Source: Paramoeba atlantica (Eukaryota > Protista > Discosea). Taken from it: a DNA stretch of 64,000 bases. The position numbers and the translations under genes were made by a program. The stretch spans positions 992,001 through 1,056,000 of the forward strand of contig CDRNVI010000002.1 in the NCBI GenBank assembly GCA_977017575.1, read 5' to 3'. Positions 1 to 64,000 of this stretch are shown one piece after another (positions within the stretch are counted from its first letter, which is position 1; each line of letters starts with the position of its first letter). Under the pieces are notes generated by a model. The model was not told the DNA's origin. It saw only the letters and a list, made by a program, of their open reading frames with translations, and searched no databases.

Positions 1-48
1 TGGCCGTATTGACACCCCGGAATATGACACACCCGTTAATATATCTGA

Positions 49-1164
49 AACGACGCACCACCTGATACATCCGGCGATGCACCTGAACCTGATGCTCCCT
101 ACGAAAATAAATATTCAGAGTTGTCTTTATGCGGTTTAACGCATCGCGCTCTCACCTTTCTAAAACAATTTTATCCCTTTGAAGAAATTTTTGCGAGCTT
201 TCTTTTTTTGCGGTGTGGGGGTAGCTACGACATTGTATCAGAACTCATATCCTTGAAATTCGGAACCGGTTGGTCTGAACGTTCTTGTTCTGACAAGATA
301 CCCGCGTTTTTTAAAAAACTGCATTCCGATATGAAGGATACATGGCTTTGTTTGGATTCCGATATTTTGCACCATGAATCAAACGCAGTTCTTCCTTTTT
401 GGGATAAGGACATAAAGGTGGTGATGGACACAGTGCCACTGTACGTTGATAGCTTGCCTCACTGCTATCAACCCAAATATGCTACACACGTCGTGAAAGC
501 GCTCGTAGCATCTACAATGTCTGGGTATGTTTGCTTCACAGCAGACACATTGTACTGTGGAGCCTCATCCGACGCCGTTATTCAGGACTGTAGTGGTATT
601 CTGGATTTTCTGGCACACAATCGTGTTCGCGCTCTTGCTGACGGGGGATTTTACGATGGTCTTACTGATAGATTAATAGTACCCCATTCTAAAGCCAAAA
701 TTTGGTGTTCGAAGCGCCCAAAATCTAAGTCTATGCAGAAACATCATGATTCAGAAGCAGATGGTAAAATGTGCTTCAATGAAAAGTTGGCTCACTTTAG
801 ATCGCGGGTCGAACACATTTTTTCTCGTTCGTGCTGTGGCAAATGGCTGGCTTTTAAGCAGTGGACTCGTAGTCCAGATTTTCTTTACTATGCTTTTTCG
901 TGCGCTCTCATGGTTCATAACATGGAAGTGTTTCATAAACATGGACCTCAAGGAAGATATCCACCTCTTACCCCTGAGAAAGTGGAAGCAGTTAAAAAGA
1001 AGATAATGGAGCACAAAGGACAATCTTCCAGATATGGAGTATCTGACAGTTCTACTATCACAGGTCCGATGGACAAATACACGTATCCTAAAAATCTTGA
1101 TGCGTATGTTTTTTTTCGTGAACAACAATCCCCCCACCAGCACTCAACCAATAACCCCCTATGA
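49..1164 (+). mobile_element. DDE transposase of PIF/Harbinger-ISL2EU (IS5-like, DDE_Tnp_4) type; 5' end lies upstream of window, probable frameshift near nt 50
   Basis: Motifs VVMDTVP, YQPKYATHVVKALVASTMSGYVCF, CGASSD, ALADGGF, FN..LAHFRSRVEHIF give a D-D-E triad in DDE_Tnp_4 order. Frame 1 is open from 49; frame 2 is open over nt 2-58. Confidence 0.8.
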
Positions 1165-1348
1165 TCATACACTCTACGCTCATATACAGTTGCCCCTCCT
1201 CGCTATACTTAGCTAGGTACGCTACTTATCAGAGAATCACTTGCCTCTATGTCGTCACGATTCTCCGGCGACGCTCGATTTTTGGGGCCACTGTGGGCCA
1301 CTGTGGGTCGTCTTGTGCCACTTAGTCCACTACGGGCCACCCGGGGAC

Positions 1349-1744
1349 TGCATTGGGTCCAATGAGTTCGAAGGAAGCTTGAATCTAATGCATCTGCCCA
1401 AAAATATGAGAGTACTGCACGCAGGTCATAACAATTTGAGTGGAAATGTCATTCTTTTACATTTGCCACCGATTATGAAGTCACTGTATCTATCTTATAA
1501 TAAATTCTCAGGCACCCTGGATTTGCAGCACTTACCATCGGAGTTTCAAGATCTTCGATTGAATGTAAATAATTTTTCCGGTCTTATATTCTTGGATGAC
1601 CTTCCTAAGGGCCTCAAAACATTATGGCTGTACGGCAACGAAGAACTGCAAGGAGAGATCGACGCAAGAAAGCTTCCTGAAACTTTGGCCAGCTTTTCCT
1701 ACAGCGATACAAAAATTGAAATTTTACCTACTCCTCAACAATAA
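1349..1744 (+). pseudogene. 5'-truncated 23-aa LRR family gene fragment
   Basis: Five LxxLxLxxNxFxGxLxLxxLP repeats start abruptly at CIGSNEF. The N-terminal W..C.W.GV.C cap seen in the other family members is absent. The upstream codons of ORF 1241 run through GGGCCACT repeats downstream of the transposase. Confidence 0.7.
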
Positions 1745-2127
1745 TTAGTATAAAATTTATACTCAATATTTCTACAATTACAGTACTCAATATTACGTCG
1801 CTTATACCGTCAAAGCATAATTTATGGCCTTGGGACATAAATGACATTTTATGAGTTGTGACCAAGGACGAATGCGTAGCACCTGGATCACTTTTGTGGT
1901 TTGGGTTGTATGGAAACTCACGGTGGAGCATAACCTGTGGTCATGGCTCTCATCGATTTTGTTTACCTTCTCTGGCTTTACGGTGACACAGAACCTGAAT
2001 TCGGATCTCTATACCAATAGGTACGTACCCGTATTGGTGGTAATCCGAATCGGCGACCTGTGCCGCACTCATGAAGATAACGAATATAGAACACCTAAGC
2101 TCAATCACTGAAAGAGATTGAGAGGGA

Positions 2128-2346
2128 CGCCGCGAAGCGGCGCTATATTTTTTGGGGGTTTTTTATTCCCATTTTCTCGAAAATGACTTTGTTCGTTCAA
2201 GAACACATCCCTTAAATACAGTCTGTAGAAATTTTGTAGAAACCATTTTTTTTTTGCATTTTAGACAAAATTTAGTATACCGTACCCACTTAGTATACCG
2301 TACCCACTTAGTATGCCTACTAGGTATACTATCCTGGAACATGGTT
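2128..2346. mobile_element. Partial MITE (right end), same family as 22823-23107
   Basis: Shares CGCCGCGAAGCGGCGC, TGCATTTTAGACAAAATTTAGTATACCGTACCCACTTAG and the TIR GGTATACTATCCTGGAACATGGTT followed by TA. Confidence 0.7.
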
Positions 2347-2573
2347 TACTATTCACAAAAAAATGACGAAAAGTTTGTGAATAATAAATGGGTCCCCCCT
2401 TTACTCTTCTGGTCAAAAATAGAGGAAAAGGAAAATCCAGAAAATGACATTTAATTCTGTCATTTTCAATTCCTTTCCCATTTTCCTTTATTTTTGATCA
2501 GGGTAGAGAAAGTCATACCTTTTGGTTCAATGAACCACGACTGAACCAACCTACAAGGCGTACCCCCCCTTCA

Positions 2574-3308
2574 ATGTATTTATTAAATTTATTGTACATT
2601 TACGCTAAAATGAGATTCTCCATGTTCGCATTACCCGCTGAGGACAATATACCACGTTCACGTGCCGCAAAAGCAACAAGGTTGTTTATTCCGCAAGAGG
2701 ATCTATTGCAGCGCTTCCTTTACGACGTATCCGGGCATCACGATAGTTGGGTAACAACCCGAAAAGGGTTTTTTGGTGAAAAACCTGTTCACGTTTGCGA
2801 ATGGTATGGGGTGGAATGCAACGTGAAAAAAGAAGTTGTATCCCTAAAATGGCGTCAAATTTTAGGCTTAAAACTCGGAGGGGTCCTTTCCTGGGGTGAC
2901 CTTCCCCATACTGTCCAAATAATCCGTCTGGAAAACAATGTTTTACGAAGTTCCATTGATTTTTCAGTACTTCCTGACGGATTACTCTATATGGATCTCA
3001 CAAGAAACCGCTTTAGCGGTACCATTGATGGTACCCGGCTTCCTCCGCATATAAGAAGCGTTCGCTTAGGTTCTAATCGATTTACAGGAATACTTGATCT
3101 CACTTCACTTCCCTATACTCTCGAGCATTTCAGTGCTCCAAGTAACGAGTTCATAGGCACGCCCAGTCTGAAGTATCTTCCTGACGCACTAAAGGAGTTG
3201 GATCTTAGGGAAAATCTGTTTCAGTGGGAAGGTATCGAACCCCCTCCTCCCCCTCCGGAAATTTTAATTTATCCGCAGAGCGTCAAACAGGAATCGGAAG
3301 ATGAATAG
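2574..3308 (+). CDS. Leucine-rich repeat protein (23-aa LRR family with Cys/Trp N-cap)
   Basis: IPQEDLL..F...W...CEWYGVEC cap followed by about 5 LRRs; alternative ATG at 2610. Confidence 0.85.
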   Translation: MYLLNLLYIYAKMRFSMFALPAEDNIPRSRAAKATRLFIPQEDLLQRFLYDVSGHHDSWVTTRKGFFGEKPVHVCEWYGVECNVKKEVVSLKWRQILGLKLGGVLSWGDLPHTVQIIRLENNVLRSSIDFSVLPDGLLYMDLTRNRFSGTIDGTRLPPHIRSVRLGSNRFTGILDLTSLPYTLEHFSAPSNEFIGTPSLKYLPDALKELDLRENLFQWEGIEPPPPPPEILIYPQSVKQESEDE

Positions 3309-3701
3309 ATTAGGTAAAATGTATGTGTATTCGCATTTAGTTATTGCCCCATCCTGTATTTGCTGGATACCATGCAAGTTGCTTATTTTTCGGTTTCTAA
3401 CACTGACGAGTTGAGTAACACTGACAGATGTGACTAACACTGACGAGTTTATGCTTTTTGTACGCAATAACATCGGGCGAATTTTTTACGTGCATTTTCT
3501 GTAAAGGAAAGCCGGACACTTTTCTTTTTTCAGATGACAGAAGTTTCGTCAAAGTAAAGCCGGTACCTCGTTCTGACCGAAAATGGCTGACACTATTTAG
3601 TGCTGATTTTTTTTAAATTTCATTCAACACTTAACAGGGAGGGACGCCTAAGCGCCTCAAGTTGTCTTCATAACACTACTCCTCCCTTTTTATTTTTATA
3701 A

Positions 3702-4253
3702 ATGACTTCTAAAAGAAAAGTTCATAAATATGTGAATAAAAATATTTCTATCTCTTCTACACGTAGTTTGTGGCACTTTTTAATGGACCATTTTTTAAAC
3801 GAAAGGGGTACGATGTATTTACTACACACTATATGCCTGCTGTGGGCAAGTAGTGGCGGCGTGGCTCAGATATTTTCTTCACGTTCAGTGTCCTATTCTC
3901 TAACTTCGGATACACACGGAGAAAAACGAGCAGCAGGCCTACGAAAAAAGGTGAACGATAACACTGCAAATCTACACGCTCACGATAAGAAATCTCACAA
4001 AGCAGAACCAGTTCACGAAGAGAATAACGATTCTCGTGATTCATCAACTTCTTTTTACGAAACTTTGGAAGATATGTGGGATTATTATCGTACGTCAGTA
4101 TGGCTTCATGTAGCTTTATTCTATGTAGGTATAATGACGTATCAGTTTGCTGCTCTTGGGACGATATTGGGAGTGCAAATTTCCTTGGTTCTGATTATAT
4201 GTTCTTGTGTTGGCTTATTCGTCCACGGTTGGCTTGGCACGGGCCCGTCTTAA
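3702..4253 (+). CDS. Hypothetical membrane protein
   Basis: 183-aa ATG ORF on the gene strand, hydrophobic N-region, two C-terminal TM-like segments. Confidence 0.55.
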   Translation: MTSKRKVHKYVNKNISISSTRSLWHFLMDHFLNERGTMYLLHTICLLWASSGGVAQIFSSRSVSYSLTSDTHGEKRAAGLRKKVNDNTANLHAHDKKSHKAEPVHEENNDSRDSSTSFYETLEDMWDYYRTSVWLHVALFYVGIMTYQFAALGTILGVQISLVLIICSCVGLFVHGWLGTGPS

Positions 4254-4950
4254 ATTCTAGCATGCGTCATAATAATTTTGAGAATAACTTTTGGTGAAAC
4301 GTAGAGTAAATGCAGCAATATTGATTTGTTTCTTGTTTCATGCTGAACATGGTATCGGGCTCAAGATCAAACCCGCTATAGGGTTTTCTCCTACGAATAT
4401 TTACCCGAATAGAGATTTGGGTTAAATTCAAGCTAATTTGGCTTTGTCTTCAATTTCCAAAAAAATGTTCTTTTTACAACATTCATTCCGAAATTCTTTC
4501 CCTTTAATTCCTACAGCTTTAATAGCTACTGCTTCCTTAACTTTGGGAGCAATGTACTGGTAGTTCGATCGGGAACGATTTCAGTGACAATTTGGACTTT
4601 TTAGCCACTGCACACAACCCTTCACAGAGACACTTTGCTCACAGTGGACTCTTTGTGACAGGAAAATCGAGCACGCTACCCACAGGGCATTATATAATAC
4701 TATTATTAGATACCGAAACAAAACCAGATATTTCAAAAACATGTGATTCATGAGGAATGATTGCTTCTACAGAAGTCGTAAATAAAAAATTTGCTTTAAT
4801 TTCACCGAGATTTGCTATCTATGCCAATAGCCCAGGATACAGCCATTTGGATGGGAAGTATTTCAAATGCGAATAACGTAAAATTGTTTATTTCTAATGT
4901 TATATCTGAAGATCTACCAAATATAACTGATCACTCAACTTTTCCTACTA

Positions 4951-5436
4951 ATGTTGCGTTTGGCATGGAAGGTGTCTTCGCGCATCATTCCCGGCTACCT
5001 TCGCTATAAACACAAAGACATTGTAGTCCCCCCTGATCGATGCGAATTCATTGCCATGAGAAATTCTTCGGGTCCTGGAGGTCAAGCAGTGAATGCATCT
5101 TCAAATAGAATTGAATTGCGAGTGTCTGGAATCCACCGCGTGCCGTTTTCAAATATTGATAACGAAACGTGGTCAAGATTCTTAGCCAGACATCGAAACT
5201 CTATATGCATGAGATCGGATACCTTGATTATACACTGTAGAGAGCATCGTTCTCTTTCTGCCAACAAAACGGGGTGTATAGACAAAGTTCGACACATGAT
5301 AGCCAATTCCTCCTTTGTTGAGCCTCGGGCGGAGATTATTCCTCCGAAAAGTGAAAATAGAAAACAGAAAATCGTTACAAAAAAGAAATTTAAAGGAACT
5401 AAAATGCTTGCGAAAATCGCTAGATCACTTTCCTGA
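4951..5436 (+). CDS. ICT1: Peptidyl-tRNA hydrolase / RF-1 domain protein, ICT1(mL62)/ArfB-like, likely mitochondrial
   Basis: SSGPGGQAVN..SNRIELR GGQ motif, short RF domain, basic C-terminal tail, Arg-rich presequence-like start MLRLAWKVSSR. Confidence 0.8.
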   Translation: MLRLAWKVSSRIIPGYLRYKHKDIVVPPDRCEFIAMRNSSGPGGQAVNASSNRIELRVSGIHRVPFSNIDNETWSRFLARHRNSICMRSDTLIIHCREHRSLSANKTGCIDKVRHMIANSSFVEPRAEIIPPKSENRKQKIVTKKKFKGTKMLAKIARSLS

Positions 5437-5482
5437 AATACTTTCCTGTATAATGTTATGCAAGTTAAAGGTTAGTGTGATA

Positions 5483-5590
5483 CAAAAACCCCCCACAGTG
5501 AAAAGTCACCCCCCTCTAACTTTTCAGTCAAGTGCCCGTTTGAGTTCATTTTTGTTGCATTTTGCAGATCCCAACGCAAAGACTTTGCAC
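5483..5590. mobile_element. Isolated terminal fragment of a Tc1/IS630-like element related to 8506-9443
   Basis: TA then CAAAAACCCCCC..AAAAGTCACCCCCCTC..GTTTGAG..TTTTTGTTGCATTTTGCAGATC..GACTTTGC aligns with 8506-8610. Confidence 0.6.
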
Positions 5591-5849
5591 ATTAAAACAT
5601 GGAACTAAAAATCTCAAATGCGTGCATCCGATAGACGGATTATCACTTTCTTCACATTTTTCAAGAGACCAATTTCTCACATTTCAACTAATTAAATCTT
5701 CCCCCATGAGAAATTCAATTATTTCTTATGGCTGATGATCTCATGGCAGCAGATGGCTCCGCCTTCTGATTTTTGACTTGCTCTTCCTCCTTCCTCTACG
5801 GTTTTGCAGATCACAAATGTAACAAGCCTTAGCGTTGATCAAATCACAC

Positions 5850-5940
5850 TCGTTAACGGGTCAAACAAATGGCAGCCACTTCGTTGACAGTCGGATTTAC
5901 TGTCAACGAAGTGGCTGCCATTTGGTTGATCCGTCAACGA
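5850..5940. repeat. Long hairpin (about 41-bp arms, 7-nt loop)
   Basis: CGTTAACGGGTCAAACAAATGGCAGCCACTTCGTTGACAGT / loop CGGATTT / reverse complement with 3 mismatches. Confidence 0.9.
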
Positions 5941-6257
5941 AGTAGATACATAGCCAAATTTCCTCCCCCTTTTGTAGTTCCGCCTTCAACCCAACAGGTA
6001 GTAAATAATGCATTGGAATGATCATTCCCAGGGTTACATTTCACAGGTCGATGTGTAGGGGTGGCATTGTAATGGCATCACGTAAGATGTCGTGATCAAT
6101 TTCTTACATATGATATGTTTTTTTATAGCTTTTCTAAAATGATCAATGATCTGGCATGCAAAATAAAAAAACTCTTTAAAAATATTTTGATGCAATACGC
6201 AGTATTTAAGCAAAGTATACATTTGTTGGTTTCATTGACAAGTATATTTGATTCTCT

Positions 6258-6971
6258 ATGAACAGTACAACTGAAGCTGCACCGGCCTTTCATTCGTCCA
6301 GACGCGGAAAAGTTACAAAGAGTGCTTTGCCTCTAGAATATTCTCTTTCTCGTTTCATAGAAAAAGTAGAAAATCCGCATTCCTCGTGGAAGGCAGATAA
6401 CCGAGCATGTGAGTGGAAAGGAGTGAAATGCGATTTCGGAGGACATTTGCTTTGCTTGGCTTGGGCTAACTATGGCTTGCTTGGGACACTTCTCTGGCAT
6501 CATACTCCTCCGATACGAGGAAGCTTTTTTGTACATTGTAATTCTTTGCAAGAAAATGTGGATTTGAGTCAACTGGAAGATGCAACAGAGCTGTGCAATT
6601 TAAGTCACAACAAATTTCAAGGTATGATAGATTTTACGCAATTGCCATCAGGCTTGGATTCACTGTGGCTTTCATACAATGAATTCTCTGGAAAAGTAGA
6701 TCTTACAGCCTTGCCCACTGGACTTCGATTGTTATTTCTTCAAAATAACGTATTTTGTGGAACGCTAATTTTAAATTTTCTTCCAGGTAGCATGAAATTT
6801 GTTTCCCTTAGGAACAATCAATTCTCTGGTATACTGCATCTGACTTCCTTGCCCCAGAGTCTACGAAGGATGGATCTGAGTCAAAATTCGAAACTAAACG
6901 GTGAAATCGATAGGAATTTATTTTCTCCTGATCTCACAATAGTTAAAGAAGGAACGGGAATACTTTCTTGA
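6258..6971 (+). CDS. Leucine-rich repeat protein (23-aa LRR family)
   Basis: LPLEYSL..F..SW..ACEWKGVKC cap; repeats such as LDSLWLSYNEFSGKVDLTALP. Confidence 0.85.
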   Translation: MNSTTEAAPAFHSSRRGKVTKSALPLEYSLSRFIEKVENPHSSWKADNRACEWKGVKCDFGGHLLCLAWANYGLLGTLLWHHTPPIRGSFFVHCNSLQENVDLSQLEDATELCNLSHNKFQGMIDFTQLPSGLDSLWLSYNEFSGKVDLTALPTGLRLLFLQNNVFCGTLILNFLPGSMKFVSLRNNQFSGILHLTSLPQSLRRMDLSQNSKLNGEIDRNLFSPDLTIVKEGTGILS

Positions 6972-7241
6972 TCACCTGAATTTACTAAGTTTCTGTATCG
7001 GTAGGTATGTCAAACTCAAAGTTAAAGCCTGACTCGTTTTCCCGGATTTTATCGGGATACTTTATTTCTCAGTTTCCTTAAATAGAATGTAAGAAAGAAA
7101 GAAAACAAAAGCAGTGAAACAAATTCGGCTTCCTTTATTTTCTCCTCCGTTGAAAAAGTAAACACGCAAAGTGTGTGCTGCCAAATCCATAATGTTTTTA
7201 ACTCGAGGTCTATTTTCAGTTATTTTTTTCTTTTTAATGTC

Positions 7242-7598
7242 ATGCTAGAATCATTTTTCTGCGTACGTGATTTTATTATTTTGCGCCGTTGGGGTAATAA
7301 AATAGAAAATAGTAGGAAAAAGAAATTAAACGTTCTCAATTCTGCTCAACGCCTTCGTCTTCCCTTACTTGCACAAGCGCCTTGGGGAGCCATTGTGGTC
7401 ATATCTGCTGCACTTCTTTTTTTTGGGGCTGATTTCGCCTATGGAGCTTATCGTCGCTACGCGGATCCAACAACAGACAATGAAGAACGAAACCGCGTTC
7501 GTGTTCGTAAGCAACAAGAAGCAAAGCAGTGGGTCCGGGCAGAAACTGTGGCCTATTCAAAAAGTCGTCCGAAAGGATACCGAGGAGAGGATAAATAG
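7242..7598 (+). CDS. Small single-TM hypothetical protein
   Basis: First ATG at 7242 in ORF 7173..7598; one TM (PWGAIVVISAALLFFGADFAY) followed by a charged tail. Confidence 0.55.
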   Translation: MLESFFCVRDFIILRRWGNKIENSRKKKLNVLNSAQRLRLPLLAQAPWGAIVVISAALLFFGADFAYGAYRRYADPTTDNEERNRVRVRKQQEAKQWVRAETVAYSKSRPKGYRGEDK

Positions 7599-8237
7599 AG
7601 GGAAATATACACTTTATGTAAATAAATTAATTAATGGAGACAATGAAGTGTGCCACTTTTTTGGATGACACTGGATGACTAATTTTGTTGATACTCCAGC
7701 TTATCTATACCCTCTCACCTTTATAGTTCATTTGCCAGAACGAACGTTTGCCCGTTCTTCAGGAGAGCATCTGACTTCCGGCTAAGCTCTTTTTTTGATT
7801 CGCAGTTTGCTTTTCTTTCTATTTTTTTCTCTTTTCTAACACCCTTATTGCGCAGGAAATCCCTTTTATACTTTTCGGCTTTCAAAAATAACGAAGCGAT
7901 AGTCATGGTACGTCTCACTACAAGGTTCGTTTGTGCCTTCACTCCATGCTCATATCTGTCTTGGACGGCACTCGATCGCACTGGATGACAGTGAACAACT
8001 GCACATTGTCCAATTCAATGATCGTTTTAGCTTTTCTCTCACACGTTGAACTGGTTGAAGACCGTAAAGGTAGACGTAACAAGCGAAGCTCGTCTAGAAA
8101 AGTTCGAAAAACATGAAAAATGATCAGAAATTGATCAATTTTAGCAGAAATGTGATATTTATGCTACAAGCGACACTATTTAAATACGAAGTTTTTTGGG
8201 TTTTTATCAGCGCCACTTTAATTAAGGCAACTTTAAT

Positions 8238-9535
8238 TTTCTTTTTTAGGTTCTTCGTTAAACGCGGTGGTTGTTTTCAACTTAGAAGTCATTCATGCTG
8301 CGCGCTTCGCGTTGAAAACTACCACCGCGTTTAACGAAGAGCCTAAAAAAGAAACATCTCCAAAAGATCATGAATAATCTACTTTTTTTGGGGAAAAAGC
8401 TCGATTTTTCGGCAAAAATTGCGAAACTTTACACCAAATTTGGGCCTTTTTTGATGCCTTCCCATTAGGGGCAGGAGTCGATTCAGTCGAAAAAAACGTC
8501 GCATAATAAACCCCGCTCACGAAAAGTGACCCCCCTCTTTTTTTTCGTACAAATGTCCGTTTGAGCTGTTTTTTGTTGCATTTTGCAGATCTCAACACAA
8601 GGACTTTGCGCGTGCAGAAATGAGACAAAAAGAAACGAATACGCACAATTTAGAGAAGAATTACCATTTTGTCACTTTTTCGCCCTTCAATCTTATACAC
8701 TCCTTAAGTCGAGAATCAAAACTTAATACTGTTTTGTCGATCACTTTTTGAGTTAAAGAAGACCATGCTTTACATACACATCGGATAAGTGAAGGTTTGT
8801 CCGATGGGGTTTGTTCGTCTACCGCCTCTTGGACCATAGACCAGACGTTTTCTATGGGGGAAAGGTCGGGCGAGTTGGGGGGCCAGTTTCTTAGAACATC
8901 ACTCATTCAATTCTCAATATACTCTTTGGAGGCACGGGCAGTATGTGCCGTTGCCCAATCCTGTTGAAATACACTATTAGGGGGAAATCTACCTGTTTTA
9001 ATGTTTCTATGTACGTCTCACTTGTAATAGATGTGTCATTGTAGATGTCTCACTTGTAATAGATGGTCACAGGACTCAAAGTGTATTCCCCGCTAGATTT
9101 TTTTTCGTTCAGATATTTTTTGATTATCCTTCTAGAGACGTTAAAATCACGGGATAATTGTTTTATCGGAACACCTTCTGCCTGTCTCATCTTCAACAGA
9201 ACCTTACCACTATCCCTAAGCCCCCCTTTTGGGAGCCGATATGGTGATTTGGTCATTTTTGGAAAAAAAGTTGAAAAACCAATTATGTTTTTTGACTAAA
9301 TTTCAAAATTTTAAAATGAGCTAAAAACAGCGGGAACGTACAGATCTCGAAATTTTGAACGAAAAAGTGATATGATAACCCACCGACGCCCCCCTGTGCT
9401 AAAAATAAGGGGGGGTCACTTATTCGTGAGCGGGGGTTTTTATTACTGTGTTTCTCTTTATATTTTCACTGTTTTTGTTGACTTTTTTTTCAATAATCGA
9501 GGGTAGAGCGGTAGTTATACAACCACCGCAATAAG
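8238..9535 (-). mobile_element. Helitron2/Helentron-like non-autonomous element, copy A, interrupted by a Tc1-like element
   Basis: 5' palindrome at 9508-9529, 3' hairpin with about 44-bp arms at 8238-8354; homologous to copies at 57910-60167. Confidence 0.55.
8506..9443 (-). mobile_element. Internally deleted IS630/Tc1 element, DD35E type
   Basis: Imperfect TIRs ATAAA(AA)CCCC(C)GCTCACGAA..AGTGACCCCCC flanked by TA at 8504-8505 and 9444-9445. HTH-like N-terminus at 9256-9050. VFQQDWATAHTAR..(TGA)..WPPNSPDLSPIENVW has 35 residues between D and E. Confidence 0.85.
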
Positions 9536-9543
9536 TTGTTATA

Positions 9544-11264
9544 CTCCCCTTGTCAGAATAAAATACAAATCGATTTTTCGTTGTGGCAAAATCTACCCCA
9601 AAGAAACGGTGCCATTTATACTTTTCAAAAAACAAATCGATTTTTTTTGTGAAATATTTTTTTCCTGAATGCCGTCTGGTAGGCCGTTGTCTGCGAAACG
9701 AAAGAGTTCAATGACTCATTATGTTTCACAGGGTGGAAGGCCTTCCAATCGTGAGATTGAGCGGCGCGAGGAAGGGTGGAAAGAATTTGTGAGTAATAGC
9801 GGAGAATCTCATATAATGGCTCTTCCGAACATTGTAAGCGAATACATAGAAGAAGCGTCGAACTTGTTCTTCGAAGCCCAGAACTTTCTTTTCATGTCTT
9901 TGGAGGAAAAAATCCGTTCTGTGGCATGTGATGAAGAGTTTGTGGTGAAGATTGGTAGATGGTGTTGTCCAAGCAAAGAAGCAAGAAGACGCCTGGACTC
10001 CTTATTCTATGTTTCGTCGTTGGTTGGATTGCTTGAACATTGTCAACAAATCTTCCAAACGTACCATGAAATTGCTTATCCAGATGATTGGGAGGTTCAA
10101 GGAAAAAACATGATTCTTCGGATTGTCTTTATTGTTTCACATGAGCACAAGGGATCCCCACGGGAAGAACTTATTGTCAACGTGGATGAGACCGGCATTG
10201 CTTACAACAAGCTAGCACAAAGTGGGTTCTGTATGCAGGGTGAAAAACTTTCAAACATCGCAAACTCGGATAAGAGGAACGCTACACTTCTAGCATGTAT
10301 CGCACTATCAGGCTCTCTTCTTTCACCATTTGTAATTTGGAATGGAAAGCAAGGAAGCTCTCACGCATCAGTAAAAGAACATTCCCTATCAGTTCAGTAT
10401 CAAACTTCTAACCACTATACCACTGGAGCTATTCTTAAATACGTGGAAAAAAAATTGTTTCTCTATTATGAACGCCAAGTTGTCTTTTTGACTGAAAGAC
10501 CATTTCCTGTGCTAGTACTCCTCTGGGACTTGTTCGGTGCATACTTCAAATGAGACAAAGTTATCTTTCACTGGCCAGTGCTGTGTGGGGGGGAAGTATC
10601 ACTGGATACGCATCGTATATGTACCCGCTAGATGCACGGGCAAGCTTCAGCCGTGCGACGTCGGATTATTTAATCGACTAAAGTCGAAACTTTTGCATTT
10701 TCGCATTAAGTCGCTTCTTGAGTACTGCCGAAGTCAAACCCTACAAGGAAAAAGCATCGGAAGCAGCTCATCTATTGGCGGCAAAATATGTAAAAAAAGT
10801 TATTGGAATCACTAGACAATGTCTACCTGGTCTTAAAGGATCCTAAACATATTGAGGCCAATGTAAAAGCTTTCCACGACGTAGGTATATCCATTCAAGC
10901 GCTCACATCTCCCGAGAACATTGTTGAATCTATAAAAAGACAAAGCGTACTATTTAGTCTCAATTATACGACGAGCATCGTATCAGACGATGAAGTGCAA
11001 GAAATTGAAGTAGACGAATACGCACTAGACACGAAGTAAAAGGCAGATTTGTGGATGTATGCTTTTTCTGAATGTGAATGCTTTTTCTTTCTGGGCATTT
11101 ATACTTTTTCTCGGCGATTTATACTTTCTCATATTGATTCATCCTTTTTCTGCACGATTGATACTTGTTTGATCCATTTATACTTCTAAAATATAATATA
11201 AATAGAAATCACCAATTTCCTTTATATTTTATATTTACTGTATATTTTATTCTGGCAGGGGGAG
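9544..11264 (+). mobile_element. pogo/Tigger-type (DDE_1) transposon, both ends present, frameshifted transposase
   Basis: TIRs CTCCCC(T/C)TG(T/C)CAGAATAAAATA with TA at 9542-9543 and 11265-11266. Motifs NVDETG, KRNATLLAC..SG..LSPFVIW.GK, WDLFGA/H, PARCTGKLQPCDVG. ORFs 9669..10553, 10537..10815 and 10803..11039 are separated by frameshifts. Confidence 0.88.
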
Positions 11265-11266
11265 TA

Positions 11267-12318
11267 ACCCGTTTTATGAGGTAGAGATTTAGCGAAACGT
11301 TTCTTTTATGCGTTTTTAGATGTCCTCTCGCAGCATTGCTTTACAAAATTCAACGCGATTGTTACGCTCGGCCTCTGTTAGAAGAAGTGCGTTTTCTTTT
11401 GAGAGGAGTCTATATCCGTGGTAATATAAAAGGAGGGGTCTAATTTTTGTTTTGTGTTCCTCTATACTGGTATCCGGAATAGTATCACTGATTTCTCAGT
11501 TGCATGACTCCGTGACAATGGGTAACTCTATTCGGGGGATGGTTTCTTCAGTGCTCTCCTCGACGTCGGAACTTGAAACTTTTTCTTCCAATATGTTTAA
11601 TAGCTGTCCTTCATATAAAGCAGTGGAATCGGGTTGCTCCGTCTTCTCATTGCTATGGTATTCATCAAATCCGCGAGTAGAATCAGTAAAGTTTTCTATG
11701 GCGTGTTCTTGTTTGGAACTTTCAGACACACCTCGAAGTTCGGTGATTGCTTCGAAAGTCTCCTTATCGCTCCATTCCTCAGTATCACAAGTAGAAGAAC
11801 CAGAGAGATCATCGTCCGGATCCCAATCAAAATCATTTCCTTCACACACAGCAGTTATGTCTGAGGCGTCGAAATCGGAACTCGATGTTTCAGAAAGTGA
11901 GACTGTTTCGCAAGTGAGCACTTCTGCATCGTCTGATTCGCTATCCAAAAGTTTGAACGTGGAATCAATCATAAAAAATCAGAAAAAACAAAGGAGTATA
12001 AAAGGCAGACTATAGTGATATGGCGTAAATGGTCTAATTCGTGAAATTAGAAATATCAAAGCTGTAAATATGAAAGCATAAGTCGAAGAACCCGAAACGA
12101 CGAAACAAATCCGGGTATTTGATTCTCCGACCAAAAAATTAAGCGGTACGGCGGCATGTAGGTAATAAAATTAAAGATCACATTGTAGGAAAAAAGAAAC
12201 ACGAGCTAATAACAATTTTAAGCTAGTCACGACGACGTCATACGTAATCCACAAAAAACAGAAGACGAAAAGCTCTTTTGGCGCTCTCTAAATGTTACTA
12301 TATTCTGGGACGGAGGTG
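11267..12318 (-). mobile_element. 5' part of a mariner-like element with Stowaway-like TIR and acidic N-terminal transposase remnant, cut by the pogo insertion
   Basis: Minus-strand end TA|CACCTCCGTCCCAGAATATAG at 12320-12298 resembles Stowaway CTCCCTCCGTCCC. Reading ORF 11972..11496 through its TGA gives LLLTEAERNNRVEFCKAML, the LT..NK..RL.FC..ML motif that precedes the first catalytic D in mariner transposases. Confidence 0.55.
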
Positions 12319-12564
12319 TACCTATACTTTGATAAAATAACGTGACGGGTATGTGGTTTATTATAAATTATATTGTCGCTTTTTTCCGAAATGTGGTGAC
12401 GGATAACTACGGGGGTATAGTACTTGTATTTACAATTAACGTACTTGCAAATTGTGTTCTCACTGTGTTCGGTACTTTTCGATCAATATCACAGGCCAGC
12501 ATTATTAAGTTTTTTAACAAACGCTGAAAACAATTTTTTTCTGCATAGTATCTATTAGTCTTCA

Positions 12565-13938
12565 ATGGGTCAGGGAGAACGCCGTGCCGCCATTCTGCGT
12601 CGCAGAACTGTCGATGAGCAAATTAAATACTGTATTTTGATTGAAGGGGCTTCGATTTTGCGTAAAGAAATTCAGCACAATCCAGAGTCGCAGAGAATAC
12701 TTCACTGGTCTTCATGTCTTCCTTCTTCCTATCGTGAACGGATGAACGTTTCGCATGCTTTGGGTGATGGGCAAAAGGCCTCGTTCGACGAGCATGAAAC
12801 CGACAAACAAACCATTGCCCCGGAGGACGGAAGTGTATCTGAATCAGATACTACGGAAGCACAAATCAAGGGTAGTTCCGAATTAGCTTTACAGGTGGGA
12901 AATAAAAATGTCAGTATTGAAGTAGAAAATCCAGAATTTGTTACAAATCTTTCAAAGGTGTCCAACAAAACGTTTCCACCAAAGGAAGGGATTGAAACGC
13001 CCGGAGCAGAAATTTTAACTGAGATTTCATATTATGAATCACGAAAAAATATTCCGGAAACCCGAATAGACAGTGATGCCAATCCGAATTGTGATTCACA
13101 TGCTAGGAACAAAGACTCTCCACAGAAAAAAGTGTCCAACCGCACCACAGAGCCTTCGCAGGAACTGTCACCCAGTGAGTCACTATCTCGGTGCACCTCC
13201 GAGGCGGTCCGGTTTATTATTGGGGAAAATTTTTCGAAAGCGGTGGCCCGGGGCCTTACGCACCTACAGAAGGATGTAATGGCGTTCTACTGCGTACTAC
13301 TCGGAATTACTGATAAATTGCCTAAAGCAGGAAAGAATATTTTGCTTTGCATGCTTACTAATTTTTTTTACACTTCCCTTTTCAATCGCTATATTGGACC
13401 ACATAAACGGGAGCAACCTTCTCCCCCGCGGGCCACTGCAGTATCATCGGAACTGCCACGGAAATCGAAGCGCATCAAAGACAAAGCCTTTTTGGTGCAA
13501 AAAGAGGTCGCATCAGATACAAGAACTGAAGGTGTGGAGGCAATTGTAAAACCGCGCAAAGCAAAATCCCAAGAAACAAAATATGATTATCACCTCCGGG
13601 ACGAAGAAACTTTTTCTAGATCCTCTTTGACCAACAGCACTGCAGTTAATTTATCTAACACCCCCTTTCCTACGCATGTCGCCAATCATGATATCACTTC
13701 GCAGCATGAGCTTTCTGATCATGAACCTTCGGGTGGGCTTCTTCAAAAGTATGTTCCTTACTTTTATGAAGCATTCGAGAAGTCCCCCATTCTTCCCCTT
13801 GCTTCAGTGCGGGAATGTGTTGCGTTACGCCTTGGTGCAGACCCCCCTATCTCTGAGTTACGATCAGTCGCGCGGCAGCTGCATGACTTGCAACAAATCG
13901 CGTATTGTGTTAGCGATGACATTATGTATGTAATCTAA
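12565..13938 (+). CDS. Hypothetical protein, largely disordered, possible C-terminal winged-helix (MCM3-C-like)
   Basis: 457-aa ATG ORF; the C-terminal ..ELRSVARQLHDLQQIAYCVSDDIMYVI resembles the MCM3 C-terminus. Confidence 0.6.
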   Translation: MGQGERRAAILRRRTVDEQIKYCILIEGASILRKEIQHNPESQRILHWSSCLPSSYRERMNVSHALGDGQKASFDEHETDKQTIAPEDGSVSESDTTEAQIKGSSELALQVGNKNVSIEVENPEFVTNLSKVSNKTFPPKEGIETPGAEILTEISYYESRKNIPETRIDSDANPNCDSHARNKDSPQKKVSNRTTEPSQELSPSESLSRCTSEAVRFIIGENFSKAVARGLTHLQKDVMAFYCVLLGITDKLPKAGKNILLCMLTNFFYTSLFNRYIGPHKREQPSPPRATAVSSELPRKSKRIKDKAFLVQKEVASDTRTEGVEAIVKPRKAKSQETKYDYHLRDEETFSRSSLTNSTAVNLSNTPFPTHVANHDITSQHELSDHEPSGGLLQKYVPYFYEAFEKSPILPLASVRECVALRLGADPPISELRSVARQLHDLQQIAYCVSDDIMYVI

Positions 13939-14333
13939 CGAATCAATGGAAATTATCATTGGTGCAATGGACGTGGTACACGCAGCGCAAAACTTCGAGA
14001 AAAGATTTGAGCGGTGTCGTATACTAGAATTAAATCCGGATGCCAATGCTATCTCTAGAACTGCGAATTTTTTTCGGACATAATACGTAGAAGTAGACTC
14101 GTTGAAACCATGATATCTTCATCTATCACCTCTATTTTAGAATCTATTCTTGGAATACATTCTATTCTTCTAGTGTCTCTTCTTCGAATATAAAAATTTA
14201 TTAGGATAGAATTTCTAACCTACCTGTATGTATCTGCATATTTCATAATCTATTAAACATTGCTCGAAAATCTCCTCCCTAGTCGACCCGAATTTACTTT
14301 TTCCCTCACCCCACCCTCCTACCCCGGACAGTG

Positions 14334-16037
14334 ATGCTCCCCAGTACCCTTCACCGGTGCGCACTCAAAACTTCCCGACACCGTCTTGCCGTCATGGCCT
14401 CTTCCCCCGAGCTCGGCATTACCATCCCCTCCCACGACACCGTTCCACTGCCCACCTCGCCGCTCCCTCCACTTACCCCCACCGGGGTCTTTCCCAAAGG
14501 TCAGTCACTACCCTCTGTAGGAGAGCGTCACACCGAGGCCCTGGGTCCACACCTCCTTCCCTTCACCACGGAACTCACCAAACGCCCCCCGTTGTCCTCT
14601 CCCTCCTCCCCAACGAGTCCCCTTCCCTCAACCACAACCCGTACCACAACCCCCAGTGTCGCCCCCTCTGTCGTAAACACCATCTTAAATCCTGCTGTCG
14701 TAAACACAACCCCCAATCCCCCTGTCCTCAGCACAACACCCCATTCATCGGTACTCACGACAGCATCGAACTCCGCTGTTCCTTCCTCCTCCTCCCCCCT
14801 TTACGACCTCGCGACCGGACTTCCCTTCTCCCCTGTACTACGCGACGCCCTTCACGAGAAATCCAGCGACTTCTCGTCTTCCTCTTCCTCTTCTTCCTCT
14901 TCTCTCTCCTCTCCCTACTGGGTCACCGACACCCACCTCGCGGCCTCCGGTGTCGAGCTTCTCCCCCAGTTCCGAGGCAAAGGGTTCGACACCCGTCGCC
15001 TGGGAAGACACCCCCCCGGTCCACAACACCGGTCCAGCCCCCCCGAGCGTCGGTTCGCGCAGGGCCGCGATCTCGAGCTCACCCCCACGGAGCAAGCCAT
15101 GGTCGACGCCGGGGCGATGCTCTACCACCTCTCCCAAACCCGTGAGGGGGCCACGCTGGAGGGGCTCCGCGGGCGGCTGGTCCCGACCGACGCGCTCACC
15201 GCGGCGCCGTTGCCCGCCCCCACCTCGAATGTGCTACGGGAGGCGGTGGGGGGCTACCCCACCAGTCAGTGGGTCCGGGAGGAGTTCCTGTGTCTCGGGC
15301 TGCGGCCGGCCCCGGAGGCCCGGGCGATTTGTATCACGGTGGAGGAGACGTATGAGGATGAGGATGAGGCGGGGGGTGGTGGGGGGTCTACGGATTACCT
15401 CCACCGCCTGGGGTTCTCGCGTCGTCCCGTGGCGAGTTACTCGGAGACGTATTACAACCTGGCGGATCTCGTGGTGTCGTCTGAGTTGCTGACGAGGCTG
15501 CGGGAGTGTTACCCGAGGAGTGCGAGTACGCGGAAGTGTTACCGGCCAACGGTGGCGGTGCCATTGCTGAAGGTGGCGCTACGACACTCGCTTACCTCTC
15601 CGTTTTGGGTTACCATGAAAGGGGCATTGTATGCCGGGTCACGTGTCGTGGATGACTCCCTGGGGGTACGCCCCACGGCGAGAAGTGATACCGTGCTGCA
15701 CAACACGGAGTGCTGTGCGCAGTCGGAAGATTTTTTGGAACGACTGCAAAGTGGGGTACCTCGAGCGATGTCTGGGTATAACGGAAAGCCGTTCTCCGAG
15801 GAGTCACAGTCGGCGCTGCGGGAGGCCAAGGGGGTCCGAGGGTTCAATAGCGTGTATTGGATGACCCGGAAACAGGCACGGGAGCTGGGGTCGGGGATTC
15901 GCCCTGGTTCCGTGTCGGTGACAGTGCCCATGTCAGGTGGAACTCGGGAATTTTATAACGTGGACCAAACGGAGTCACCCACCCGGATTATGGATCGTTT
16001 GCAGTTTTTGGGTCTCCTGCAGCCAGTGGGCGTATGA
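14334..16037 (+). CDS. Tc38/RBP38-family ssDNA/RNA-binding protein (4 ArdC-N-like repeats), paralog 1, long Pro/Ser/Thr N-extension
   Basis: Repeats P.(S/N)A.(S/T)G..Y...L......S..W.T..QA...G......YN..QT, e.g. NSVYWMTRKQARELG..FYNVDQT. Confidence 0.78.
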   Translation: MLPSTLHRCALKTSRHRLAVMASSPELGITIPSHDTVPLPTSPLPPLTPTGVFPKGQSLPSVGERHTEALGPHLLPFTTELTKRPPLSSPSSPTSPLPSTTTRTTTPSVAPSVVNTILNPAVVNTTPNPPVLSTTPHSSVLTTASNSAVPSSSSPLYDLATGLPFSPVLRDALHEKSSDFSSSSSSSSSSLSSPYWVTDTHLAASGVELLPQFRGKGFDTRRLGRHPPGPQHRSSPPERRFAQGRDLELTPTEQAMVDAGAMLYHLSQTREGATLEGLRGRLVPTDALTAAPLPAPTSNVLREAVGGYPTSQWVREEFLCLGLRPAPEARAICITVEETYEDEDEAGGGGGSTDYLHRLGFSRRPVASYSETYYNLADLVVSSELLTRLRECYPRSASTRKCYRPTVAVPLLKVALRHSLTSPFWVTMKGALYAGSRVVDDSLGVRPTARSDTVLHNTECCAQSEDFLERLQSGVPRAMSGYNGKPFSEESQSALREAKGVRGFNSVYWMTRKQARELGSGIRPGSVSVTVPMSGGTREFYNVDQTESPTRIMDRLQFLGLLQPVGV

Positions 16038-16524
16038 ACAACATTCACGCATGGTTTGTGTTTGCGAATGTTTGTTTCTGTTTTTTTCTAAATCATTAAT
16101 TGTGTTGTAGAGTAAAATCACGAAGTAGATCAGAAGTCGGTGTGTAAGTTAATAGGCCTTTTGGTGGTATATTTTTTTACTAAATGCTACTCTGATTTAG
16201 AAATGTTTGATTTTTTATCTAGCCCTTAGTACACTAGAACCCCTTTTCTCTTATCATGCGTTGTAGATGCGATTCACTTTACTATGAGATACTCAGAAAA
16301 GGAACTCTTAAATATGTATCATATTTCGTATTCACATTGACAAACTTTGTATAAATTCGTAACGATAAGAATCGGGCGGCTTTTATCTTTGTGTCACGGT
16401 TTGCACATCATTTTTCTTTTGTTGGTCAACGGCAAAGCTTTTGTATTTTCATATTTTTGTTCAAAGATTAAGCCGAATTTTACAGGAGATATTCTTTTTA
16501 TCTTTCCGTGTTTTTTGCTACCTG

Positions 16525-17922
16525 ATGATTCGACTTTCGTCTAAATGGTTCAAGTCTAGCAAAATCTTTGTCCCGTCTTCCGCTACCGCAACGGGATCCA
16601 AGACCGCTCCCTCCGCCGCTCCTCGTGCTTTAAGTGCTGCCACTGGAAAACCCTATCCCTCCGGCCTGGCCCAAACCCTAAACATTCGCGCATTTCGCTC
16701 CAACCTATGGCTCACGGAAGCCCAAATGGCATTGTGTGGTGTCACGCTACGTGAGGATCAGCGTGGCAAAGGGGTCGTCGTCCCTCGCCGTCCTCGATCC
16801 TACACGCTCTACAACGCCTCACAAACCACTGACTTTGACAAAGTCCGCGCCATGCAGGGAAAGCTTAATGTCACCAACGCCTTGACCGGGAACGCAATCG
16901 CCGCCACGGCCGCCGCAAAGCTCACCGCCTCCCTCGGGGACTTCCCCACCAACCAGTGGGTCACACGACACCAAATCCACGCCCTCTCCTTAAAACTACT
17001 CCCCGGCGCCACCCCTGTAGTCATCACACACATCACTCTAAAAAAACGTCCCCCACGAAAACGACCCTTGGCCATTACACACCCCTCCTCCTCCTCCTCC
17101 TCCCCCTCTTCTCCCCCCACCTCATCCACCAAACGTGCCACAACTCTCACAACGGCTCATCTCTCACCTTCTTCGACTTCTACAGCTTCCCCTACATCTC
17201 GCTCGTCGTCTTCGTCTTCACCCTCCCCTTCCCCCACGACCGCTTCTTCTACTGCTACTGTCACGACTACCACTACCACTACTACGACTCACTACTACAA
17301 CCTGGCTTCTCTCGCCCACCCCTCCACCCTCTCCCTCGCCCACACCCTCTACCCCCGCTCCGCCCTCTCCCGCAGGCCCTACCACCGCGGCGTCGCCTAC
17401 CCCTTACTCCGGGTCGCCCTCGAGCGCGGGTTCCGCTCCCCGTACTGGCTCAGCCGCGAGACCGCCGCACGCCGGCGGGTCGGGCTGCGGGAGGGGGCGA
17501 CCGGGGCCGCGGTGTGCTTCTACCGGAAGCGAAAGCTGGTGCTGTACAACGCCGAGGAGACGACGGCCCCGGGGAGGGTGGTGCCGCGGGGGGGGACGGG
17601 ACGAACGACCCCCCGGGGGGGTCGGTGGGGTCCCGGGGGGTTGACGTTGCTTCCGAGGTCGGCGATTTCGGGGGGGCAGTACCCGGAGCCGACGCGGTCG
17701 GAGTTGTTGGAGGTGGCGCAGCAGAGAGGGTACCGTTCGCCGTTGTGGATGACACGGCGGCAGGCGGCGCATTTGAATGCGGAGGTGCGAAGCGGGGAGG
17801 AGCCGACGGCGGTGCATTTTTATAAAGGGTCGCTGGAGTTGTTTAACGCGGAGCAAACGAAGAATCGGTACTTTTTTGCGAATCGACTGAAAAAATTTAG
17901 ACACGTGCGAAAGAAGGGGTAA
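16525..17922 (+). CDS. Tc38/RBP38-family protein, paralog 2
   Basis: ATG 16525 (MIRLSSKWF presequence-like); four repeats, including PRSAISGGQYP..GYRSPLWMTRRQA..LFNAEQT. Confidence 0.8.
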   Translation: MIRLSSKWFKSSKIFVPSSATATGSKTAPSAAPRALSAATGKPYPSGLAQTLNIRAFRSNLWLTEAQMALCGVTLREDQRGKGVVVPRRPRSYTLYNASQTTDFDKVRAMQGKLNVTNALTGNAIAATAAAKLTASLGDFPTNQWVTRHQIHALSLKLLPGATPVVITHITLKKRPPRKRPLAITHPSSSSSSPSSPPTSSTKRATTLTTAHLSPSSTSTASPTSRSSSSSSPSPSPTTASSTATVTTTTTTTTTHYYNLASLAHPSTLSLAHTLYPRSALSRRPYHRGVAYPLLRVALERGFRSPYWLSRETAARRRVGLREGATGAAVCFYRKRKLVLYNAEETTAPGRVVPRGGTGRTTPRGGRWGPGGLTLLPRSAISGGQYPEPTRSELLEVAQQRGYRSPLWMTRRQAAHLNAEVRSGEEPTAVHFYKGSLELFNAEQTKNRYFFANRLKKFRHVRKKG

Positions 17923-18644
17923 GGAGATGAATAAATAGAGGAAACGCTAGCTCGTAAAAAAGGTAATCTCTTTTTTTGGGGGGTCATGTCAGGCGTCCTT
18001 TTTGCGGTATCTTGTCTTGAATGTAAGTTTCGGTGCATTATGGTGCATGCAGTGCGTATCATACACTGCAATGTACACTGCAACGGTGTAACTGCAAACT
18101 ATTTGTTATTCACTCGCTAGGAGTAAACCTCTATACTAGAGGGAGGGCGTGGTACTTCACATCCCGTGGCCCACGATTCGCTGGTTTTATAGAGATGAAA
18201 ACGACATGACCCCTTTCGTTATGACGATGTAACACTTTCAAGAGCATTTTTCGATCTTCGACAATGGCATGTACGGCTGTCGCACCGTTCTGGGCATCCA
18301 ACTTATTCAGCTTCAATCACCTCGTACACACACATTGTACATTTTACCATTTACCATGACGATTACATCTCCGATGAAAACAACTTTAATTGTTTCTCAA
18401 TTCGAATTGTATAGATTTAGTGTCTCTACCTAACAAAATTATCTATTTTACAAATTCTGATAATATTTTCACAACGTCCAGCAAACAAAACAAACCACAA
18501 AGAAATCCTTTTTTCCACACTACCACCCATCCACCCCCAGCCATGCTCCGTTCGGCCGTCCCCACACGGTGAACCTGACCCCACAACACCCAAAAACACC
18601 CACCCCAACCCAAAAACACCCCTTTCCCCCCTTTTCTCCTCTCC

Positions 18645-19775
18645 ATGTTCCGTCTCTTCCTCCCCTCCCGCACGCCCTTCTCCCCCCGCTCTCTCGCCTA
18701 CAGCGCCGCCACCGGTGCCCCCTACCCCGCCGCCACCGCCGCCGAGCTCGCGGCCAAGGGCTACCGCTCCAACCTGTGGCTTACCCGAACCCACGCCGCG
18801 TTGGCTGGGGTTGCGCTCCTCACCGAGGAGATCCCCAACGGCCACCCCCTCCCCCTCTCCCGGGGACTCGTCACGTTATACAATGCCGACCAAACCACCG
18901 ACCCGGGTCGTATTAACGCGTTAAAGGGCCAGCTGTTCCCGACACACGCCCTCACGGGGCTACGACTCGGTCCACAGGCCTCGGCGGCCATTGCCGCCTC
19001 CGCGCGTGTGATCAGCGGGGACGCACGCACCTGTAATGAGTGGGTCACGGCACGAGAGTGTGAGATACTCGGGTGGGGACGACGCGGGGGTTCGAAGGAG
19101 AGGGCGGGGAAAGGGGTCTCGGTGGAGGTGGTGGTGGAGCAAACATCGACGGACCCGGACGGGCTGCCGAACGTCACCGAGGTGAGGAAGGTGGTGGAAT
19201 ATGTGAATTTGACGGAGCTGGAGAGCCCGTGGAGGGTGCGGACGGCGAGGGAGATGTACCCGATGGCGGTGTCCACGGGGCATAAGTACTCGATTGAGCC
19301 CGCGCTGGTGTTGTTGAAGGCGGCGGTCAGGTATGGGTACTCCTCGTGTTACTGGCTCACGTCGGAGGGGTGTAAAGACCTTGGGATTCAGGTGCGTACT
19401 CCCGAACAAGGGGTTCACCTGCTCCTTCCTCGGCGGAACTCCGAGGTGGTGTTGTATAATGCGGACAATACGTTGGGGAGAGCCAACATCGTAAAGGCGG
19501 CGTACCGCTCCCGGTTAAAACCACGCTCCGCCAAAACAGGCTTGCTGTTTCCCCCGGAAACCCGATCCCAGTTAGAGAAACACCGGGAAGAGCGTGGGTT
19601 TGGCAGTCCATACTGGTTAACTTACCCCCAAGCTTTCGTGATCGGGGTGAAAATACTCTCTAACGAACGCCCGAAGACAATTATGATGTCTGGTAAAGTG
19701 ACTAACTTGTTTAACGCGGATCAAACGGATAATCCCCGAAAAGTTTGCCTCTATGCCGAGGATGGAAGGTGGTGA
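18645..19775 (+). CDS. Tc38/RBP38-family protein, paralog 3
   Basis: MFRLFLPSR presequence-like start; four repeats, e.g. PRSAKTG..GFGSPYWLTYPQA..LFNADQT. Confidence 0.8.
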   Translation: MFRLFLPSRTPFSPRSLAYSAATGAPYPAATAAELAAKGYRSNLWLTRTHAALAGVALLTEEIPNGHPLPLSRGLVTLYNADQTTDPGRINALKGQLFPTHALTGLRLGPQASAAIAASARVISGDARTCNEWVTARECEILGWGRRGGSKERAGKGVSVEVVVEQTSTDPDGLPNVTEVRKVVEYVNLTELESPWRVRTAREMYPMAVSTGHKYSIEPALVLLKAAVRYGYSSCYWLTSEGCKDLGIQVRTPEQGVHLLLPRRNSEVVLYNADNTLGRANIVKAAYRSRLKPRSAKTGLLFPPETRSQLEKHREERGFGSPYWLTYPQAFVIGVKILSNERPKTIMMSGKVTNLFNADQTDNPRKVCLYAEDGRW

Positions 19776-20228
19776 ATTACACATTTTAGAGCAAGCTCAC
19801 GCGTCTCGTAACGTTCTTCAGGTACGTACCTAGACAGCTTGGACTCGTCTTCTTTGCTTAACCAACTCAAATTATTGTGTTGCCCCCACTAAAACAAACT
19901 TGCAGATTTTTGTAAAACTGATTAGATATTGAAGATACGGTACGCAAAATCGTGTTGTAAAGTACATAGCCTACATAAAGTACATCTATGAATTTCTCGG
20001 TGTTCCGTTAGACTTAAACGTGAAAGCTTCCGTGCTGGCGTACACACAGCTTTCTACAATAATCCACATTAGAATAGAATTTCTTACGGAACAACGACTT
20101 ACAGTAGTACCATTACAGCTTTTTCTCTTTTTTTACCGTATTGGACAACTATAATTTTCAATAATCAAAGTCGTATACAAATCATTGACAAAACTCTTAT
20201 TGGCTTTCCTTACATCCTACACTTTATA

Positions 20229-21353
20229 ATGTTGTTTCGGAACCTCTCTTTCTTTGCGAAGCAAGTCGCCTCAAAGAAGCCCAATTCCACTCTCCCCGCT
20301 GCTTCCGCAGTTTCCGCGCTCACCGGCGCGCCTTATCCCAAAAGCAAAACCACCGAACTCGTCGCCCGTGGGTTCACCTCCCCCGTATGGCTAACAGAGA
20401 AACAGATGGAGACCATCGGGGTGGGGCTGAAGCCCGGGGCCCAGGGAAAAGGTCAAAAGCTCTCCTTCTCGGCCGGAACCTCCTGCACACTCTACAACGC
20501 GACCCAGACTACGGACCCTGCGCTGATCGAGTCTTTGGTGGGTCGCTTGCACCCGACGAATGCGATTACCGGATATGACATTGGTCGTGAGGCCGCGCCT
20601 TTGCTGCTGAAGCGTCTCGGGAACTTTCCTACAAACGAGTGGGTGACGGAAAAACAAGTCTCGGGTCTCGGATTGAAATTAAAACCTAAGGCAAGGGGTG
20701 TGGAGATTGAGCTCGCGTTTTCTTCCCCTTCCGCAGACCCTATAAAGGACGAGGGGCTACTCCTGGATCGTGGGGTGACGGTGACGTATTACAACGTGGG
20801 AGATCTCGAGAACCCGGAGGTGGTCAAACGTGCGAAACGACTGTCCCCGATTTCTGCCTCCACAGGGCGTAAGTATGCGAAGGAGATTGCCGTTCAACTG
20901 CTACGTGAGGCACTGCAGAAAAGGTACGAATCTCCGTTTTGGTTGACTCAGAATGCGTGTCGAGTTTTGGGACTGACGTTAAAGCCACAGAGCGAGGGGG
21001 TGCCGGTCTCGGTTGCGTCCTCGTCCAAACAGATTGTGCTGTTCAATGCGGACTGCACTAATAACCCCTCCAAGGTGGCTTCAGAGTCGTACAAGGCACA
21101 GTTCCAACCACGCTCTGCGGTATCTGGGGCATTGTATCCCGAGCCCACGAGCTCGGAGCTCTCATCTTTCGCGCTGAAAAACAAGTTCCGTAGCCTTTAC
21201 TGGCTGACGTACAAACAGGCGAGCTTCCTAGGGGTGGACATAGTGCCAGGACAGAAACCGGCAGAGGTGTTTTTAGGCTCCGTTTACGTTAAGGTGTACA
21301 ACGCCGACCAGACCACGAACAAGAAGAAGGTAGAGGAGCACGCGACCAAGTGA
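20229..21353 (+). CDS. Tc38/RBP38-family protein, paralog 4
   Basis: MLFRNLSFF presequence-like start; four compact repeats, e.g. PRSAVSGALYP..RSLYWLTYKQASFLG..VYNADQT. Confidence 0.82.
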   Translation: MLFRNLSFFAKQVASKKPNSTLPAASAVSALTGAPYPKSKTTELVARGFTSPVWLTEKQMETIGVGLKPGAQGKGQKLSFSAGTSCTLYNATQTTDPALIESLVGRLHPTNAITGYDIGREAAPLLLKRLGNFPTNEWVTEKQVSGLGLKLKPKARGVEIELAFSSPSADPIKDEGLLLDRGVTVTYYNVGDLENPEVVKRAKRLSPISASTGRKYAKEIAVQLLREALQKRYESPFWLTQNACRVLGLTLKPQSEGVPVSVASSSKQIVLFNADCTNNPSKVASESYKAQFQPRSAVSGALYPEPTSSELSSFALKNKFRSLYWLTYKQASFLGVDIVPGQKPAEVFLGSVYVKVYNADQTTNKKKVEEHATK

Positions 21354-21942
21354 GCCGCGGGGTGCGAGGATCACCGGATGTCTGCATGGGAGCGTCTTGA
21401 TGTGTCATGATTCTCCTCTTTTTGGTAATTAGTTTGTTTAGATTATATTTTTTACGATATACTGAATGTGTGGTATCACACACACCTCGTCTTCTGAATC
21501 TTGGAAAATGTTTAGAAATGTGTGTATTCCATAATAAAAATTGGCAATAGAGTACTTTCAGAGTAGAATAGTATGTAATTTTTGTGGCCTTCTTTTCTCT
21601 CGCACTATTTATATGATTTCTGGTTCCTTACACGATACCATTTTGAATACGTAAGGAATCACAATGGAGAACACAAGAGTAACGAAAGTTTTTTAATTCG
21701 CAACCCTTGTTTATCCTTCATTTACGAAATCTTTTTTTAGAGATTTTAGATGGTACTCTACTTATTAAACCCATGGCGGCGAATAAGACATAACCGAAAG
21801 AAGGACTTACCGAAAAATAGGCCTTTGAAGGCTTCACACGTACCTCTCCATTTTTTCTCTCGAAGTTGTTAAGCACCTTTTTTCAACACTATTTTTGATC
21901 CTCTTTTTTTCACTTTTTAGCCCTTTGAGTTTCGTTCCCGAC

Positions 21943-22716
21943 ATGTTTGATCAAACCCCTCCACAACCCCAATCACTACTTGTGAGCCGATTTCTTCTAC
22001 CCCATCTTCACGCTACCGATTCCACCCCCTCCCCTCCCACATCCCATCTCGGCAAATCCCGTCGGTTACTGCACCCACCGGAGGTTGATCTCCTCACCCT
22101 CACCCAGCATACCCTGTGGCCGCATCACTCTTGGAACCGCGATGTCCAGGCGTGCATGTGGGCCGGTGTGATCTGCGACGTCTCCGGGGAGATCCCCACG
22201 GAGCTACGCTGGGCGGGTTTTCTGCTACATGGCAACCTGACCTGGGAAGCGCTCCCGCGTACAACACGCCGCGTAATACTCTCTAACAACATGCTGGGAG
22301 GGACGCTGGACCTCACCGCATTGCATGACATTGTGGAATTCTTCTCTGTGTCGTATAACCGGTTGGGAGGAACGCTGGAGCTGCGCGAGTTGCCTCCAAA
22401 TATTGCTACTCTAAATGTAGCGCACAATCGATTCACCGGAGGGGTGGATCTGCGGATGCTTCCCAATACGCTCACCGGACTGTTTTTACAGGATAACTAT
22501 TTGAGTGGTGTGGCACACATCCCAAGCGATCCGGACGCCCGGAAGAATAGAGATCCAAAAACGATAGACCTTACTTTGAACCCGAATTTAATCGTATTTC
22601 CCGACGTGGGAATTAGCCGAGAAATACGGTACGATGGAAGTGCCGAGCCGTGGGAGTATTCCTTCCTGGTTCTTGGCGCTTTGGCCGCAGTTTTAGGTAT
22701 TGATTTGATTTTTTAA
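21943..22716 (+). CDS. LRR family protein with C-terminal TM anchor
   Basis: ATG 21943; SW..ACMWAGVIC cap, 4-5 LRRs, hydrophobic tail FLVLGALAAVLGIDLIF at the stop. Confidence 0.82.
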   Translation: MFDQTPPQPQSLLVSRFLLPHLHATDSTPSPPTSHLGKSRRLLHPPEVDLLTLTQHTLWPHHSWNRDVQACMWAGVICDVSGEIPTELRWAGFLLHGNLTWEALPRTTRRVILSNNMLGGTLDLTALHDIVEFFSVSYNRLGGTLELRELPPNIATLNVAHNRFTGGVDLRMLPNTLTGLFLQDNYLSGVAHIPSDPDARKNRDPKTIDLTLNPNLIVFPDVGISREIRYDGSAEPWEYSFLVLGALAAVLGIDLIF

Positions 22717-22822
22717 TCAAACTGCTACAAAAGTTTGACGGGTTGAATATCCGAGTATCGTAATATCTGTTGAAGAAAATGCTTTTTCACTTCAGTAAGC
22801 TTTGAACTCATTTTATGTAGTA

Positions 22823-23107
22823 AACCATGTTCCAGGATAGTATACCCATGCCCACTTAGTATGCCTACCCCCCCCTTCCCAGCAACAGGAGCGTGAGACG
22901 TGCCTTTTTTAGAAGCGCCAGAGCATTTTTCTAGCAATCACACGGTATTAAATCGCATTTTAAGGTCAAGACACCATTTTTCTAGCAACTACAGATGAGA
23001 AACGCGCCGCGAAGCGGCGCGAAAATTTTTTTCTGCATTTTAGACAAAATTTAGTATACCGTACCCACTTAGTATACCTACTAGGTATACTATCCTGGAA
23101 CATGGTT
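22823..23107. mobile_element. Complete 285-bp MITE
   Basis: 24-bp TIR AACCATGTTCCAGGATAGTATACC at both ends; TAGTA on both flanks (22818-22822 and 23108-23112). Confidence 0.85.
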
Positions 23108-23706
23108 TAGTACCAAACTGTGCCGTTTCTTCAGAACTTCAGAAGCTACTACTCCCCCTGTCATTAATAATGATAATCTTAAAAAAGATATCGTTCTATG
23201 TGGTGAAGACTCTTAAAAAATTATCAACTTATTTTCATGCACGCAAGATTTTCTTAAAAAAAAGTTTTTTGAACTAAAAAACTACTGGTAAGGTTTCAAA
23301 ACCGGCCCAAATTCGGGTTAAAATTTATCATTTTTGACCTGAAAATCGTGTTTTTTGGCGAAAACTATGTACTACCCCTGCCATTAATGATAATGATAAT
23401 AATAATCTCAAAAATATTATCATTATCATTATTAATGACTTTTTTTGCACTATTTTCGTTATTTTTCGGAATTTTTATTGTACCTGTAGCTAGTTATTGT
23501 ACCGGGGAGGTACATTAAAACGGACGGGGGTTTACTTTGATTTATTAGTATTAAGTTATTAGTATAAGTTTCACACATGATTCTATGTTTTTTATAGGAT
23601 AATCAACTTTTTTCTCGACGATACGCCCATAACATCTTTATAAGGCATTATTTTCTTATCATTGTATTAGTTTTTTTTTCTTGTGCTAACACGCTACATC
23701 GGTAGA

Positions 23707-24573
23707 ATGCTGCAAAATGCATTGTTCTCTGACCCACATGCCCCTGGACGAAACTCCAAAGCAATCTCAGATACCCCTCCTTGCCGACTGGGAAAAGTAG
23801 CTGGCATTATTTTACCTCCACAGGTTGCTCTCGATCTTTTTCTGCAAAACATCACGTCACGCGATCCTTCTTGGTCCACGGAGAGAGATGTTTGTAAATG
23901 GGGACACGTATCCTGCGATGAGAATTCCACTCTTCGCAAGCTTATGTGGTCAAACCTTGGTCTTATGGGGACTCTTGCATGGCGCTTTCTTCCGCACAGC
24001 CTTGAATTCATACTTCTTGGAGGCTATGGCAGTAATAATGAGCTTTCAGGTTCCCTGCCTGCTGCGCACCTCCCAAGGAATTTGGTCACACTGTCGTTGT
24101 CGGAGAATAAATTCTCGGGAGAGCTTTATCTGCTAGACATGCCTCAAACTCTCCTAGATTTGTCCGTTCGTTCGAATTGTTTCTATGGCGTGCTTTCCCT
24201 TCCTGATTTACCACCTACGGTAAGAACATTTAGTGCCTCCTACAATAAATTCTCCGGTCCCCTTGTCCTTGATAAACTCCCAGAATGTATTGTAGAATTG
24301 TATCTCACAGCGAATTTATTTGAAGGGAGTGTTCGATTAGACCAATTGCCATTTACAATGCGTCGACTTCACCTGTCCGACAATAATCTTTCTGGGTGCA
24401 TTGAACTTCATTCACTACCGGTTACTCTTGTTGCGTTGTTTTTACACTGTAACAAGTTTAGCGGACCGCTTGATGTATCTCATGTACCCCAATCACTCCA
24501 ATCGCTCTATCTTTTCGGAAACCAGTTCACTTCAGTCTACCCCGAGGTACTTCCATCTTGTGTTAAAATATAG
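23707..24573 (+). CDS. LRR family protein
   Basis: LPPQVAL..F..SW..VCKWGHVSC cap followed by about 8 LRRs of 23 aa. Confidence 0.87.
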   Translation: MLQNALFSDPHAPGRNSKAISDTPPCRLGKVAGIILPPQVALDLFLQNITSRDPSWSTERDVCKWGHVSCDENSTLRKLMWSNLGLMGTLAWRFLPHSLEFILLGGYGSNNELSGSLPAAHLPRNLVTLSLSENKFSGELYLLDMPQTLLDLSVRSNCFYGVLSLPDLPPTVRTFSASYNKFSGPLVLDKLPECIVELYLTANLFEGSVRLDQLPFTMRRLHLSDNNLSGCIELHSLPVTLVALFLHCNKFSGPLDVSHVPQSLQSLYLFGNQFTSVYPEVLPSCVKI

Positions 24574-24929
24574 AACTGGGGATACTATGAACTCCGATAA
24601 CGATATCACTGTATTGGTTGTATATTTAATGGTTGTCCTACATTATACACCTAATACACCTGCACCATACTGGGGGTATGTTATCGTGTATTAATGTCGA
24701 TAGTGTACCCTCCCCTGTTTAAGGCAGATAGGGTGCTCTGGTGATTCTTGTTTACGGCTCTAAGATCTTTTCAAGCTTTAAGATCTAAAGTCCCTGTTTT
24801 TGAAATCCTTTTCAACGTTCTTGTTCTTTTATTGTTGTACCTATAGCTAGTTATACTGGTGAGTACATAAACCCGGATGGGGCTTTACATTTCCCGTAAT
24901 GTATTCACTAACACTGGCACCGTGCTTGA

Positions 24930-26276
<1,347 letters not shown>

Positions 26277-26921
26277 GGATACGGCGTATAGAGTAAGTGG
26301 GTAGCAAAAGGCGTTTTCAGAAACGCATTAATTGGGCTACTTGAATTGTCATGATTTTGCATTTGTGTTGAACTCGTAATCTTCTTGGATTCGAAATTGC
26401 GCTGTTGTGGGCTATCTGCCTTTTTTATTTGCACATCGAAAGGTGTGCATCTCGTATTGTGAAATAATTCTCTTGCGATTAGAGAATAGAATATTTCTGT
26501 TGCTTTCTTCTGCTCTGGGAGTGCATTTTGTAGTTGCGCTTTTTTGCTACTTCGGGGCCTTTATGTCATGTAGGAAAAAAATATACATGTGTACTGCACG
26601 TATTATAGAACACGTTATATTTCGTACAGGTCACTATTAGGTGCACGAGAATGTTTCAAAATGCATTCAGTTGTCCTACACCACTACTCAATCGCTTGTT
26701 TTCCACTGTTTTACCACCGCGTTTAACAAAGCTACTATTCCTTATGTAGGTAATGCACGGTAAAAAATATTGATAGATGTACTAAAAACAATTAGAGGAT
26801 TAGAGGTGGTCCTCCTTTTAAGTGTCCTTTCGAAATCTAAAGGCATTTTCTTTTTCATGCAAATTAAATTAAAGAAATGTATTTCTATGTACTGCCGTTG
26901 CCACATTGACCTTCCCTCTAC

Positions 26922-28136
26922 ATGCATTCCGGGTCTCTTGTCTTACATTTTCACGCAACCAGCATTGCACGTGGAGAGCAAACGAAGGTCTTTTCCCAGC
27001 CCTATTGTGCCGTGAGTGCCGCCACGGGGAGAAACTACTCGCTTGCCATTTCCCAAGCGCTTACCCGGCGTGGTTTTCTATCTCCTCTGTGGATCACGGA
27101 GTCTCAGCTTGTACTCGCTAATGTCGCTGTTAAACGTGCACATCGACATAGGGGCTACCGCGCCTACTTGCCAACTCCGGGCACTAATGAGTTCTCGCAC
27201 GTGATGTTGTACAATGCAGAGCAGACGACCAACTCCTCTCGGGTGGAATCGTTGAAAGGAAGGTTGGTGCCTGTGTTTGCTCTGACTGGTCAAGAAGTGG
27301 CAGACCGGGCGGTGTCTATTGCGTTGGCCGCCCAAGCCCAGGCTCACCCTAGCAACGCGTGGCTCACAGCGAGGCAAGTAGAGTTTCTTCAACTTCCTTT
27401 ACTTGAGGGGGCGCTCCCGGCGAGGGTTTACATGGCCAAACTTCTGGACGAGGGGGTGCAGAGTTTTCCCTGTTCTTCTGATTCTAACGTAGAGAGCACA
27501 AAACCAAAGGAGGAGTGCTATTACAACATCAATCAGCTACGTAATCCTGAGGAAGTGGCTCAACTACGCAAGCTGGCTCCAATCTCCTCTAGTTCCGGAA
27601 AAAAATATAAAGTGGAAGTGGCACTTTCACTCATGCGTGCAACACGAGCCAAAGGATTTTCTTCTCCATTCTGGATTACCGCCGGAGCTGTCACCTCACT
27701 AGGGTTACGGCTTATCGATCCCGACGGCGGCACTACAGTACACTTTTTTCATAGGTCCATGTTACTTTTTAATGCGTGTCAAACAGACCAACCGCAGAGG
27801 GTGGCAGCAGAGGCATTTAAGGCGCAATTTACCCCCAGATCTGCGATCTCCGGTAGCTGTTACCCTGAGCAACCCGCAGATATACTTTCCCGTGCCGCGC
27901 ATCGCATGAAGCATAAAAGTCTCTACTGGCTGACCCAAAAACAGGCGGCATTTCTCGGAGTTGAAATCCTGCCAGGTCAAAGTCCCGTGTTCGTATCAAT
28001 GGGCGGAGCAAAGATTCGAATGTTTAACGCGGACCAGACCAGCAATCGATCTCGAATTGAAGAACGATTCAGGAAAAAAGGTGCCCATGAAAAAGAACGT
28101 AGTAGCCTCGACACATCTTCCTCTTTCACACACTAA
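26922..28136 (+). CDS. Tc38/RBP38-family protein, paralog 5
   Basis: Four repeats; the last two are closest to paralog 4 (AFKAQFTPRSAISG..SLYWLTQKQAAFLGVEILPGQ..FNADQT). Confidence 0.82.
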   Translation: MHSGSLVLHFHATSIARGEQTKVFSQPYCAVSAATGRNYSLAISQALTRRGFLSPLWITESQLVLANVAVKRAHRHRGYRAYLPTPGTNEFSHVMLYNAEQTTNSSRVESLKGRLVPVFALTGQEVADRAVSIALAAQAQAHPSNAWLTARQVEFLQLPLLEGALPARVYMAKLLDEGVQSFPCSSDSNVESTKPKEECYYNINQLRNPEEVAQLRKLAPISSSSGKKYKVEVALSLMRATRAKGFSSPFWITAGAVTSLGLRLIDPDGGTTVHFFHRSMLLFNACQTDQPQRVAAEAFKAQFTPRSAISGSCYPEQPADILSRAAHRMKHKSLYWLTQKQAAFLGVEILPGQSPVFVSMGGAKIRMFNADQTSNRSRIEERFRKKGAHEKERSSLDTSSSFTH

Positions 28137-28338
28137 TTCTGGTGAAAGGGGACTCTTTTTCCCCCGAAAAATTCTTTTACCTCCTCTTATTTTCTTTTCA
28201 CTAGGGCTATTTTTCCATTGTATTTTCTTCTTTCACATAAAAAATCGTTGTTATCGTGCCACACTCCCGTTTTATCTACACGCTATTCCCTCCCTCTCTT
28301 TCTCTCTCCCTCCTCCTCTCTCTCCCCCTCCACCCCCC

Positions 28339-29463
28339 ATGCAGCCCACCACCCCCTTCGCCCCCTCCGTCCCCGGCTCCCCCACCTTCCTCCCCCCCGA
28401 GTACAACCTCTCCAGCCCCGACCTCACCCTCGCCCCCCCGCCCCACGCCCCCGCCCTGGAGCTCGAGGGCCCCGCCCAGCTGCTGTACAAACTCGAGGAG
28501 GAGACCCGAGCCCACAGCGAGCGCGCCCTCGGCCTCCTCGAGGCGCTCCGCGCGACCGTCCAGGTCTACCGCGGGCTCAGCGAGCAGCTCAGCGCGGAGC
28601 GCGCGGAGGCGTACAAATGCCTCCGCCGGGTCGACCGGATTGTCTCGCGGTACGGCTCCGTGGAGGACCCGATCGTCGCCAGTGATGGGTTTACCTATGA
28701 GCGAGGGGTGCTGGAGAGGTATTTGGAGGATTGCGAGCGCGCGTCCCAGACCCCGGTGAGTCAGCAAACGAAGGAGCCGTTGGAACGGACGTTGTACCCG
28801 AATGCGAGTTTGAAAAAGTTGGTGGATTTGTTGAAAGGGTTGCAGCTGGCGTCGGTGTATAACGCGGGGAGTCCCACGACGGGGGCGGGGAGTCGTGGGC
28901 CGGAGTTTAATGGGAGTGATAGTTTGACGGAGCTGTCGTCCTCGCATGACCATAGTCCGGTAAGTGGGTTGGAGGGTCAACGAGTGGTGAGTACCCCGCA
29001 CGGGGGAATATCGCAGATGGCTTCTACAATCATATCTACACCAACTCCAAATAACGCAGCTGGACACCGGCGAAACCACGGAGTCAGTGGGGGCAGCACT
29101 CAAGGACCGCTCTTGGCGAATGTTACCCCAGGAAACAAACCTTGGGCTCGCCAACGGGGACAGAATCGTGACTCACATTTACAGAAAAGTCCCTCGGACT
29201 ACGCTCTGCCGGGGAATTTGGTTATGGGACATTCGAGTACTGGAACTAGCAGGCAAGGGGTTATGGATCACCCCGAAGGCGGCACCCCCCCTCACACTCA
29301 TCCTTGTCTACGAATTTACGGCCGGTGTAATTACGGGGAGCGTTGTGTGTATGCCCCTTATCCATATGAGGTGTGTTTAAGCAACTTAAAGGGGAAGTGT
29401 CGCCTCGGTGCACGATGTCCCGAACCTCATCAAGAGATGAAAGTTGGAACCCCAAGTGACTGA
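28339..29463 (+). CDS. U-box + CCCH zinc-finger RNA-binding protein (ZC3H39/ZC3H40, CSBP-like)
   Basis: Coiled coil, then U-box EDPIVASDGFTYER..SQQTKEPLERTLYPN..LKKLV, then C-terminal CLRIYGRCNYGERC..CLSNLKGKCRLGARCPEPH; ATG at 28339. Confidence 0.78.
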   Translation: MQPTTPFAPSVPGSPTFLPPEYNLSSPDLTLAPPPHAPALELEGPAQLLYKLEEETRAHSERALGLLEALRATVQVYRGLSEQLSAERAEAYKCLRRVDRIVSRYGSVEDPIVASDGFTYERGVLERYLEDCERASQTPVSQQTKEPLERTLYPNASLKKLVDLLKGLQLASVYNAGSPTTGAGSRGPEFNGSDSLTELSSSHDHSPVSGLEGQRVVSTPHGGISQMASTIISTPTPNNAAGHRRNHGVSGGSTQGPLLANVTPGNKPWARQRGQNRDSHLQKSPSDYALPGNLVMGHSSTGTSRQGVMDHPEGGTPPHTHPCLRIYGRCNYGERCVYAPYPYEVCLSNLKGKCRLGARCPEPHQEMKVGTPSD

Positions 29464-29889
29464 ACGTGGTCACCGGTTGCTTTTAATACTTTCAAATTAC
29501 CCACCAGTTAGTGGTGTAAGATTTGGATCTTTGAAGAAACAGGGCAGTATGTGATTTGGTAGGGAGGCTGGAGAAGGCATAGAGGCGTTAGAGATACAGT
29601 GTACTGACACAGTACCTAATGAATGAAACTGTTCCTTAGATTGTACATTGCAGTTAAATTAAGCATAGGCATATTTCGTTGTCTTATAGTATACATCATG
29701 TATGATAGAGGAAGTCGAAGAAGTACATACACTGGATTTCGCTCTATCTCAAATCTGTAATTGCAAACAATTGGTAATCTTAAATTCGGTAGGTCATTTT
29801 CTGTCCTTAATTTTTATAGCAATACTATCTTAAGACATCGTAACCTATTTTCTCTTAGAGTTTCATCCTTCGGGGTACATTTTAAAACT

Positions 29890-31629
29890 ATGAACTCTCG
29901 ATTATCGTCTTCATTAGACGCCATTGAAAAGGTATTCGCCCCTTCTCATCTAAAGTCATTACGAAACCAGCGACGCCAAAATAAATCCACGAACCATATC
30001 GAATCCGGATTCCCTAAACTCACCAATCTATCAATTGCTTGGAGCTTGAATGCAAATTGCCAGAAACATAGAACACCTTGCATACACTCCGTCACGAGTG
30101 ACTTTTTTCGACATAAACAAGTCTCAAAAAGATATTACAGCACTCACACCCCTAACACATCCATTGAGGAGGTAGTTCCCCTCTCTTCATCTCTCTCTCC
30201 CCTTACGACCCCCCGCACCCCTCCCGATACCCCTTCCACCCCTTCCCATCATGATCCTCCCCCTCCCACCCCACACACACCCCAAAATTCCCCTGAACCC
30301 CCTCTCCCTCCGAACCCCACGAACCCCCACCATACAACCCCCACCACCCCCCTCCCCACCCCCCTTCCCTCCACCCCCTCCCTCTGGCCATCCACCTCTA
30401 CCGCCGACCCCACCCACGGCCCCCTCCACTACGTCCACACCGAACTTGATCTCCTCCGTTCCTACCATCTCCCTGCCCTCGCCTCTCTCCCCTCCCCCTC
30501 CCCCTCCCCCCTCTCCTCCCCCACCCCCCTCCCCTCCCCCCTCCACACCGCCGCCACCCACCTCCTCACCACCCCCGGCAAACTCCTCCGTCCCGGTCTC
30601 ATCTGCCTCATGGCCTACGCCCTCCTCCCCCTCCCCCTCTCCACCGCCCTCCACACCCAGGTCCGTACCCACCCCACGCTCTACCGCCAACTCCCCACCC
30701 CCACGCAGCTCACCCGGACTCCCCACCAGACCCCCCCCTCACCTTCCCCCCCCTCCTCATCTCCTCAGGCCACAGCGCACCTGCCCTCTGTAGCCTCTGT
30801 ATCCTTATCGACTCCTACTACTCCTACGACTACCACTACTCCTCCTCCCATGACCTCCCTTCACCCCATCCTACGCCTCGCTGCCGTCACCGAGCTCATC
30901 CACACCGCTTCCTTAATCCACGATGACATTCTCGATGGCGCCACGACCCGTCGCGGGCGTCCCTGCTTACATCAGACGGAGCGTGGGGGGACCGCGACCG
31001 CCGTGCTCGCGGGGGACTACCTGTTAGCGAAGGCCTCCGGGGCCCTGGCGGCGCTGCGGGAGCCCGAGGCGGTGGTGTGTATGAGTCGCGCGCTGGAGGA
31101 TCTCACCAAGGGGGAGGTGATGCAACGGGAGGGGGTGGGGGGGGTGCGGGGGTACCTGGAGAAGAGTTACTGTAAGACGGCCTCGTTGCTGGAGAACGCG
31201 CTCAGTGCGGTGGGGGTGGTGTGTGTGGGGGAGGGTGCGCCGGAGAGGGGGTATGCGGCGGATTTTGGGCGCCACCTTGGGGTGGCGTTTCAGATTGTGG
31301 ATGATTGTTTGGATTTTACAGGGGACGCGAGGAAGCTGGGGAAGGAGGTGCATGCGGATTTGCAGTCGGGGATCGCGACGCTTCCGGTGCTGTTGGCGGC
31401 GGAGAAGGATGAGGGGGTGCAGGCGCGTGTGCGACGGAAGTTTGAGGTCCCAGGCGATGTGGATTACACACTTGACGTCGTGCAGAAGTTACAGACTGTT
31501 CCACAGGCTCAGCAGTTGGCGTGGGAGGAGTATGAAAAGGCAATGGTCGCGTTGCATCAGTTACATTCTTCTCCGGCTCGGGAGGTGCTGGCGAATGCCG
31601 CTTCGTATGTTCTCTCACGTTCTGAGTAG
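29890..31629 (+). CDS. Trans-polyprenyl (solanesyl/decaprenyl) diphosphate synthase with Pro/Thr/Ser-rich insertions
   Basis: GKLLRP, ELIHTASLIHDDILD..RRG (FARM), VLAGDYLL, KTASL, GVAFQIVDDCLD (SARM), DL.SG..TLPVL. Confidence 0.92.
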   Translation: MNSRLSSSLDAIEKVFAPSHLKSLRNQRRQNKSTNHIESGFPKLTNLSIAWSLNANCQKHRTPCIHSVTSDFFRHKQVSKRYYSTHTPNTSIEEVVPLSSSLSPLTTPRTPPDTPSTPSHHDPPPPTPHTPQNSPEPPLPPNPTNPHHTTPTTPLPTPLPSTPSLWPSTSTADPTHGPLHYVHTELDLLRSYHLPALASLPSPSPSPLSSPTPLPSPLHTAATHLLTTPGKLLRPGLICLMAYALLPLPLSTALHTQVRTHPTLYRQLPTPTQLTRTPHQTPPSPSPPSSSPQATAHLPSVASVSLSTPTTPTTTTTPPPMTSLHPILRLAAVTELIHTASLIHDDILDGATTRRGRPCLHQTERGGTATAVLAGDYLLAKASGALAALREPEAVVCMSRALEDLTKGEVMQREGVGGVRGYLEKSYCKTASLLENALSAVGVVCVGEGAPERGYAADFGRHLGVAFQIVDDCLDFTGDARKLGKEVHADLQSGIATLPVLLAAEKDEGVQARVRRKFEVPGDVDYTLDVVQKLQTVPQAQQLAWEEYEKAMVALHQLHSSPAREVLANAASYVLSRSE

Positions 31630-31882
31630 TGGATAAGGAATGTCCGGGGTCACCCCATCGAAGGGTTTGACGTGCATCCGCTGCAATAGCATCTTTTATC
31701 TATACAAGAGTAACAAGAGTGGTTCGTTAAGTGGCTCGTTAAATTAAGAGACAGATATCAATACCTTTGCATTGATAGGTTTGTATTGGTTTAACTGGAG
31801 ATTCTTTCACGTTTAGAATAAAGAAGGTGGTGTTTAAAAGACTCACTTCTCCATATTTTATGAACCTCCTCATACGCTTTAC

Positions 31883-34543
31883 ATGTCAGTCTCTCGACTT
31901 TGGTGGATGGCTCAACAGCATGAGCAAGCTGGAAAATGGATTGCCGCTCTTCAGCTTATCACCGATAATGGTTTATTTCTTCGCAAACTGGCGGACATTC
32001 CCTCATTAACCCCTGTTCTACGCATTATTATTCGCTGTTGCTACCGCCAAACTATTGAGAAAAACAATCTACGCGCGTTTCAAGCCATTGAAAGCTTGAC
32101 GCGCAGTTCCTACGTAGGCGAATATTTTACCCCCTTAGTTTTGGCAGAGGGGTTGGCCTTAGCATACGACGCAGGAAGACAGATAAACCCTTACAACTTG
32201 AATTCGTTAGCGCTGAATGACGACAACTGTACAACAGAGAATTCCGGTGGATTATCCGACTTAACCCCTCATCCGGATATGTCCTTTTCGCCAAACTCAT
32301 ATTATTCTATAAAATATGACGAAGGTCCTCGAATGAGGCAAAAGGATTTCCCTCCCAGAGAGCAAGTTTCTTCATTGATGTCAAGGGGTATGTATTGCAC
32401 GTCATTTAGCTCTGGTGCATACTCCATCTTTGAACTTATTTCCCCAGTCGAATATATTGCGGAATGGGTTCGACGAAAAATTATTCGGCATGCTCGGCAG
32501 GGTAAAGCTGAAAATGTTTCTAAAATAGGACAAAGAAACAACTCCACTGACCATTTAACCAATAGTGGTACAACATTTTACCCAGAGATCTTCCAAAAGA
32601 CGGGCATGTGTGCATCGAATAACGATGTGCATCGCGAAACTTCAAGGAAAATAGAGCTTGACGCAGAGGAGTTGGACAGAGTGGATATTTTTGAGCCTGA
32701 AACGTTCTCTTTTCCTTCAACTGTAACACAGGAGTTATCTTCTTACTCTTTATCTCGGGAACGTACTGACTTTCCAAGTGTGCATTTCTGTCCTTTAATT
32801 CATGAACGTTGCTCGAAGGGGTTCTGGTATGAGTCTCTGCAAGCACTGCAGGACAGCTGTCGTCCAATTGATGGGCATCGTCAGGAAATCGGGGCTGATG
32901 TTCTCTCTTCTGCTTTTAGGGATTCGTTTCCATCTTTTTGTCCCGAAGCCGTTGCATCCCATTTCTCTGCATATCGAATATATCAGCAAGTTCCAACTCT
33001 TCATGAGATTCGCCGAGCGTTTCAGCACACCGTACAGAGTTGGAAGGCTTCGCTACGTGTTTTGGAGGAAAGCCGTGTTCTCTTGAATCGTTGCACTTCT
33101 GAATCTATTGATTCCGTTTTCCCCTCAAATGATATCCAAACAAAATACATCTCTAGCTATGCTCCAAAAAAACTATTTTACCCCGTGATTCAGGAGTATG
33201 CATTACATTCGATGCGTACCTGCTGGTATGCCTCCTTGAGCTTCTGGAATCAAATTCATGCAAGACTTCCCTCACGTTTTCGTCGTAGGGCTGAGAGCCG
33301 AATGCTCAATATCATGCGACGACATGGACGTTGGCGAGAAGTCTTGCGTTTATGTGGCATAGATTTCTCCTCAAAGCAGCGGATAAAAAAGCGAAACGAC
33401 AACTCTGTTGCTACTTCCTTTTCTAAGAACTTTGTTACGACAAACGAAACAGTTGACCCGCTCAGTCCAGTCGAGCTAATGGAGAGCTTGCGCCGGTGCC
33501 CGCGCCTGCTTGCTCCATTGCGACAGGCAATGTGGTGTAGAGGTCTCGCCGCTTCCCACTTTACACGCCAAGTTATCTCCTCACAATCCGCACTACGTCC
33601 CGTCGTACTTCCATGGAAACAGCATAGCAGCAAACCGTCCCTCCAGGACACCTTACACCCGTGCGCTGATTTGCAACACGCACGAGAGATGCTACGACGA
33701 ATTACCTCTCAAGTACTTTGCACGGAAATCGCCTCCGCCATGTCCTATCACACCCAAATGGCTCGTCCTCGGACTGGGCCAGAGTTAGTGGCCCACACAC
33801 TCTACACGCATGCGTTCCGTGGTCAATGGGAGAAAGCTCTCGCCCTGCACCTCTGTGTGCCTAGCCCGAATAAGCACGAAACGAGCGCCGCACTACTGGC
33901 CTGTCCCCCAGGCATTTTAATACAACTGCTACAACGGGGAGTCCAACAGGAACAGCTCATGCTTCCGTATCGCATGCGTATGCCTTACTACGGTTTGTTG
34001 TGTCACAGGTTACTCTCGGACACATCGCAGGCATCGTTTTGGTCAACGGCTCTAGCATTGGCAGCGGAGGCCCGAAGTCATAGTACCGTTGCTGTATCAA
34101 TCAAGAAGGGGACACAAAACTTGGTTTTTCATGGGGGCATCAGCGGAGAAAAGGATGGCGCTCATTCCTACACCGATGAAATTATACCCCCTCACACTTT
34201 TTTAGATTTTTGGGCAAGTGCACGTGAGCGGCGATCTACGGGCTACGCAATGCCTATTCGTTTCATTTTACAAAACCTTGGAATGAGGTTGGGGTCTCAT
34301 TGTGGGACCATGAATTCATTTTCTTTGTGTAGTGTCGAAAATGCTGAAGATGAATTGCCTGATACTTCCTATCAGCATCAAAAAGCAAGCTTGGTAAAAC
34401 TTGTAGTAAAGCTTTTGCTGCTCTGTCGGAGCTCTGAGGAGCTTGACTTGGTACATCAACACATTCCATATTTTATCTCACACGAAGTTTCCAAAGAGTT
34501 CAAAAAGTCTTCTGCGCTCATCAATGCATACACACCGTTGTAG
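31883..34543 (+). CDS. Large hypothetical protein with W..AL helical (PPR/TPR-like) motifs
   Basis: 886-aa ATG ORF; GKWIAALQL, GRWREVLRL, GQWEKALAL, FWSTALAL. Confidence 0.7.
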   Translation: MSVSRLWWMAQQHEQAGKWIAALQLITDNGLFLRKLADIPSLTPVLRIIIRCCYRQTIEKNNLRAFQAIESLTRSSYVGEYFTPLVLAEGLALAYDAGRQINPYNLNSLALNDDNCTTENSGGLSDLTPHPDMSFSPNSYYSIKYDEGPRMRQKDFPPREQVSSLMSRGMYCTSFSSGAYSIFELISPVEYIAEWVRRKIIRHARQGKAENVSKIGQRNNSTDHLTNSGTTFYPEIFQKTGMCASNNDVHRETSRKIELDAEELDRVDIFEPETFSFPSTVTQELSSYSLSRERTDFPSVHFCPLIHERCSKGFWYESLQALQDSCRPIDGHRQEIGADVLSSAFRDSFPSFCPEAVASHFSAYRIYQQVPTLHEIRRAFQHTVQSWKASLRVLEESRVLLNRCTSESIDSVFPSNDIQTKYISSYAPKKLFYPVIQEYALHSMRTCWYASLSFWNQIHARLPSRFRRRAESRMLNIMRRHGRWREVLRLCGIDFSSKQRIKKRNDNSVATSFSKNFVTTNETVDPLSPVELMESLRRCPRLLAPLRQAMWCRGLAASHFTRQVISSQSALRPVVLPWKQHSSKPSLQDTLHPCADLQHAREMLRRITSQVLCTEIASAMSYHTQMARPRTGPELVAHTLYTHAFRGQWEKALALHLCVPSPNKHETSAALLACPPGILIQLLQRGVQQEQLMLPYRMRMPYYGLLCHRLLSDTSQASFWSTALALAAEARSHSTVAVSIKKGTQNLVFHGGISGEKDGAHSYTDEIIPPHTFLDFWASARERRSTGYAMPIRFILQNLGMRLGSHCGTMNSFSLCSVENAEDELPDTSYQHQKASLVKLVVKLLLLCRSSEELDLVHQHIPYFISHEVSKEFKKSSALINAYTPL

Positions 34544-35661
34544 AAAATCGAAAACTATAAAGGTTTCGTATACCTAGCAGTCCGCGGGGTACACTCAACA
34601 CAATTATTTGTGTAACAAAAAGCAGGAAAACAAAAATTTGTGAATTTTTTATTGTGCAACATTTTTAAAAATGGAACTTTTATTTTAACTTTTTTGACCA
34701 AATTCTAAAATCAAAACTGTTTTTTAGCCTAAACGAGGGTCCGGTTTAGACTACCTGTGATCTTGTACCATACCGGAGGTGGTGTGGTATTGTGACCCAG
34801 GACCAATAGCATACCCCCCTGGTTTTTAGCATTTCCCCCTGGTTCTCTTTAGCAGTTGTGCTTAAGATATATGGTTGTGCCCTAGAAGTGTTGTGGAATA
34901 TATGAGTTCTTTCCTATATATGGTTCTCAGGGTTGTGCCCTATGGTTGTGCCTAAATCCTTTTTTGATTGTGTTTAACTTTCTTTTCAAACGCAATATTT
35001 TATTAGTACTTATCACACGTCCGAATATACACACACATTACATTACTATTCATACCGAATTACCTTCATACCATTACTATTCCAAATCTGTCTTTGAATG
35101 GTCTAGCTTACCAGTGACCGTCCGGAGCAATCCGGAATGATTCGGGTTGGATTGGATTTATCCATGCCGCCCACATTTCCTTCAACAAAAAAATTTCTCT
35201 ACAAATATTTGTGCAACAAAAATTTGTGAATTTTCTATTGTGCAACAATTTCAAAAGTTGCACAATCAAAAATTGACAAATTTTGCGAACGCTGTAATCA
35301 ATACGCAAGAGTTCTTTTGTTGACCTCCTACAGAAAAATTTTGCTTTTCGAAGCTGACCACTTTAATTCTGACTGCGTCTGAAATATTCGGTAGGCAGAA
35401 CAGCACTGCTAGATCTTGAAATTCTAAATGCAGAGAAAGTAGAACTAATAAGTAGAACATAGAATTAATCAAACTAGCACTAAACTCTATTTGTGCGAGC
35501 TAATAACTTGTACTGTGGCAACCTTTTTGCTCTTCATTCGTCTTCGTCTTTGTGTTACCTCCTCGCATCTCCTTTACGGAGATAAGTCACTGTCAGCGGT
35601 GGATCACAATTACTTCTTGAATTCAACAAAAGTTCTTCACAAACTGTAGAAAAAACTCCGC

Positions 35662-35894
35662 ATCGGTTCTTACGACCTTTACGAAGTCACGCCGCTTCAG
35701 AGATGAAATATTCCTGAACTTCCATGCGTGACACTTCGCCGGTAACAACCGTAAAAGTAGTGGAAACGGTGTGGTGTGTGTACGTCACGAAAGTAGTACG
35801 CTTAGTCTACTCCCGGTACCACGTATGCACATTCCAAATCCCCTTGAGCCCGCTTGGGCCTTGACGAGGTGAAGAGAAACCATGCATTACACAT
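35662..35894. repeat. Dispersed copy of an unclassified ~230/257-bp repeat
   Basis: Near-identical to 56088-56317, 56345-56576 and the interrupted copy at 55100-55808. Confidence 0.9.
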
Positions 35895-36202
35895 ATTTTT
35901 TTATATCATGATTTTTCAGAGACGCTCTATACGTCCACTGGGTCTTTCTGCGAACTTTTCTAAATCTCTTTCTAAGATGTTTCTACACATTTTTTAGGTA
36001 TCAAACATGTTTTTAGACCAAAATACAAATTTGTAGATAAACAACAAAAACTTAAAACAAAATAAAAATTTGATAAAACCATGCTACTTGATTCGTCATG
36101 TCAGAAGGTCCTTTTTATCTTTACACCTCTGCCTTATTTTTAAATAATTAAAAAGATCTTTACTCTCCCTTGTTTGTCGAATTATTCGGACTTACATTTT
36201 TA

Positions 36203-38197
36203 ATGGGAAATTCGGCGTGTGCCTCTAGAATGGGTATCAACTATCTCCTAGTGTTAATCTTCCAGGGTTGCTTGACTCCAATTTGCCACACTTCTGAAAA
36301 CAGCGATAATGGCTTTGTCAAGAAAGTTGAAATGACAGCGAAAGCTCAAGGGGTGAAATTTGGCTCGGCCAGCTCACGAAGGCCTGCTGGCGCAACTTCT
36401 TCTCTTGACCTCTTACAAGCTGATAGGCAAAATCAGTTGCAGGATCCAGTTGCAGTATCCGCTTCCGCACTTATTTCCATGAGAAGTAACTCCCGCACCG
36501 AACTTCCGCCTCCAACAGTGATGGGAACTCTCATACAGTACATTAAAAACCCTCACGCAAGTTGGCTGAGTGCTCAAAGTCCCTGCCATGCTTACGGAGT
36601 TTCTTGTGACAAGGAGCATAACGTCATAGAGATTTCTTGGTCAAGTCTTAAACTTCACGGTAATCTGACGCTCAGCGCTTTACCGCGTACGCTACACCGT
36701 CTGAGTGTGTCTCAAAACCGTTTACGTGGCTCGTTGCAGCTTTCCACTCTACCTCCGAAATTGCGGTCTTTAGATTTGAGTAATAATATATTTTCTGGAA
36801 ACGTAGCAATTGATGACACAGATGAAAACGAAAGTAGCGAGGATAGCCAAGAGACGGGAGACGCTTTAATGTGGCTTCCCCATGGTCTACGTGTTTTAGA
36901 TTTAAGCCATAACGAATTCATTGGGCATTTTTCATTCTCCGCGCTTGCATCAGTGGGAATTCTGTTTCTAGATATTAGTCACAACAAGTTTGAGGGGGTT
37001 GCGGAATTGGCTCAACTCTGGAAGGATATGTATTACCTGCGGATTAGTCATAACTCCTTTTCCTCTTTACGTCTCGGAAACATTCCAGCCAGTTTGCACA
37101 CATTTGAAGCCAGTCATAACCGCATTCAAGGAGCAGTTGACTTTGCAGCTCTCAATCCGAACCTCAGCACACTGGATCTATCGTGCAACATGCTCACCGA
37201 ATCGCTTGATCTTTCAGCTCTTCCGCGTGGGTTGCGAAACCTTTCTCTCAGCAATAACACATTTGTGGGACCTATACTCTTGCAACATCTTCCCCCACAG
37301 CTACGAATTCTGCAGCTTGACAACAACGCTCTGTGGGGAGCCGTCGATTTCAGTCACTTGCCTTCTACGCTCGATCATTTGGACTTGTCGAACAATAAGT
37401 TGGACGGAAAGCTTTCGTTGACTTCACTTCCTACGCCATTGCTTCGTCTAGACGTTTCACAAAATGCTTTTTCAGGTGGCATCGACTTACGTGACTTGCC
37501 GCCTCAGCTACGCGAGTTAGATTTGTCCCGCAATCGCCTTGAAGGGTCGTTGGGGAATTCTCTACGCGAACTTCCTGCCACACTCTCTGTGTTAAATCTC
37601 TCACAAAATGCACTTCACGGTGTTCTCGATGTTTGTGCACTTCCCCTTCATCTCCTGGAATTAGATGTCTCGGGGAACAACTTTGATGGCGAGATTTCTC
37701 TTGGGGCTCTGCCCTCAGCGCTGCGTTTGCTTGACATGAGCGGAAATGCCTTCTTCGGCAAGCTTCGTCTGGAGAATCTACCCCCGCACCTGGGGTATTG
37801 CTCCTTTACCTCTAACCATTTTTCCGGTCTTGTCACTCTACAGGGGTTGCCTGCTTCTCTCTTTCACCTTGATCTCAGCCACAACAATTTTGAAGGAAAT
37901 CTGGAGGACCTTGCACTCAGCCCCACGCTGGACACTTTGCTACTCGCACACAACGGATTTAATGGAGTGCTAGACTGTCGGATAGTTCCTCCTTCTCTCA
38001 CAGTACTTGACCTCTCGCACAATAGTATCGCGGCTGTCAATCACGAGGATGCGCTCTCGCAGGAGATGGAATTTTTAGATCTCAGTGGGAATCGACTTCA
38101 GGGAGAAGCTGATCTAGATCACTTCCCACCACGATTGTTTTTTGACCTTAGCGAAAATCGAGATCTGCGTTGTGTTTCGGAAGTCACTTCGTATTAG
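36203..38197 (+). CDS. Long LRR family protein (about 20 repeats)
   Basis: ASW..SPCHAYGVSC cap, then tandem LPxxLxxLDLSxNxFxG repeats; start uncertain (36203, 36228 or 36330). Confidence 0.88.
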   Translation: MGNSACASRMGINYLLVLIFQGCLTPICHTSENSDNGFVKKVEMTAKAQGVKFGSASSRRPAGATSSLDLLQADRQNQLQDPVAVSASALISMRSNSRTELPPPTVMGTLIQYIKNPHASWLSAQSPCHAYGVSCDKEHNVIEISWSSLKLHGNLTLSALPRTLHRLSVSQNRLRGSLQLSTLPPKLRSLDLSNNIFSGNVAIDDTDENESSEDSQETGDALMWLPHGLRVLDLSHNEFIGHFSFSALASVGILFLDISHNKFEGVAELAQLWKDMYYLRISHNSFSSLRLGNIPASLHTFEASHNRIQGAVDFAALNPNLSTLDLSCNMLTESLDLSALPRGLRNLSLSNNTFVGPILLQHLPPQLRILQLDNNALWGAVDFSHLPSTLDHLDLSNNKLDGKLSLTSLPTPLLRLDVSQNAFSGGIDLRDLPPQLRELDLSRNRLEGSLGNSLRELPATLSVLNLSQNALHGVLDVCALPLHLLELDVSGNNFDGEISLGALPSALRLLDMSGNAFFGKLRLENLPPHLGYCSFTSNHFSGLVTLQGLPASLFHLDLSHNNFEGNLEDLALSPTLDTLLLAHNGFNGVLDCRIVPPSLTVLDLSHNSIAAVNHEDALSQEMEFLDLSGNRLQGEADLDHFPPRLFFDLSENRDLRCVSEVTSY

Positions 38198-38715
38198 TGA
38201 GCATAATTTTAGAAAGTGTAGATGAATTTATTTAGAAGATGAAGAATAGAAACTGAAAATAGAATTCAAATTCTAGAGACATAAAATACATGTATGTGCA
38301 TAGGTTAACTATAGTTGGAAACGCTCATGTACAACGTTTAGATCGTAGAGTGACCAATAAATTTTATCTCTTCTTCGTACAAAATTGGTTTGGGCTAAGG
38401 CATGAGTCGCTATTCCATTTCTATACTTGACCCACTAACCCTATTTTTATGGCGCAGAAACGAATTTTCTAGAATGCCGTTTTGTCGCTTAAAATGTATA
38501 AAGTCTTTACCTTCTTCACTAAAGATTTTAAAATTAGTAGATTGTTTGCAGTATGATCTGTATTAAAGTGTTATCAATTTCACCAGTAGCGAACTGCAAA
38601 CTCCATTCTTCAGATTATTACGTGGAAATGGTAAAATACTGGAAATTAAGAATTAGGGATTTTTATCCATATTGAATAGAAGTATCAGACCTAGAAACTT
38701 AGCAATTATTGGTCA

Positions 38716-39780
38716 ATGGAAGAAGAGTATGAAGTTCAGATTAACGCGGAAGACGTTGAAGATAATAAAAAAGATTGCAAAAGTGAAAAAGGGGATCTTT
38801 CTTCCGAGGAAGAAGATGCTTTGCGTTCTCTGCTTAAAGAGGCTATTAATGACGACCGCATAAACATTGATATTCCTCCAATGCGCCTATTTTATTTTCA
38901 TGTTCTTTCAAAAAGTCTGACACAACTTGACTGCACGGATGTTATATCACTCTCCGTGCGACGCAATTTACTTCACCAACTTAGCCCGTTTCCTTTTAAC
39001 ATTAAAAGAACGCTTACCGAACTTGACCTCTTTGATAACAAATTGTTGCACTTGGGGCACATAAATCACATGCCTCATTTGCAAAAACTAGACTTGAGTT
39101 ACAATCAGATTACGTCGATTCCCTCGGATGCTCTTCAGGATCTGCCTTCACTTCAAGAACTCTATCTCATCGAGAATCAAATTTCTAACACAGAAGGCTT
39201 AGTTCATCTTTCCCGTCTGCGTCTGCTTGAGCTTGGTGGAAATCGTCTTCGTCACATTCCACACGAAATCAGCTCGCTGCATGATCTTGAAGAACTGCAT
39301 CTTGGAAAAAATAAAATACACACGATTGAAGGCCTGGAGGATGCAACACGTCTGCGCGTGTTGTCGCTTCCAGCTAATCGGATCAAACATGTTGGTGAGG
39401 GATTGCGACAAAATCTCTCCCTACGAGAGATTTATCTTTCGGAAAATTGTATCGCACACATTGAGGGCTGTGATCACCTTCCTTTTCTAAGGCTCGTAGA
39501 CTACTCACGGAATCCTATAGAATCCTTGAACGGAGTAGAAGGCCTATCGAGGGACACGATGGAGGAATTCTGGCTCAGTGAAGGCAAACTTGAGCTGTGG
39601 GACGAACTTCGAAAGTTATCTTCTCACGAGAAACTCCACACAGTGTACTTTCTGGGAAATCCGTTAGAACGAAATGACGTTCGATACCGTGCTAAAGTGA
39701 CGCATTTGCTTCCCCAGCTTCGGTTTGTGGACTCTTGGCCTATTGCTTCTCGGGCCACAGGGGGTTCTGTGTATAAATAG
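38716..39780 (+). CDS. SDS22: Protein phosphatase 1 regulatory subunit SDS22/PPP1R7
   Basis: 22-aa SDS22-type LRRs (LTELDLFDN, LELGGNRL, LEELHLGKNKI) and LRR cap TVYF.GNPL...YRAKV..LLPQL..VD. Confidence 0.88.
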   Translation: MEEEYEVQINAEDVEDNKKDCKSEKGDLSSEEEDALRSLLKEAINDDRINIDIPPMRLFYFHVLSKSLTQLDCTDVISLSVRRNLLHQLSPFPFNIKRTLTELDLFDNKLLHLGHINHMPHLQKLDLSYNQITSIPSDALQDLPSLQELYLIENQISNTEGLVHLSRLRLLELGGNRLRHIPHEISSLHDLEELHLGKNKIHTIEGLEDATRLRVLSLPANRIKHVGEGLRQNLSLREIYLSENCIAHIEGCDHLPFLRLVDYSRNPIESLNGVEGLSRDTMEEFWLSEGKLELWDELRKLSSHEKLHTVYFLGNPLERNDVRYRAKVTHLLPQLRFVDSWPIASRATGGSVYK

Positions 39781-40076
39781 ATGACTTTACACCCTTGGAT
39801 AAATTGCACTCCTTGGGCTCATGGATGTCTTCATGTTTTTTGTCCTCGTAGTGTACATACATACCCACATACTGTATCTGTTTTTCGACCTCAAATGATG
39901 CATTTTTTCTCTTTCTTAATTTTCTTCATCTAATGAGTCGATAGGGAAAAGAGAATACAGAAAAGAAGGAGATCACATTTCTTTAGTTACCTGTAAAATG
40001 CAAAGCGGTGTGTAAAGAATTTCTGAAAGATTACTTGTGTAATAATTTACGATAGATTTGTTTACATTGGGATTAT

Positions 40077-40508
40077 ATGGATCGTCTTTATGACATTCAA
40101 GATAGCACGAAAATGGGATTTGCGTTTCTTGTTTGCGGTGCAGCGTTCACTTTCTTGGGTATTGTGCTTTTCTTTGATGGTACACTGATGACAATGGGAA
40201 GCTTGATTTCACTTGTAGGCATCGTACTCGTCATCGGGACGCGTAGGTTTCTTTCTTATTTTAGTGATCATACCAAGTGGCGGGGAGGGGGGCTCTATCT
40301 TTTTGGTGTGTTTTGTGTACTTCGGGGTCACGCCTTTGTTGGTGTTTTGCTGCAGTGGTTCGGGGTACTCAATCTTTTTGGAAATCTTTTTCCTTTTTTG
40401 TTTACCGTGCTTCAAGGAGTACCTTATGTAAGCGCAGTTTTGCGCCAACCTACAGTCGAGGAATATATTGGCCATAGGCTATGTGGAGTACGTCGCAGTA
40501 ATGTGTAG
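40077..40508 (+). CDS. GOT1: Got1/Sft2-like vesicle transport protein
   Basis: Four-TM pattern G..F.FLG...FFD..L..MG..L..G..L.IG...F..K.RG..F.G...L.G..NLFG..FP. Confidence 0.88.
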   Translation: MDRLYDIQDSTKMGFAFLVCGAAFTFLGIVLFFDGTLMTMGSLISLVGIVLVIGTRRFLSYFSDHTKWRGGGLYLFGVFCVLRGHAFVGVLLQWFGVLNLFGNLFPFLFTVLQGVPYVSAVLRQPTVEEYIGHRLCGVRRSNV

Positions 40509-41014
40509 CTTGGTGTCATTTCGTTGTCATGATTATTCATTTCACACTGCACTTTTGGCTTCTTTTGACTACTACCTGTAGCGTTCGGTAACGCATGTCT
40601 ATGACTGGACAAACCGTTGATTGTTGTGATCTCATAGTTATTCCTTGTTATCCCTGCATGACGTGTGTCTTGCCCCAATGAGAAAAAAGGAGACGTCCGT
40701 TGGAGTGTCCAAAATTTGTCAGCTGAACACACCAAAGTATTGTTTGATTCTCCCGGAAATTCAAATCCACACGTGATCCTTGAATCCCCTCGCACCTTAA
40801 GTGCTCTTTAATGTGCTTCTCGAAGCAGATCCCCGTAGCTAGCTTGCGAAAGATGTGCTTTTTACTTTTTCGTTACAACGTAAATAACACGTACCTTTGA
40901 AGAAGTGTGTCCCAACTCGAGTACACGATAATGTAAGAAATTCTTTGTTAGCATTATTTGAAATAAGTGTCTACCTTTAGTTACATTTCTTTGTTTTCTT
41001 TATTTTCTGCGGTC

Positions 41015-44000
41015 ATGTGGCGTATCTCAACTCGGCGTATTCTTTCGACAGGCCCTCTCACCGTTCTCATGCGATGGTGTGGATCTTCTACAACAACGGA
41101 AACGCTGACTGGCCCACTTACAGCGAAAATAAGCAAATCTTCACGAAGTTCATTACCAGCGCTTTCAATTGATGAAGTAGCCAAAGCGCTTACCTCACTT
41201 CGTCGTGAGCATCAACACACGCTTTCGGCAAAGCAAAAATCCGATACGCGTAAAAAAGCTTTGAAACTCCTTCCTCGGGGCAAGACTGACCACTCAGAAG
41301 TAACTTCAAAAGCGACATGGATTTGGCTTAACAACGGTGTTTACTTTCACGCTCGTCACGAATCCATCGAACCTTACATAACGTGGGCTCTTGAGTGTCC
41401 CGACAAGATTGATAAAGAACATTTTCCGGCTATCTTAAATTCTCTTTCGCATATTTTCCGTCCCGTACAATCCACAGGTCAGCCTCCTGTTATCGGAATC
41501 TCTGAATCTCTTAAAGAAAAGGCACGTCAGGTATTTGAGGGAGACTTTCTTTCCGTTGCGCTTAAACTCACTCAGTCTGGTCCTATGAAGGGTGTTGACG
41601 CTATTCTTCTTGTCTCGGCTTTCTCGCGCATGAGTGTACTGGAAGACACATTGTACGAAAACCTCGCAAAGTTGCTTCAACCGGAGTTGCCCAAGCTCAA
41701 GTTCGGAGAGCTTGCCAACGTCGCCTCTAGTCTGGCCCGTGTCAGTGTTTTCCCGGGAGAATTCTTTGAAAAAATGCTTCCCCGAGCAAAAGCTACCGTT
41801 GCAGTGGGTAGTCCGAAGGAGATCTCAACTTTGGGAAACGCAATTCTCCGCTCGGGAGCGGAGGACAAGGATTTTTTTAATCTCGCAGCCGTTGCTATGA
41901 CTGGACGCGTCCGTCGTTGTAAATCATATGAGCTTGCAGGGCTGATTAACACTTTTGCAAAGGCCGGAGTGGTGCACGAGGAGACGTCGAGGAGTCTCGT
42001 GGAATTTGCATCCATTGTTGGAGTGATACATTTCACACGCACCGAGATTTGTTTTGTTTTGCCCGCTATATTGAAATTACCAGCAAAATCTGCAACGCTT
42101 TTTGAAGTACTTGCGCCACGTGTGGTCAAAGAATTAATTCCTACATTAAAGGCATCGGAGGTCCAGGCTCTTTTCTGTGCATACGCTAAAAGCGAGAGTC
42201 GAAAAACCGGAGAAGTCATTCGAGCTTTACTATCGAAAATCGAAGAATTCAATGATGAATACGGTTCTCAAGAGGCATTGACACTTTTAGACGCTTTGAC
42301 GAGACTTCCTTGGGTACTGTCACGTGCAGAACTTAACTCCTTGTACAAGTCCTTTGAGTTCCGAGCCATGTCTCGTCTCCTTGAGGGTGGAGTCACCGAA
42401 GTTGTTTCTTTTGTTTCTATCTTGTCCCGGGACTCTGAATCATTCGCAATCATGCCAAACATAGTAAAAACGTGTCGTGAGCAGTTAAAGCAAAATCTCT
42501 CATCTATTTCCGTTCAAGAACTTTCTGTTCTTACGAACGCTCTGAGTCGAGATTGCTGTAAATTTCTTCTCAACGAAGAGATATCCGCCTCTTTGATGGA
42601 ACAATGTCAACGTTTGCTTCCAGAATGCAAAGCTATTGATATTGCTGCTCTTTTGTCTTTTCTGACCAGCGCTAATGCCCAAGGTGGGGAAGCCTTTAGT
42701 CGAGAGGCACTGAAAGCTGTGTCATCCGCTATTCCCCATATGGGAACTACGGAGCTCTCCACTACGGCAAATAGTATCTCCCGTATTTCGATACCCGAAG
42801 CTTGTGACGTGGAACTGTGGAAGAGAATCGAGGACCACGCATGTAAACTAAAAGGAAAGCTTACGGCTACACAAATTGGTGGTCTCATGTCTGCGTTTGT
42901 TCGAGTGCAAATCACTCCGAAGCGATTTTTTAGCGAAATAGTAGACCCACTGGTCACGAGACACGCCATGAGTTTAAGTGCACATGAGCTTTGTGAAATT
43001 CTTGGAGCCTACGCAAAACGCAATTTTGAAGAGGATACCGTTTTTGCGTCCTTAGCGGATCGTGTCTGCCAAGTGGCTCCTCAGTGCACCACACATGAGC
43101 TCTCCACGATACTCCACAGCTTTGCGAAGTTTGGCATTCGGAACGAGACTGTGTTTTACGACTTCCTACCCCACGTACTGCGGCACGCACCAAAAATGAA
43201 GTCTGCGGAACTCTCTACCGTCATTGTCGCATATGCTCGAATTGGAGTGTGGAATTTACGTGTGTTTACAGCCCTAAGCGAGCGAATGAAGGAAATCCTT
43301 GAGGAGTGCAGCACGCAGGACATTGCCAGCGTTCTCAACGCCTTCGCCAACATGGATATGAAGGACGAGGCGTTCTTTCGGGCATGCGGCGATCGTGTGG
43401 TGCAGCTCTCGACTCAGTGTACTCCACGTGAGATGGTGAGTATTCTCCATGCCTTTCACGAGGTCGATTTCGAACATGATGCACTGTTGAATGAGTTTCT
43501 CACCCGGCTCTCTGCGGAGAACGTGGCACAAAACCTCTCCATCGGGGACTGCATCTTCATAGCGACCAGCATGCCACGGATTCGTCGCAACGTGGACGAA
43601 CGCCTGGCGACTATTTACGACGCCCTCGCACGACGTTTCACCCGAGAGGCCTCACTCCTTCTCCCCACCGCCCTGGCCAGTATCCTCCACGCATTCTACC
43701 GCAAACGGATCACCGTCCCCTCCGCCGGAGCCATGTTCGAAGCCCTCACCCTCCGTGCCGCCGCGGACGTCGAGAACTACCAAATCCGCAACCTTGCCAT
43801 TCTCCTCGGGGCCGTCACCAAAAGCGAGAACGCGTCTCACGTCCCCCTTGCGGCCTTTGTCCCTCGTCTGCTCCAACTCATCCCCCAGTGCAACGCGCAT
43901 AACCTTATGACCGTCTCCACCGCGTTCGCGTCGGAATCCGAATCCCTCATCCGTTCCCGAGCCGATACCCCAGACCACAGGGAGGAGAAACCGCATCGTT

Positions 44001-44767
44001 GCTCTCCTGGAACGGCCACAAATGAAGGCGAGGGGTGGGGAGAAGGAGATGGAGGAGCTGGTGGTGGTGGTGTTGGCGTAGAGAGCCACGAGGACGTCCC
44101 CTCCCCCCTCGACCCCGAGTCCTCCGAACAGGTCCTCGACGCCCTCCTGGCCCGCACCCTCCACCTCCTCCCCTCCTTACGCCCGTACGAGCTCGCCTGG
44201 ACCCTACGCAACCTCACCCTGCTCTCCGCCGCCTCCGGGTCCCTCGAGACCGACCGCGACACGCTGCTCCGGGTCCTCGACAAGGTCAAGGCGCTCCACC
44301 CCCACCTCGGGGGGCGGGACTGCGGGAACCTGCTGCGGGTGTGCGCGCTGCTCGGGGTGGACCCCGGGGAGGAGGTGGTGGAGCTGGTGGTGGGGCGCGC
44401 GGTGGTGACCCTGACCCAGACCCCGCCGCGGGGGGTCGCGGAGACCCTGGACGCGCTGCGGGTGATGGGGAAGGTGGTGCCGGAGTACTTGGGGCGGGTG
44501 GTGGGGGAGTACCGGCGCACGAGGGGGTTTGAGGGGCAGAGGGGGGAGGTGAGGAGGGTGGTGGAGGAGGCGCTGGGGTATTTTGGGGTGGACTTGGGGG
44601 TGGGGGGGAAAGGGGAGGAAAAGGGGGAAGGGGAAAAGGGAGAGGAGGAAAAGGGAGAGAAAAAGGGGGAGGAGGGGATAGGGGAAGCCGGGGGAATTTT
44701 CACATCCATGGAGAGTGGGAAGGAGGATAGTGTGGTGGATAAGGTTGCAGAAAGGGTTGTAGAGTGA
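41015..44767 (+). CDS. Large helical-repeat protein (FASTK/HPR/OPR-like ~37-aa repeats), likely mitochondrial RNA-binding
   Basis: MWRISTRR presequence-like start; repeats such as ELSTILHSFAKFGIRNETVF, ELSTVIVAYARIGVWNLRVF, DIASVLNAFANMDMKDEAFF. Confidence 0.75.
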   Translation: MWRISTRRILSTGPLTVLMRWCGSSTTTETLTGPLTAKISKSSRSSLPALSIDEVAKALTSLRREHQHTLSAKQKSDTRKKALKLLPRGKTDHSEVTSKATWIWLNNGVYFHARHESIEPYITWALECPDKIDKEHFPAILNSLSHIFRPVQSTGQPPVIGISESLKEKARQVFEGDFLSVALKLTQSGPMKGVDAILLVSAFSRMSVLEDTLYENLAKLLQPELPKLKFGELANVASSLARVSVFPGEFFEKMLPRAKATVAVGSPKEISTLGNAILRSGAEDKDFFNLAAVAMTGRVRRCKSYELAGLINTFAKAGVVHEETSRSLVEFASIVGVIHFTRTEICFVLPAILKLPAKSATLFEVLAPRVVKELIPTLKASEVQALFCAYAKSESRKTGEVIRALLSKIEEFNDEYGSQEALTLLDALTRLPWVLSRAELNSLYKSFEFRAMSRLLEGGVTEVVSFVSILSRDSESFAIMPNIVKTCREQLKQNLSSISVQELSVLTNALSRDCCKFLLNEEISASLMEQCQRLLPECKAIDIAALLSFLTSANAQGGEAFSREALKAVSSAIPHMGTTELSTTANSISRISIPEACDVELWKRIEDHACKLKGKLTATQIGGLMSAFVRVQITPKRFFSEIVDPLVTRHAMSLSAHELCEILGAYAKRNFEEDTVFASLADRVCQVAPQCTTHELSTILHSFAKFGIRNETVFYDFLPHVLRHAPKMKSAELSTVIVAYARIGVWNLRVFTALSERMKEILEECSTQDIASVLNAFANMDMKDEAFFRACGDRVVQLSTQCTPREMVSILHAFHEVDFEHDALLNEFLTRLSAENVAQNLSIGDCIFIATSMPRIRRNVDERLATIYDALARRFTREASLLLPTALASILHAFYRKRITVPSAGAMFEALTLRAAADVENYQIRNLAILLGAVTKSENASHVPLAAFVPRLLQLIPQCNAHNLMTVSTAFASESESLIRSRADTPDHREEKPHRCSPGTATNEGEGWGEGDGGAGGGGVGVESHEDVPSPLDPESSEQVLDALLARTLHLLPSLRPYELAWTLRNLTLLSAASGSLETDRDTLLRVLDKVKALHPHLGGRDCGNLLRVCALLGVDPGEEVVELVVGRAVVTLTQTPPRGVAETLDALRVMGKVVPEYLGRVVGEYRRTRGFEGQRGEVRRVVEEALGYFGVDLGVGGKGEEKGEGEKGEEEKGEKKGEEGIGEAGGIFTSMESGKEDSVVDKVAERVVE

Positions 44768-45059
44768 ATAGATAAGAGTCGGTATGAGAAAAATAGGAAT
44801 TAGGTAACCCATCATATTATACTATATATGTAGTCTTGTGGTTGTTTTGCTATAACTGCGTTAGTTTCACCCTCTTACGCTTGCCCTTATCGCACTATTG
44901 TGCTTTTGTAAAGTTTTGGCGAAACTACTTAAACGGCTATGATCTGTTACTTTATTTCAGAATCTCTTGAATCAGTTTAGAATCTCCCTTTTTTTCTTCT
45001 CACTCTTTCACGTTTACTCCTTTCTCACTTTTTCTTTCTTTTTCAAAACAACCAATTCT

Positions 45060-45701
45060 ATGGATCCTTCTCACCGGGGATTACTCTACTTCAGTGCCAT
45101 CCCCGCAGGCGTCACCCCACATGCTCTTGAATTGTTTCTCAACACGGAGTTCGGTGAGGTCGGGCGGCTCCGCCTTACCCCTGCCAACGAGGGCTCCCAC
45201 ACCCGGCGCAGTGCTCGGCAGCGTTCCTACAAACTCTACACTGAGGGCTATGTGGAGTTTATGGAAAAGGCCGACGCCCGGGACACCGCGCACCGACTAA
45301 ACATGCAGCCCTGCACCTTTCTGGGCCGGCGCAATCCGAGTTATGGGCACCTGTGGAATGTGCGCTACCTTCCCGGGATGCGTTGGGAGCATCTTGTGGA
45401 GCAAAGGGAGGAGGAACGCCAACGCAGGCAGCGTGCCTCTCGACAAGAGAAGGCGCGACTCCAGAATTTAAACACACAATACTTTAAACAGGTGATGGAG
45501 GCAATGGGGGAGCAAACCCCTTGTTTGGTGAATACTGAGGAAACTTCGACGACGACGGGCGAAAGGAAAGGTAAGGGCGATTCAGCGGAGGTGAAATGTA
45601 GGAAACGAAAAAAGGTAAGGAAAGGAGTCGAAGACACAAATGAGCTCGCCGCTTTTAAGAATAAGACACCACAAAGAGTATTTCAGGACAATTACCTCTA
45701 G
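45060..45701 (+). CDS. ESF2: Pre-rRNA processing protein ESF2/ABT1 (RRM)
   Basis: GLLYFSAIP..FGEVGRL.L.P..YTEGYVEF..K..A...A..LN..LWNVRYLPG..WEHL.EQ. Confidence 0.88.
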   Translation: MDPSHRGLLYFSAIPAGVTPHALELFLNTEFGEVGRLRLTPANEGSHTRRSARQRSYKLYTEGYVEFMEKADARDTAHRLNMQPCTFLGRRNPSYGHLWNVRYLPGMRWEHLVEQREEERQRRQRASRQEKARLQNLNTQYFKQVMEAMGEQTPCLVNTEETSTTTGERKGKGDSAEVKCRKRKKVRKGVEDTNELAAFKNKTPQRVFQDNYL

Positions 45702-45825
45702 ATTCGGGATTTTGCCGTAATCCTCCTGATAGTAGGTTCAGTAGAATCTAAATATCATATTCTTGCGTTAAGAGAATACGTTAATTAATGATAACTTTCC
45801 GTGAGAAAAAAATCTTTTTGTTGCA

Positions 45826-46536
45826 ATGGAGATGACAATAAACCATTTTGATGAATTTGGGTACATCATTCCTCTTGAGAAGACAGCGGTAAGACTTTAT
45901 ATGAAACTTTATATGAACTTTATTTTATCTTGCATCATACAGTTTTCGAAACTGTTGAAATGTTTACACAGCACTCCGTCCAATAAGAAATCGAATGAGT
46001 GTTTCCTTCTTATCCATACCACATCGAAATCACGCAACATCGGGTCTATCCTTCGTAGTGCATCGGCATTTGGCATCAAGGAAGTTCTTGTTGTGGGCCG
46101 CAGAAAGGAAACAAATTTCTTTGGTGCCCATGGCACCCAACGGCGAGCAAAGATATCTTTTTTTCATAATTTGGCAGAAGCAGCTCATTTTTTGCGGGAT
46201 ACACACAAATGTCTAATTGTGGGTGTTGAGATAGCTGAAGGGGCAAAATCTTTGAGTGAATGTTCTCCTCCTTTTTACGCGTCAACGTGCTTTATCTTTG
46301 GTAATGAAGGCACGGGTCTCTCTGTTGAGGATCGCTCTATTTGCGATTATTTTCTCTACATTCCTCAGACGGGGGATGGCACTGCCTCATTGAATGTTGC
46401 CACAGCAGCTGGTATCGTGTTATATCACTACAATGTTTTATGGGCACGTCATCCAGAGACCTCACGGAAGGGTGAAAAATATTTGCTAAATCAAGCAGCA
46501 GAGGAACCCATACTGCTAACTGCTAATCCGGATTAG
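45826..46536 (+). CDS. SpoU/TrmH-family RNA methyltransferase
   Basis: N.GSILRSASAFG, FIFGNEGTGLS, YIPQ.G..ASLNVATAAGIVLY. Confidence 0.88.
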   Translation: MEMTINHFDEFGYIIPLEKTAVRLYMKLYMNFILSCIIQFSKLLKCLHSTPSNKKSNECFLLIHTTSKSRNIGSILRSASAFGIKEVLVVGRRKETNFFGAHGTQRRAKISFFHNLAEAAHFLRDTHKCLIVGVEIAEGAKSLSECSPPFYASTCFIFGNEGTGLSVEDRSICDYFLYIPQTGDGTASLNVATAAGIVLYHYNVLWARHPETSRKGEKYLLNQAAEEPILLTANPD

Positions 46537-46795
46537 CATTTCTATCACGCTTGTAGCATGTCGGGGAAGCAGGTCACATCATGTGAATCCCACGTAGAGT
46601 TTTCTATAGCGCTTCCCTTGTTTTAAACTCTTCTCGAAACAGAATCCGTGATATTTAAGAATGGGGTAATGGTCAATAGCATTTGTAACCCGGTGAACGG
46701 TATATTATTCAATAACGCTATATTATTCAAATTACACTATATTATTCAAATTAACACTATATTATTCAAATTAACACTATATTATTCAAATTAAC

Positions 46796-48301
46796 CAGGG
46801 GTCCCTAAAAATTTATAGATATAGTTTATAGTATTGAGGGAGATACTCCCTCGCTACCGTAGGTAAAATTCGTCGTGCCCGATTTGTGGCCCGATTTCGT
46901 GCCCGATATCGTTTCAGGTGAGTTTTCGAAAAAATTATTTACAAAGACGTATGAATCGAATTTAATGACAAGATTACTAGTTTTTCAACAACTCCGATGG
47001 GTACCCCCTGCCCCCCCCCACGTCCCCACCAGGATGATCATAGCAATTTTTGAAAGTTTTGGTAATACACCTACAAAGTCCAAACTTTACCTGGAAGTGT
47101 GTGACACGCAAGGCCGTAGAGGAAGGAGGAGGCGCAAGGCAAAAAGGCAGAAGGCGGAGCCTTCTGTCTTTTTGCCGCGGCGACGACGACTTCCTCGCGT
47201 GGGAAGAAGTAAAGCGCCATAGGGAGCATGTTCGGATGGCTATGTAATCCAGGCTAAAGTGGACGAGGGAGATACTAAAGGCACCTTTGGAAAACCACCT
47301 CGAAACTGGAACGGTATCTCCCGGTTTGTAGAGCATTCTGATGTGGCAAAAGGGTCTTTAACGGGTGATACCGTTCCAGTTTCGAGGTGGTTTTCCAAAG
47401 GTGCCTTTAGTATCTCCCTCGTCCACTTTAGCCTGGATTTCAAAAAAAAATATAGTACTATAAATGCCATTTATAGCACTATAAATACTTTAAAGTGTTT
47501 GAGAAACTTTATTTTTAAGGGAGGCTAAAAGGGGTTCAAGAAGCCCAAAATTGTATTGGATGTTGTAAGAGGTGCTCATCTCGGGGGCCTGGCGTTCGGC
47601 TCGCAGTTCCGGGGTTGAAAACCCTTTTCTGAGATGGCAGCCTCAGGGAGACTCCATGTTGAGGGTGTCAAAAGTTTGCCGAGAACTAGTTGGTCGGCGT
47701 CTGTACCATCAGTGAGATGGCAGTGTCAGGGAAGACCACGAGAAGGTCCCGACCTTGCTCCCCATGTTCAGGGTGTCAAAAGCTTAGTAAGTTGTGGATC
47801 GTACTTTCCCCAGGGACACAGCGCAGTCCCTTCGTAAGAAGCCACTTAAGGTTTGGGTCCTGCAAAGCAGCATTGTTAACCCCATGATTGATTTTCCATA
47901 GGAGGTGTCGCTCAAATTCCTGTAAGTGTGGTTTCACGGTGAAGGCATCCAAAGATCCTCGTTCCACACGTTTTTGACGCTGAGTGCTTCGCATCCACTC
48001 CTCAAAATTTAGGTCATGACTTTTAGTTCAAGTGCGTGAGGGCCGAGGAGTAGGAGACTCGAATCCCCTTTTATCAAAAAAAGGGTTTCTTCACGCCTGC
48101 TTCGCAGACTTGGCATTCGAAATTATGCGTCACCAATTTTAACAAAGTGTGAAACAACAAACTCCGCCTGGCTTTCGTCGTTCCGTCGCATATTTGGCAT
48201 TTCTGAGAAACAAAAAAAATAAAGTTTTATATATAGTATTTAAAAGTTTATAGTACTATAAAAGTACTATAATAAAGGTTTTAAAGTTTTAGGGACCCCT
48301 G
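46796..48301 (-). mobile_element. Non-autonomous hAT-like element
   Basis: Perfect 15-bp TIR CAGGGGTCCCTAAAA; 8-bp TSD AAATTAAC (46788-46795, 48302-48309). Minus-strand remnants SHFVKIGD..FECQVC (BED-like) and LLWKINHG..LQDPNLKWLL..VPGESTIHNLL (hAT DNA-binding-like). Confidence 0.8.
47246..47439. repeat. Perfect 73-bp inverted repeat with 48-nt spacer
   Basis: 47246-47318 is the exact reverse complement of 47367-47439. Confidence 0.95.
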
Positions 48302-48614
48302 AAATTAACACTATATTATTCAAATAACGCTATATTATTCGAATAACGCTATATTATTCAAACAACGCTATATTATTCAAATAGAGCCGCATAACACTGT
48401 ATTATTCAAATAACATTATATTATTCAAATTCCGATTTGAATAATATACCGTTCCCCGGGTTATATTGCGGTGTTTTTCATGCGTTTTTGCTATTTCGTA
48501 TCTTTTTATCAGTAACATAGTCACAGCATCTATCTATAGTACCGGTACGTACAGATCTACGTGGTATTTTTAAGTAAAACTTAAACAAGATGAAAACATA
48601 AACGAGAATCCACC

Positions 48615-49520
48615 ATGAAAGAACAGACTTTGAAAAGGAAGCGTTTTGGGTCCGTTCAAAACCGGACGACATCGTTCAAGTTACAGGGCGCAGAAAAGGT
48701 TAAATGCTCAACACTTCATCATACAGAAAAGCAGAGCAATCCAACTATTACATGCGGTACCATTGCAACCTGTGCTGAGCAAGAAGTTCGGCGGAAATAT
48801 CAACAAATGTTAAATATTTTGCGGCAACAGCATGGGACAGAAAACTCATTCAATTTGCTAACAAATCCCTTGAATCAGGAGTCCAGGGAAAGTCCCTTGC
48901 TACTTATTACTGGACTTCCTTGGTACGTCTCTGAAAGGAAGGTCGTGTACGAATTAAGTATTCATTGCAAACCGCTCAAGTTATATTTTTATTGTGAAAG
49001 CAGCAGTGGCGTTTCTCTTGGATGCGTTTTAGTTGCATGTGCAGAGCCAGAAGTTCTACACAATGTGTACTCAATTATGAAGTGTAATTTCGAAGCTCCT
49101 ACTTTCACTCATATTTTATATCTCCCATCAGATAACTATAATTCCAGCAAGAAGAATGTTGCAAACAAGTTGAATGATAATCATGAATCCAATACACACA
49201 TATCTACGAGTGAGGTGTGCACCTCGTTGGGCCCAACCTTGCTTCCACCATCAGAACTGCTGGAGAACACTGTTCCTCTCACAAAAGTAGGTGAAGCCGA
49301 GCGGAATGACTACGAAGGTAATGATTCACAAAGATCAAGCTCAGTTTTATTCCCGCCAAGTCAATTGACTCGTATAGAGTGTGGCGGAATGGGAATGAAA
49401 GGGTGGGAATTTCGAACGCCATGCCCTTCTGTTCCGAACACAGCACATTCTACAGGGTATTGTTCTCTTCAAACATTGCAAAGAAGAATTTTAGTGTGGA
49501 ATGAAAGGACACCGCAATGA
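48615..49520 (+). CDS. Protein with a degenerate RRM (CFIm68/CPSF6-like)
   Basis: LLITGLPWYVSE..KLYFYCESSSGVSLGCVLV parallels LY.GNL.WW.TD..IKFFE.R.NG.SKG..LV. Confidence 0.55.
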   Translation: MKEQTLKRKRFGSVQNRTTSFKLQGAEKVKCSTLHHTEKQSNPTITCGTIATCAEQEVRRKYQQMLNILRQQHGTENSFNLLTNPLNQESRESPLLLITGLPWYVSERKVVYELSIHCKPLKLYFYCESSSGVSLGCVLVACAEPEVLHNVYSIMKCNFEAPTFTHILYLPSDNYNSSKKNVANKLNDNHESNTHISTSEVCTSLGPTLLPPSELLENTVPLTKVGEAERNDYEGNDSQRSSSVLFPPSQLTRIECGGMGMKGWEFRTPCPSVPNTAHSTGYCSLQTLQRRILVWNERTPQ

Positions 49521-49778
49521 AATTCTGTTCTTTTTAAACTTTGGATATAAGATTTTTCGTAGTTTAGAGTCCTAGTCTATTCCCTGGAGATCGGCAAATT
49601 TTCGAAATCCCTGTACAAGTGTGGGAGGTGGGGATATTCGTATAATTTCGTAAGTACACGTCTTAACATGAGTATATTATAATATTATTTATATTGTAAA
49701 AACTGTAGTGTTGTACACTAAAGAAAGGAACACTTTCTTATTTAAATGGCACCTACATGACACACGGACGTCTGTTCA

Positions 49779-52211
49779 ATGAGTTTTAGATTTAGTGCGT
49801 TTCGCGGTCTTCGCACGGATACAGCAACGAAGCCTCCACTCAACATTGATAGCATTCTTCGGCGTTGTTCCGAAATACAAACCTCGGCTCAAGCAGTTTC
49901 GATGCTCCAACTCTATATGAGCGGCAACGGGTCAAATGGGGACGTGTTAAAGAAAAAGAAGACGATCTTTACGATTGTACAACGTCTCCCTGTCTCTGCA
50001 CGCGGAGATTTGTTGGCTTCATATCTTACTCAACTTGGTTTGGTCCAACACGAAGATGTCTTTTGCTCCCTTGAATGTCACGTGGGCCCCCAGGCTTTGA
50101 TAGCTCAGATACGCATTTGTCATGATGTCGAAGATCTCAAAGTATTATGGAATCGTCTGTGTGCGTTTCTTCGAAAACAAGCATCACCAAAAGTATTGGA
50201 CCATTTACACCACAATGTACGTAATAAAGGCACATTCTATTTCTTCTCCGATGGGAAAAAATCGCTTTCACACAGCTCAACGAACATCGAAAGCTCCGGG
50301 TTTTCTTCCGTCAAAACGGAATCTGTTGTCGAAGCCTTCAGTCATATTTTTGGTATAGTTCTACGTCAACATCAACATGATCTTTCTTTGGAGTTGATTG
50401 ACGATTTTTATAATCTATTTTGTACTAAGCTTTCTGAAACCTCTCAGCAAAATCTTGTTACGTCCTTCACAGAGCACGTAGTTTACGACATGATGACTGA
50501 AGGAATTTCACCCCAAAAGGTGGAATATGTTGCACGCCGCATTCTGCCATCCTCCAAGAACAGTTCTGACATCCCAGGGAAACAGCCGAAATATTTACAG
50601 GACGACAATGTGAAAACGACGAATTCATATGAGCGTATATCAGGCATCGAAAATAGTGAGAATATGCTTCGACCTAGAACTCTTTCAATGCTCTTTCTTT
50701 TGCAAGGGTACACTAATCAAATAGACCGACTTGAAGAGCTTTGGGATCTGTGCCGTCTCCGAGGTCTTTTGCTACCGACAAAACCGGTTTGCCTTTCCAT
50801 TGTAAATGGTTGTCGTTTTCTTCTTGGGGGCTATTCACTGAATGCGGAGATAAGAGATCAGTCGCGTATCCCCCGTGTGATGGATATACTCCACGATTTG
50901 TACCAAATATTACGTTCTTCTGAGCAGAACCGTTTGGAGTCAAAGGATTTCGATGAATTATTGTGCTCTCTTATAGACGCCTTAAGCGATATTCAAGAGT
51001 TTTCTGTTAAATTAAAAAGAGTTACATATAGAGATTCAAAAAAGGTTGCACCTTTAGTCAATTTAGAGCAGAACTATAGCACCGCAATAAACTTTCTGTC
51101 CGAAATATTTCTTGACAACGAGTTTGTACGCCGTCTTTCTCGCGAATATTATCTACGATTGCTACGAACTCTGGGGATTTCTGATTACGACAAATGGGCT
51201 TTACGCATTCTCGAAGAGATACGTCGACAAGGATACGTATTTAGCACAGTAAAGGAACGTGGGTGGCTCTTGCAGGCATTGCAATGGCGTTCCATTCCTT
51301 CCAAAAAGCTGAACCCTTCCGCGGTGCAGGCGAAGTCGATTGCTCTGCCTTCAAAAGTGCCTGCAAACTCTACGTACACTTCTATAAGACTTCCTGTGAT
51401 GCCTTCATTTACGTGTATTGACGGAATTCTGTTTGATCAGGAGGCCCCATGCCGAAATGCCAGACGTCCGTACACTTCGGAGGACCCTTTCCGCTCTACC
51501 TCCGGGGTAGACAAAGATGACTTGAGACTTACAGCGTTACTAGCGCAATATTACTTGCGTGCCGCAATACGATGCGGCCTGTGGTACGGAATACGCGCGC
51601 AAAAGCAAATTGGCAACGCTACATGTACATCTTTAGAGGGCCACATTCGTACTCTTTTGCTAGAAATGCGAAACACACATCCCTACCTCACCACCCGCAT
51701 GGTTCGGCAATTGCGAATGAATTGCGATAAATTACAGTCCAGTACGGATCCCACTGAGAAGGGCTGGACTCCTTTCTCAGTGTTTGCGAAGTGGAAGCAT
51801 GAACTCGAAAAGCAATTAATAGCAGACTCTTCTATCCAAAAAACTACGGAAACACCGGAACTGGTCGACAGTTGCACTACACTGACGCTCAGTGATAAGA
51901 TCTTGAGTCATAAGCAGAATAGTGGAAATATGTCGCCGACAAACGCGTTGTTGATGTCATTCGGAGATGAAATTGTCTTGTGCTCTCTTTGGGCTTCTAG
52001 GCAGCTTGACGCTTCTCGTAGCATGGCACAACACTTTGCCAAGAAGACTGTTTCTCCTTCAAAGATGCCAAATAAGATAATTTTAGAATCAGAACCGAAC
52101 AAATTCGACCAGCTTTTGCTCCATTGTTTAAGAAAGCAAACGGAAGATTTGCTATTTATTTGGAGTTCCAAAGTTCTTAACGGTTTCTTACGAGACGAAA
52201 ATTTTAAATAA
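49779..52211 (+). CDS. Large hypothetical protein, probably mitochondrial
   Basis: 810-aa ATG ORF; presequence-like MSFRFSAFRGLRT; helical composition. Confidence 0.7.
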   Translation: MSFRFSAFRGLRTDTATKPPLNIDSILRRCSEIQTSAQAVSMLQLYMSGNGSNGDVLKKKKTIFTIVQRLPVSARGDLLASYLTQLGLVQHEDVFCSLECHVGPQALIAQIRICHDVEDLKVLWNRLCAFLRKQASPKVLDHLHHNVRNKGTFYFFSDGKKSLSHSSTNIESSGFSSVKTESVVEAFSHIFGIVLRQHQHDLSLELIDDFYNLFCTKLSETSQQNLVTSFTEHVVYDMMTEGISPQKVEYVARRILPSSKNSSDIPGKQPKYLQDDNVKTTNSYERISGIENSENMLRPRTLSMLFLLQGYTNQIDRLEELWDLCRLRGLLLPTKPVCLSIVNGCRFLLGGYSLNAEIRDQSRIPRVMDILHDLYQILRSSEQNRLESKDFDELLCSLIDALSDIQEFSVKLKRVTYRDSKKVAPLVNLEQNYSTAINFLSEIFLDNEFVRRLSREYYLRLLRTLGISDYDKWALRILEEIRRQGYVFSTVKERGWLLQALQWRSIPSKKLNPSAVQAKSIALPSKVPANSTYTSIRLPVMPSFTCIDGILFDQEAPCRNARRPYTSEDPFRSTSGVDKDDLRLTALLAQYYLRAAIRCGLWYGIRAQKQIGNATCTSLEGHIRTLLLEMRNTHPYLTTRMVRQLRMNCDKLQSSTDPTEKGWTPFSVFAKWKHELEKQLIADSSIQKTTETPELVDSCTTLTLSDKILSHKQNSGNMSPTNALLMSFGDEIVLCSLWASRQLDASRSMAQHFAKKTVSPSKMPNKIILESEPNKFDQLLLHCLRKQTEDLLFIWSSKVLNGFLRDENFK

Positions 52212-52729
52212 TTATTTTATTAGCAATTATTTTAAGCGTTCTGCTGCCTTGTTTCTACAAATATTTTCGAAACATTAATTCGCACCTCTAGGGCCAAAGG
52301 ACACTTTGGGAGTGAAACCTAAAGTTTTATTCCACACACTATCTTAGCTTTGCTAGGGACTCTTGCCGCGTAATTTTTTGTCCTCCCTCTAAGCGTTGCT
52401 TTCTACCAAAGCCGGGCAACGCTAGGATACGGGGGGTAAATCTAAGATTGGTAGGGAAGGTGTCCAGAAAACATGTGGAGGACAGTAACAGATGCCTATG
52501 TCACTTTCTCACAGCTATGGCGCCATTCGATTCGACGGCTATTGTGCCGTTCAAAGACGCAATGCGCAGATACTGCATGCTGCAAAATGAAACTGGTCAG
52601 TCTACGACGTTCAAACGGGTGTAATCAATTTTGGAATGTAATAATCTTAATAGCGATACAGTGTTCCCTAGTTTTGATTTCATCATGCAATTGTTGTAAA
52701 ACAATTAAGGAACAATTAAGGGGGTTTAC

Positions 52730-53422
52730 ATGACGTCATCTGCATTGACGTTCTTCCATCAAAACAGAAAAGCAAAACTATTTTTTACGTTACCTTTCTT
52801 CTTAATCCGAATGCACATTTTTTGTCCCACTTGCCGAGTGTACAATGCTCATGGCGCTGACGAGAGCTCTACTTCACCTTTGATCCGACCGGGACGTATT
52901 CGTGGAGCCGCCCTACCGGCGCAATATGCCTTGCACCTGTTTATCCGGAACATCTCCAACCCCCATCCCACGTGGAGGGCCGATGCTCCGACTTCATCGT
53001 GGCACGGAGTTGAAGTCGACTTTAACACAGAATCTGTACGTAGCCTCACTTGGATCAATTTAGGCTTACAGGGAATGCTTCCCTGGTGTGACTGCCCACC
53101 CGCACTGGAAAAGCTGAATTTTTGTCGCAATGAGCTCAGCGGCTCCGTTGATTTTGCTGAACTTCCCGCCAAACTGCGCTTGTTTGCGATTTCCATTAAT
53201 ATGTTTAGCGGGGAGCTCTGTTTTGAGGGAATACCGCCCTCAATAAAGGTATTACAACTGAGTTCAAACCGGTTTTATGGAAAGGTTGATCTTAGTCCTC
53301 TGCTTGGGAGACCGATTCGCCTTGATCTCAGTCAAAATTTTCTTACGGATATTTTTCCTAAAGTATCCTTCTCCGGTATAACAATTGGAGTACAATGTAA
53401 TGAACAGATACATAATTTCTGA
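52730..53422 (+). CDS. LRR family protein
   Basis: LPAQYAL.LF..I..TW..SSWHGV cap, 4 LRRs; alternative ATG near 52811. Confidence 0.83.
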   Translation: MTSSALTFFHQNRKAKLFFTLPFFLIRMHIFCPTCRVYNAHGADESSTSPLIRPGRIRGAALPAQYALHLFIRNISNPHPTWRADAPTSSWHGVEVDFNTESVRSLTWINLGLQGMLPWCDCPPALEKLNFCRNELSGSVDFAELPAKLRLFAISINMFSGELCFEGIPPSIKVLQLSSNRFYGKVDLSPLLGRPIRLDLSQNFLTDIFPKVSFSGITIGVQCNEQIHNF

Positions 53423-53999
53423 TTTCCGGTATCTACTTCTTTTGTATGATATACATACTATACTGCTTCTGTATGACTTTGGGAATTACCAGAAGAAAAG
53501 GATCACTGAAATTGAGTGACTGAACCCTATATATGTATGCACTGAAAATGGCCGTCTATCCTCCTGAATGCAGTCACACTATTTAGCAGTATGGTTTCCA
53601 TAATTTTAATCAAGAGGGGAGGCAACTGGCTATTCTGCCGTATTCTGCCATATTCTGCCGATCGCTGTCCTATTCGGCCTCAGAGGTCAAAACATCTTAT
53701 CGAATCCAAAAAAAAATTGCGGTTCACTTTCGAATTCTGCCATATTCTGCCAATCACCACAGACGCGTTGCCCCCCCTCTAAGTTCCGCACTGTACGTGT
53801 ATCTAATTTACAGTGGTCGTCACTATTCTCAGAATCCGTAATTGAACATTGAAAGGATTTTTTGATTCTCATTCTCATTTTCGCGACTATTCTCATTTTC
53901 GTGTTGATTTTGCCGTTGAACGTTGACAAGAAATAGAAAAGAAGTAGAAAAAAATCTTTGGGTCACCTGCACTCAAACTGTACCCAAAAATACGTTTTT

Positions 54000-54873
54000 T
54001 CAAAACAAATGTTCCCTTCGACCAAATTTCCTTTTAAAGTCGTCCTGAGCACTGTCCACTGTGCGTGCGCTGGCCAAATGAAGTAGAATACAAGCTTGTA
54101 ATGTCGCACGATCCTGAGTCTTTACCAATTTCCAGTGGGTAAGATCCATCATTCTTCCTTCTTGCTCCGTAACTGTTACGAACCAGTAGCCTGTTACGCG
54201 CTGACGCCTCCCACGGTTGTACTTACATTTTCCAATAAACGTTTCGTCAACCTGCATCCGGGCAAATTTTTAGTTTGAAGTCTGCTCCTGATGCAGGGCT
54301 GCGTTGCCAAGCGCTAGAATAATTTTCTGCACCACCTTCCGTTGCACTCCACGGTTCTGGTAAATCTGCCCAGTACACAAATGGTTTGCGGCGTCTGCCC
54401 AAAGAAGTTCGTGTCAAGAGGATCAGAGAGAATTTGCTAATTCGGGCCCGACACAGGTTTCTCTCATTCGGAAGACGGTGTTGGCAAACCATCATGTCGG
54501 GCTTTCCTGGCACATATTGGAGATAGTCCGCCCCATGGAAGTAGCACGCGGCATTTTCAAACAGGTCATGTGATCTCATCCAGGTTACGGCATCCTCGCC
54601 TTGCGGAACACAGCCAATGCTTCGCCACCCCCGAACACAAACAAATCTGGTACACCCCGAGCAAAGTCGTCTCGCTCGCAAATTTCGCCATACTCTATTT
54701 TGAACAACGGGTTGAGTACGAGGTTTCGGATTATTTCCATACAATGATGTCTCACGTGGAACATGCTCTATGACACGATCAAACGCCTCAAGGAACATCA
54801 TTATGAGTCGATCGGCCTCATTAATTTCAGGAGAGTGTCGGTCGTGTTCATTTTGGTCTTCTGCCGGGTACAA
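54000..54873 (-). mobile_element. Merlin/IS1595 (ISXO2-like) transposase remnant, frameshifted and C-terminally truncated
   Basis: QVDETFIGKCKYNRGR..W..DRATLQACI matches the ISXO2 (V/I)DE..GKRKYNRGR motif; the upstream ORF 54873..54247 joins it by a frameshift near 54255. Confidence 0.78.
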
Positions 54874-55099
54874 TAGGAGTCCCTAGGTATAATAAACCGG
54901 ACTGTGGTTTACAAATTTTTGCCCAGATTGCACAACAGGGTCCCTTTTGATCTATTCTCATTCTCATTTTCAAGGCCCTTTTTGAGTAGAACGTTGACAC
55001 GATAATTTGTCACTCTTGAGAGGGTCATTCTCATTTTCGTGACTGTCATATTGGTGACGATCACTGTAGCTGTTTTTAAAATATACAGGGGTGGGCATT

Positions 55100-55808
55100 C
55101 ATGCGTGATACTTCGCCGGTAACAACCGTAAAAGTAGTGGGAACGGTGTGGTGTGTGTACGCCACGAAAGTAGTACCCTTAGCGTACACCCCCGCCAAAA
55201 AGTATTGTAATTTATTAGTATCGACCAAAAATTCGTGGTCGATACTAATAAATACAATACTTTTTGTCGATTTCCACGGGTTGCCACTTGCCTCGAAAAA
55301 GTTGCACTTTATCATATCGGATCTGTAAAGTATACTGAAGCACAAAAACAGGTCGTACCATAAGAACCCAAGTAACTATCACAAGAACTAAATAACTGGT
55401 GGTGCGAGGGAAAAGTGTAGCACTGTCAGTTCTTGGAAACATCAAACCATGGAATTAGCAATTTAATTGTTTTGATTACTCAACGCTAAAATAGTGTGAG
55501 AGAGGAACCATTCCGAGCCTGCTCAAATCTTGCCTTAGCTGTCCGCGACATTCCAAGTGTTTCTTTACGACGAGTTTCTTATCTTTCAATGGCTTCCCTG
55601 CGTGCCCCAATTTCCTGCGTTCCTGGTCAAAACTCAAAAAAATGATCGATACTAATAAATACATTACTTTTTGTGTCGGTCATTTTTGTGGAGAATACTT
55701 TTTGGCGGGGGTGTACTCCCGGTAGCACGTATGCACATTTCAAATCCCCTTGAGCCCGCTTGGGCCTTGACGAGGTGAAGAGAAACCATGCATTACACAT
55801 CACTTTCC
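55100..55808. repeat. Copy of the ~230/257-bp repeat split by a MITE
   Basis: 55100-55186 plus 55714-55808 rebuild the unit across a TA. Confidence 0.85.
55187..55713. mobile_element. 527-bp Tc1/mariner-type MITE
   Basis: Perfect 20-bp TIR CACCCCCGCCAAAAAGTATT; TA TSD (55185-55186, 55714-55715); internal 30-bp-arm hairpin at 55196-55266. Confidence 0.88.
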
Positions 55809-56087
55809 CTATTATTATCAATACTTTCTGGACTTTCTGTATGTCCTTTCTTTTCTTGTGATGAGTCTTACGCTTCTCAGGCAACCCTCTTCTGAGTAAC
55901 CTGAAGAAAATGAGCACCGAACCCATATATGCACCTGAAAGTCATTATCTTTGCTCTAAAATGCAGTCATACAAATTGGGTCTATGCTGCATTTTTCAAT
56001 TCTATATTATTTATTTTTTCTTCTACTCAAAATACTTGCTTGTTTTTCACCACAACCTGTGCAGTACCTTTCAAAATTATTTATCTT

Positions 56088-56576
56088 ATCGGTTCTTACG
56101 ACCTTTGCGAAGTCACGCCTCTTCAGAGATGAAATATTCCTGAACTTCCATGCGTGATACTTCGCCGGTAACAACCGTAAAAGTAGTGGAAACGGTGTGG
56201 TATGCGTACGCCACGAAAGAAGTACGCTTAGCGTACTCCCGGTACCACGTATGCACATTCCAAATCCCCTTGAGCCTCTTGGGCCCTGACGAGGTGAAGA
56301 GAAACCATGCATTACATATCTTCTATACAAATATTATTTGTCTCATCGGTTCTTACGACCTTTACGAAGTCACGCCGCTTCAGAGATGAAATATTCCTGA
56401 ACTTCCATGCGTGATACTTCGCCGGTAACAACCGTAAAAGTAGTGGAAACGGTGTGGTGTGTGTACGTCACGAAAGTAGTACGCTTAGTCTACTCCCGGT
56501 ACCGCGTATGCACATTCCAAATCCCCTTGAGCCTCTTGGGCCTTGACGAGGTGAAGAGAAACCATGCATTACACAT
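56088..56576. repeat. Two tandem copies (257-bp period) of the unclassified repeat
   Basis: Unit starts ATCGGTTCTTACG at 56088 and 56345. Confidence 0.92.
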
Positions 56577-56650
56577 CACTTTCCATATTCGTTTCCGTCT
56601 AGTGTAATAATCTTTTAGAATATACCACATTCCGCTTTAACATTTCTGTA

Positions 56651-56815
56651 AAAGGGGGGTTCGTCTACGTATTATTAACAACCATCTATTATTAACAATG
56701 GTACTATTTCATCTATTAACATTCATCTATTATTACCAAACATTATTATTATTAATAATAATATTATTAACAAAAACGTTTGTTAATAACGTATATAATG
56801 ACGAACCCCCCCTTT
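56651..56815. mobile_element. Small MITE-like element with AT-rich core
   Basis: Ends AAAGGGGGGTTCGTC and GACGAACCCCCCCTTT; interior of TATTAAC/ATT repeats; TSD unclear. Confidence 0.5.
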
Positions 56816-56980
56816 AGCTAGGTAACATTGCCGGGGGCAATGTTATGATGTTCCATGCGTTTTTTAACGTCTCCCCCCCTAAAAATTTTGTAGACTCCGG
56901 AAAAATGAATCAATTTTTCTTTTTCAAAATTTTGACGTAACTTTAATTACGTCTTCTTCCATTATTACGGTTTCCGCCAT

Positions 56981-57550
56981 TATTCTATTAGAATCATCAA
57001 GAAGAGGTAAGGCGCCAGTACATCTTGTAAAGTTCCATTTTCTGTCGAAAACCGTTCCGCTTCTCCATAGGGTGTCCTAACGTATGATGTTAAACCCTCG
57101 TATGCTCAAGGTTACTTTAGTAAGACTTTCTGGTATATGAAAAGCTCTTACAGCATCTTTTATTGCCGAGAAGGTGACAGAGGGAAACGCTTGTTTAAAG
57201 TCGACGAACTTAATGGCGACGCCTTTGCCTCTTGTGGCTTTGGTGGCTATTTCCATGAAGGTTGCTTGGGCGCCTGCAGTGGATCTATCTTAGTGTATGC
57301 ACTCTAAAACCATCCTCTTCATTATTTTCACAACCTGGTTGACAATGCATACTGGTCTCCAGTTTGAGAGCTCGTTCAGATTGCCCTTCTTCGGGGGTGG
57401 GACTTGTAGAATAGTTTTCCATTTCTCCACAGCAACTCCGGTGCTCATTACGTCGTTCATAATATTTAGCAACGTACCCAGTAAAGATTCACTTTGAGCC
57501 AGAGCTCGAAGAGCCTCTATAGGGATATCATCAGACCCAGACGCCTTTCC
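56981..57550 (-). pseudogene. Non-LTR retrotransposon reverse transcriptase remnant (RTE-like)
   Basis: KASGSDDIPIE, PKKGNL..LSNWRPVC, RSTAGAQ, FVDFKQAFPSV, VRTPYGE..F..GTLQ.DVLAPYLF; stops and a frameshift; YADD not reached. Confidence 0.85.
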
Positions 57551-57909
57551 AGACCCCCTCTACCGATGAGCCACCACGCGAGATTCTTAACACTGCTCCC
57601 CTACATGGTCCTCCAGATTTTCGATACGCATGTACGCTGACGGAGTAATTTAATAAAGTTCAAGAACGCCAAGAAAGTGAAAAAAAAGAATTCGATGCAA
57701 TGGGCGAAGAGTAATATACTTAACATTCTTGTAGCTACTTAACATTCCCCACGGAATGTTAAGCCGGAGTGGTTTAATATTTTGTTCCTTTCTTTCTGAT
57801 GAGTCTTACGCTTCTCAGGCAACCCTCTTCTGAATAACCTGAAGAAAATGAGCACCGAACCCATATATGCACCTGAAAAATATATATTTCATACCAGCTT
57901 AACATTTCT

Positions 57910-58526
57910 CTTATTGCGGTGGTTGTATAACTACCGCTCTACCCTCGATTATTGAAAAAAGGTGAACAAAAACAGTGAAAATATAAAGAGGAACACAGTA
58001 ATATAATAGAAGAAAAAAATAAAAAAGGGGGCTCCGGTGGTCCAAAACTGAAAAAAAGAATTCAAAAAAATGGGGGGGGGTCCAAGGGTGGGGCATAAGT
58101 CGCGAAATTTTTATCGAATTTTTTGCTTTTCAAAATCGAGCGCAGGGAAGTGGTAGAGTATGCCGCGGCGATGACTTTCCACCCCCCCTCCAGGGGGTAC
58201 TCCCCCTGGTACGCGCGAGAGGGGTCCGACAAGGTCAAAACTTCCGAAATTTTTGGGATGACCCAAAAAAATATTTTTGACCCAAAACAAAATAAAAATA
58301 TTCTTTTTCCAGAATCGACTTCTAAAAAGTATTTTAAGAGTTTAGGACCTCAGCTACCGTTCTGCGACGTTTTTTTCGACAGATTCGTAATTTTTGCCGA
58401 AAAATCGAGCTTTTTCCCCGAAAAAAGTAGATTTTTCATGATCTTTGGGAGATATTTCTTTTTTAGGCTCTTCGTTAAACGCGGTGGTAGTTTTCAACGG
58501 GAAGCGCACAGCATGAGTGACTTCTG
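57910..58526 (+). mobile_element. Helitron2-like element copy B (3' hairpin truncated by MITE end)
   Basis: Starts CTTATTGCGGTGGTTGTATAACTACCGC; ends in the hairpin loop at GACTTCT(G). Confidence 0.6.
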
Positions 58527-58630
58527 ACCCGGGGAACGGCATATTATTCAATAACGCTATATTATTCAAATTACACTATATTATTCAAATTAACACTATA
58601 TTATTCAAATTAACACTATATAATTCAAAT
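58527..58630. mobile_element. Left end of the minisatellite MITE (family of 46688-48461)
   Basis: ACCCGGGGAACGGCATATTATTCAA plus about 4 units of the 20-bp repeat. Confidence 0.8.
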
Positions 58631-59170
58631 TGCGGTGGTTGTATAACTACCGCTCTACACTCGATTATTGAAAAAAAGTGAACAAAAACAGTTAAAATAT
58701 AAAGAGCAACACAGTAATATAATAAAGAAAAAAAATATAAAAGCGGGCTCCGGTGGTCCAAAACTGAAAAAAAAAATTAAATAAAATGGGGGGTCCATGG
58801 GGGGGGACATACATGTACATCGCGAATTTTCTTTTCGAATTTTTTGCTTTTCCAAATCCAGGGGGTCATGGTCGTGCAAATCTTTTCGAAAAAATTATTT
58901 TTCGAAACAAAACCGCAGAAGGGGTAGTCGGGGTCTTGGCGCGCATTTTTCACCCCCCTACCCGGGGGTGACCCCCCCGCTTATCCGCAGGACGGGTCCG
59001 CCAAGTTCGGATTTTTTCGCAAAAATTTTTTTGAAAAAAATTTCAACTTGGCGAAAAAAATGGCAAAAAAACTATTTTTCCAAAATTGTTTCGCCTATTG
59101 TATTTTGATAGCTTGGGACCTATACTAGCTTTCTCCACAATTGTTTTCGCCAGATATCCCTTATTCAAGA
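58630..59170 (+). mobile_element. Helitron2-like element copy C (diverged, 3' truncated)
   Basis: 5' palindrome at 58632, then colinear homology to copy B up to about 59150. Confidence 0.55.
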
Positions 59171-59487
59171 CGTGGTATGCCTGCTAAATTGGCCCATTTT
59201 TGACTAAAAAAGGTGAAAAAGTATTTTTCGGGCCCCAAGGGACCTTTTTGTGTGGAAAGAATGGTGTGGTTGGAGTCGTATTCTCCACCCAATACGTTCG
59301 GTAGGTTTTTATTCATGCCTACGAGTAATTTCCCAAGCGCAAAAAAAAATATTTTTACAAATTTCTTTTAACGTGATAATAGTGCCAAAACATAGATCTC
59401 TGCGAGAGCTCTCGAATGCGCTATTATTTTCCAAAATTGCGCAAAGATTGCTAATTTTAGACCTCCCCAGCATCTGATTTGCACCCC

Positions 59488-60167
59488 TGTATAACTACCG
59501 CTCTACCCTCGATTATTGAAAAAAGTGAACAAAAACAGTGAAAATATTAAGAGGAACACAGTAATATAATAGAAGAAAAATGTGTATTAAAGGGGACCCC
59601 GGTGGTCCAAAACTGAAAAATTGAAAAAATGAGGGGCATACGTCACGAAACCTTTTTCGAACTTTTTGCTTTTCAAAATCGAGTGCGGGGAAGTGGTAGA
59701 GTATGCCGCGGGGATAATTTTCCACCCCCCCACCTGGGGGTGACCCCCCCCCCTGGTACGCGCAGGAAGGGTCCGACAAGTTCGAAAATTCTGAAATTTT
59801 TGGGGTGACCCCAAAAAAACAAATTTGACCAAAAACAAAATAAAAACAATATTTTTCCAAAAATCGACTCATAAAACGTATTTTGAGAGTTTGGTACCTC
59901 AGCTACCATTCTACGACGTTTTTTTCGAGAGATTCGCCTCCTGCCCCTACTGGTAAGGTAGCAAACGTGGCCCAAATTTGAGTTACAATTTCGCAATTTT
60001 CGCCGAAAAATCGAGCTTTTTCACCCAAAATAGATTATTCATGATCTTTTGGCGATTTTTCTTGTTTAGGCTCTTCGTTAAACGCGGAGGTAGTTTTCAA
60101 CGCGAAACGCGCAGCATGAGTGACTTCTAAGTTGAAAACAACCACCACGTTTAACGAAGAGCCTAAA
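59488..60167 (+). mobile_element. Helitron2-like element copy D (5' clipped, full 3' hairpin)
   Basis: Begins mid-palindrome TGTATAACTACCGC; hairpin at 60065-60167. Confidence 0.6.
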
Positions 60168-60468
60168 TTAAAATACACTTCTTTGAACGCCTTTTTTCGA
60201 TCGTTGAACATGAACATGTAAACCACAGTTCAGTTTACCATACCTATACCCCCGCAATATATTGGGGGGTATATTACTGTGTCCACTCCGTTTTGATATA
60301 CCCATCCTCCGACAGTAATATCTAAAATCTTAGAAAAGACCTGACGGAAAGAGTATTTACAAAAAATAAAGGAGATTTCGCGTCTTTTGACCCTAAACTG
60401 GCTTTTTCATAAATTTCGTAAACGAATTTTGCAATAAGTCGCCCCGCTAAGCTAATAGTCCTAACCTG

Positions 60469-61215
60469 ATGCATGCATTTTCGGAACACGACGCTATTAC
60501 TCGTAAAGGAAAAGTGCATTCTTTTCTCGTTCCTTCTCCTGAGGCCCAGCTGTGGGAATTCGCAAAGCATTTTGACGCCCCCATCCCGAGTTGGAACGTT
60601 AAAACCCCGATAGAGAGCTGGTATGGAATTTTTTACGGAGATAAAATTTGGAGAGTAGAATATTCGTTCCCCCAACTTGGTGGTGTGCTACGCTTGGAAG
60701 TTTTGCCAAGAGGTGTAACTCACTTGTCTCTCACACGTTGTGGCCTGCGGGGACAACTAAACCTAGATGATCTCCCTGGGGGTACGGTTGTTCTTCATCT
60801 CAATAAAAACTTTTTTTCTGGACCCATTTCGTTAGACTTACTTCCTGTAACCCTTCAAATCTTGAATCTTTCGAATAACAGGTTATGTGGTTCTTTGTCA
60901 TTCGACTTATTACCACTATCTTTATTAAAAGTATATTTGCAAAGCAACATTTTCGGAGGTGCTTTTAGGCTACATGAGGTTCCTGACACGGTACGCGTTT
61001 TAGATTTGAGTAGCAATCGCCTCATGGGATTAGTCAATGTGACAAGCTTTTCGACTCAGAAAAATCAAATTATTAAACTGAGCAGAAATGAACTCCTTTT
61101 CGAGCCTGACATCACGCATCCCAACATTGAAAGGGAGCTACACTCTGACTTTGAACTTTTCCTAATTTCGGCGTCTGTCATTTCATGGGTATTTCTTGCC
61201 ATTTATGCCACTTAA
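60469..61215 (+). CDS. LRR family protein with C-terminal TM anchor
   Basis: SW....IESWYGI cap, 6 LRRs, hydrophobic tail LFLISASVISWVFLAIYAT. Confidence 0.83.
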   Translation: MHAFSEHDAITRKGKVHSFLVPSPEAQLWEFAKHFDAPIPSWNVKTPIESWYGIFYGDKIWRVEYSFPQLGGVLRLEVLPRGVTHLSLTRCGLRGQLNLDDLPGGTVVLHLNKNFFSGPISLDLLPVTLQILNLSNNRLCGSLSFDLLPLSLLKVYLQSNIFGGAFRLHEVPDTVRVLDLSSNRLMGLVNVTSFSTQKNQIIKLSRNELLFEPDITHPNIERELHSDFELFLISASVISWVFLAIYAT

Positions 61216-61485
61216 CGTTATCGAAAATTTTACCTTTATCGTAAAATTAACGTTATCGAAAATGATGATACAGACGCTGATCAACTACTATTTGCGCTTA
61301 CTTACATAACTTACAACTTGTAGCTTTCCTTCAATTTATCTTTCCTTAATTTATCGTTCCCGTAATATTTACGGGCACTGTACAAATTTTTGCGAGCACT
61401 GTGCTTACAAGAACGTACAACGTGCTCACCTTTTTCTCACACCCATCCCGAATTCTCCCCTTTCCCTTTTACTTCCACTTCCCCC

Positions 61486-62241
61486 ATGCACGCAACACGC
61501 CTTTCTTCCCTCTCTAACCGCTACACCCTATCCCACCCTCCCCTCCCCACCTCACTCCAACACTTCACCCCTTCCCTTTTCTCCTTTTCTCGCCCCCGAC
61601 TCCCACCTCTCTTTTCCCCTCGCATCACCTTTCCCCTCCCTCGCATCGCCTCCCCCTCCCCCTCCTCCCCCTACACCTTTTCCCTCCCCCCCTACTCCAC
61701 CACAACCCCCACACGCCATCCCACAACCCCCTCCTCCCCCTCCTCCCCCCGCCCCCCTCTCGAGCCCATGCCCACCAAGGACCGCTACCCCCCACCCGGG
61801 TACAACCCCCACGACCCCCGCACCCCCCTCGCCCTCCTCATCGACGGCTCCACCCTCTCCCCCGCGACCTACGCGGACCGCCTCCCCCTCCTCACCCACC
61901 CCCGCGACCCCCACCCCCGCGGCACCACCTACCTCCCCCTCCTCCACCGCGTCTTCGCCCACACCCTCCCCCCGGACTGGGCCGTCCCCCTCCCCGCCCT
62001 CGGCGTCTCCCCCGAGCCCTTCCGCGTCGAGTCCTTCCTCCCGGTCCGGATGCAGATGGGGGCGGACGCCCACCACCTGGTCGAGTTCACGGCGGACAAC
62101 AAGTACCGCGCGGTTGGCTTCGTGTGTGTGGCCGAGGACCGGGGGTATTTCGAAAAGGTGGCGTGGGGGCTGCGGGGGTACGGGGTGGAGTTCCTAGTGC
62201 TGGACAGCGCGGGGGAGTTGAGTGTGCAGAGGGAGGGGTGA
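61486..62241 (+). CDS. Hypothetical protein, possible degenerate NYN/PIN-like fold, presequence-like N-terminus
   Basis: ATG 61486; LALLIDGS..; FVCVAEDRGYFEKVAWGLRGYGVEFLVL. Confidence 0.55.
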   Translation: MHATRLSSLSNRYTLSHPPLPTSLQHFTPSLFSFSRPRLPPLFSPRITFPLPRIASPSPSSPYTFSLPPYSTTTPTRHPTTPSSPSSPRPPLEPMPTKDRYPPPGYNPHDPRTPLALLIDGSTLSPATYADRLPLLTHPRDPHPRGTTYLPLLHRVFAHTLPPDWAVPLPALGVSPEPFRVESFLPVRMQMGADAHHLVEFTADNKYRAVGFVCVAEDRGYFEKVAWGLRGYGVEFLVLDSAGELSVQREG

Positions 62242-62422
62242 ATGGGGAGGGGAGGGGGGGTAGAGGATGAGAAGGGTAGAGGAGGAACAGAAAAGAGGCG
62301 GGTGGTTTTGATGGAAAGTTTTGCTTTGTCGTTTTTTGTAACAGGATAGGGAGGGGTAGAATTTTCTTTTTTTATTGAATCTCCTGTCTTGGTACTTACA
62401 TTTGCCCCCCTCCCTTGTTTGC

Positions 62423-63298
62423 ATGATCCTTGAAAATGTTTTCCATCGAAAATTACTGTATCGCACAACCCTCCAGTACACCAACGATTATCAAAGGCAC
62501 AGATTGTGGGAAGGGCTTTATTCTCGAATCCGAAACTCAAGGCGAGCAAATATGCGTTATTTCCACAGTTTTGTCCTGTATCATTTCGTGCAGACGGTTC
62601 ATTTCGTTCTAAAAGAACATCAGTGTCATCCCAAGAGAACCACTTTCAACATATTATTATGCGATATAAAATCCATACGACGATTGAAAATGAAACATCG
62701 CAATATCAATCGTGCAACAGATGCCCTCTGTTTTGTACACCCTTTCTCTTTAAATCAACTAGAAACGGCGTTCCGCACCTTGGAATCTATGGATTCTGTG
62801 CTTGAACCTGCCCCGAATGTTCTGGTTGAGAATGATTTGGGAATCATAGCGCTTTGTCCCTGCTACATTATAGGACAGTGTCTTAGAAAAAGGGGTACCT
62901 CACTTGGATGGATAGAAAAGCCTAAAGTAGACCACAATGCCTATCTGAAATCACATAAAACAAACATTTGCATGCCTCATATGGATAAAACGTTTATTGG
63001 CCTCTTGTGGCGACGTACTACTGCGGTAGCCATCCATGTTGGCTTGCATATGCTAGGTTATACTCACCCGGAATCGTTACCTCAACGGTATCAGCGTACT
63101 GTCTCTAACGGTCTATGTTTCCTTAAGAGAGCGCTTGGGTTTGATTCGACGCAAACGTTAAAGAGTACCTCAATGGCTCAAAAAGAGCGTCAGCTAGCCA
63201 GAAAATATATTTTCAACATTTATCGACGAAAGAGAAGGATTCTTATGGGTCCAGGTGAAAGGTTTGCACGTTTAAGCCCTTTTACTCCTGTTGTCTAG
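62423..63298 (+). CDS. Hypothetical protein
   Basis: About 290-aa ORF on the gene strand; no recognised domain. Confidence 0.55.
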   Translation: MILENVFHRKLLYRTTLQYTNDYQRHRLWEGLYSRIRNSRRANMRYFHSFVLYHFVQTVHFVLKEHQCHPKRTTFNILLCDIKSIRRLKMKHRNINRATDALCFVHPFSLNQLETAFRTLESMDSVLEPAPNVLVENDLGIIALCPCYIIGQCLRKRGTSLGWIEKPKVDHNAYLKSHKTNICMPHMDKTFIGLLWRRTTAVAIHVGLHMLGYTHPESLPQRYQRTVSNGLCFLKRALGFDSTQTLKSTSMAQKERQLARKYIFNIYRRKRRILMGPGERFARLSPFTPVV

Positions 63299-63605
63299 CG
63301 TAGAACCATTTTTTTCCTGTGTAACTTGTTCAATTTTTGAGAAGCTTTTGAGCCATTCTCACCTAGATACACAAGGGTGGCGATTTCTAGATCATACTCC
63401 TTGGTTAACACCTCTGTAATACACCTCTGTATAAAGAATTCATTTTTCATTCTTTCCAAAAGCTAGTATTTCTTGTTGACTCCTAAATACATGTATCTCC
63501 TGAATTTGGTTTTTTCTTCGCGATATGTTTTTGGTTTACGTCGCATGTTCTGATGAGTGTTCCGGGACTGAACGTATCCAAGCAAGTCGCATTTGAGGGG
63601 CAGGA

Positions 63606-63920
63606 CTTCCGCAAGAGTACGAACCTGAGCAACTGGTACGCGACATTTCTACTCGTCTTCCATCATGGACATCTCACACTCCCGCCTGTAAGTGGGAGTG
63701 CTTCTCCTGCAACACGGACTTGAAAGTAATATGGCTTATCGCTAGGAACATGAAGGGTAAGCTTGACCTCCCACATCTCTCTTTCTCTTTCGAACGCTTG
63801 CAATGTGCAAGAGGGTATCTTTTTTGGATCACTTTAGCTGCATGAACTCCCGTCAAACTTACAGGAGCTCGATCTTTCGCGTGGGAAGCTGTAAGGAGTC
63901 CTAGGTAGCATGTTTCGATA
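63606..63920 (+). pseudogene. LRR family pseudogene (not in ORF track)
   Basis: LPQEY..LVRDISTRLPSWTSHTPACKWECFSC cap; frameshift in the T-run at about 63820; then GSL*LHELPSNLQELDLS with TAG at 63835 and TAA at 63892. Confidence 0.8.
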
Positions 63921-64000
63921 GCTACATACGTGCTTGCATCTGTTTCCCAAGCGACCGTCTCGACAAGAGCACCTAGTTCCATTGAGTCCTATGTAGAGGG

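Follow-up and report, generated by a model that had tools for sequence, protein, structure and literature searches.

Kinetoplastids are the textbook case of genomes that carry retrotransposons only. The trypanosomatid mobilome is made up of the retrotransposons INGI, CRE, VIPER and TATE, and no class II element has been confirmed in 57 trypanosomatid genomes (PMC12278014). In the papers searched, the only class II element reported from kinetoplastids is Merlin, in Bodo saltans and Perkinsela, with few copies that have neither inverted ends nor duplications and were judged inactive (PMC8101967); an earlier note on the present DNA had also described trypanosomatids as lacking DNA transposons and Merlin as the one reported from Bodo/Perkinsela. 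Diplonemids, the sister group, have DNA transposon genes (PMC10161547).

We analysed a stretch of 64,000 nucleotides (the window) on contig C2 of an assembly deposited under Paramoeba atlantica, and compared its elements (Table 1) with the remainder of the genome. From its sequence, the window is best explained, and very probably so, as part of a nuclear chromosome of a kinetoplastid-type protist whose genome harbours class II elements in great number and variety, part of them active. The kinds of element are ordinary and known; what is unexpected is their kinetoplastid-type host. Merlin of Bodo saltans and Perkinsela (PMC8101967) belongs to the same superfamily (IS1595-like DDE) as the window copy, which is likewise decayed and without ends, whereas Merlin here is accompanied by at least five other lineages and has at least 130 genomic matches and many open frames. 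Class I elements are present as they are in trypanosomatids (reverse-transcriptase fragments at window positions 57080-57559; a retroelement on contig C12), and the difference lies in class II, of which there are hundreds here.

Host chromosome, second copy and genome-wide counts

Five Tc-38 (PF20054) genes, scoring 76-141 bits, place the host of the window in Kinetoplastea. Alongside them lie GAPDH, polyprenyl synthase and LRR genes, nearly all genes of the array stand on one strand, and the retroelement on C12 is headed by a spliced-leader-like GATACAGTTTCTGTAC. The Tc-38 genes, the one-strand array and the spliced-leader-like start bear out the earlier reading of this DNA as a kinetoplastid chromosome; taken alone, the spliced-leader-like motif may also be compatible with a diplonemid-like identity. 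Between and inside the host genes lie copies of five DDE cut-and-paste superfamilies, Helitron-linked non-coding repeats and MITEs.

Contig C12 represents a second copy of the window region (~99% identical, ~1% divergent) and has the transposon-to-gene junctions of the window in common with it. Comparison of the two yields exact empty sites for the 2.7-kb Harbinger element and the 527-bp MITE of the window and for a Harbinger-type element present on C12 only; the empty sites are base-exact, show canonical duplications and lie within LRR coding sequence. Two copies at ~99% identity with exact empty sites indicate that the insertions are recent and exclude mis-assembly. Short-read contigs from four runs, all of one study that is probably also the source of the assembly, span the pogo junctions (X1, X2) and extend into a Tc-38 gene (X1, X2).

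Every lineage of the window is multi-copy in the genome, with 26 to >600 matches and many open frames: (i) DDE_Tnp_4 (117 matches), (ii) DDE_3 (676 candidates), (iii) DDE_1 (126 candidates), (iv) DDE_Tnp_IS1595 (130 matches, of which many have an open frame 300-450 codons long) and (v) the hAT dimerisation domain (26 matches). Helitron_like_N has 27 matches genome-wide, among them a frame of 2965 aa, and none in the window, and IS30-type transposases (124 matches) represent a seventh lineage beyond the window's six. The earlier note had listed seven lineages for the window itself, six of which stand (Harbinger, Tc1, pogo-like, hAT, Merlin and Helitron-linked repeats), and mariner is not confirmed. 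The high-numbered contigs C143-C242 look foreign, with identical short DDE_Tnp_4 frames and the sole MULE match.

Table 1 Features located in the window (positions are those of the window unless a contig is given)
Feature	Position	Strand	Basis
PIF/Harbinger element, right part (1360 bp of 2707 bp)	1..1360	+	DDE_Tnp_4 match; C12 empty site
PIF/Harbinger element, whole	C2:990654-993360 (begins 1346 bp before window)	+	Ends at window 1360
Harbinger transposase frame	49-1161	+	DDE_Tnp_4, 40.6 bits, E 2.6e-10 (cut-off 24.8)
Solitary hairpin module of Helitron-associated repeat family, 44-nt arms	8235..8358	.	Inverted repeat I2
Tc1/IS630 remnant, DD35E family	8505..9441	-	tblastn to L011; DDE_3 fragment; inverted ends
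95-bp very high-copy module	9438..9542	-	blastn to many unrelated loci
Pogo-like element (DDE_1, DDxD), 1721 bp, frameshifted	9544..11264	+	Inverted repeat I15; DDE_1 fragment
297-bp MITE, 30-nt inverted ends	22817..23113	.	Inverted repeat I10, 97% complementary
~264-bp MITE, 20-bp tandem repeats between 25-nt inverted ends	46688..48461	.	Inverted repeat I11
hAT remnant	46796..48301	-	tblastn to L029; ends and duplication read directly
602-bp non-coding insert within hAT remnant	46836..47437	+	Gap against C12; hairpin I1
Merlin (IS1595-like) transposase remnant	54057..54798	-	tblastn to L001
527-bp MITE, perfect 20-nt ends CACCCCCGCCAAAAAGTATT	55187..55713	.	Inverted repeat I14; TA duplication
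Head-to-tail array of Helitron-associated units, terminal hairpin with 37-nt arms	57910..60167	+	Units match RepHel flanks

Cut-and-paste elements and MITEs

The Harbinger transposase frame shares 98.7% amino-acid identity with a 396-aa frame at another genomic locus (L021), relative to which it has an N-terminal frameshift, and for this reason the window copy is probably not autonomous. Upstream of the transposase are two frames (147 and 148 aa) for which Pfam gave no match, and a second gene of the Myb/SANT-like kind was not recognised. The ends of the element read GGACCC.../...GGGTCC, with the target duplication AAT at 1361-1363, and the empty site on C12 reads GGAGTAC-AAT-GAGTTCG. A second copy of 98.3% DNA identity has the same terminus followed by AAT and then a different flank, and the C12-only element, for which the window provides the empty site, carries an AAT duplication as well, giving three cases in which AAT is the target. 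Named ISL2EU/Harbinger-like in the earlier note, the element belongs to PIF/Harbinger by its DDE_Tnp_4 domain and departs from ISL2EU by a duplication of 3 bp, not 2 bp. It resembles PIF/Harbinger of plants, animals and protists in DDE_Tnp_4, short inverted ends, the 3-bp A/T-rich duplication and derived MITEs; unlike those known elements, it has a host whose genes are transcribed in long arrays on one strand.

The Tc1/IS630 remnant is 86% identical in amino acids to an intact frame (L011; tblastn, E 1e-59), against which an internal deletion of ~430 bp is seen, and it contains a stop codon; its DDE_3 fragment scores 26.4 bits. Its inverted ends of 49 nt show 76% complementarity and are flanked by TA on both sides. 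The 35-residue D-to-E spacing was counted in an intact relative (L012; DDE_3, 62.5 bits).

The neighbouring pogo-like element has 24-nt inverted ends CTCCCC[T/C]TG[T/C]CAGAATAAAATA, again with TA on both sides, and 34 matches in the genome, including a 701-aa frame (L045). By itself the window piece reaches only 18.9 bits for DDE_1, below the cut-off of 22, and L045 reaches 35.9 bits; the motif LQPCD, with D as third catalytic residue, is present in both. Similarity of a paralogous copy (L034) to the region begins at 9540. A mariner lineage with a Stowaway-like TIR, as proposed earlier, was not confirmed: the CTCCCC end is that of the pogo-like element, and mariner PF01359 (DD34D) has no candidate genome-wide, a result of limited weight since control genomes are equally without match. 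The Tc1 and pogo-like copies share TA duplications, DDE_3/DDE_1 and an HTH N-terminus with the described Tc1/mariner-pogo group (DD34E Tc1, DD35E 'Traveler'-type, pogo DDxD) and its Stowaway-like MITEs, which the short TA-flanked MITEs here resemble. They differ in two respects: a Stowaway-like end goes with mariner in plants but, as CTCCCC, with a pogo-like element here, and canonical mariner was not found in this genome.

Only the N-terminal ~166 codons of the hAT transposase are kept in the window, with 4 stops and 53.5% identity to a 653-aa frame (L029; tblastn, E 5e-43). Its ends are CAGGGGTCCCTAAAA, given also as CAGGGGTCCC, and it is flanked by the 8-bp duplication AAATTAAC, whose identity could be due to chance because it is located within a 20-bp repeat array. 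Dimer_Tnp_hAT is found in L029 and five other genomic frames (n = 6; 22.5-30.3 bits, cut-off 21.4). The Merlin remnant is 62% identical to a 384-aa frame (L001; tblastn, E 2.7e-40) that matches DDE_Tnp_IS1595 at 53.8 bits; it is frameshifted and its C-terminal ~140 codons are missing. Neither inverted ends, sought within 53000-55100, nor an 8-9-bp duplication was found for it, and other genomic Merlin copies bear inverted ends of 48-71 nt with indistinct flanking duplications. The earlier description of many intact TIRs and TSDs holds for Harbinger, pogo-like, hAT, Tc1 (TA on both sides) and a TA-flanked MITE, and fails for Merlin.

Inspection of the flanks of the 297-bp MITE revealed no clear duplication. 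The ~264-bp MITE is interrupted by the hAT insertion, has TA on both sides and shows no match to six IS30-type loci. The 527-bp MITE is absent on C12, where the empty site reads GCG-TA-CTCCCGG, and the genome contains nine near-full-length copies of it plus dozens of partial matches (102 match rows), with one full-length copy at 99% identity.

Helitron-associated repeats

Helitron2/Helentron elements have non-autonomous derivatives of the HINE/DINE-1 type (Thomas and Pritham). Tandem units matching those of the window array directly precede the RepHel frame in at least two autonomous copies, one on C43 and one on C41. An array unit plus hairpin also lies downstream of the C43 frame, the 2965-aa frame, which scores 76 bits for Helitron_like_N and 88 bits for PIF1. 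The solitary hairpin of the window matches hairpins just upstream and downstream of this frame, and C12 has 127 extra bases at the hairpin site. The 95-bp module is identical to the starts of array units at 57912, 58631 and 59488, and its summed contig depth is ~500-1400 times that of neighbouring bins (three runs). The array includes a piece of the 20-bp-repeat MITE at 58528-58630, and the number of units differs between the window and C12; it would have formed by rolling-circle read-through or unequal exchange. Inside the hAT remnant, the 602-bp insert is absent on C12, has no duplication and carries a 5′ tip GAGGGAGATACT complementary to a site in its terminal hairpin (81-nt arms); it has nucleotide matches of 80-97% in assembly ERZ24900291.

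Judged by adjacency and shared sequence rather than by defined termini, the arrays and hairpins of the window are assigned to Helitron elements, to which they would belong or on which they would ride. The Helitron2-like family of the earlier note is upheld as far as these repeats adjoin RepHel frames on C43 and C41; the Rep frame is not in the window. Giant Rep and PIF1-helicase frames, non-coding units with a long terminal hairpin and no duplication, tandem head-to-tail arrays, and a 5′ tip of the 602-bp insert complementary to a subterminal 3′ site are shared with Helitron2/Helentron. In contrast to these elements, the 2965-aa frame showed no endonuclease domain, and units are also found as solitary hairpins and 95-bp modules.

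Age, activity and origin of the class II set

The heterozygous Harbinger and MITE insertions would be recent and would have been mobilised in trans by transposases that intact copies at other loci encode; Tc1, hAT and Merlin, whose window copies are decayed, would have inserted there earlier. A reading of all copies as long-dead remnants or domesticated transposase genes, comparable to the Merlin relics and with no recent mobility, is very improbable. The window copies of Tc1, hAT, Merlin and the pogo-like element do contain stops, frameshifts or deletions, and Merlin lacks ends, but the heterozygous insertions show perfect ends and duplications, DNA identity amounts to 98-99% among Harbinger copies and 96-99% among MITE copies, and transposase frames without stops number in the hundreds across the genome. 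An origin of the transposon stretches from host, prey or contaminant DNA mis-joined to kinetoplastid genes, of which the earlier note had named chimeric host/symbiont junctions as one outcome that would overturn its claim, has a negligible probability: although contigs C143-C242 have a foreign appearance that would fit it, the same junctions are found on C2 and on C12, two contigs ~1% apart that differ by transposon indels, the base-exact empty sites lie inside coding sequence, the pogo junctions are crossed by short-read contigs that continue into the Tc-38 gene, and the families are distributed over dozens of large contigs.

Recent repeated horizontal transfer, for example from the amoeba host of an endosymbiotic kinetoplastid, is unlikely. 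DNA transposons are capable of such transfer, and one Tc1 relative is found in the protist Anaeramoeba (30% identity). However, in its size of 45.7 Mb and its large LRR families the genome differs from that of Perkinsela (~9.5 Mb), and no close named donor emerges for the two transposases searched, with only four relatives of the Harbinger transposase at E<=1e-10 and at most 32% identity between Tc1 and any named protein; the endosymbiont and amoeba donor suggested earlier are unsupported. Each superfamily further contains deeply diverged subfamilies (DD34E and DD35E Tc1, several hAT and several Merlin subfamilies), which require time or very many transfers. The lack of class II elements in trypanosomatids (PMC12278014) would be in line with transfer, but the sister group of diplonemids carries DNA transposon genes too (PMC10161547). 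Related non-coding repeats occur in one other assembly. The deep diversification within the genome fits long residence, and the most likely origin would be long residence in free-living kinetoplastids and loss in trypanosomatids rather than recent transfer from a host.

Whether free-living kinetoplastids in general have retained a rich class II mobilome that is active to this day, with at least seven transposase lineages including the IS30-type, is a proposition that we consider evenly balanced on these sequences. Hundreds of copies from six or seven DNA transposon superfamilies alter the retrotransposon-only view of kinetoplastids, and some of the heterozygous insertions disrupt LRR genes. 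The timing and cause of class II loss in trypanosomatids become directly testable, and the genome can serve as a natural system in which to study how transposons are controlled where transcription runs in long polycistrons. If a rich active mobilome is true of free-living kinetoplastids, trypanosomatids would have lost all their class II elements secondarily, and native cut-and-paste elements would be functional in a polycistronic, trans-splicing genome, making them candidate genetic tools and a model of transposon control.

Class II lineages in the window

We classified the transposons by fetching intact genomic copies of each superfamily and aligning the frames of these copies to the window with tblastn, because Pfam matches to the window fragments were generally weak or absent (the Merlin, reverse-transcriptase-like and array frames matched no profile). 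Profile matches and tblastn bear out six class II lineages (PIF/Harbinger, Tc1, pogo-like, hAT, Merlin and Helitron-associated), the minimum that the earlier note had claimed; the six are real, and they are ordinary members of known superfamilies. Genome-wide, we obtained 117 matches for DDE_Tnp_4, 676 first-look candidates for DDE_3, 126 candidates for DDE_1, 130 matches for DDE_Tnp_IS1595, 27 for Helitron_like_N, 124 for the IS30-type profile NF033563 (best, 253 bits) and, at the default threshold, 26 for the hAT dimerisation domain, for which the first genome search at E ≤ 1e-8 gave none. Full-length open frames are present in many of these matches. MULE was rejected as a further lineage of this genome, its sole match sitting on a foreign-looking contig. 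The high-numbered contigs C143–C242 hold this match and many identical short DDE_Tnp_4 frames, and may derive from a co-assembled organism.

Transposons, repeats and selected genes (window coordinates unless C12 is given)
Feature	Position	Characteristics
PIF/Harbinger element	1346 bp before the window to 1360	2707 bp; AAT duplicated; ends GGACCC.../...GGGTCC
PIF/Harbinger frame	49–1161	DDE_Tnp_4, E 2.6e-10; 98.7% identity to 396-aa frame on C20
LRR gene	6258–6971	intact in window
Harbinger-type element, C12 only	inside LRR gene 6258–6971	1045 bp; AAT duplication; ends GGTGAGTCT...
Leader-headed insert, C12 only	C12:1117340–1117952 (locus L037), matching window 6737	613 bp; starts ATAGATACAGTTTCTGTACC
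Hairpin module	8235–8358	
Extra bases in hairpin module, C12	C12:1120553–1120680 (at window 8281)	127 bases, including small palindrome TTAATTAACGTAA...TTACGTTAATTAA
Tc1 remnant	8505–9441	49-nt inverted ends; TA on both sides; a stop codon; ~430-bp internal deletion
Tc1 stretch	8664–9256 (−)	86% identity to intact genomic copy, E 1e-59 (tblastn)
95-bp module	9438–9542, 57912–58006, 58631–58725, 59488–59573	starts TTGCGGTGGTTGTATAACTACCGC
Pogo-like element	9544–11264	24-nt ends starting CTCCCC; TA flanks
Tc-38-domain paralogues (five)	14331–28136	76–141 bits
20-bp-repeat MITE	46688–48461	almost wholly direct 20-bp repeats (TAACACTATATTATTCAAAT) between 25-nt inverted ends
hAT remnant	46796–48301	ends CAGGGGTCCC; 8-bp repeat AAATTAAC on both sides
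Hairpin-ended insert	46836–47437	602 bp
Merlin stretch	54057–54798 (−)	62% identity to 384-aa frame, E 2.7e-40
Inverted pair	54884–54913 / 60217–60246	30 nt; 87% complementary; 5.3 kb apart
527-bp MITE	55187–55713	
Tandem repeat	56144–56604	~257 bp; unit number unlike that on C12
Two open frames (class I)	57080–57559 (−)	look like non-LTR reverse transcriptase (motifs by eye; no Pfam match)
Helitron-type array	57910–60167	
Shortened 20-bp-repeat MITE	58528–58630	in loop of array hairpin

The labels that the earlier note had attached to individual elements fared differently. "DD35E" is correct for the window Tc1, because 35 residues separate the second D from the E in its intact relatives; another genomic Tc1 family has 34. 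"ISL2EU" does not hold, because the Harbinger duplication is 3 bp. The proposed mariner with a Stowaway-like TIR is not confirmed: the PF01359 profile yielded no candidate in the whole genome, Stowaway-type end patterns occur at chance level, and the Stowaway-like end is that of the pogo-like element. The frames of this element match 34 genomic places, one of which is a 701-aa frame with the motif LQPCD that scores 35.9 bits against DDE_1 (cut-off 22).

The hAT remnant keeps the first ~166 codons, at 53.5% identity to a 653-aa frame (E 5e-43, tblastn) that, like five further genomic frames, carries the dimerisation domain above cut-off; a PDB sequence search with a hAT frame gave no match. The window copy of Merlin is shortened, and its ends were looked for and not found; its 384-aa genomic relative scores 53.8 bits against DDE_Tnp_IS1595. 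Two further Merlin copies in the genome showed no clear duplication. The inverted pair abuts the Merlin frame, and between its arms lie a MITE, the tandem repeat, the fragments of reverse transcriptase and the Helitron-type array; the pair shows no duplication, and no link to Merlin or another family was found.

No Rep or helicase coding sequence was found in the window. The array units and the hairpin module match sequence beside frames with Rep and PIF1-type helicase (RepHel) elsewhere in the genome: array-unit sequence stands in tandem directly upstream of giant RepHel frames on contigs C43 and C41, with 5′ regions that are 95.5% alike. It recurs downstream of the one on C43 (2965 aa, with Helitron_like_N and PIF1), where it ends in the hairpin. 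The copy of the 95-bp module at 9438–9542 has a summed depth in Logan short-read contigs about 500–1400x that of its neighbours; at many loci the module adjoins copies of Tc1, Harbinger and hAT, and it may favour transposon ends as targets. The 527-bp MITE recurs across the genome in 102 match rows: nine copies are near full length, dozens of matches are partial, and one full-length copy is 99% identical. The 20-bp-repeat MITE was considered as an IS30-type derivative and rejected, since none of six IS30 loci matches it in sequence.

The matching region on contig C12

Paired matches in the family searches pointed to homology between C2, the contig holding the window (C2:992001–1056000), and C12. 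We aligned C12:1100001–1190000 to the window and found that, transposon indels aside, the two are collinear and about 99% identical. The Harbinger element is missing on C12, where the empty site reads GGAGTAC-AAT-GAGTTCG; the site is within the coding sequence of an LRR gene, one allele of which is therefore disrupted. A separate copy on contig C20 has the identical terminus followed by AAT, with an unrelated flank. Also missing on C12 are the 527-bp MITE, with an exact TA duplication, and the hairpin-ended insert, for which no duplication was seen, and the number of array units differs between the copies. The 613-bp insert found on C12 is assigned to a leader-headed retroelement because its start is spliced-leader-like. 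On the evidence of the two sequences, the collinear copy with its exact empty sites excludes the chimeric host/symbiont mis-assembly that the earlier note had weighed against its own reading, and the comparison shows recent transposon movement.

Further support came from Logan contigs of four sequencing runs of one study, covering 9000–15000. In two runs (X1 and X2), contigs span the junction at the right of the pogo-like element, contigs starting at 9507–9508 cross its left end, and contigs extend from 12214–12234 into a Tc-38 gene. This support is weaker than the two-allele comparison because the source of the assembly is probably among these runs. In a third run (X3), loose contig ends carrying ATAGATACAGTTTCTGTACC at 12525 and 14282 suggest strain-specific insertions.

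Host lineage and origin of the elements

The host is called kinetoplastid-type because of the Tc-38 (kinetoplastid) family, a one-strand gene array, in which the + strand carries nearly all long open frames of the window, and a retroelement on C12 that starts with GATACAGTTTCTGTAC, which we take to be the conserved core of spliced leaders in kinetoplastids (and diplonemids). The spliced-leader motif is absent from two loci examined in related ENA contigs. The Tc-38/ArdC-N cluster of five paralogues is broken up by an LRR gene and GAPDH; other genes of the window encode a polyprenyl synthase, a SpoU methylase, an RF-1 protein and many LRR proteins, and G+C is 47–58% in gene-rich parts versus about 39–40% in the stretches between them. 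A search with the window GAPDH gave mostly bacterial-type matches, the only near-identical one being a metagenome protein; the closest named kinetoplastid GAPDH is that of Neobodo (66% identity). Searching a protein atlas with Tc-38 and PDB with the polyprenyl synthase brought nothing informative on the host.

Horizontal acquisition from an amoeba host of an endosymbiont, as the earlier note had entertained, is without support: the genome is large (45.7 Mb in 248 contigs), no close named donor emerged, and an ENA assembly with related transposases, ERZ24900291, is probably a relative. At E ≤ 1e-10, a search of 5.8 billion proteins gave the Harbinger transposase only four relatives, and the two that were traced both lie in ERZ24900291; for Tc1, the closest named relatives are from a pseudoscorpion and Anaeramoeba, at 30–32% identity. 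ERZ24900291 carries Tc1 and Harbinger relatives at 51–54% amino acid identity (loci L058 and L059), and because the 602-bp hairpin-ended repeat is found there too, at 80–97% nucleotide identity, we take this assembly as probably a close relative of the host, not a donor. Deeply diverged subfamilies occur within the genome in each superfamily, and DNA transposon genes are also present in diplonemids (PMC10161547); as far as such comparisons can tell, both favour long residence with loss in trypanosomatids, a loss proposed before for Merlin (PMC12278014).

The first and only report of DNA transposons in kinetoplastids, Lopes et al. 2021 (PMC8101967), described Merlin from B. saltans and Perkinsela; these copies lack both ends and duplications and were judged inactive. 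No class II element turned up in 57 trypanosomatids surveyed in 2025 (PMC12278014). In the literature searched, with most subscription journals outside its scope, we found nothing cataloguing Harbinger, Tc1, pogo, hAT or Helitron in kinetoplastids, and hence no sign that these superfamilies were already catalogued there, the other objection foreseen in the earlier note. The element superfamilies themselves are already known; what appears to be new here is the host lineage, the diversity of the elements and the signs of their current activity.

Follow-up and report, generated by a model that had tools for sequence, protein, structure and literature searches.

We consider it likely (with a probability of about 0.8 for the reading as a whole) that the Paramoeba atlantica window analyzed here, a 64,000-nucleotide stretch of DNA from a Perkinsela-like kinetoplastid, carries five nuclear genes of the Tc-38 family in an old tandem array, and that their products would hold single-stranded DNA (ssDNA) in the mitochondrion. 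The five paralogs, T1 to T5, are present as + strand ORFs at the starts given in a first-pass annotation: T1 (14334..16037, 567 aa), T2 (16525..17922, 465 aa from the ATG), T3 (18645..19775, 376 aa), T4 (20229..21353, 374 aa), and T5 (26922..28136, 404 aa). Three other + strand genes lie between T4 and T5, again as previously read: an LRR-type gene (21895..22716), a second LRR gene (23683..24573; Pfam LRR_4, LRR_1, and LRR_6) with 29% identity to the first (E 9e-20), and a gene for a 411-aa GAPDH (25041..26276; Pfam Gp_dh_C, E 2e-60, and Gp_dh_N). The best matches of this GAPDH are bacterial type I GAPDHs and Neobodo designis, all with ~66% identity; GAPDH was of no use as a taxonomic marker. 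The array is bounded upstream by a conserved hypothetical gene (12565..13938, +) and downstream by a U-box/CCCH zinc-finger gene (27961..29463, +; Pfam U-box and zf-CCCH), the latter coordinates being those of a mechanical ORF whose real start is probably past position 28136. A polyprenyl synthase gene (29761..31629, +; Pfam polyprenyl_synt, E 5e-52) provides a second downstream anchor. All genes in the window are on a single strand.

The Tc-38 family is an expanded family derived from the ArdC-N domain, with two to six domains per protein (PMC6222260). All five proteins match the Pfam family Tc-38 (PF20054), with scores of 75.9–140.9 bits (curated cut-off 23.2) over three to four stretches each, and the Pfam family ArdcN (PF08401), with scores of 36–89 bits (cut-off 22.6). 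E-values for Tc-38 are 2e-21 for T1, 1e-32 for T2, 2e-24 for T3, 1e-41 for T4 (four stretches), and 9e-28 for T5 (four stretches); those for ArdcN range from 9e-9 (T1) to 4e-25 (T2), with 4e-19 for T3. The Pfam scan of the five paralogs found no domain besides these two. In particular, there was no metalloprotease domain, meaning that the proteins are not ArdC anti-restriction proteins proper, and no match of the XPC/Rad4 type (transglutaminase-like plus BHD). Each protein is thus built from tandem ArdC-N domains and nothing else, within the range of two to six domains that marks the family. A profile of an eight-sequence alignment, compared with the PDB, matched ArdC (6I89/6SNA) at E 7.5e-7.

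The same alignment shows four collinear ArdC-N repeats in each protein, the number originally read from the sequence. ArdC-N domains carry a “squiggle” motif, h-h-s-x-x-Q, defined in PMC6222260. Every repeat keeps an invariant W in W-x-T, together with [YF]-N in the squiggle motif, with T1 deviating at several positions. Most copies have the motif in an L-Y-N-A-x-Q-T type form in repeats 1, 3, and 4; repeat 2 retains Y-Y-N without the Q. The repeats of T1 are the most degenerate among the five, with YH for YN, WVR for WVT, and HN for YN. When individual repeats are compared between proteins, the best match is the same-numbered repeat in all 32 cases; judged by these repeats, the four-domain architecture is older than the gene duplications. 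Two copies also have further features: T1 is extended at the N-terminus by P/S/T-rich sequence and carries a poly-Ser insert within repeat 1, and T2 has an S/T-rich linker of ~100 aa separating repeats 2 and 3, and a net charge of +49.

An AlphaFold2 model of T4 (pLDDT 90.9, pTM 0.81) contains a helix-strand-helix-strand-strand-helix unit that occurs four times. The three best Foldseek matches of this model are all ArdC. VIA-align superimposes it on the N-domain of ArdC from plasmid R388 (6I89) with Z 11.2, 80 residues aligning at an rmsd of 1.8 Å and 25% identity; the part of ArdC that is matched is limited to residues 40–135. Together with the Pfam and PDB profile matches, this bears out the proposed assignment of the repeats to the ArdC-N domain type and to the Tc-38/p38/RBP38 family. 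ArdC and the array proteins have in common the N-terminal ssDNA-binding fold and the squiggle motif, but ArdC has one N-domain followed by a C-terminal metalloprotease, whereas the array consists of eukaryotic nuclear genes whose products have four domains and no protease. The BHD domains of XPC/Rad4 (2QSG) are a distant version of the ArdC-N fold, likewise placed in several tandem copies along DNA. However, the structural match of the T4 model to Rad4 is weak (Z 3.3–4.1 over single repeats; Z ~4 over 40–49 residues), and the array proteins have no transglutaminase-like domain.

The first-pass annotation described the N-termini as presequence-like. The first 30 residues of the five paralogs contain two to five K/R and zero or one D/E, with the leader of T5 being weakly basic, and residues 1–22 of the T4 model are disordered (pLDDT <50). 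In T1, ~170 extra low-complexity residues precede repeat 1. In composition and in the T4 model, the short basic leaders are compatible with a mitochondrial presequence; the description holds to that extent, but compatibility is not proof of a presequence.

A HMMER search found 435 Tc-38 family members among 1.84 billion proteins, and every family match with a retrieved source name is from a kinetoplastid or a kinetoplastid-hosting amoeba, as expected of a kinetoplastid-specific family. Word-index protein searches, with T4 alone or with the eight-sequence alignment, returned five metagenome proteins only. The nearest named relatives are from Perkinsela and Papus ankaliazontas (both Prokinetoplastina); the highest identity to any named protein is 42%, between T4 and Perkinsela KNH08381.1. 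The five paralogs are 27–40% identical to one another and 22–27% identical to canonical RBP38.

In the phylogenetic tree, a branch with 100/100 support separates Leptomonas RBP38 and the Neobodo sequence, representing canonical p38/Tc38/RBP38, from all five paralogs. T1 pairs with M1 (99/96) and T4 with M2 (95/90), M1 to M3 being the orthologues on L001, a metagenome contig from a second species (see below). T2 is sister to T1/M1 (89/77), and a 14-row clade (95/93) comprises T4, T5, M2, M3, and members from Perkinsela and Papus. The position of T3 is not settled, and the backbone is poorly supported. An AU test rejected monophyly of the five paralogs (p 0.0014). The phylogeny thus places the array near Perkinsela and Papus and apart from canonical RBP38, but not as one clade. 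On this tree, the five belong to a sub-branch in which the only named members are Prokinetoplastina (Perkinsela and Papus), and they are not orthologous to the experimentally studied canonical protein (clade Tc-38.1). The low identity among the paralogs and the two orthologue pairs uphold the earlier view that the copies are strongly diverged and that the expansion is old.

The array is best compared with two known groups of the family. The canonical p38/Tc38/RBP38 proteins (Tc-38.1) of trypanosomatids and bodonids belong to the same Pfam family and have the same domain type. According to the literature, they are mitochondrial and bind single-stranded nucleic acid. The array proteins are set apart from them by low identity and by the separating branch. 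The second group, Tc-38.12, is a lineage-specific clade of Perkinsela (PMC6222260). Like the array, it has tandem ArdC-N domains only (three to four being commonest), extremely diverged repeats, and low-complexity linkers. Unlike it, the array is from another organism and has a five-gene tandem order common to a second species. The Papus and metagenome sequences in the sub-branch of the array make that sub-branch wider than Perkinsela.

The contig L001 carries three orthologues (M1, M2, and M3) with their order and the genes on either side unchanged, although its DNA has no detectable similarity to the window. M1 is a full-length orthologue of T1. The upstream boundary gene matches the first ORF of L001 (E 2e-26), the U-box gene, which adjoins T5 in the window, adjoins M3 in L001 (E 2e-57 between the orthologues), and L001 also has a polyprenyl_synt match (E 5e-59). 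Judged by gene order, T1, T4, T5, and both flanks predate the split from the L001 species. No counterpart of the LRR-LRR-GAPDH block was found between M2 and M3. L001 is without two of the five copies, and a search of its 1.4-kb M1–M2 gap found no relics of T2 or T3. Since T2 branches before the T1/M1 split, its absence points to loss in L001 rather than gain in this genome. L001 carries a RESC6 gene as well. Two other contigs, L002 and L007, were rejected as independent relatives; with 98.9–99.6% DNA identity to the window, they represent another assembly of the same organism. Tandem pairs of Tc-38 family members are also present in Perkinsela and Leptomonas. A CCCH gene near the Perkinsela pair has no similarity to the U-box/CCCH gene of the window, so synteny with Perkinsela could not be shown.

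Coding GC3 is 0.50–0.74, compared with an intergenic GC of 0.34–0.43, and a polypyrimidine tract precedes each gene. In run X5, presumed to be RNA, one contig spans 20280–21378, just the T4 coding region, and a 176-nt contig lies at 19515–19690, within T3; such contigs give no expression level.

Tc38 is located at the kDNA, and its binding targets include TG-rich ssDNA and the sequence of the minicircle origin (PMC2654453). By analogy with Tc38/p38, the array paralogs would be imported into the mitochondrion, where the four ArdC-N domains of each would grip one stretch of ssDNA. Likely targets would be replication origins or unwound regions of kinetoplast chromosomes, possibly also RNA, as with RBP38, and the diverged paralogs may recognize different sequences or classes of molecule. 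Given the low identity to canonical RBP38, this transfer of function is a long reach. It is possible, though we favor DNA, that the paralogs act mainly on mitochondrial RNA (in stability, editing, or processing, like Leishmania RBP38) and not in kDNA replication. Family members from Perkinsela and Leptomonas carry the annotation mitochondrial RNA-binding protein RBP38, PMC2654453 refers to proposals of quite different processes for Tc38 orthologues, and the ArdC-N fold binds single strands, with DNA specificity being only putative for this sub-branch. However, the direct data for the canonical member favor kDNA association and origin binding, and the ancestral ArdC-N domain is an ssDNA binder (PMC6222260). 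The Tc-38 family goes unmentioned in a 2026 preprint that describes a new protein of kDNA replication.

Other readings concern why the genes are neighbors and whether all are functional. The location of the genes in one polycistronic unit, with the order of three kept in a second species, would suit the earlier suggestion of a heteromeric complex, its five subunits being co-located for balanced expression. We consider this unlikely: L001 is without two of the five, and no further family member is called within 10 kb of P0009, the closest homologue in Perkinsela. Moreover, to our knowledge, functionally related genes are not generally grouped in kinetoplastid polycistrons. The non-consensus motif residues and long low-complexity inserts of T1 could mark it, above all, among one or more decaying, functionless relics. 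This is improbable, given that the 567-codon frame is intact, that M1 has been kept at full length in a species whose DNA shows no detectable similarity to the window, and that the GC3 of T1 (0.70) is the same as that of GAPDH. Least probable is that the array expanded recently and in this organism alone to serve an unusual kDNA, in favor of which the five copies here, versus three in L001, might speak. This reading is largely refuted by the tree and the AU test: the paralogs are too diverged, T1–M1 and T4–M2 are orthologous, the five are not monophyletic, and the early split of T2 implies loss in L001. Likewise, the earlier suggestion of a special expansion of this genome is not supported, since L001 carries positional orthologues of at least three of the five.

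The preferred reading, an old tandem array of putative mitochondrial ssDNA-holding proteins, describes a correctly read and largely expected gene family. Krishnan, Burroughs, Iyer, and Aravind reported 12 clades of paralogues, and an expansion to 30 members in Perkinsela, in 2018 (PMC6222260), so the array is a further set of members of a described family, and it leaves the current picture of that family unchanged. It does bring a second lineage, other than Perkinsela, into the early-branching part of the family, and shows that at least some of the diversity in that part arose by tandem duplication of an already four-domain protein, before two prokinetoplastid-like species split. More speculatively, and with the odds well against it, Tc-38.12, described as an expansion of Perkinsela only, may be an ancestral trait of all Prokinetoplastina, having begun as such a tandem array in which each paralog recognized a different class of mitochondrial chromosome. 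The array provides five well-delimited candidates from a lineage with poorly understood kDNA.

The five plus-strand ORFs that the first-pass annotation had described as paralogs are all present, and each matches the Pfam family Tc-38 (PF20054): copy 1 (start 14334; E 2e-21), copy 2 (16525; 1e-32), copy 3 (18645; 2e-24), copy 4 (20229; 1e-41), and copy 5 (26922; 9e-28). The matches fall in three or four stretches per protein in every copy. Each of them likewise has a match to ArdcN (PF08401; E 9e-9 to 4e-25), and scores for both families are far over the curated cut-offs. Copies 4 and 5 are separated by two related LRR genes and a GAPDH gene, in agreement with that annotation. The GAPDH gene (25041–26276; 411 aa) gave no signal as a taxonomic marker. 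Its Pfam NAD-binding match is split into two stretches, which suggests that the domain is interrupted by an insertion. Its best matches, all near 66%, are bacterial type I proteins (Brevinematales, Fibrobacter, Tepidisphaeraceae) and Neobodo designis; the top score belongs to a 709-aa protein labelled Symbiodinium natans.

The first-pass annotation had assigned the repeats of these proteins to ArdC-N. Two lines of evidence, one from sequence and one from structure, now show that assignment. A profile of an eight-sequence alignment (the five copies and three relatives) matched ArdC of plasmid R388 (6I89) in the PDB by sequence alone, with an E value of 7.5e-7. Copy 4 was modelled with AlphaFold2 from an input alignment of 30 sequences (mean pLDDT 90.9, pTM 0.81); the model has disorder confined to residues 1–22 and contains four occurrences of a helix-strand-helix-strand-strand-helix unit. 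The top three Foldseek matches to this model in the PDB are ArdC chains, and VIA-align pairs model residues 205–285 with ArdC 40–135 (Z 11.2, rmsd 1.8 Å, 80 residues, 25% identity). The Rad4 BHD domains score much lower, with Z about 4 in VIA-align.

The eight-sequence alignment is collinear throughout, with four repeats. In every repeat, the tryptophan of S-x-x-W-L-T is invariant and a [YF]-N occurs in a motif of the type L-Y-N-A-x-Q-T; this second motif is the h-h-s-x-x-Q motif that Krishnan et al. gave as the hallmark of the ArdC-N domain (PMC6222260). When the proteins were split into their four repeats, the best partner of each repeat was the repeat of the same index in another protein (32 of 32). 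The ancestor therefore had four domains already, and duplication was by whole genes.

Word-index protein searches reached five metagenome proteins and no more; using the profile from the alignment, a full HMMER search returned 435 proteins (E ≤ 0.001). The top named matches are from Papus ankaliazontas, Perkinsela sp. CCAP 1560/4, and a transcriptome of Paramoeba aestuarina, which is host to a Perkinsela endosymbiont. Canonical RBP38 (Leptomonas, Lotmaria) and a Neobodo protein belong to a different clade, which a 100/100 branch divides from all other sequences in a careful IQ-TREE tree (42 sequences). Leptomonas RBP38 is only 22–27% identical to the five copies. Copies 4 and 5 fall within a 14-sequence clade (95/93) that includes Perkinsela KNH08381.1 and KNH07939.1 and one Papus protein; copy 3 has no placement in this tree. 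On this evidence, the five genes are members of the early-branching, Perkinsela-type part of the family, outside the studied p38/Tc38 orthologue group.

The HMMER search also puts Perkinsela KNH07939.1, KNH07778.1, and KNH05611.1 (P0155, P0156, and P0032) in the Tc-38 family, so their GenBank names (tRNA/rRNA methyltransferase, actin, and F-type ATPase beta chain, respectively) look wrong. KNH07778.1 was a Tc-38 seed of the 2018 paper (PMC6222260). Four very long relatives, P0017 (2655 aa, 16 stretches), P0023 (1115, 9), P0040 (1246, 7), and P0029 (965, 6), go beyond the family's described range of two to six domains; either true giant proteins or gene calls fused across tandem arrays could account for them.

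Tandem arrangement of family members is not special to this genome. In Perkinsela, two diverged members adjoin each other, and a 746-residue member of the family lies 3 kb downstream of Leptomonas RBP38. Around Perkinsela P0009, the closest homologue, the 10 kb to each side contain no further called member.

A metagenome contig of a second species, L001, comes from a different sample and has no similarity to the window at the DNA level. It carries, in order, an orthologue of the hypothetical gene upstream of the window array (E 2e-26), three Tc-38 family genes (M1, M2, and M3), an orthologue of the window U-box/CCCH gene (E 2e-57), and a polyprenyl synthase gene, an order common to both. The LRR-LRR-GAPDH block is present in the window and absent from L001; between two species, either state may be ancestral. 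In the tree, copy 1 pairs with M1 (99/96) and copy 4 with M2 (95/90), and copy 2 is sister to the copy 1/M1 pair (89/77). A single clade of the five window genes was rejected by the AU test (log-likelihood difference 41.4, p 0.0014). Given the shared order and this rejection, an array with at least copies 1, 4, and 5 predates the split of the two species. The paralogs are old, as had been proposed, with pairwise identities among them of 27–40%. Relics of copies 2 or 3 were sought in L001 and none were found; for copy 2, this looks like a loss in the L001 lineage.

All five reading frames are intact, with coding GC3 of 0.50–0.74 versus spacer GC of 0.34–0.43. GC3 differs strongly among the paralogs (0.70, 0.69, 0.74, and 0.66 for copies 1–4; 0.50 for copy 5); the values for the LRR genes are 0.57 and 0.40, and that for GAPDH is 0.71. 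Each copy has a polypyrimidine tract within 300 bases upstream of its ATG, as expected of trans-spliced kinetoplastid genes. The array stretch was found in four DNA-type runs of one study, with about 1% polymorphism. In a small 2015 run, the RNA type of which is a guess, one 1099-base contig corresponds to 20280–21378, almost exactly the copy 4 coding region, and a 176-base contig lies inside copy 3; spacers and copy 2 had no match among its contigs. These contigs are suggestive of transcription, not proof of it. Other runs of the same organism have spacer deletions of 3 bases at 18474 and 7 bases at 20029, with about 1% substitutions. A single run has both variants at 18331–18506; therefore, two haplotypes or strains are present.

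At its left edge, the window has a transposase ORF of the DDE_Tnp_4 (Harbinger) type (121–1164), and many LRR genes are dispersed along the same plus-strand gene run (2574, 6258, 36170, 38716, 52730, and 60469). A 1266-aa ORF (40967–44767) matches the FAST kinase-like family weakly, at 24.3 bits against a cut-off of 27.4, near a SpoU-type RNA methylase gene (45826–46536; E 1e-25); the two are possible additional mitochondrial RNA factors in the gene run.

Trypanosoma cruzi Tc38 binds poly[dT-dG] and the universal minicircle sequence, and is a mitochondrial protein whose position around kDNA shifts over the cell cycle (PMC2654453). By homology, the five proteins would be imported via short basic leaders and would bind single-stranded stretches of mitochondrial chromosomes, with specificity differing from paralog to paralog. 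Alternatively, they could act on RNA, the kind of role first reported for RBP38; a heteromeric complex of the paralogs is possible but unlikely. For binding to DNA, published work on the family proposes that tandem ArdC-N domains can span a stretch of up to about 24 bases, or even more, where DNA is unwound at origins, and that paralogs, once diverged, act on different circles.

The ArdC-N origin of Tc-38, its 12 paralogue clades, the two to six domains and low-complexity linkers of its members, and the Perkinsela expansion of 30 genes are already published (PMC6222260). What is new is five family members from another early-branching lineage, together with evidence that part of the family's diversity began as a tandem array common to two species, and that the Perkinsela-type branch takes in Papus and several metagenome organisms as well.
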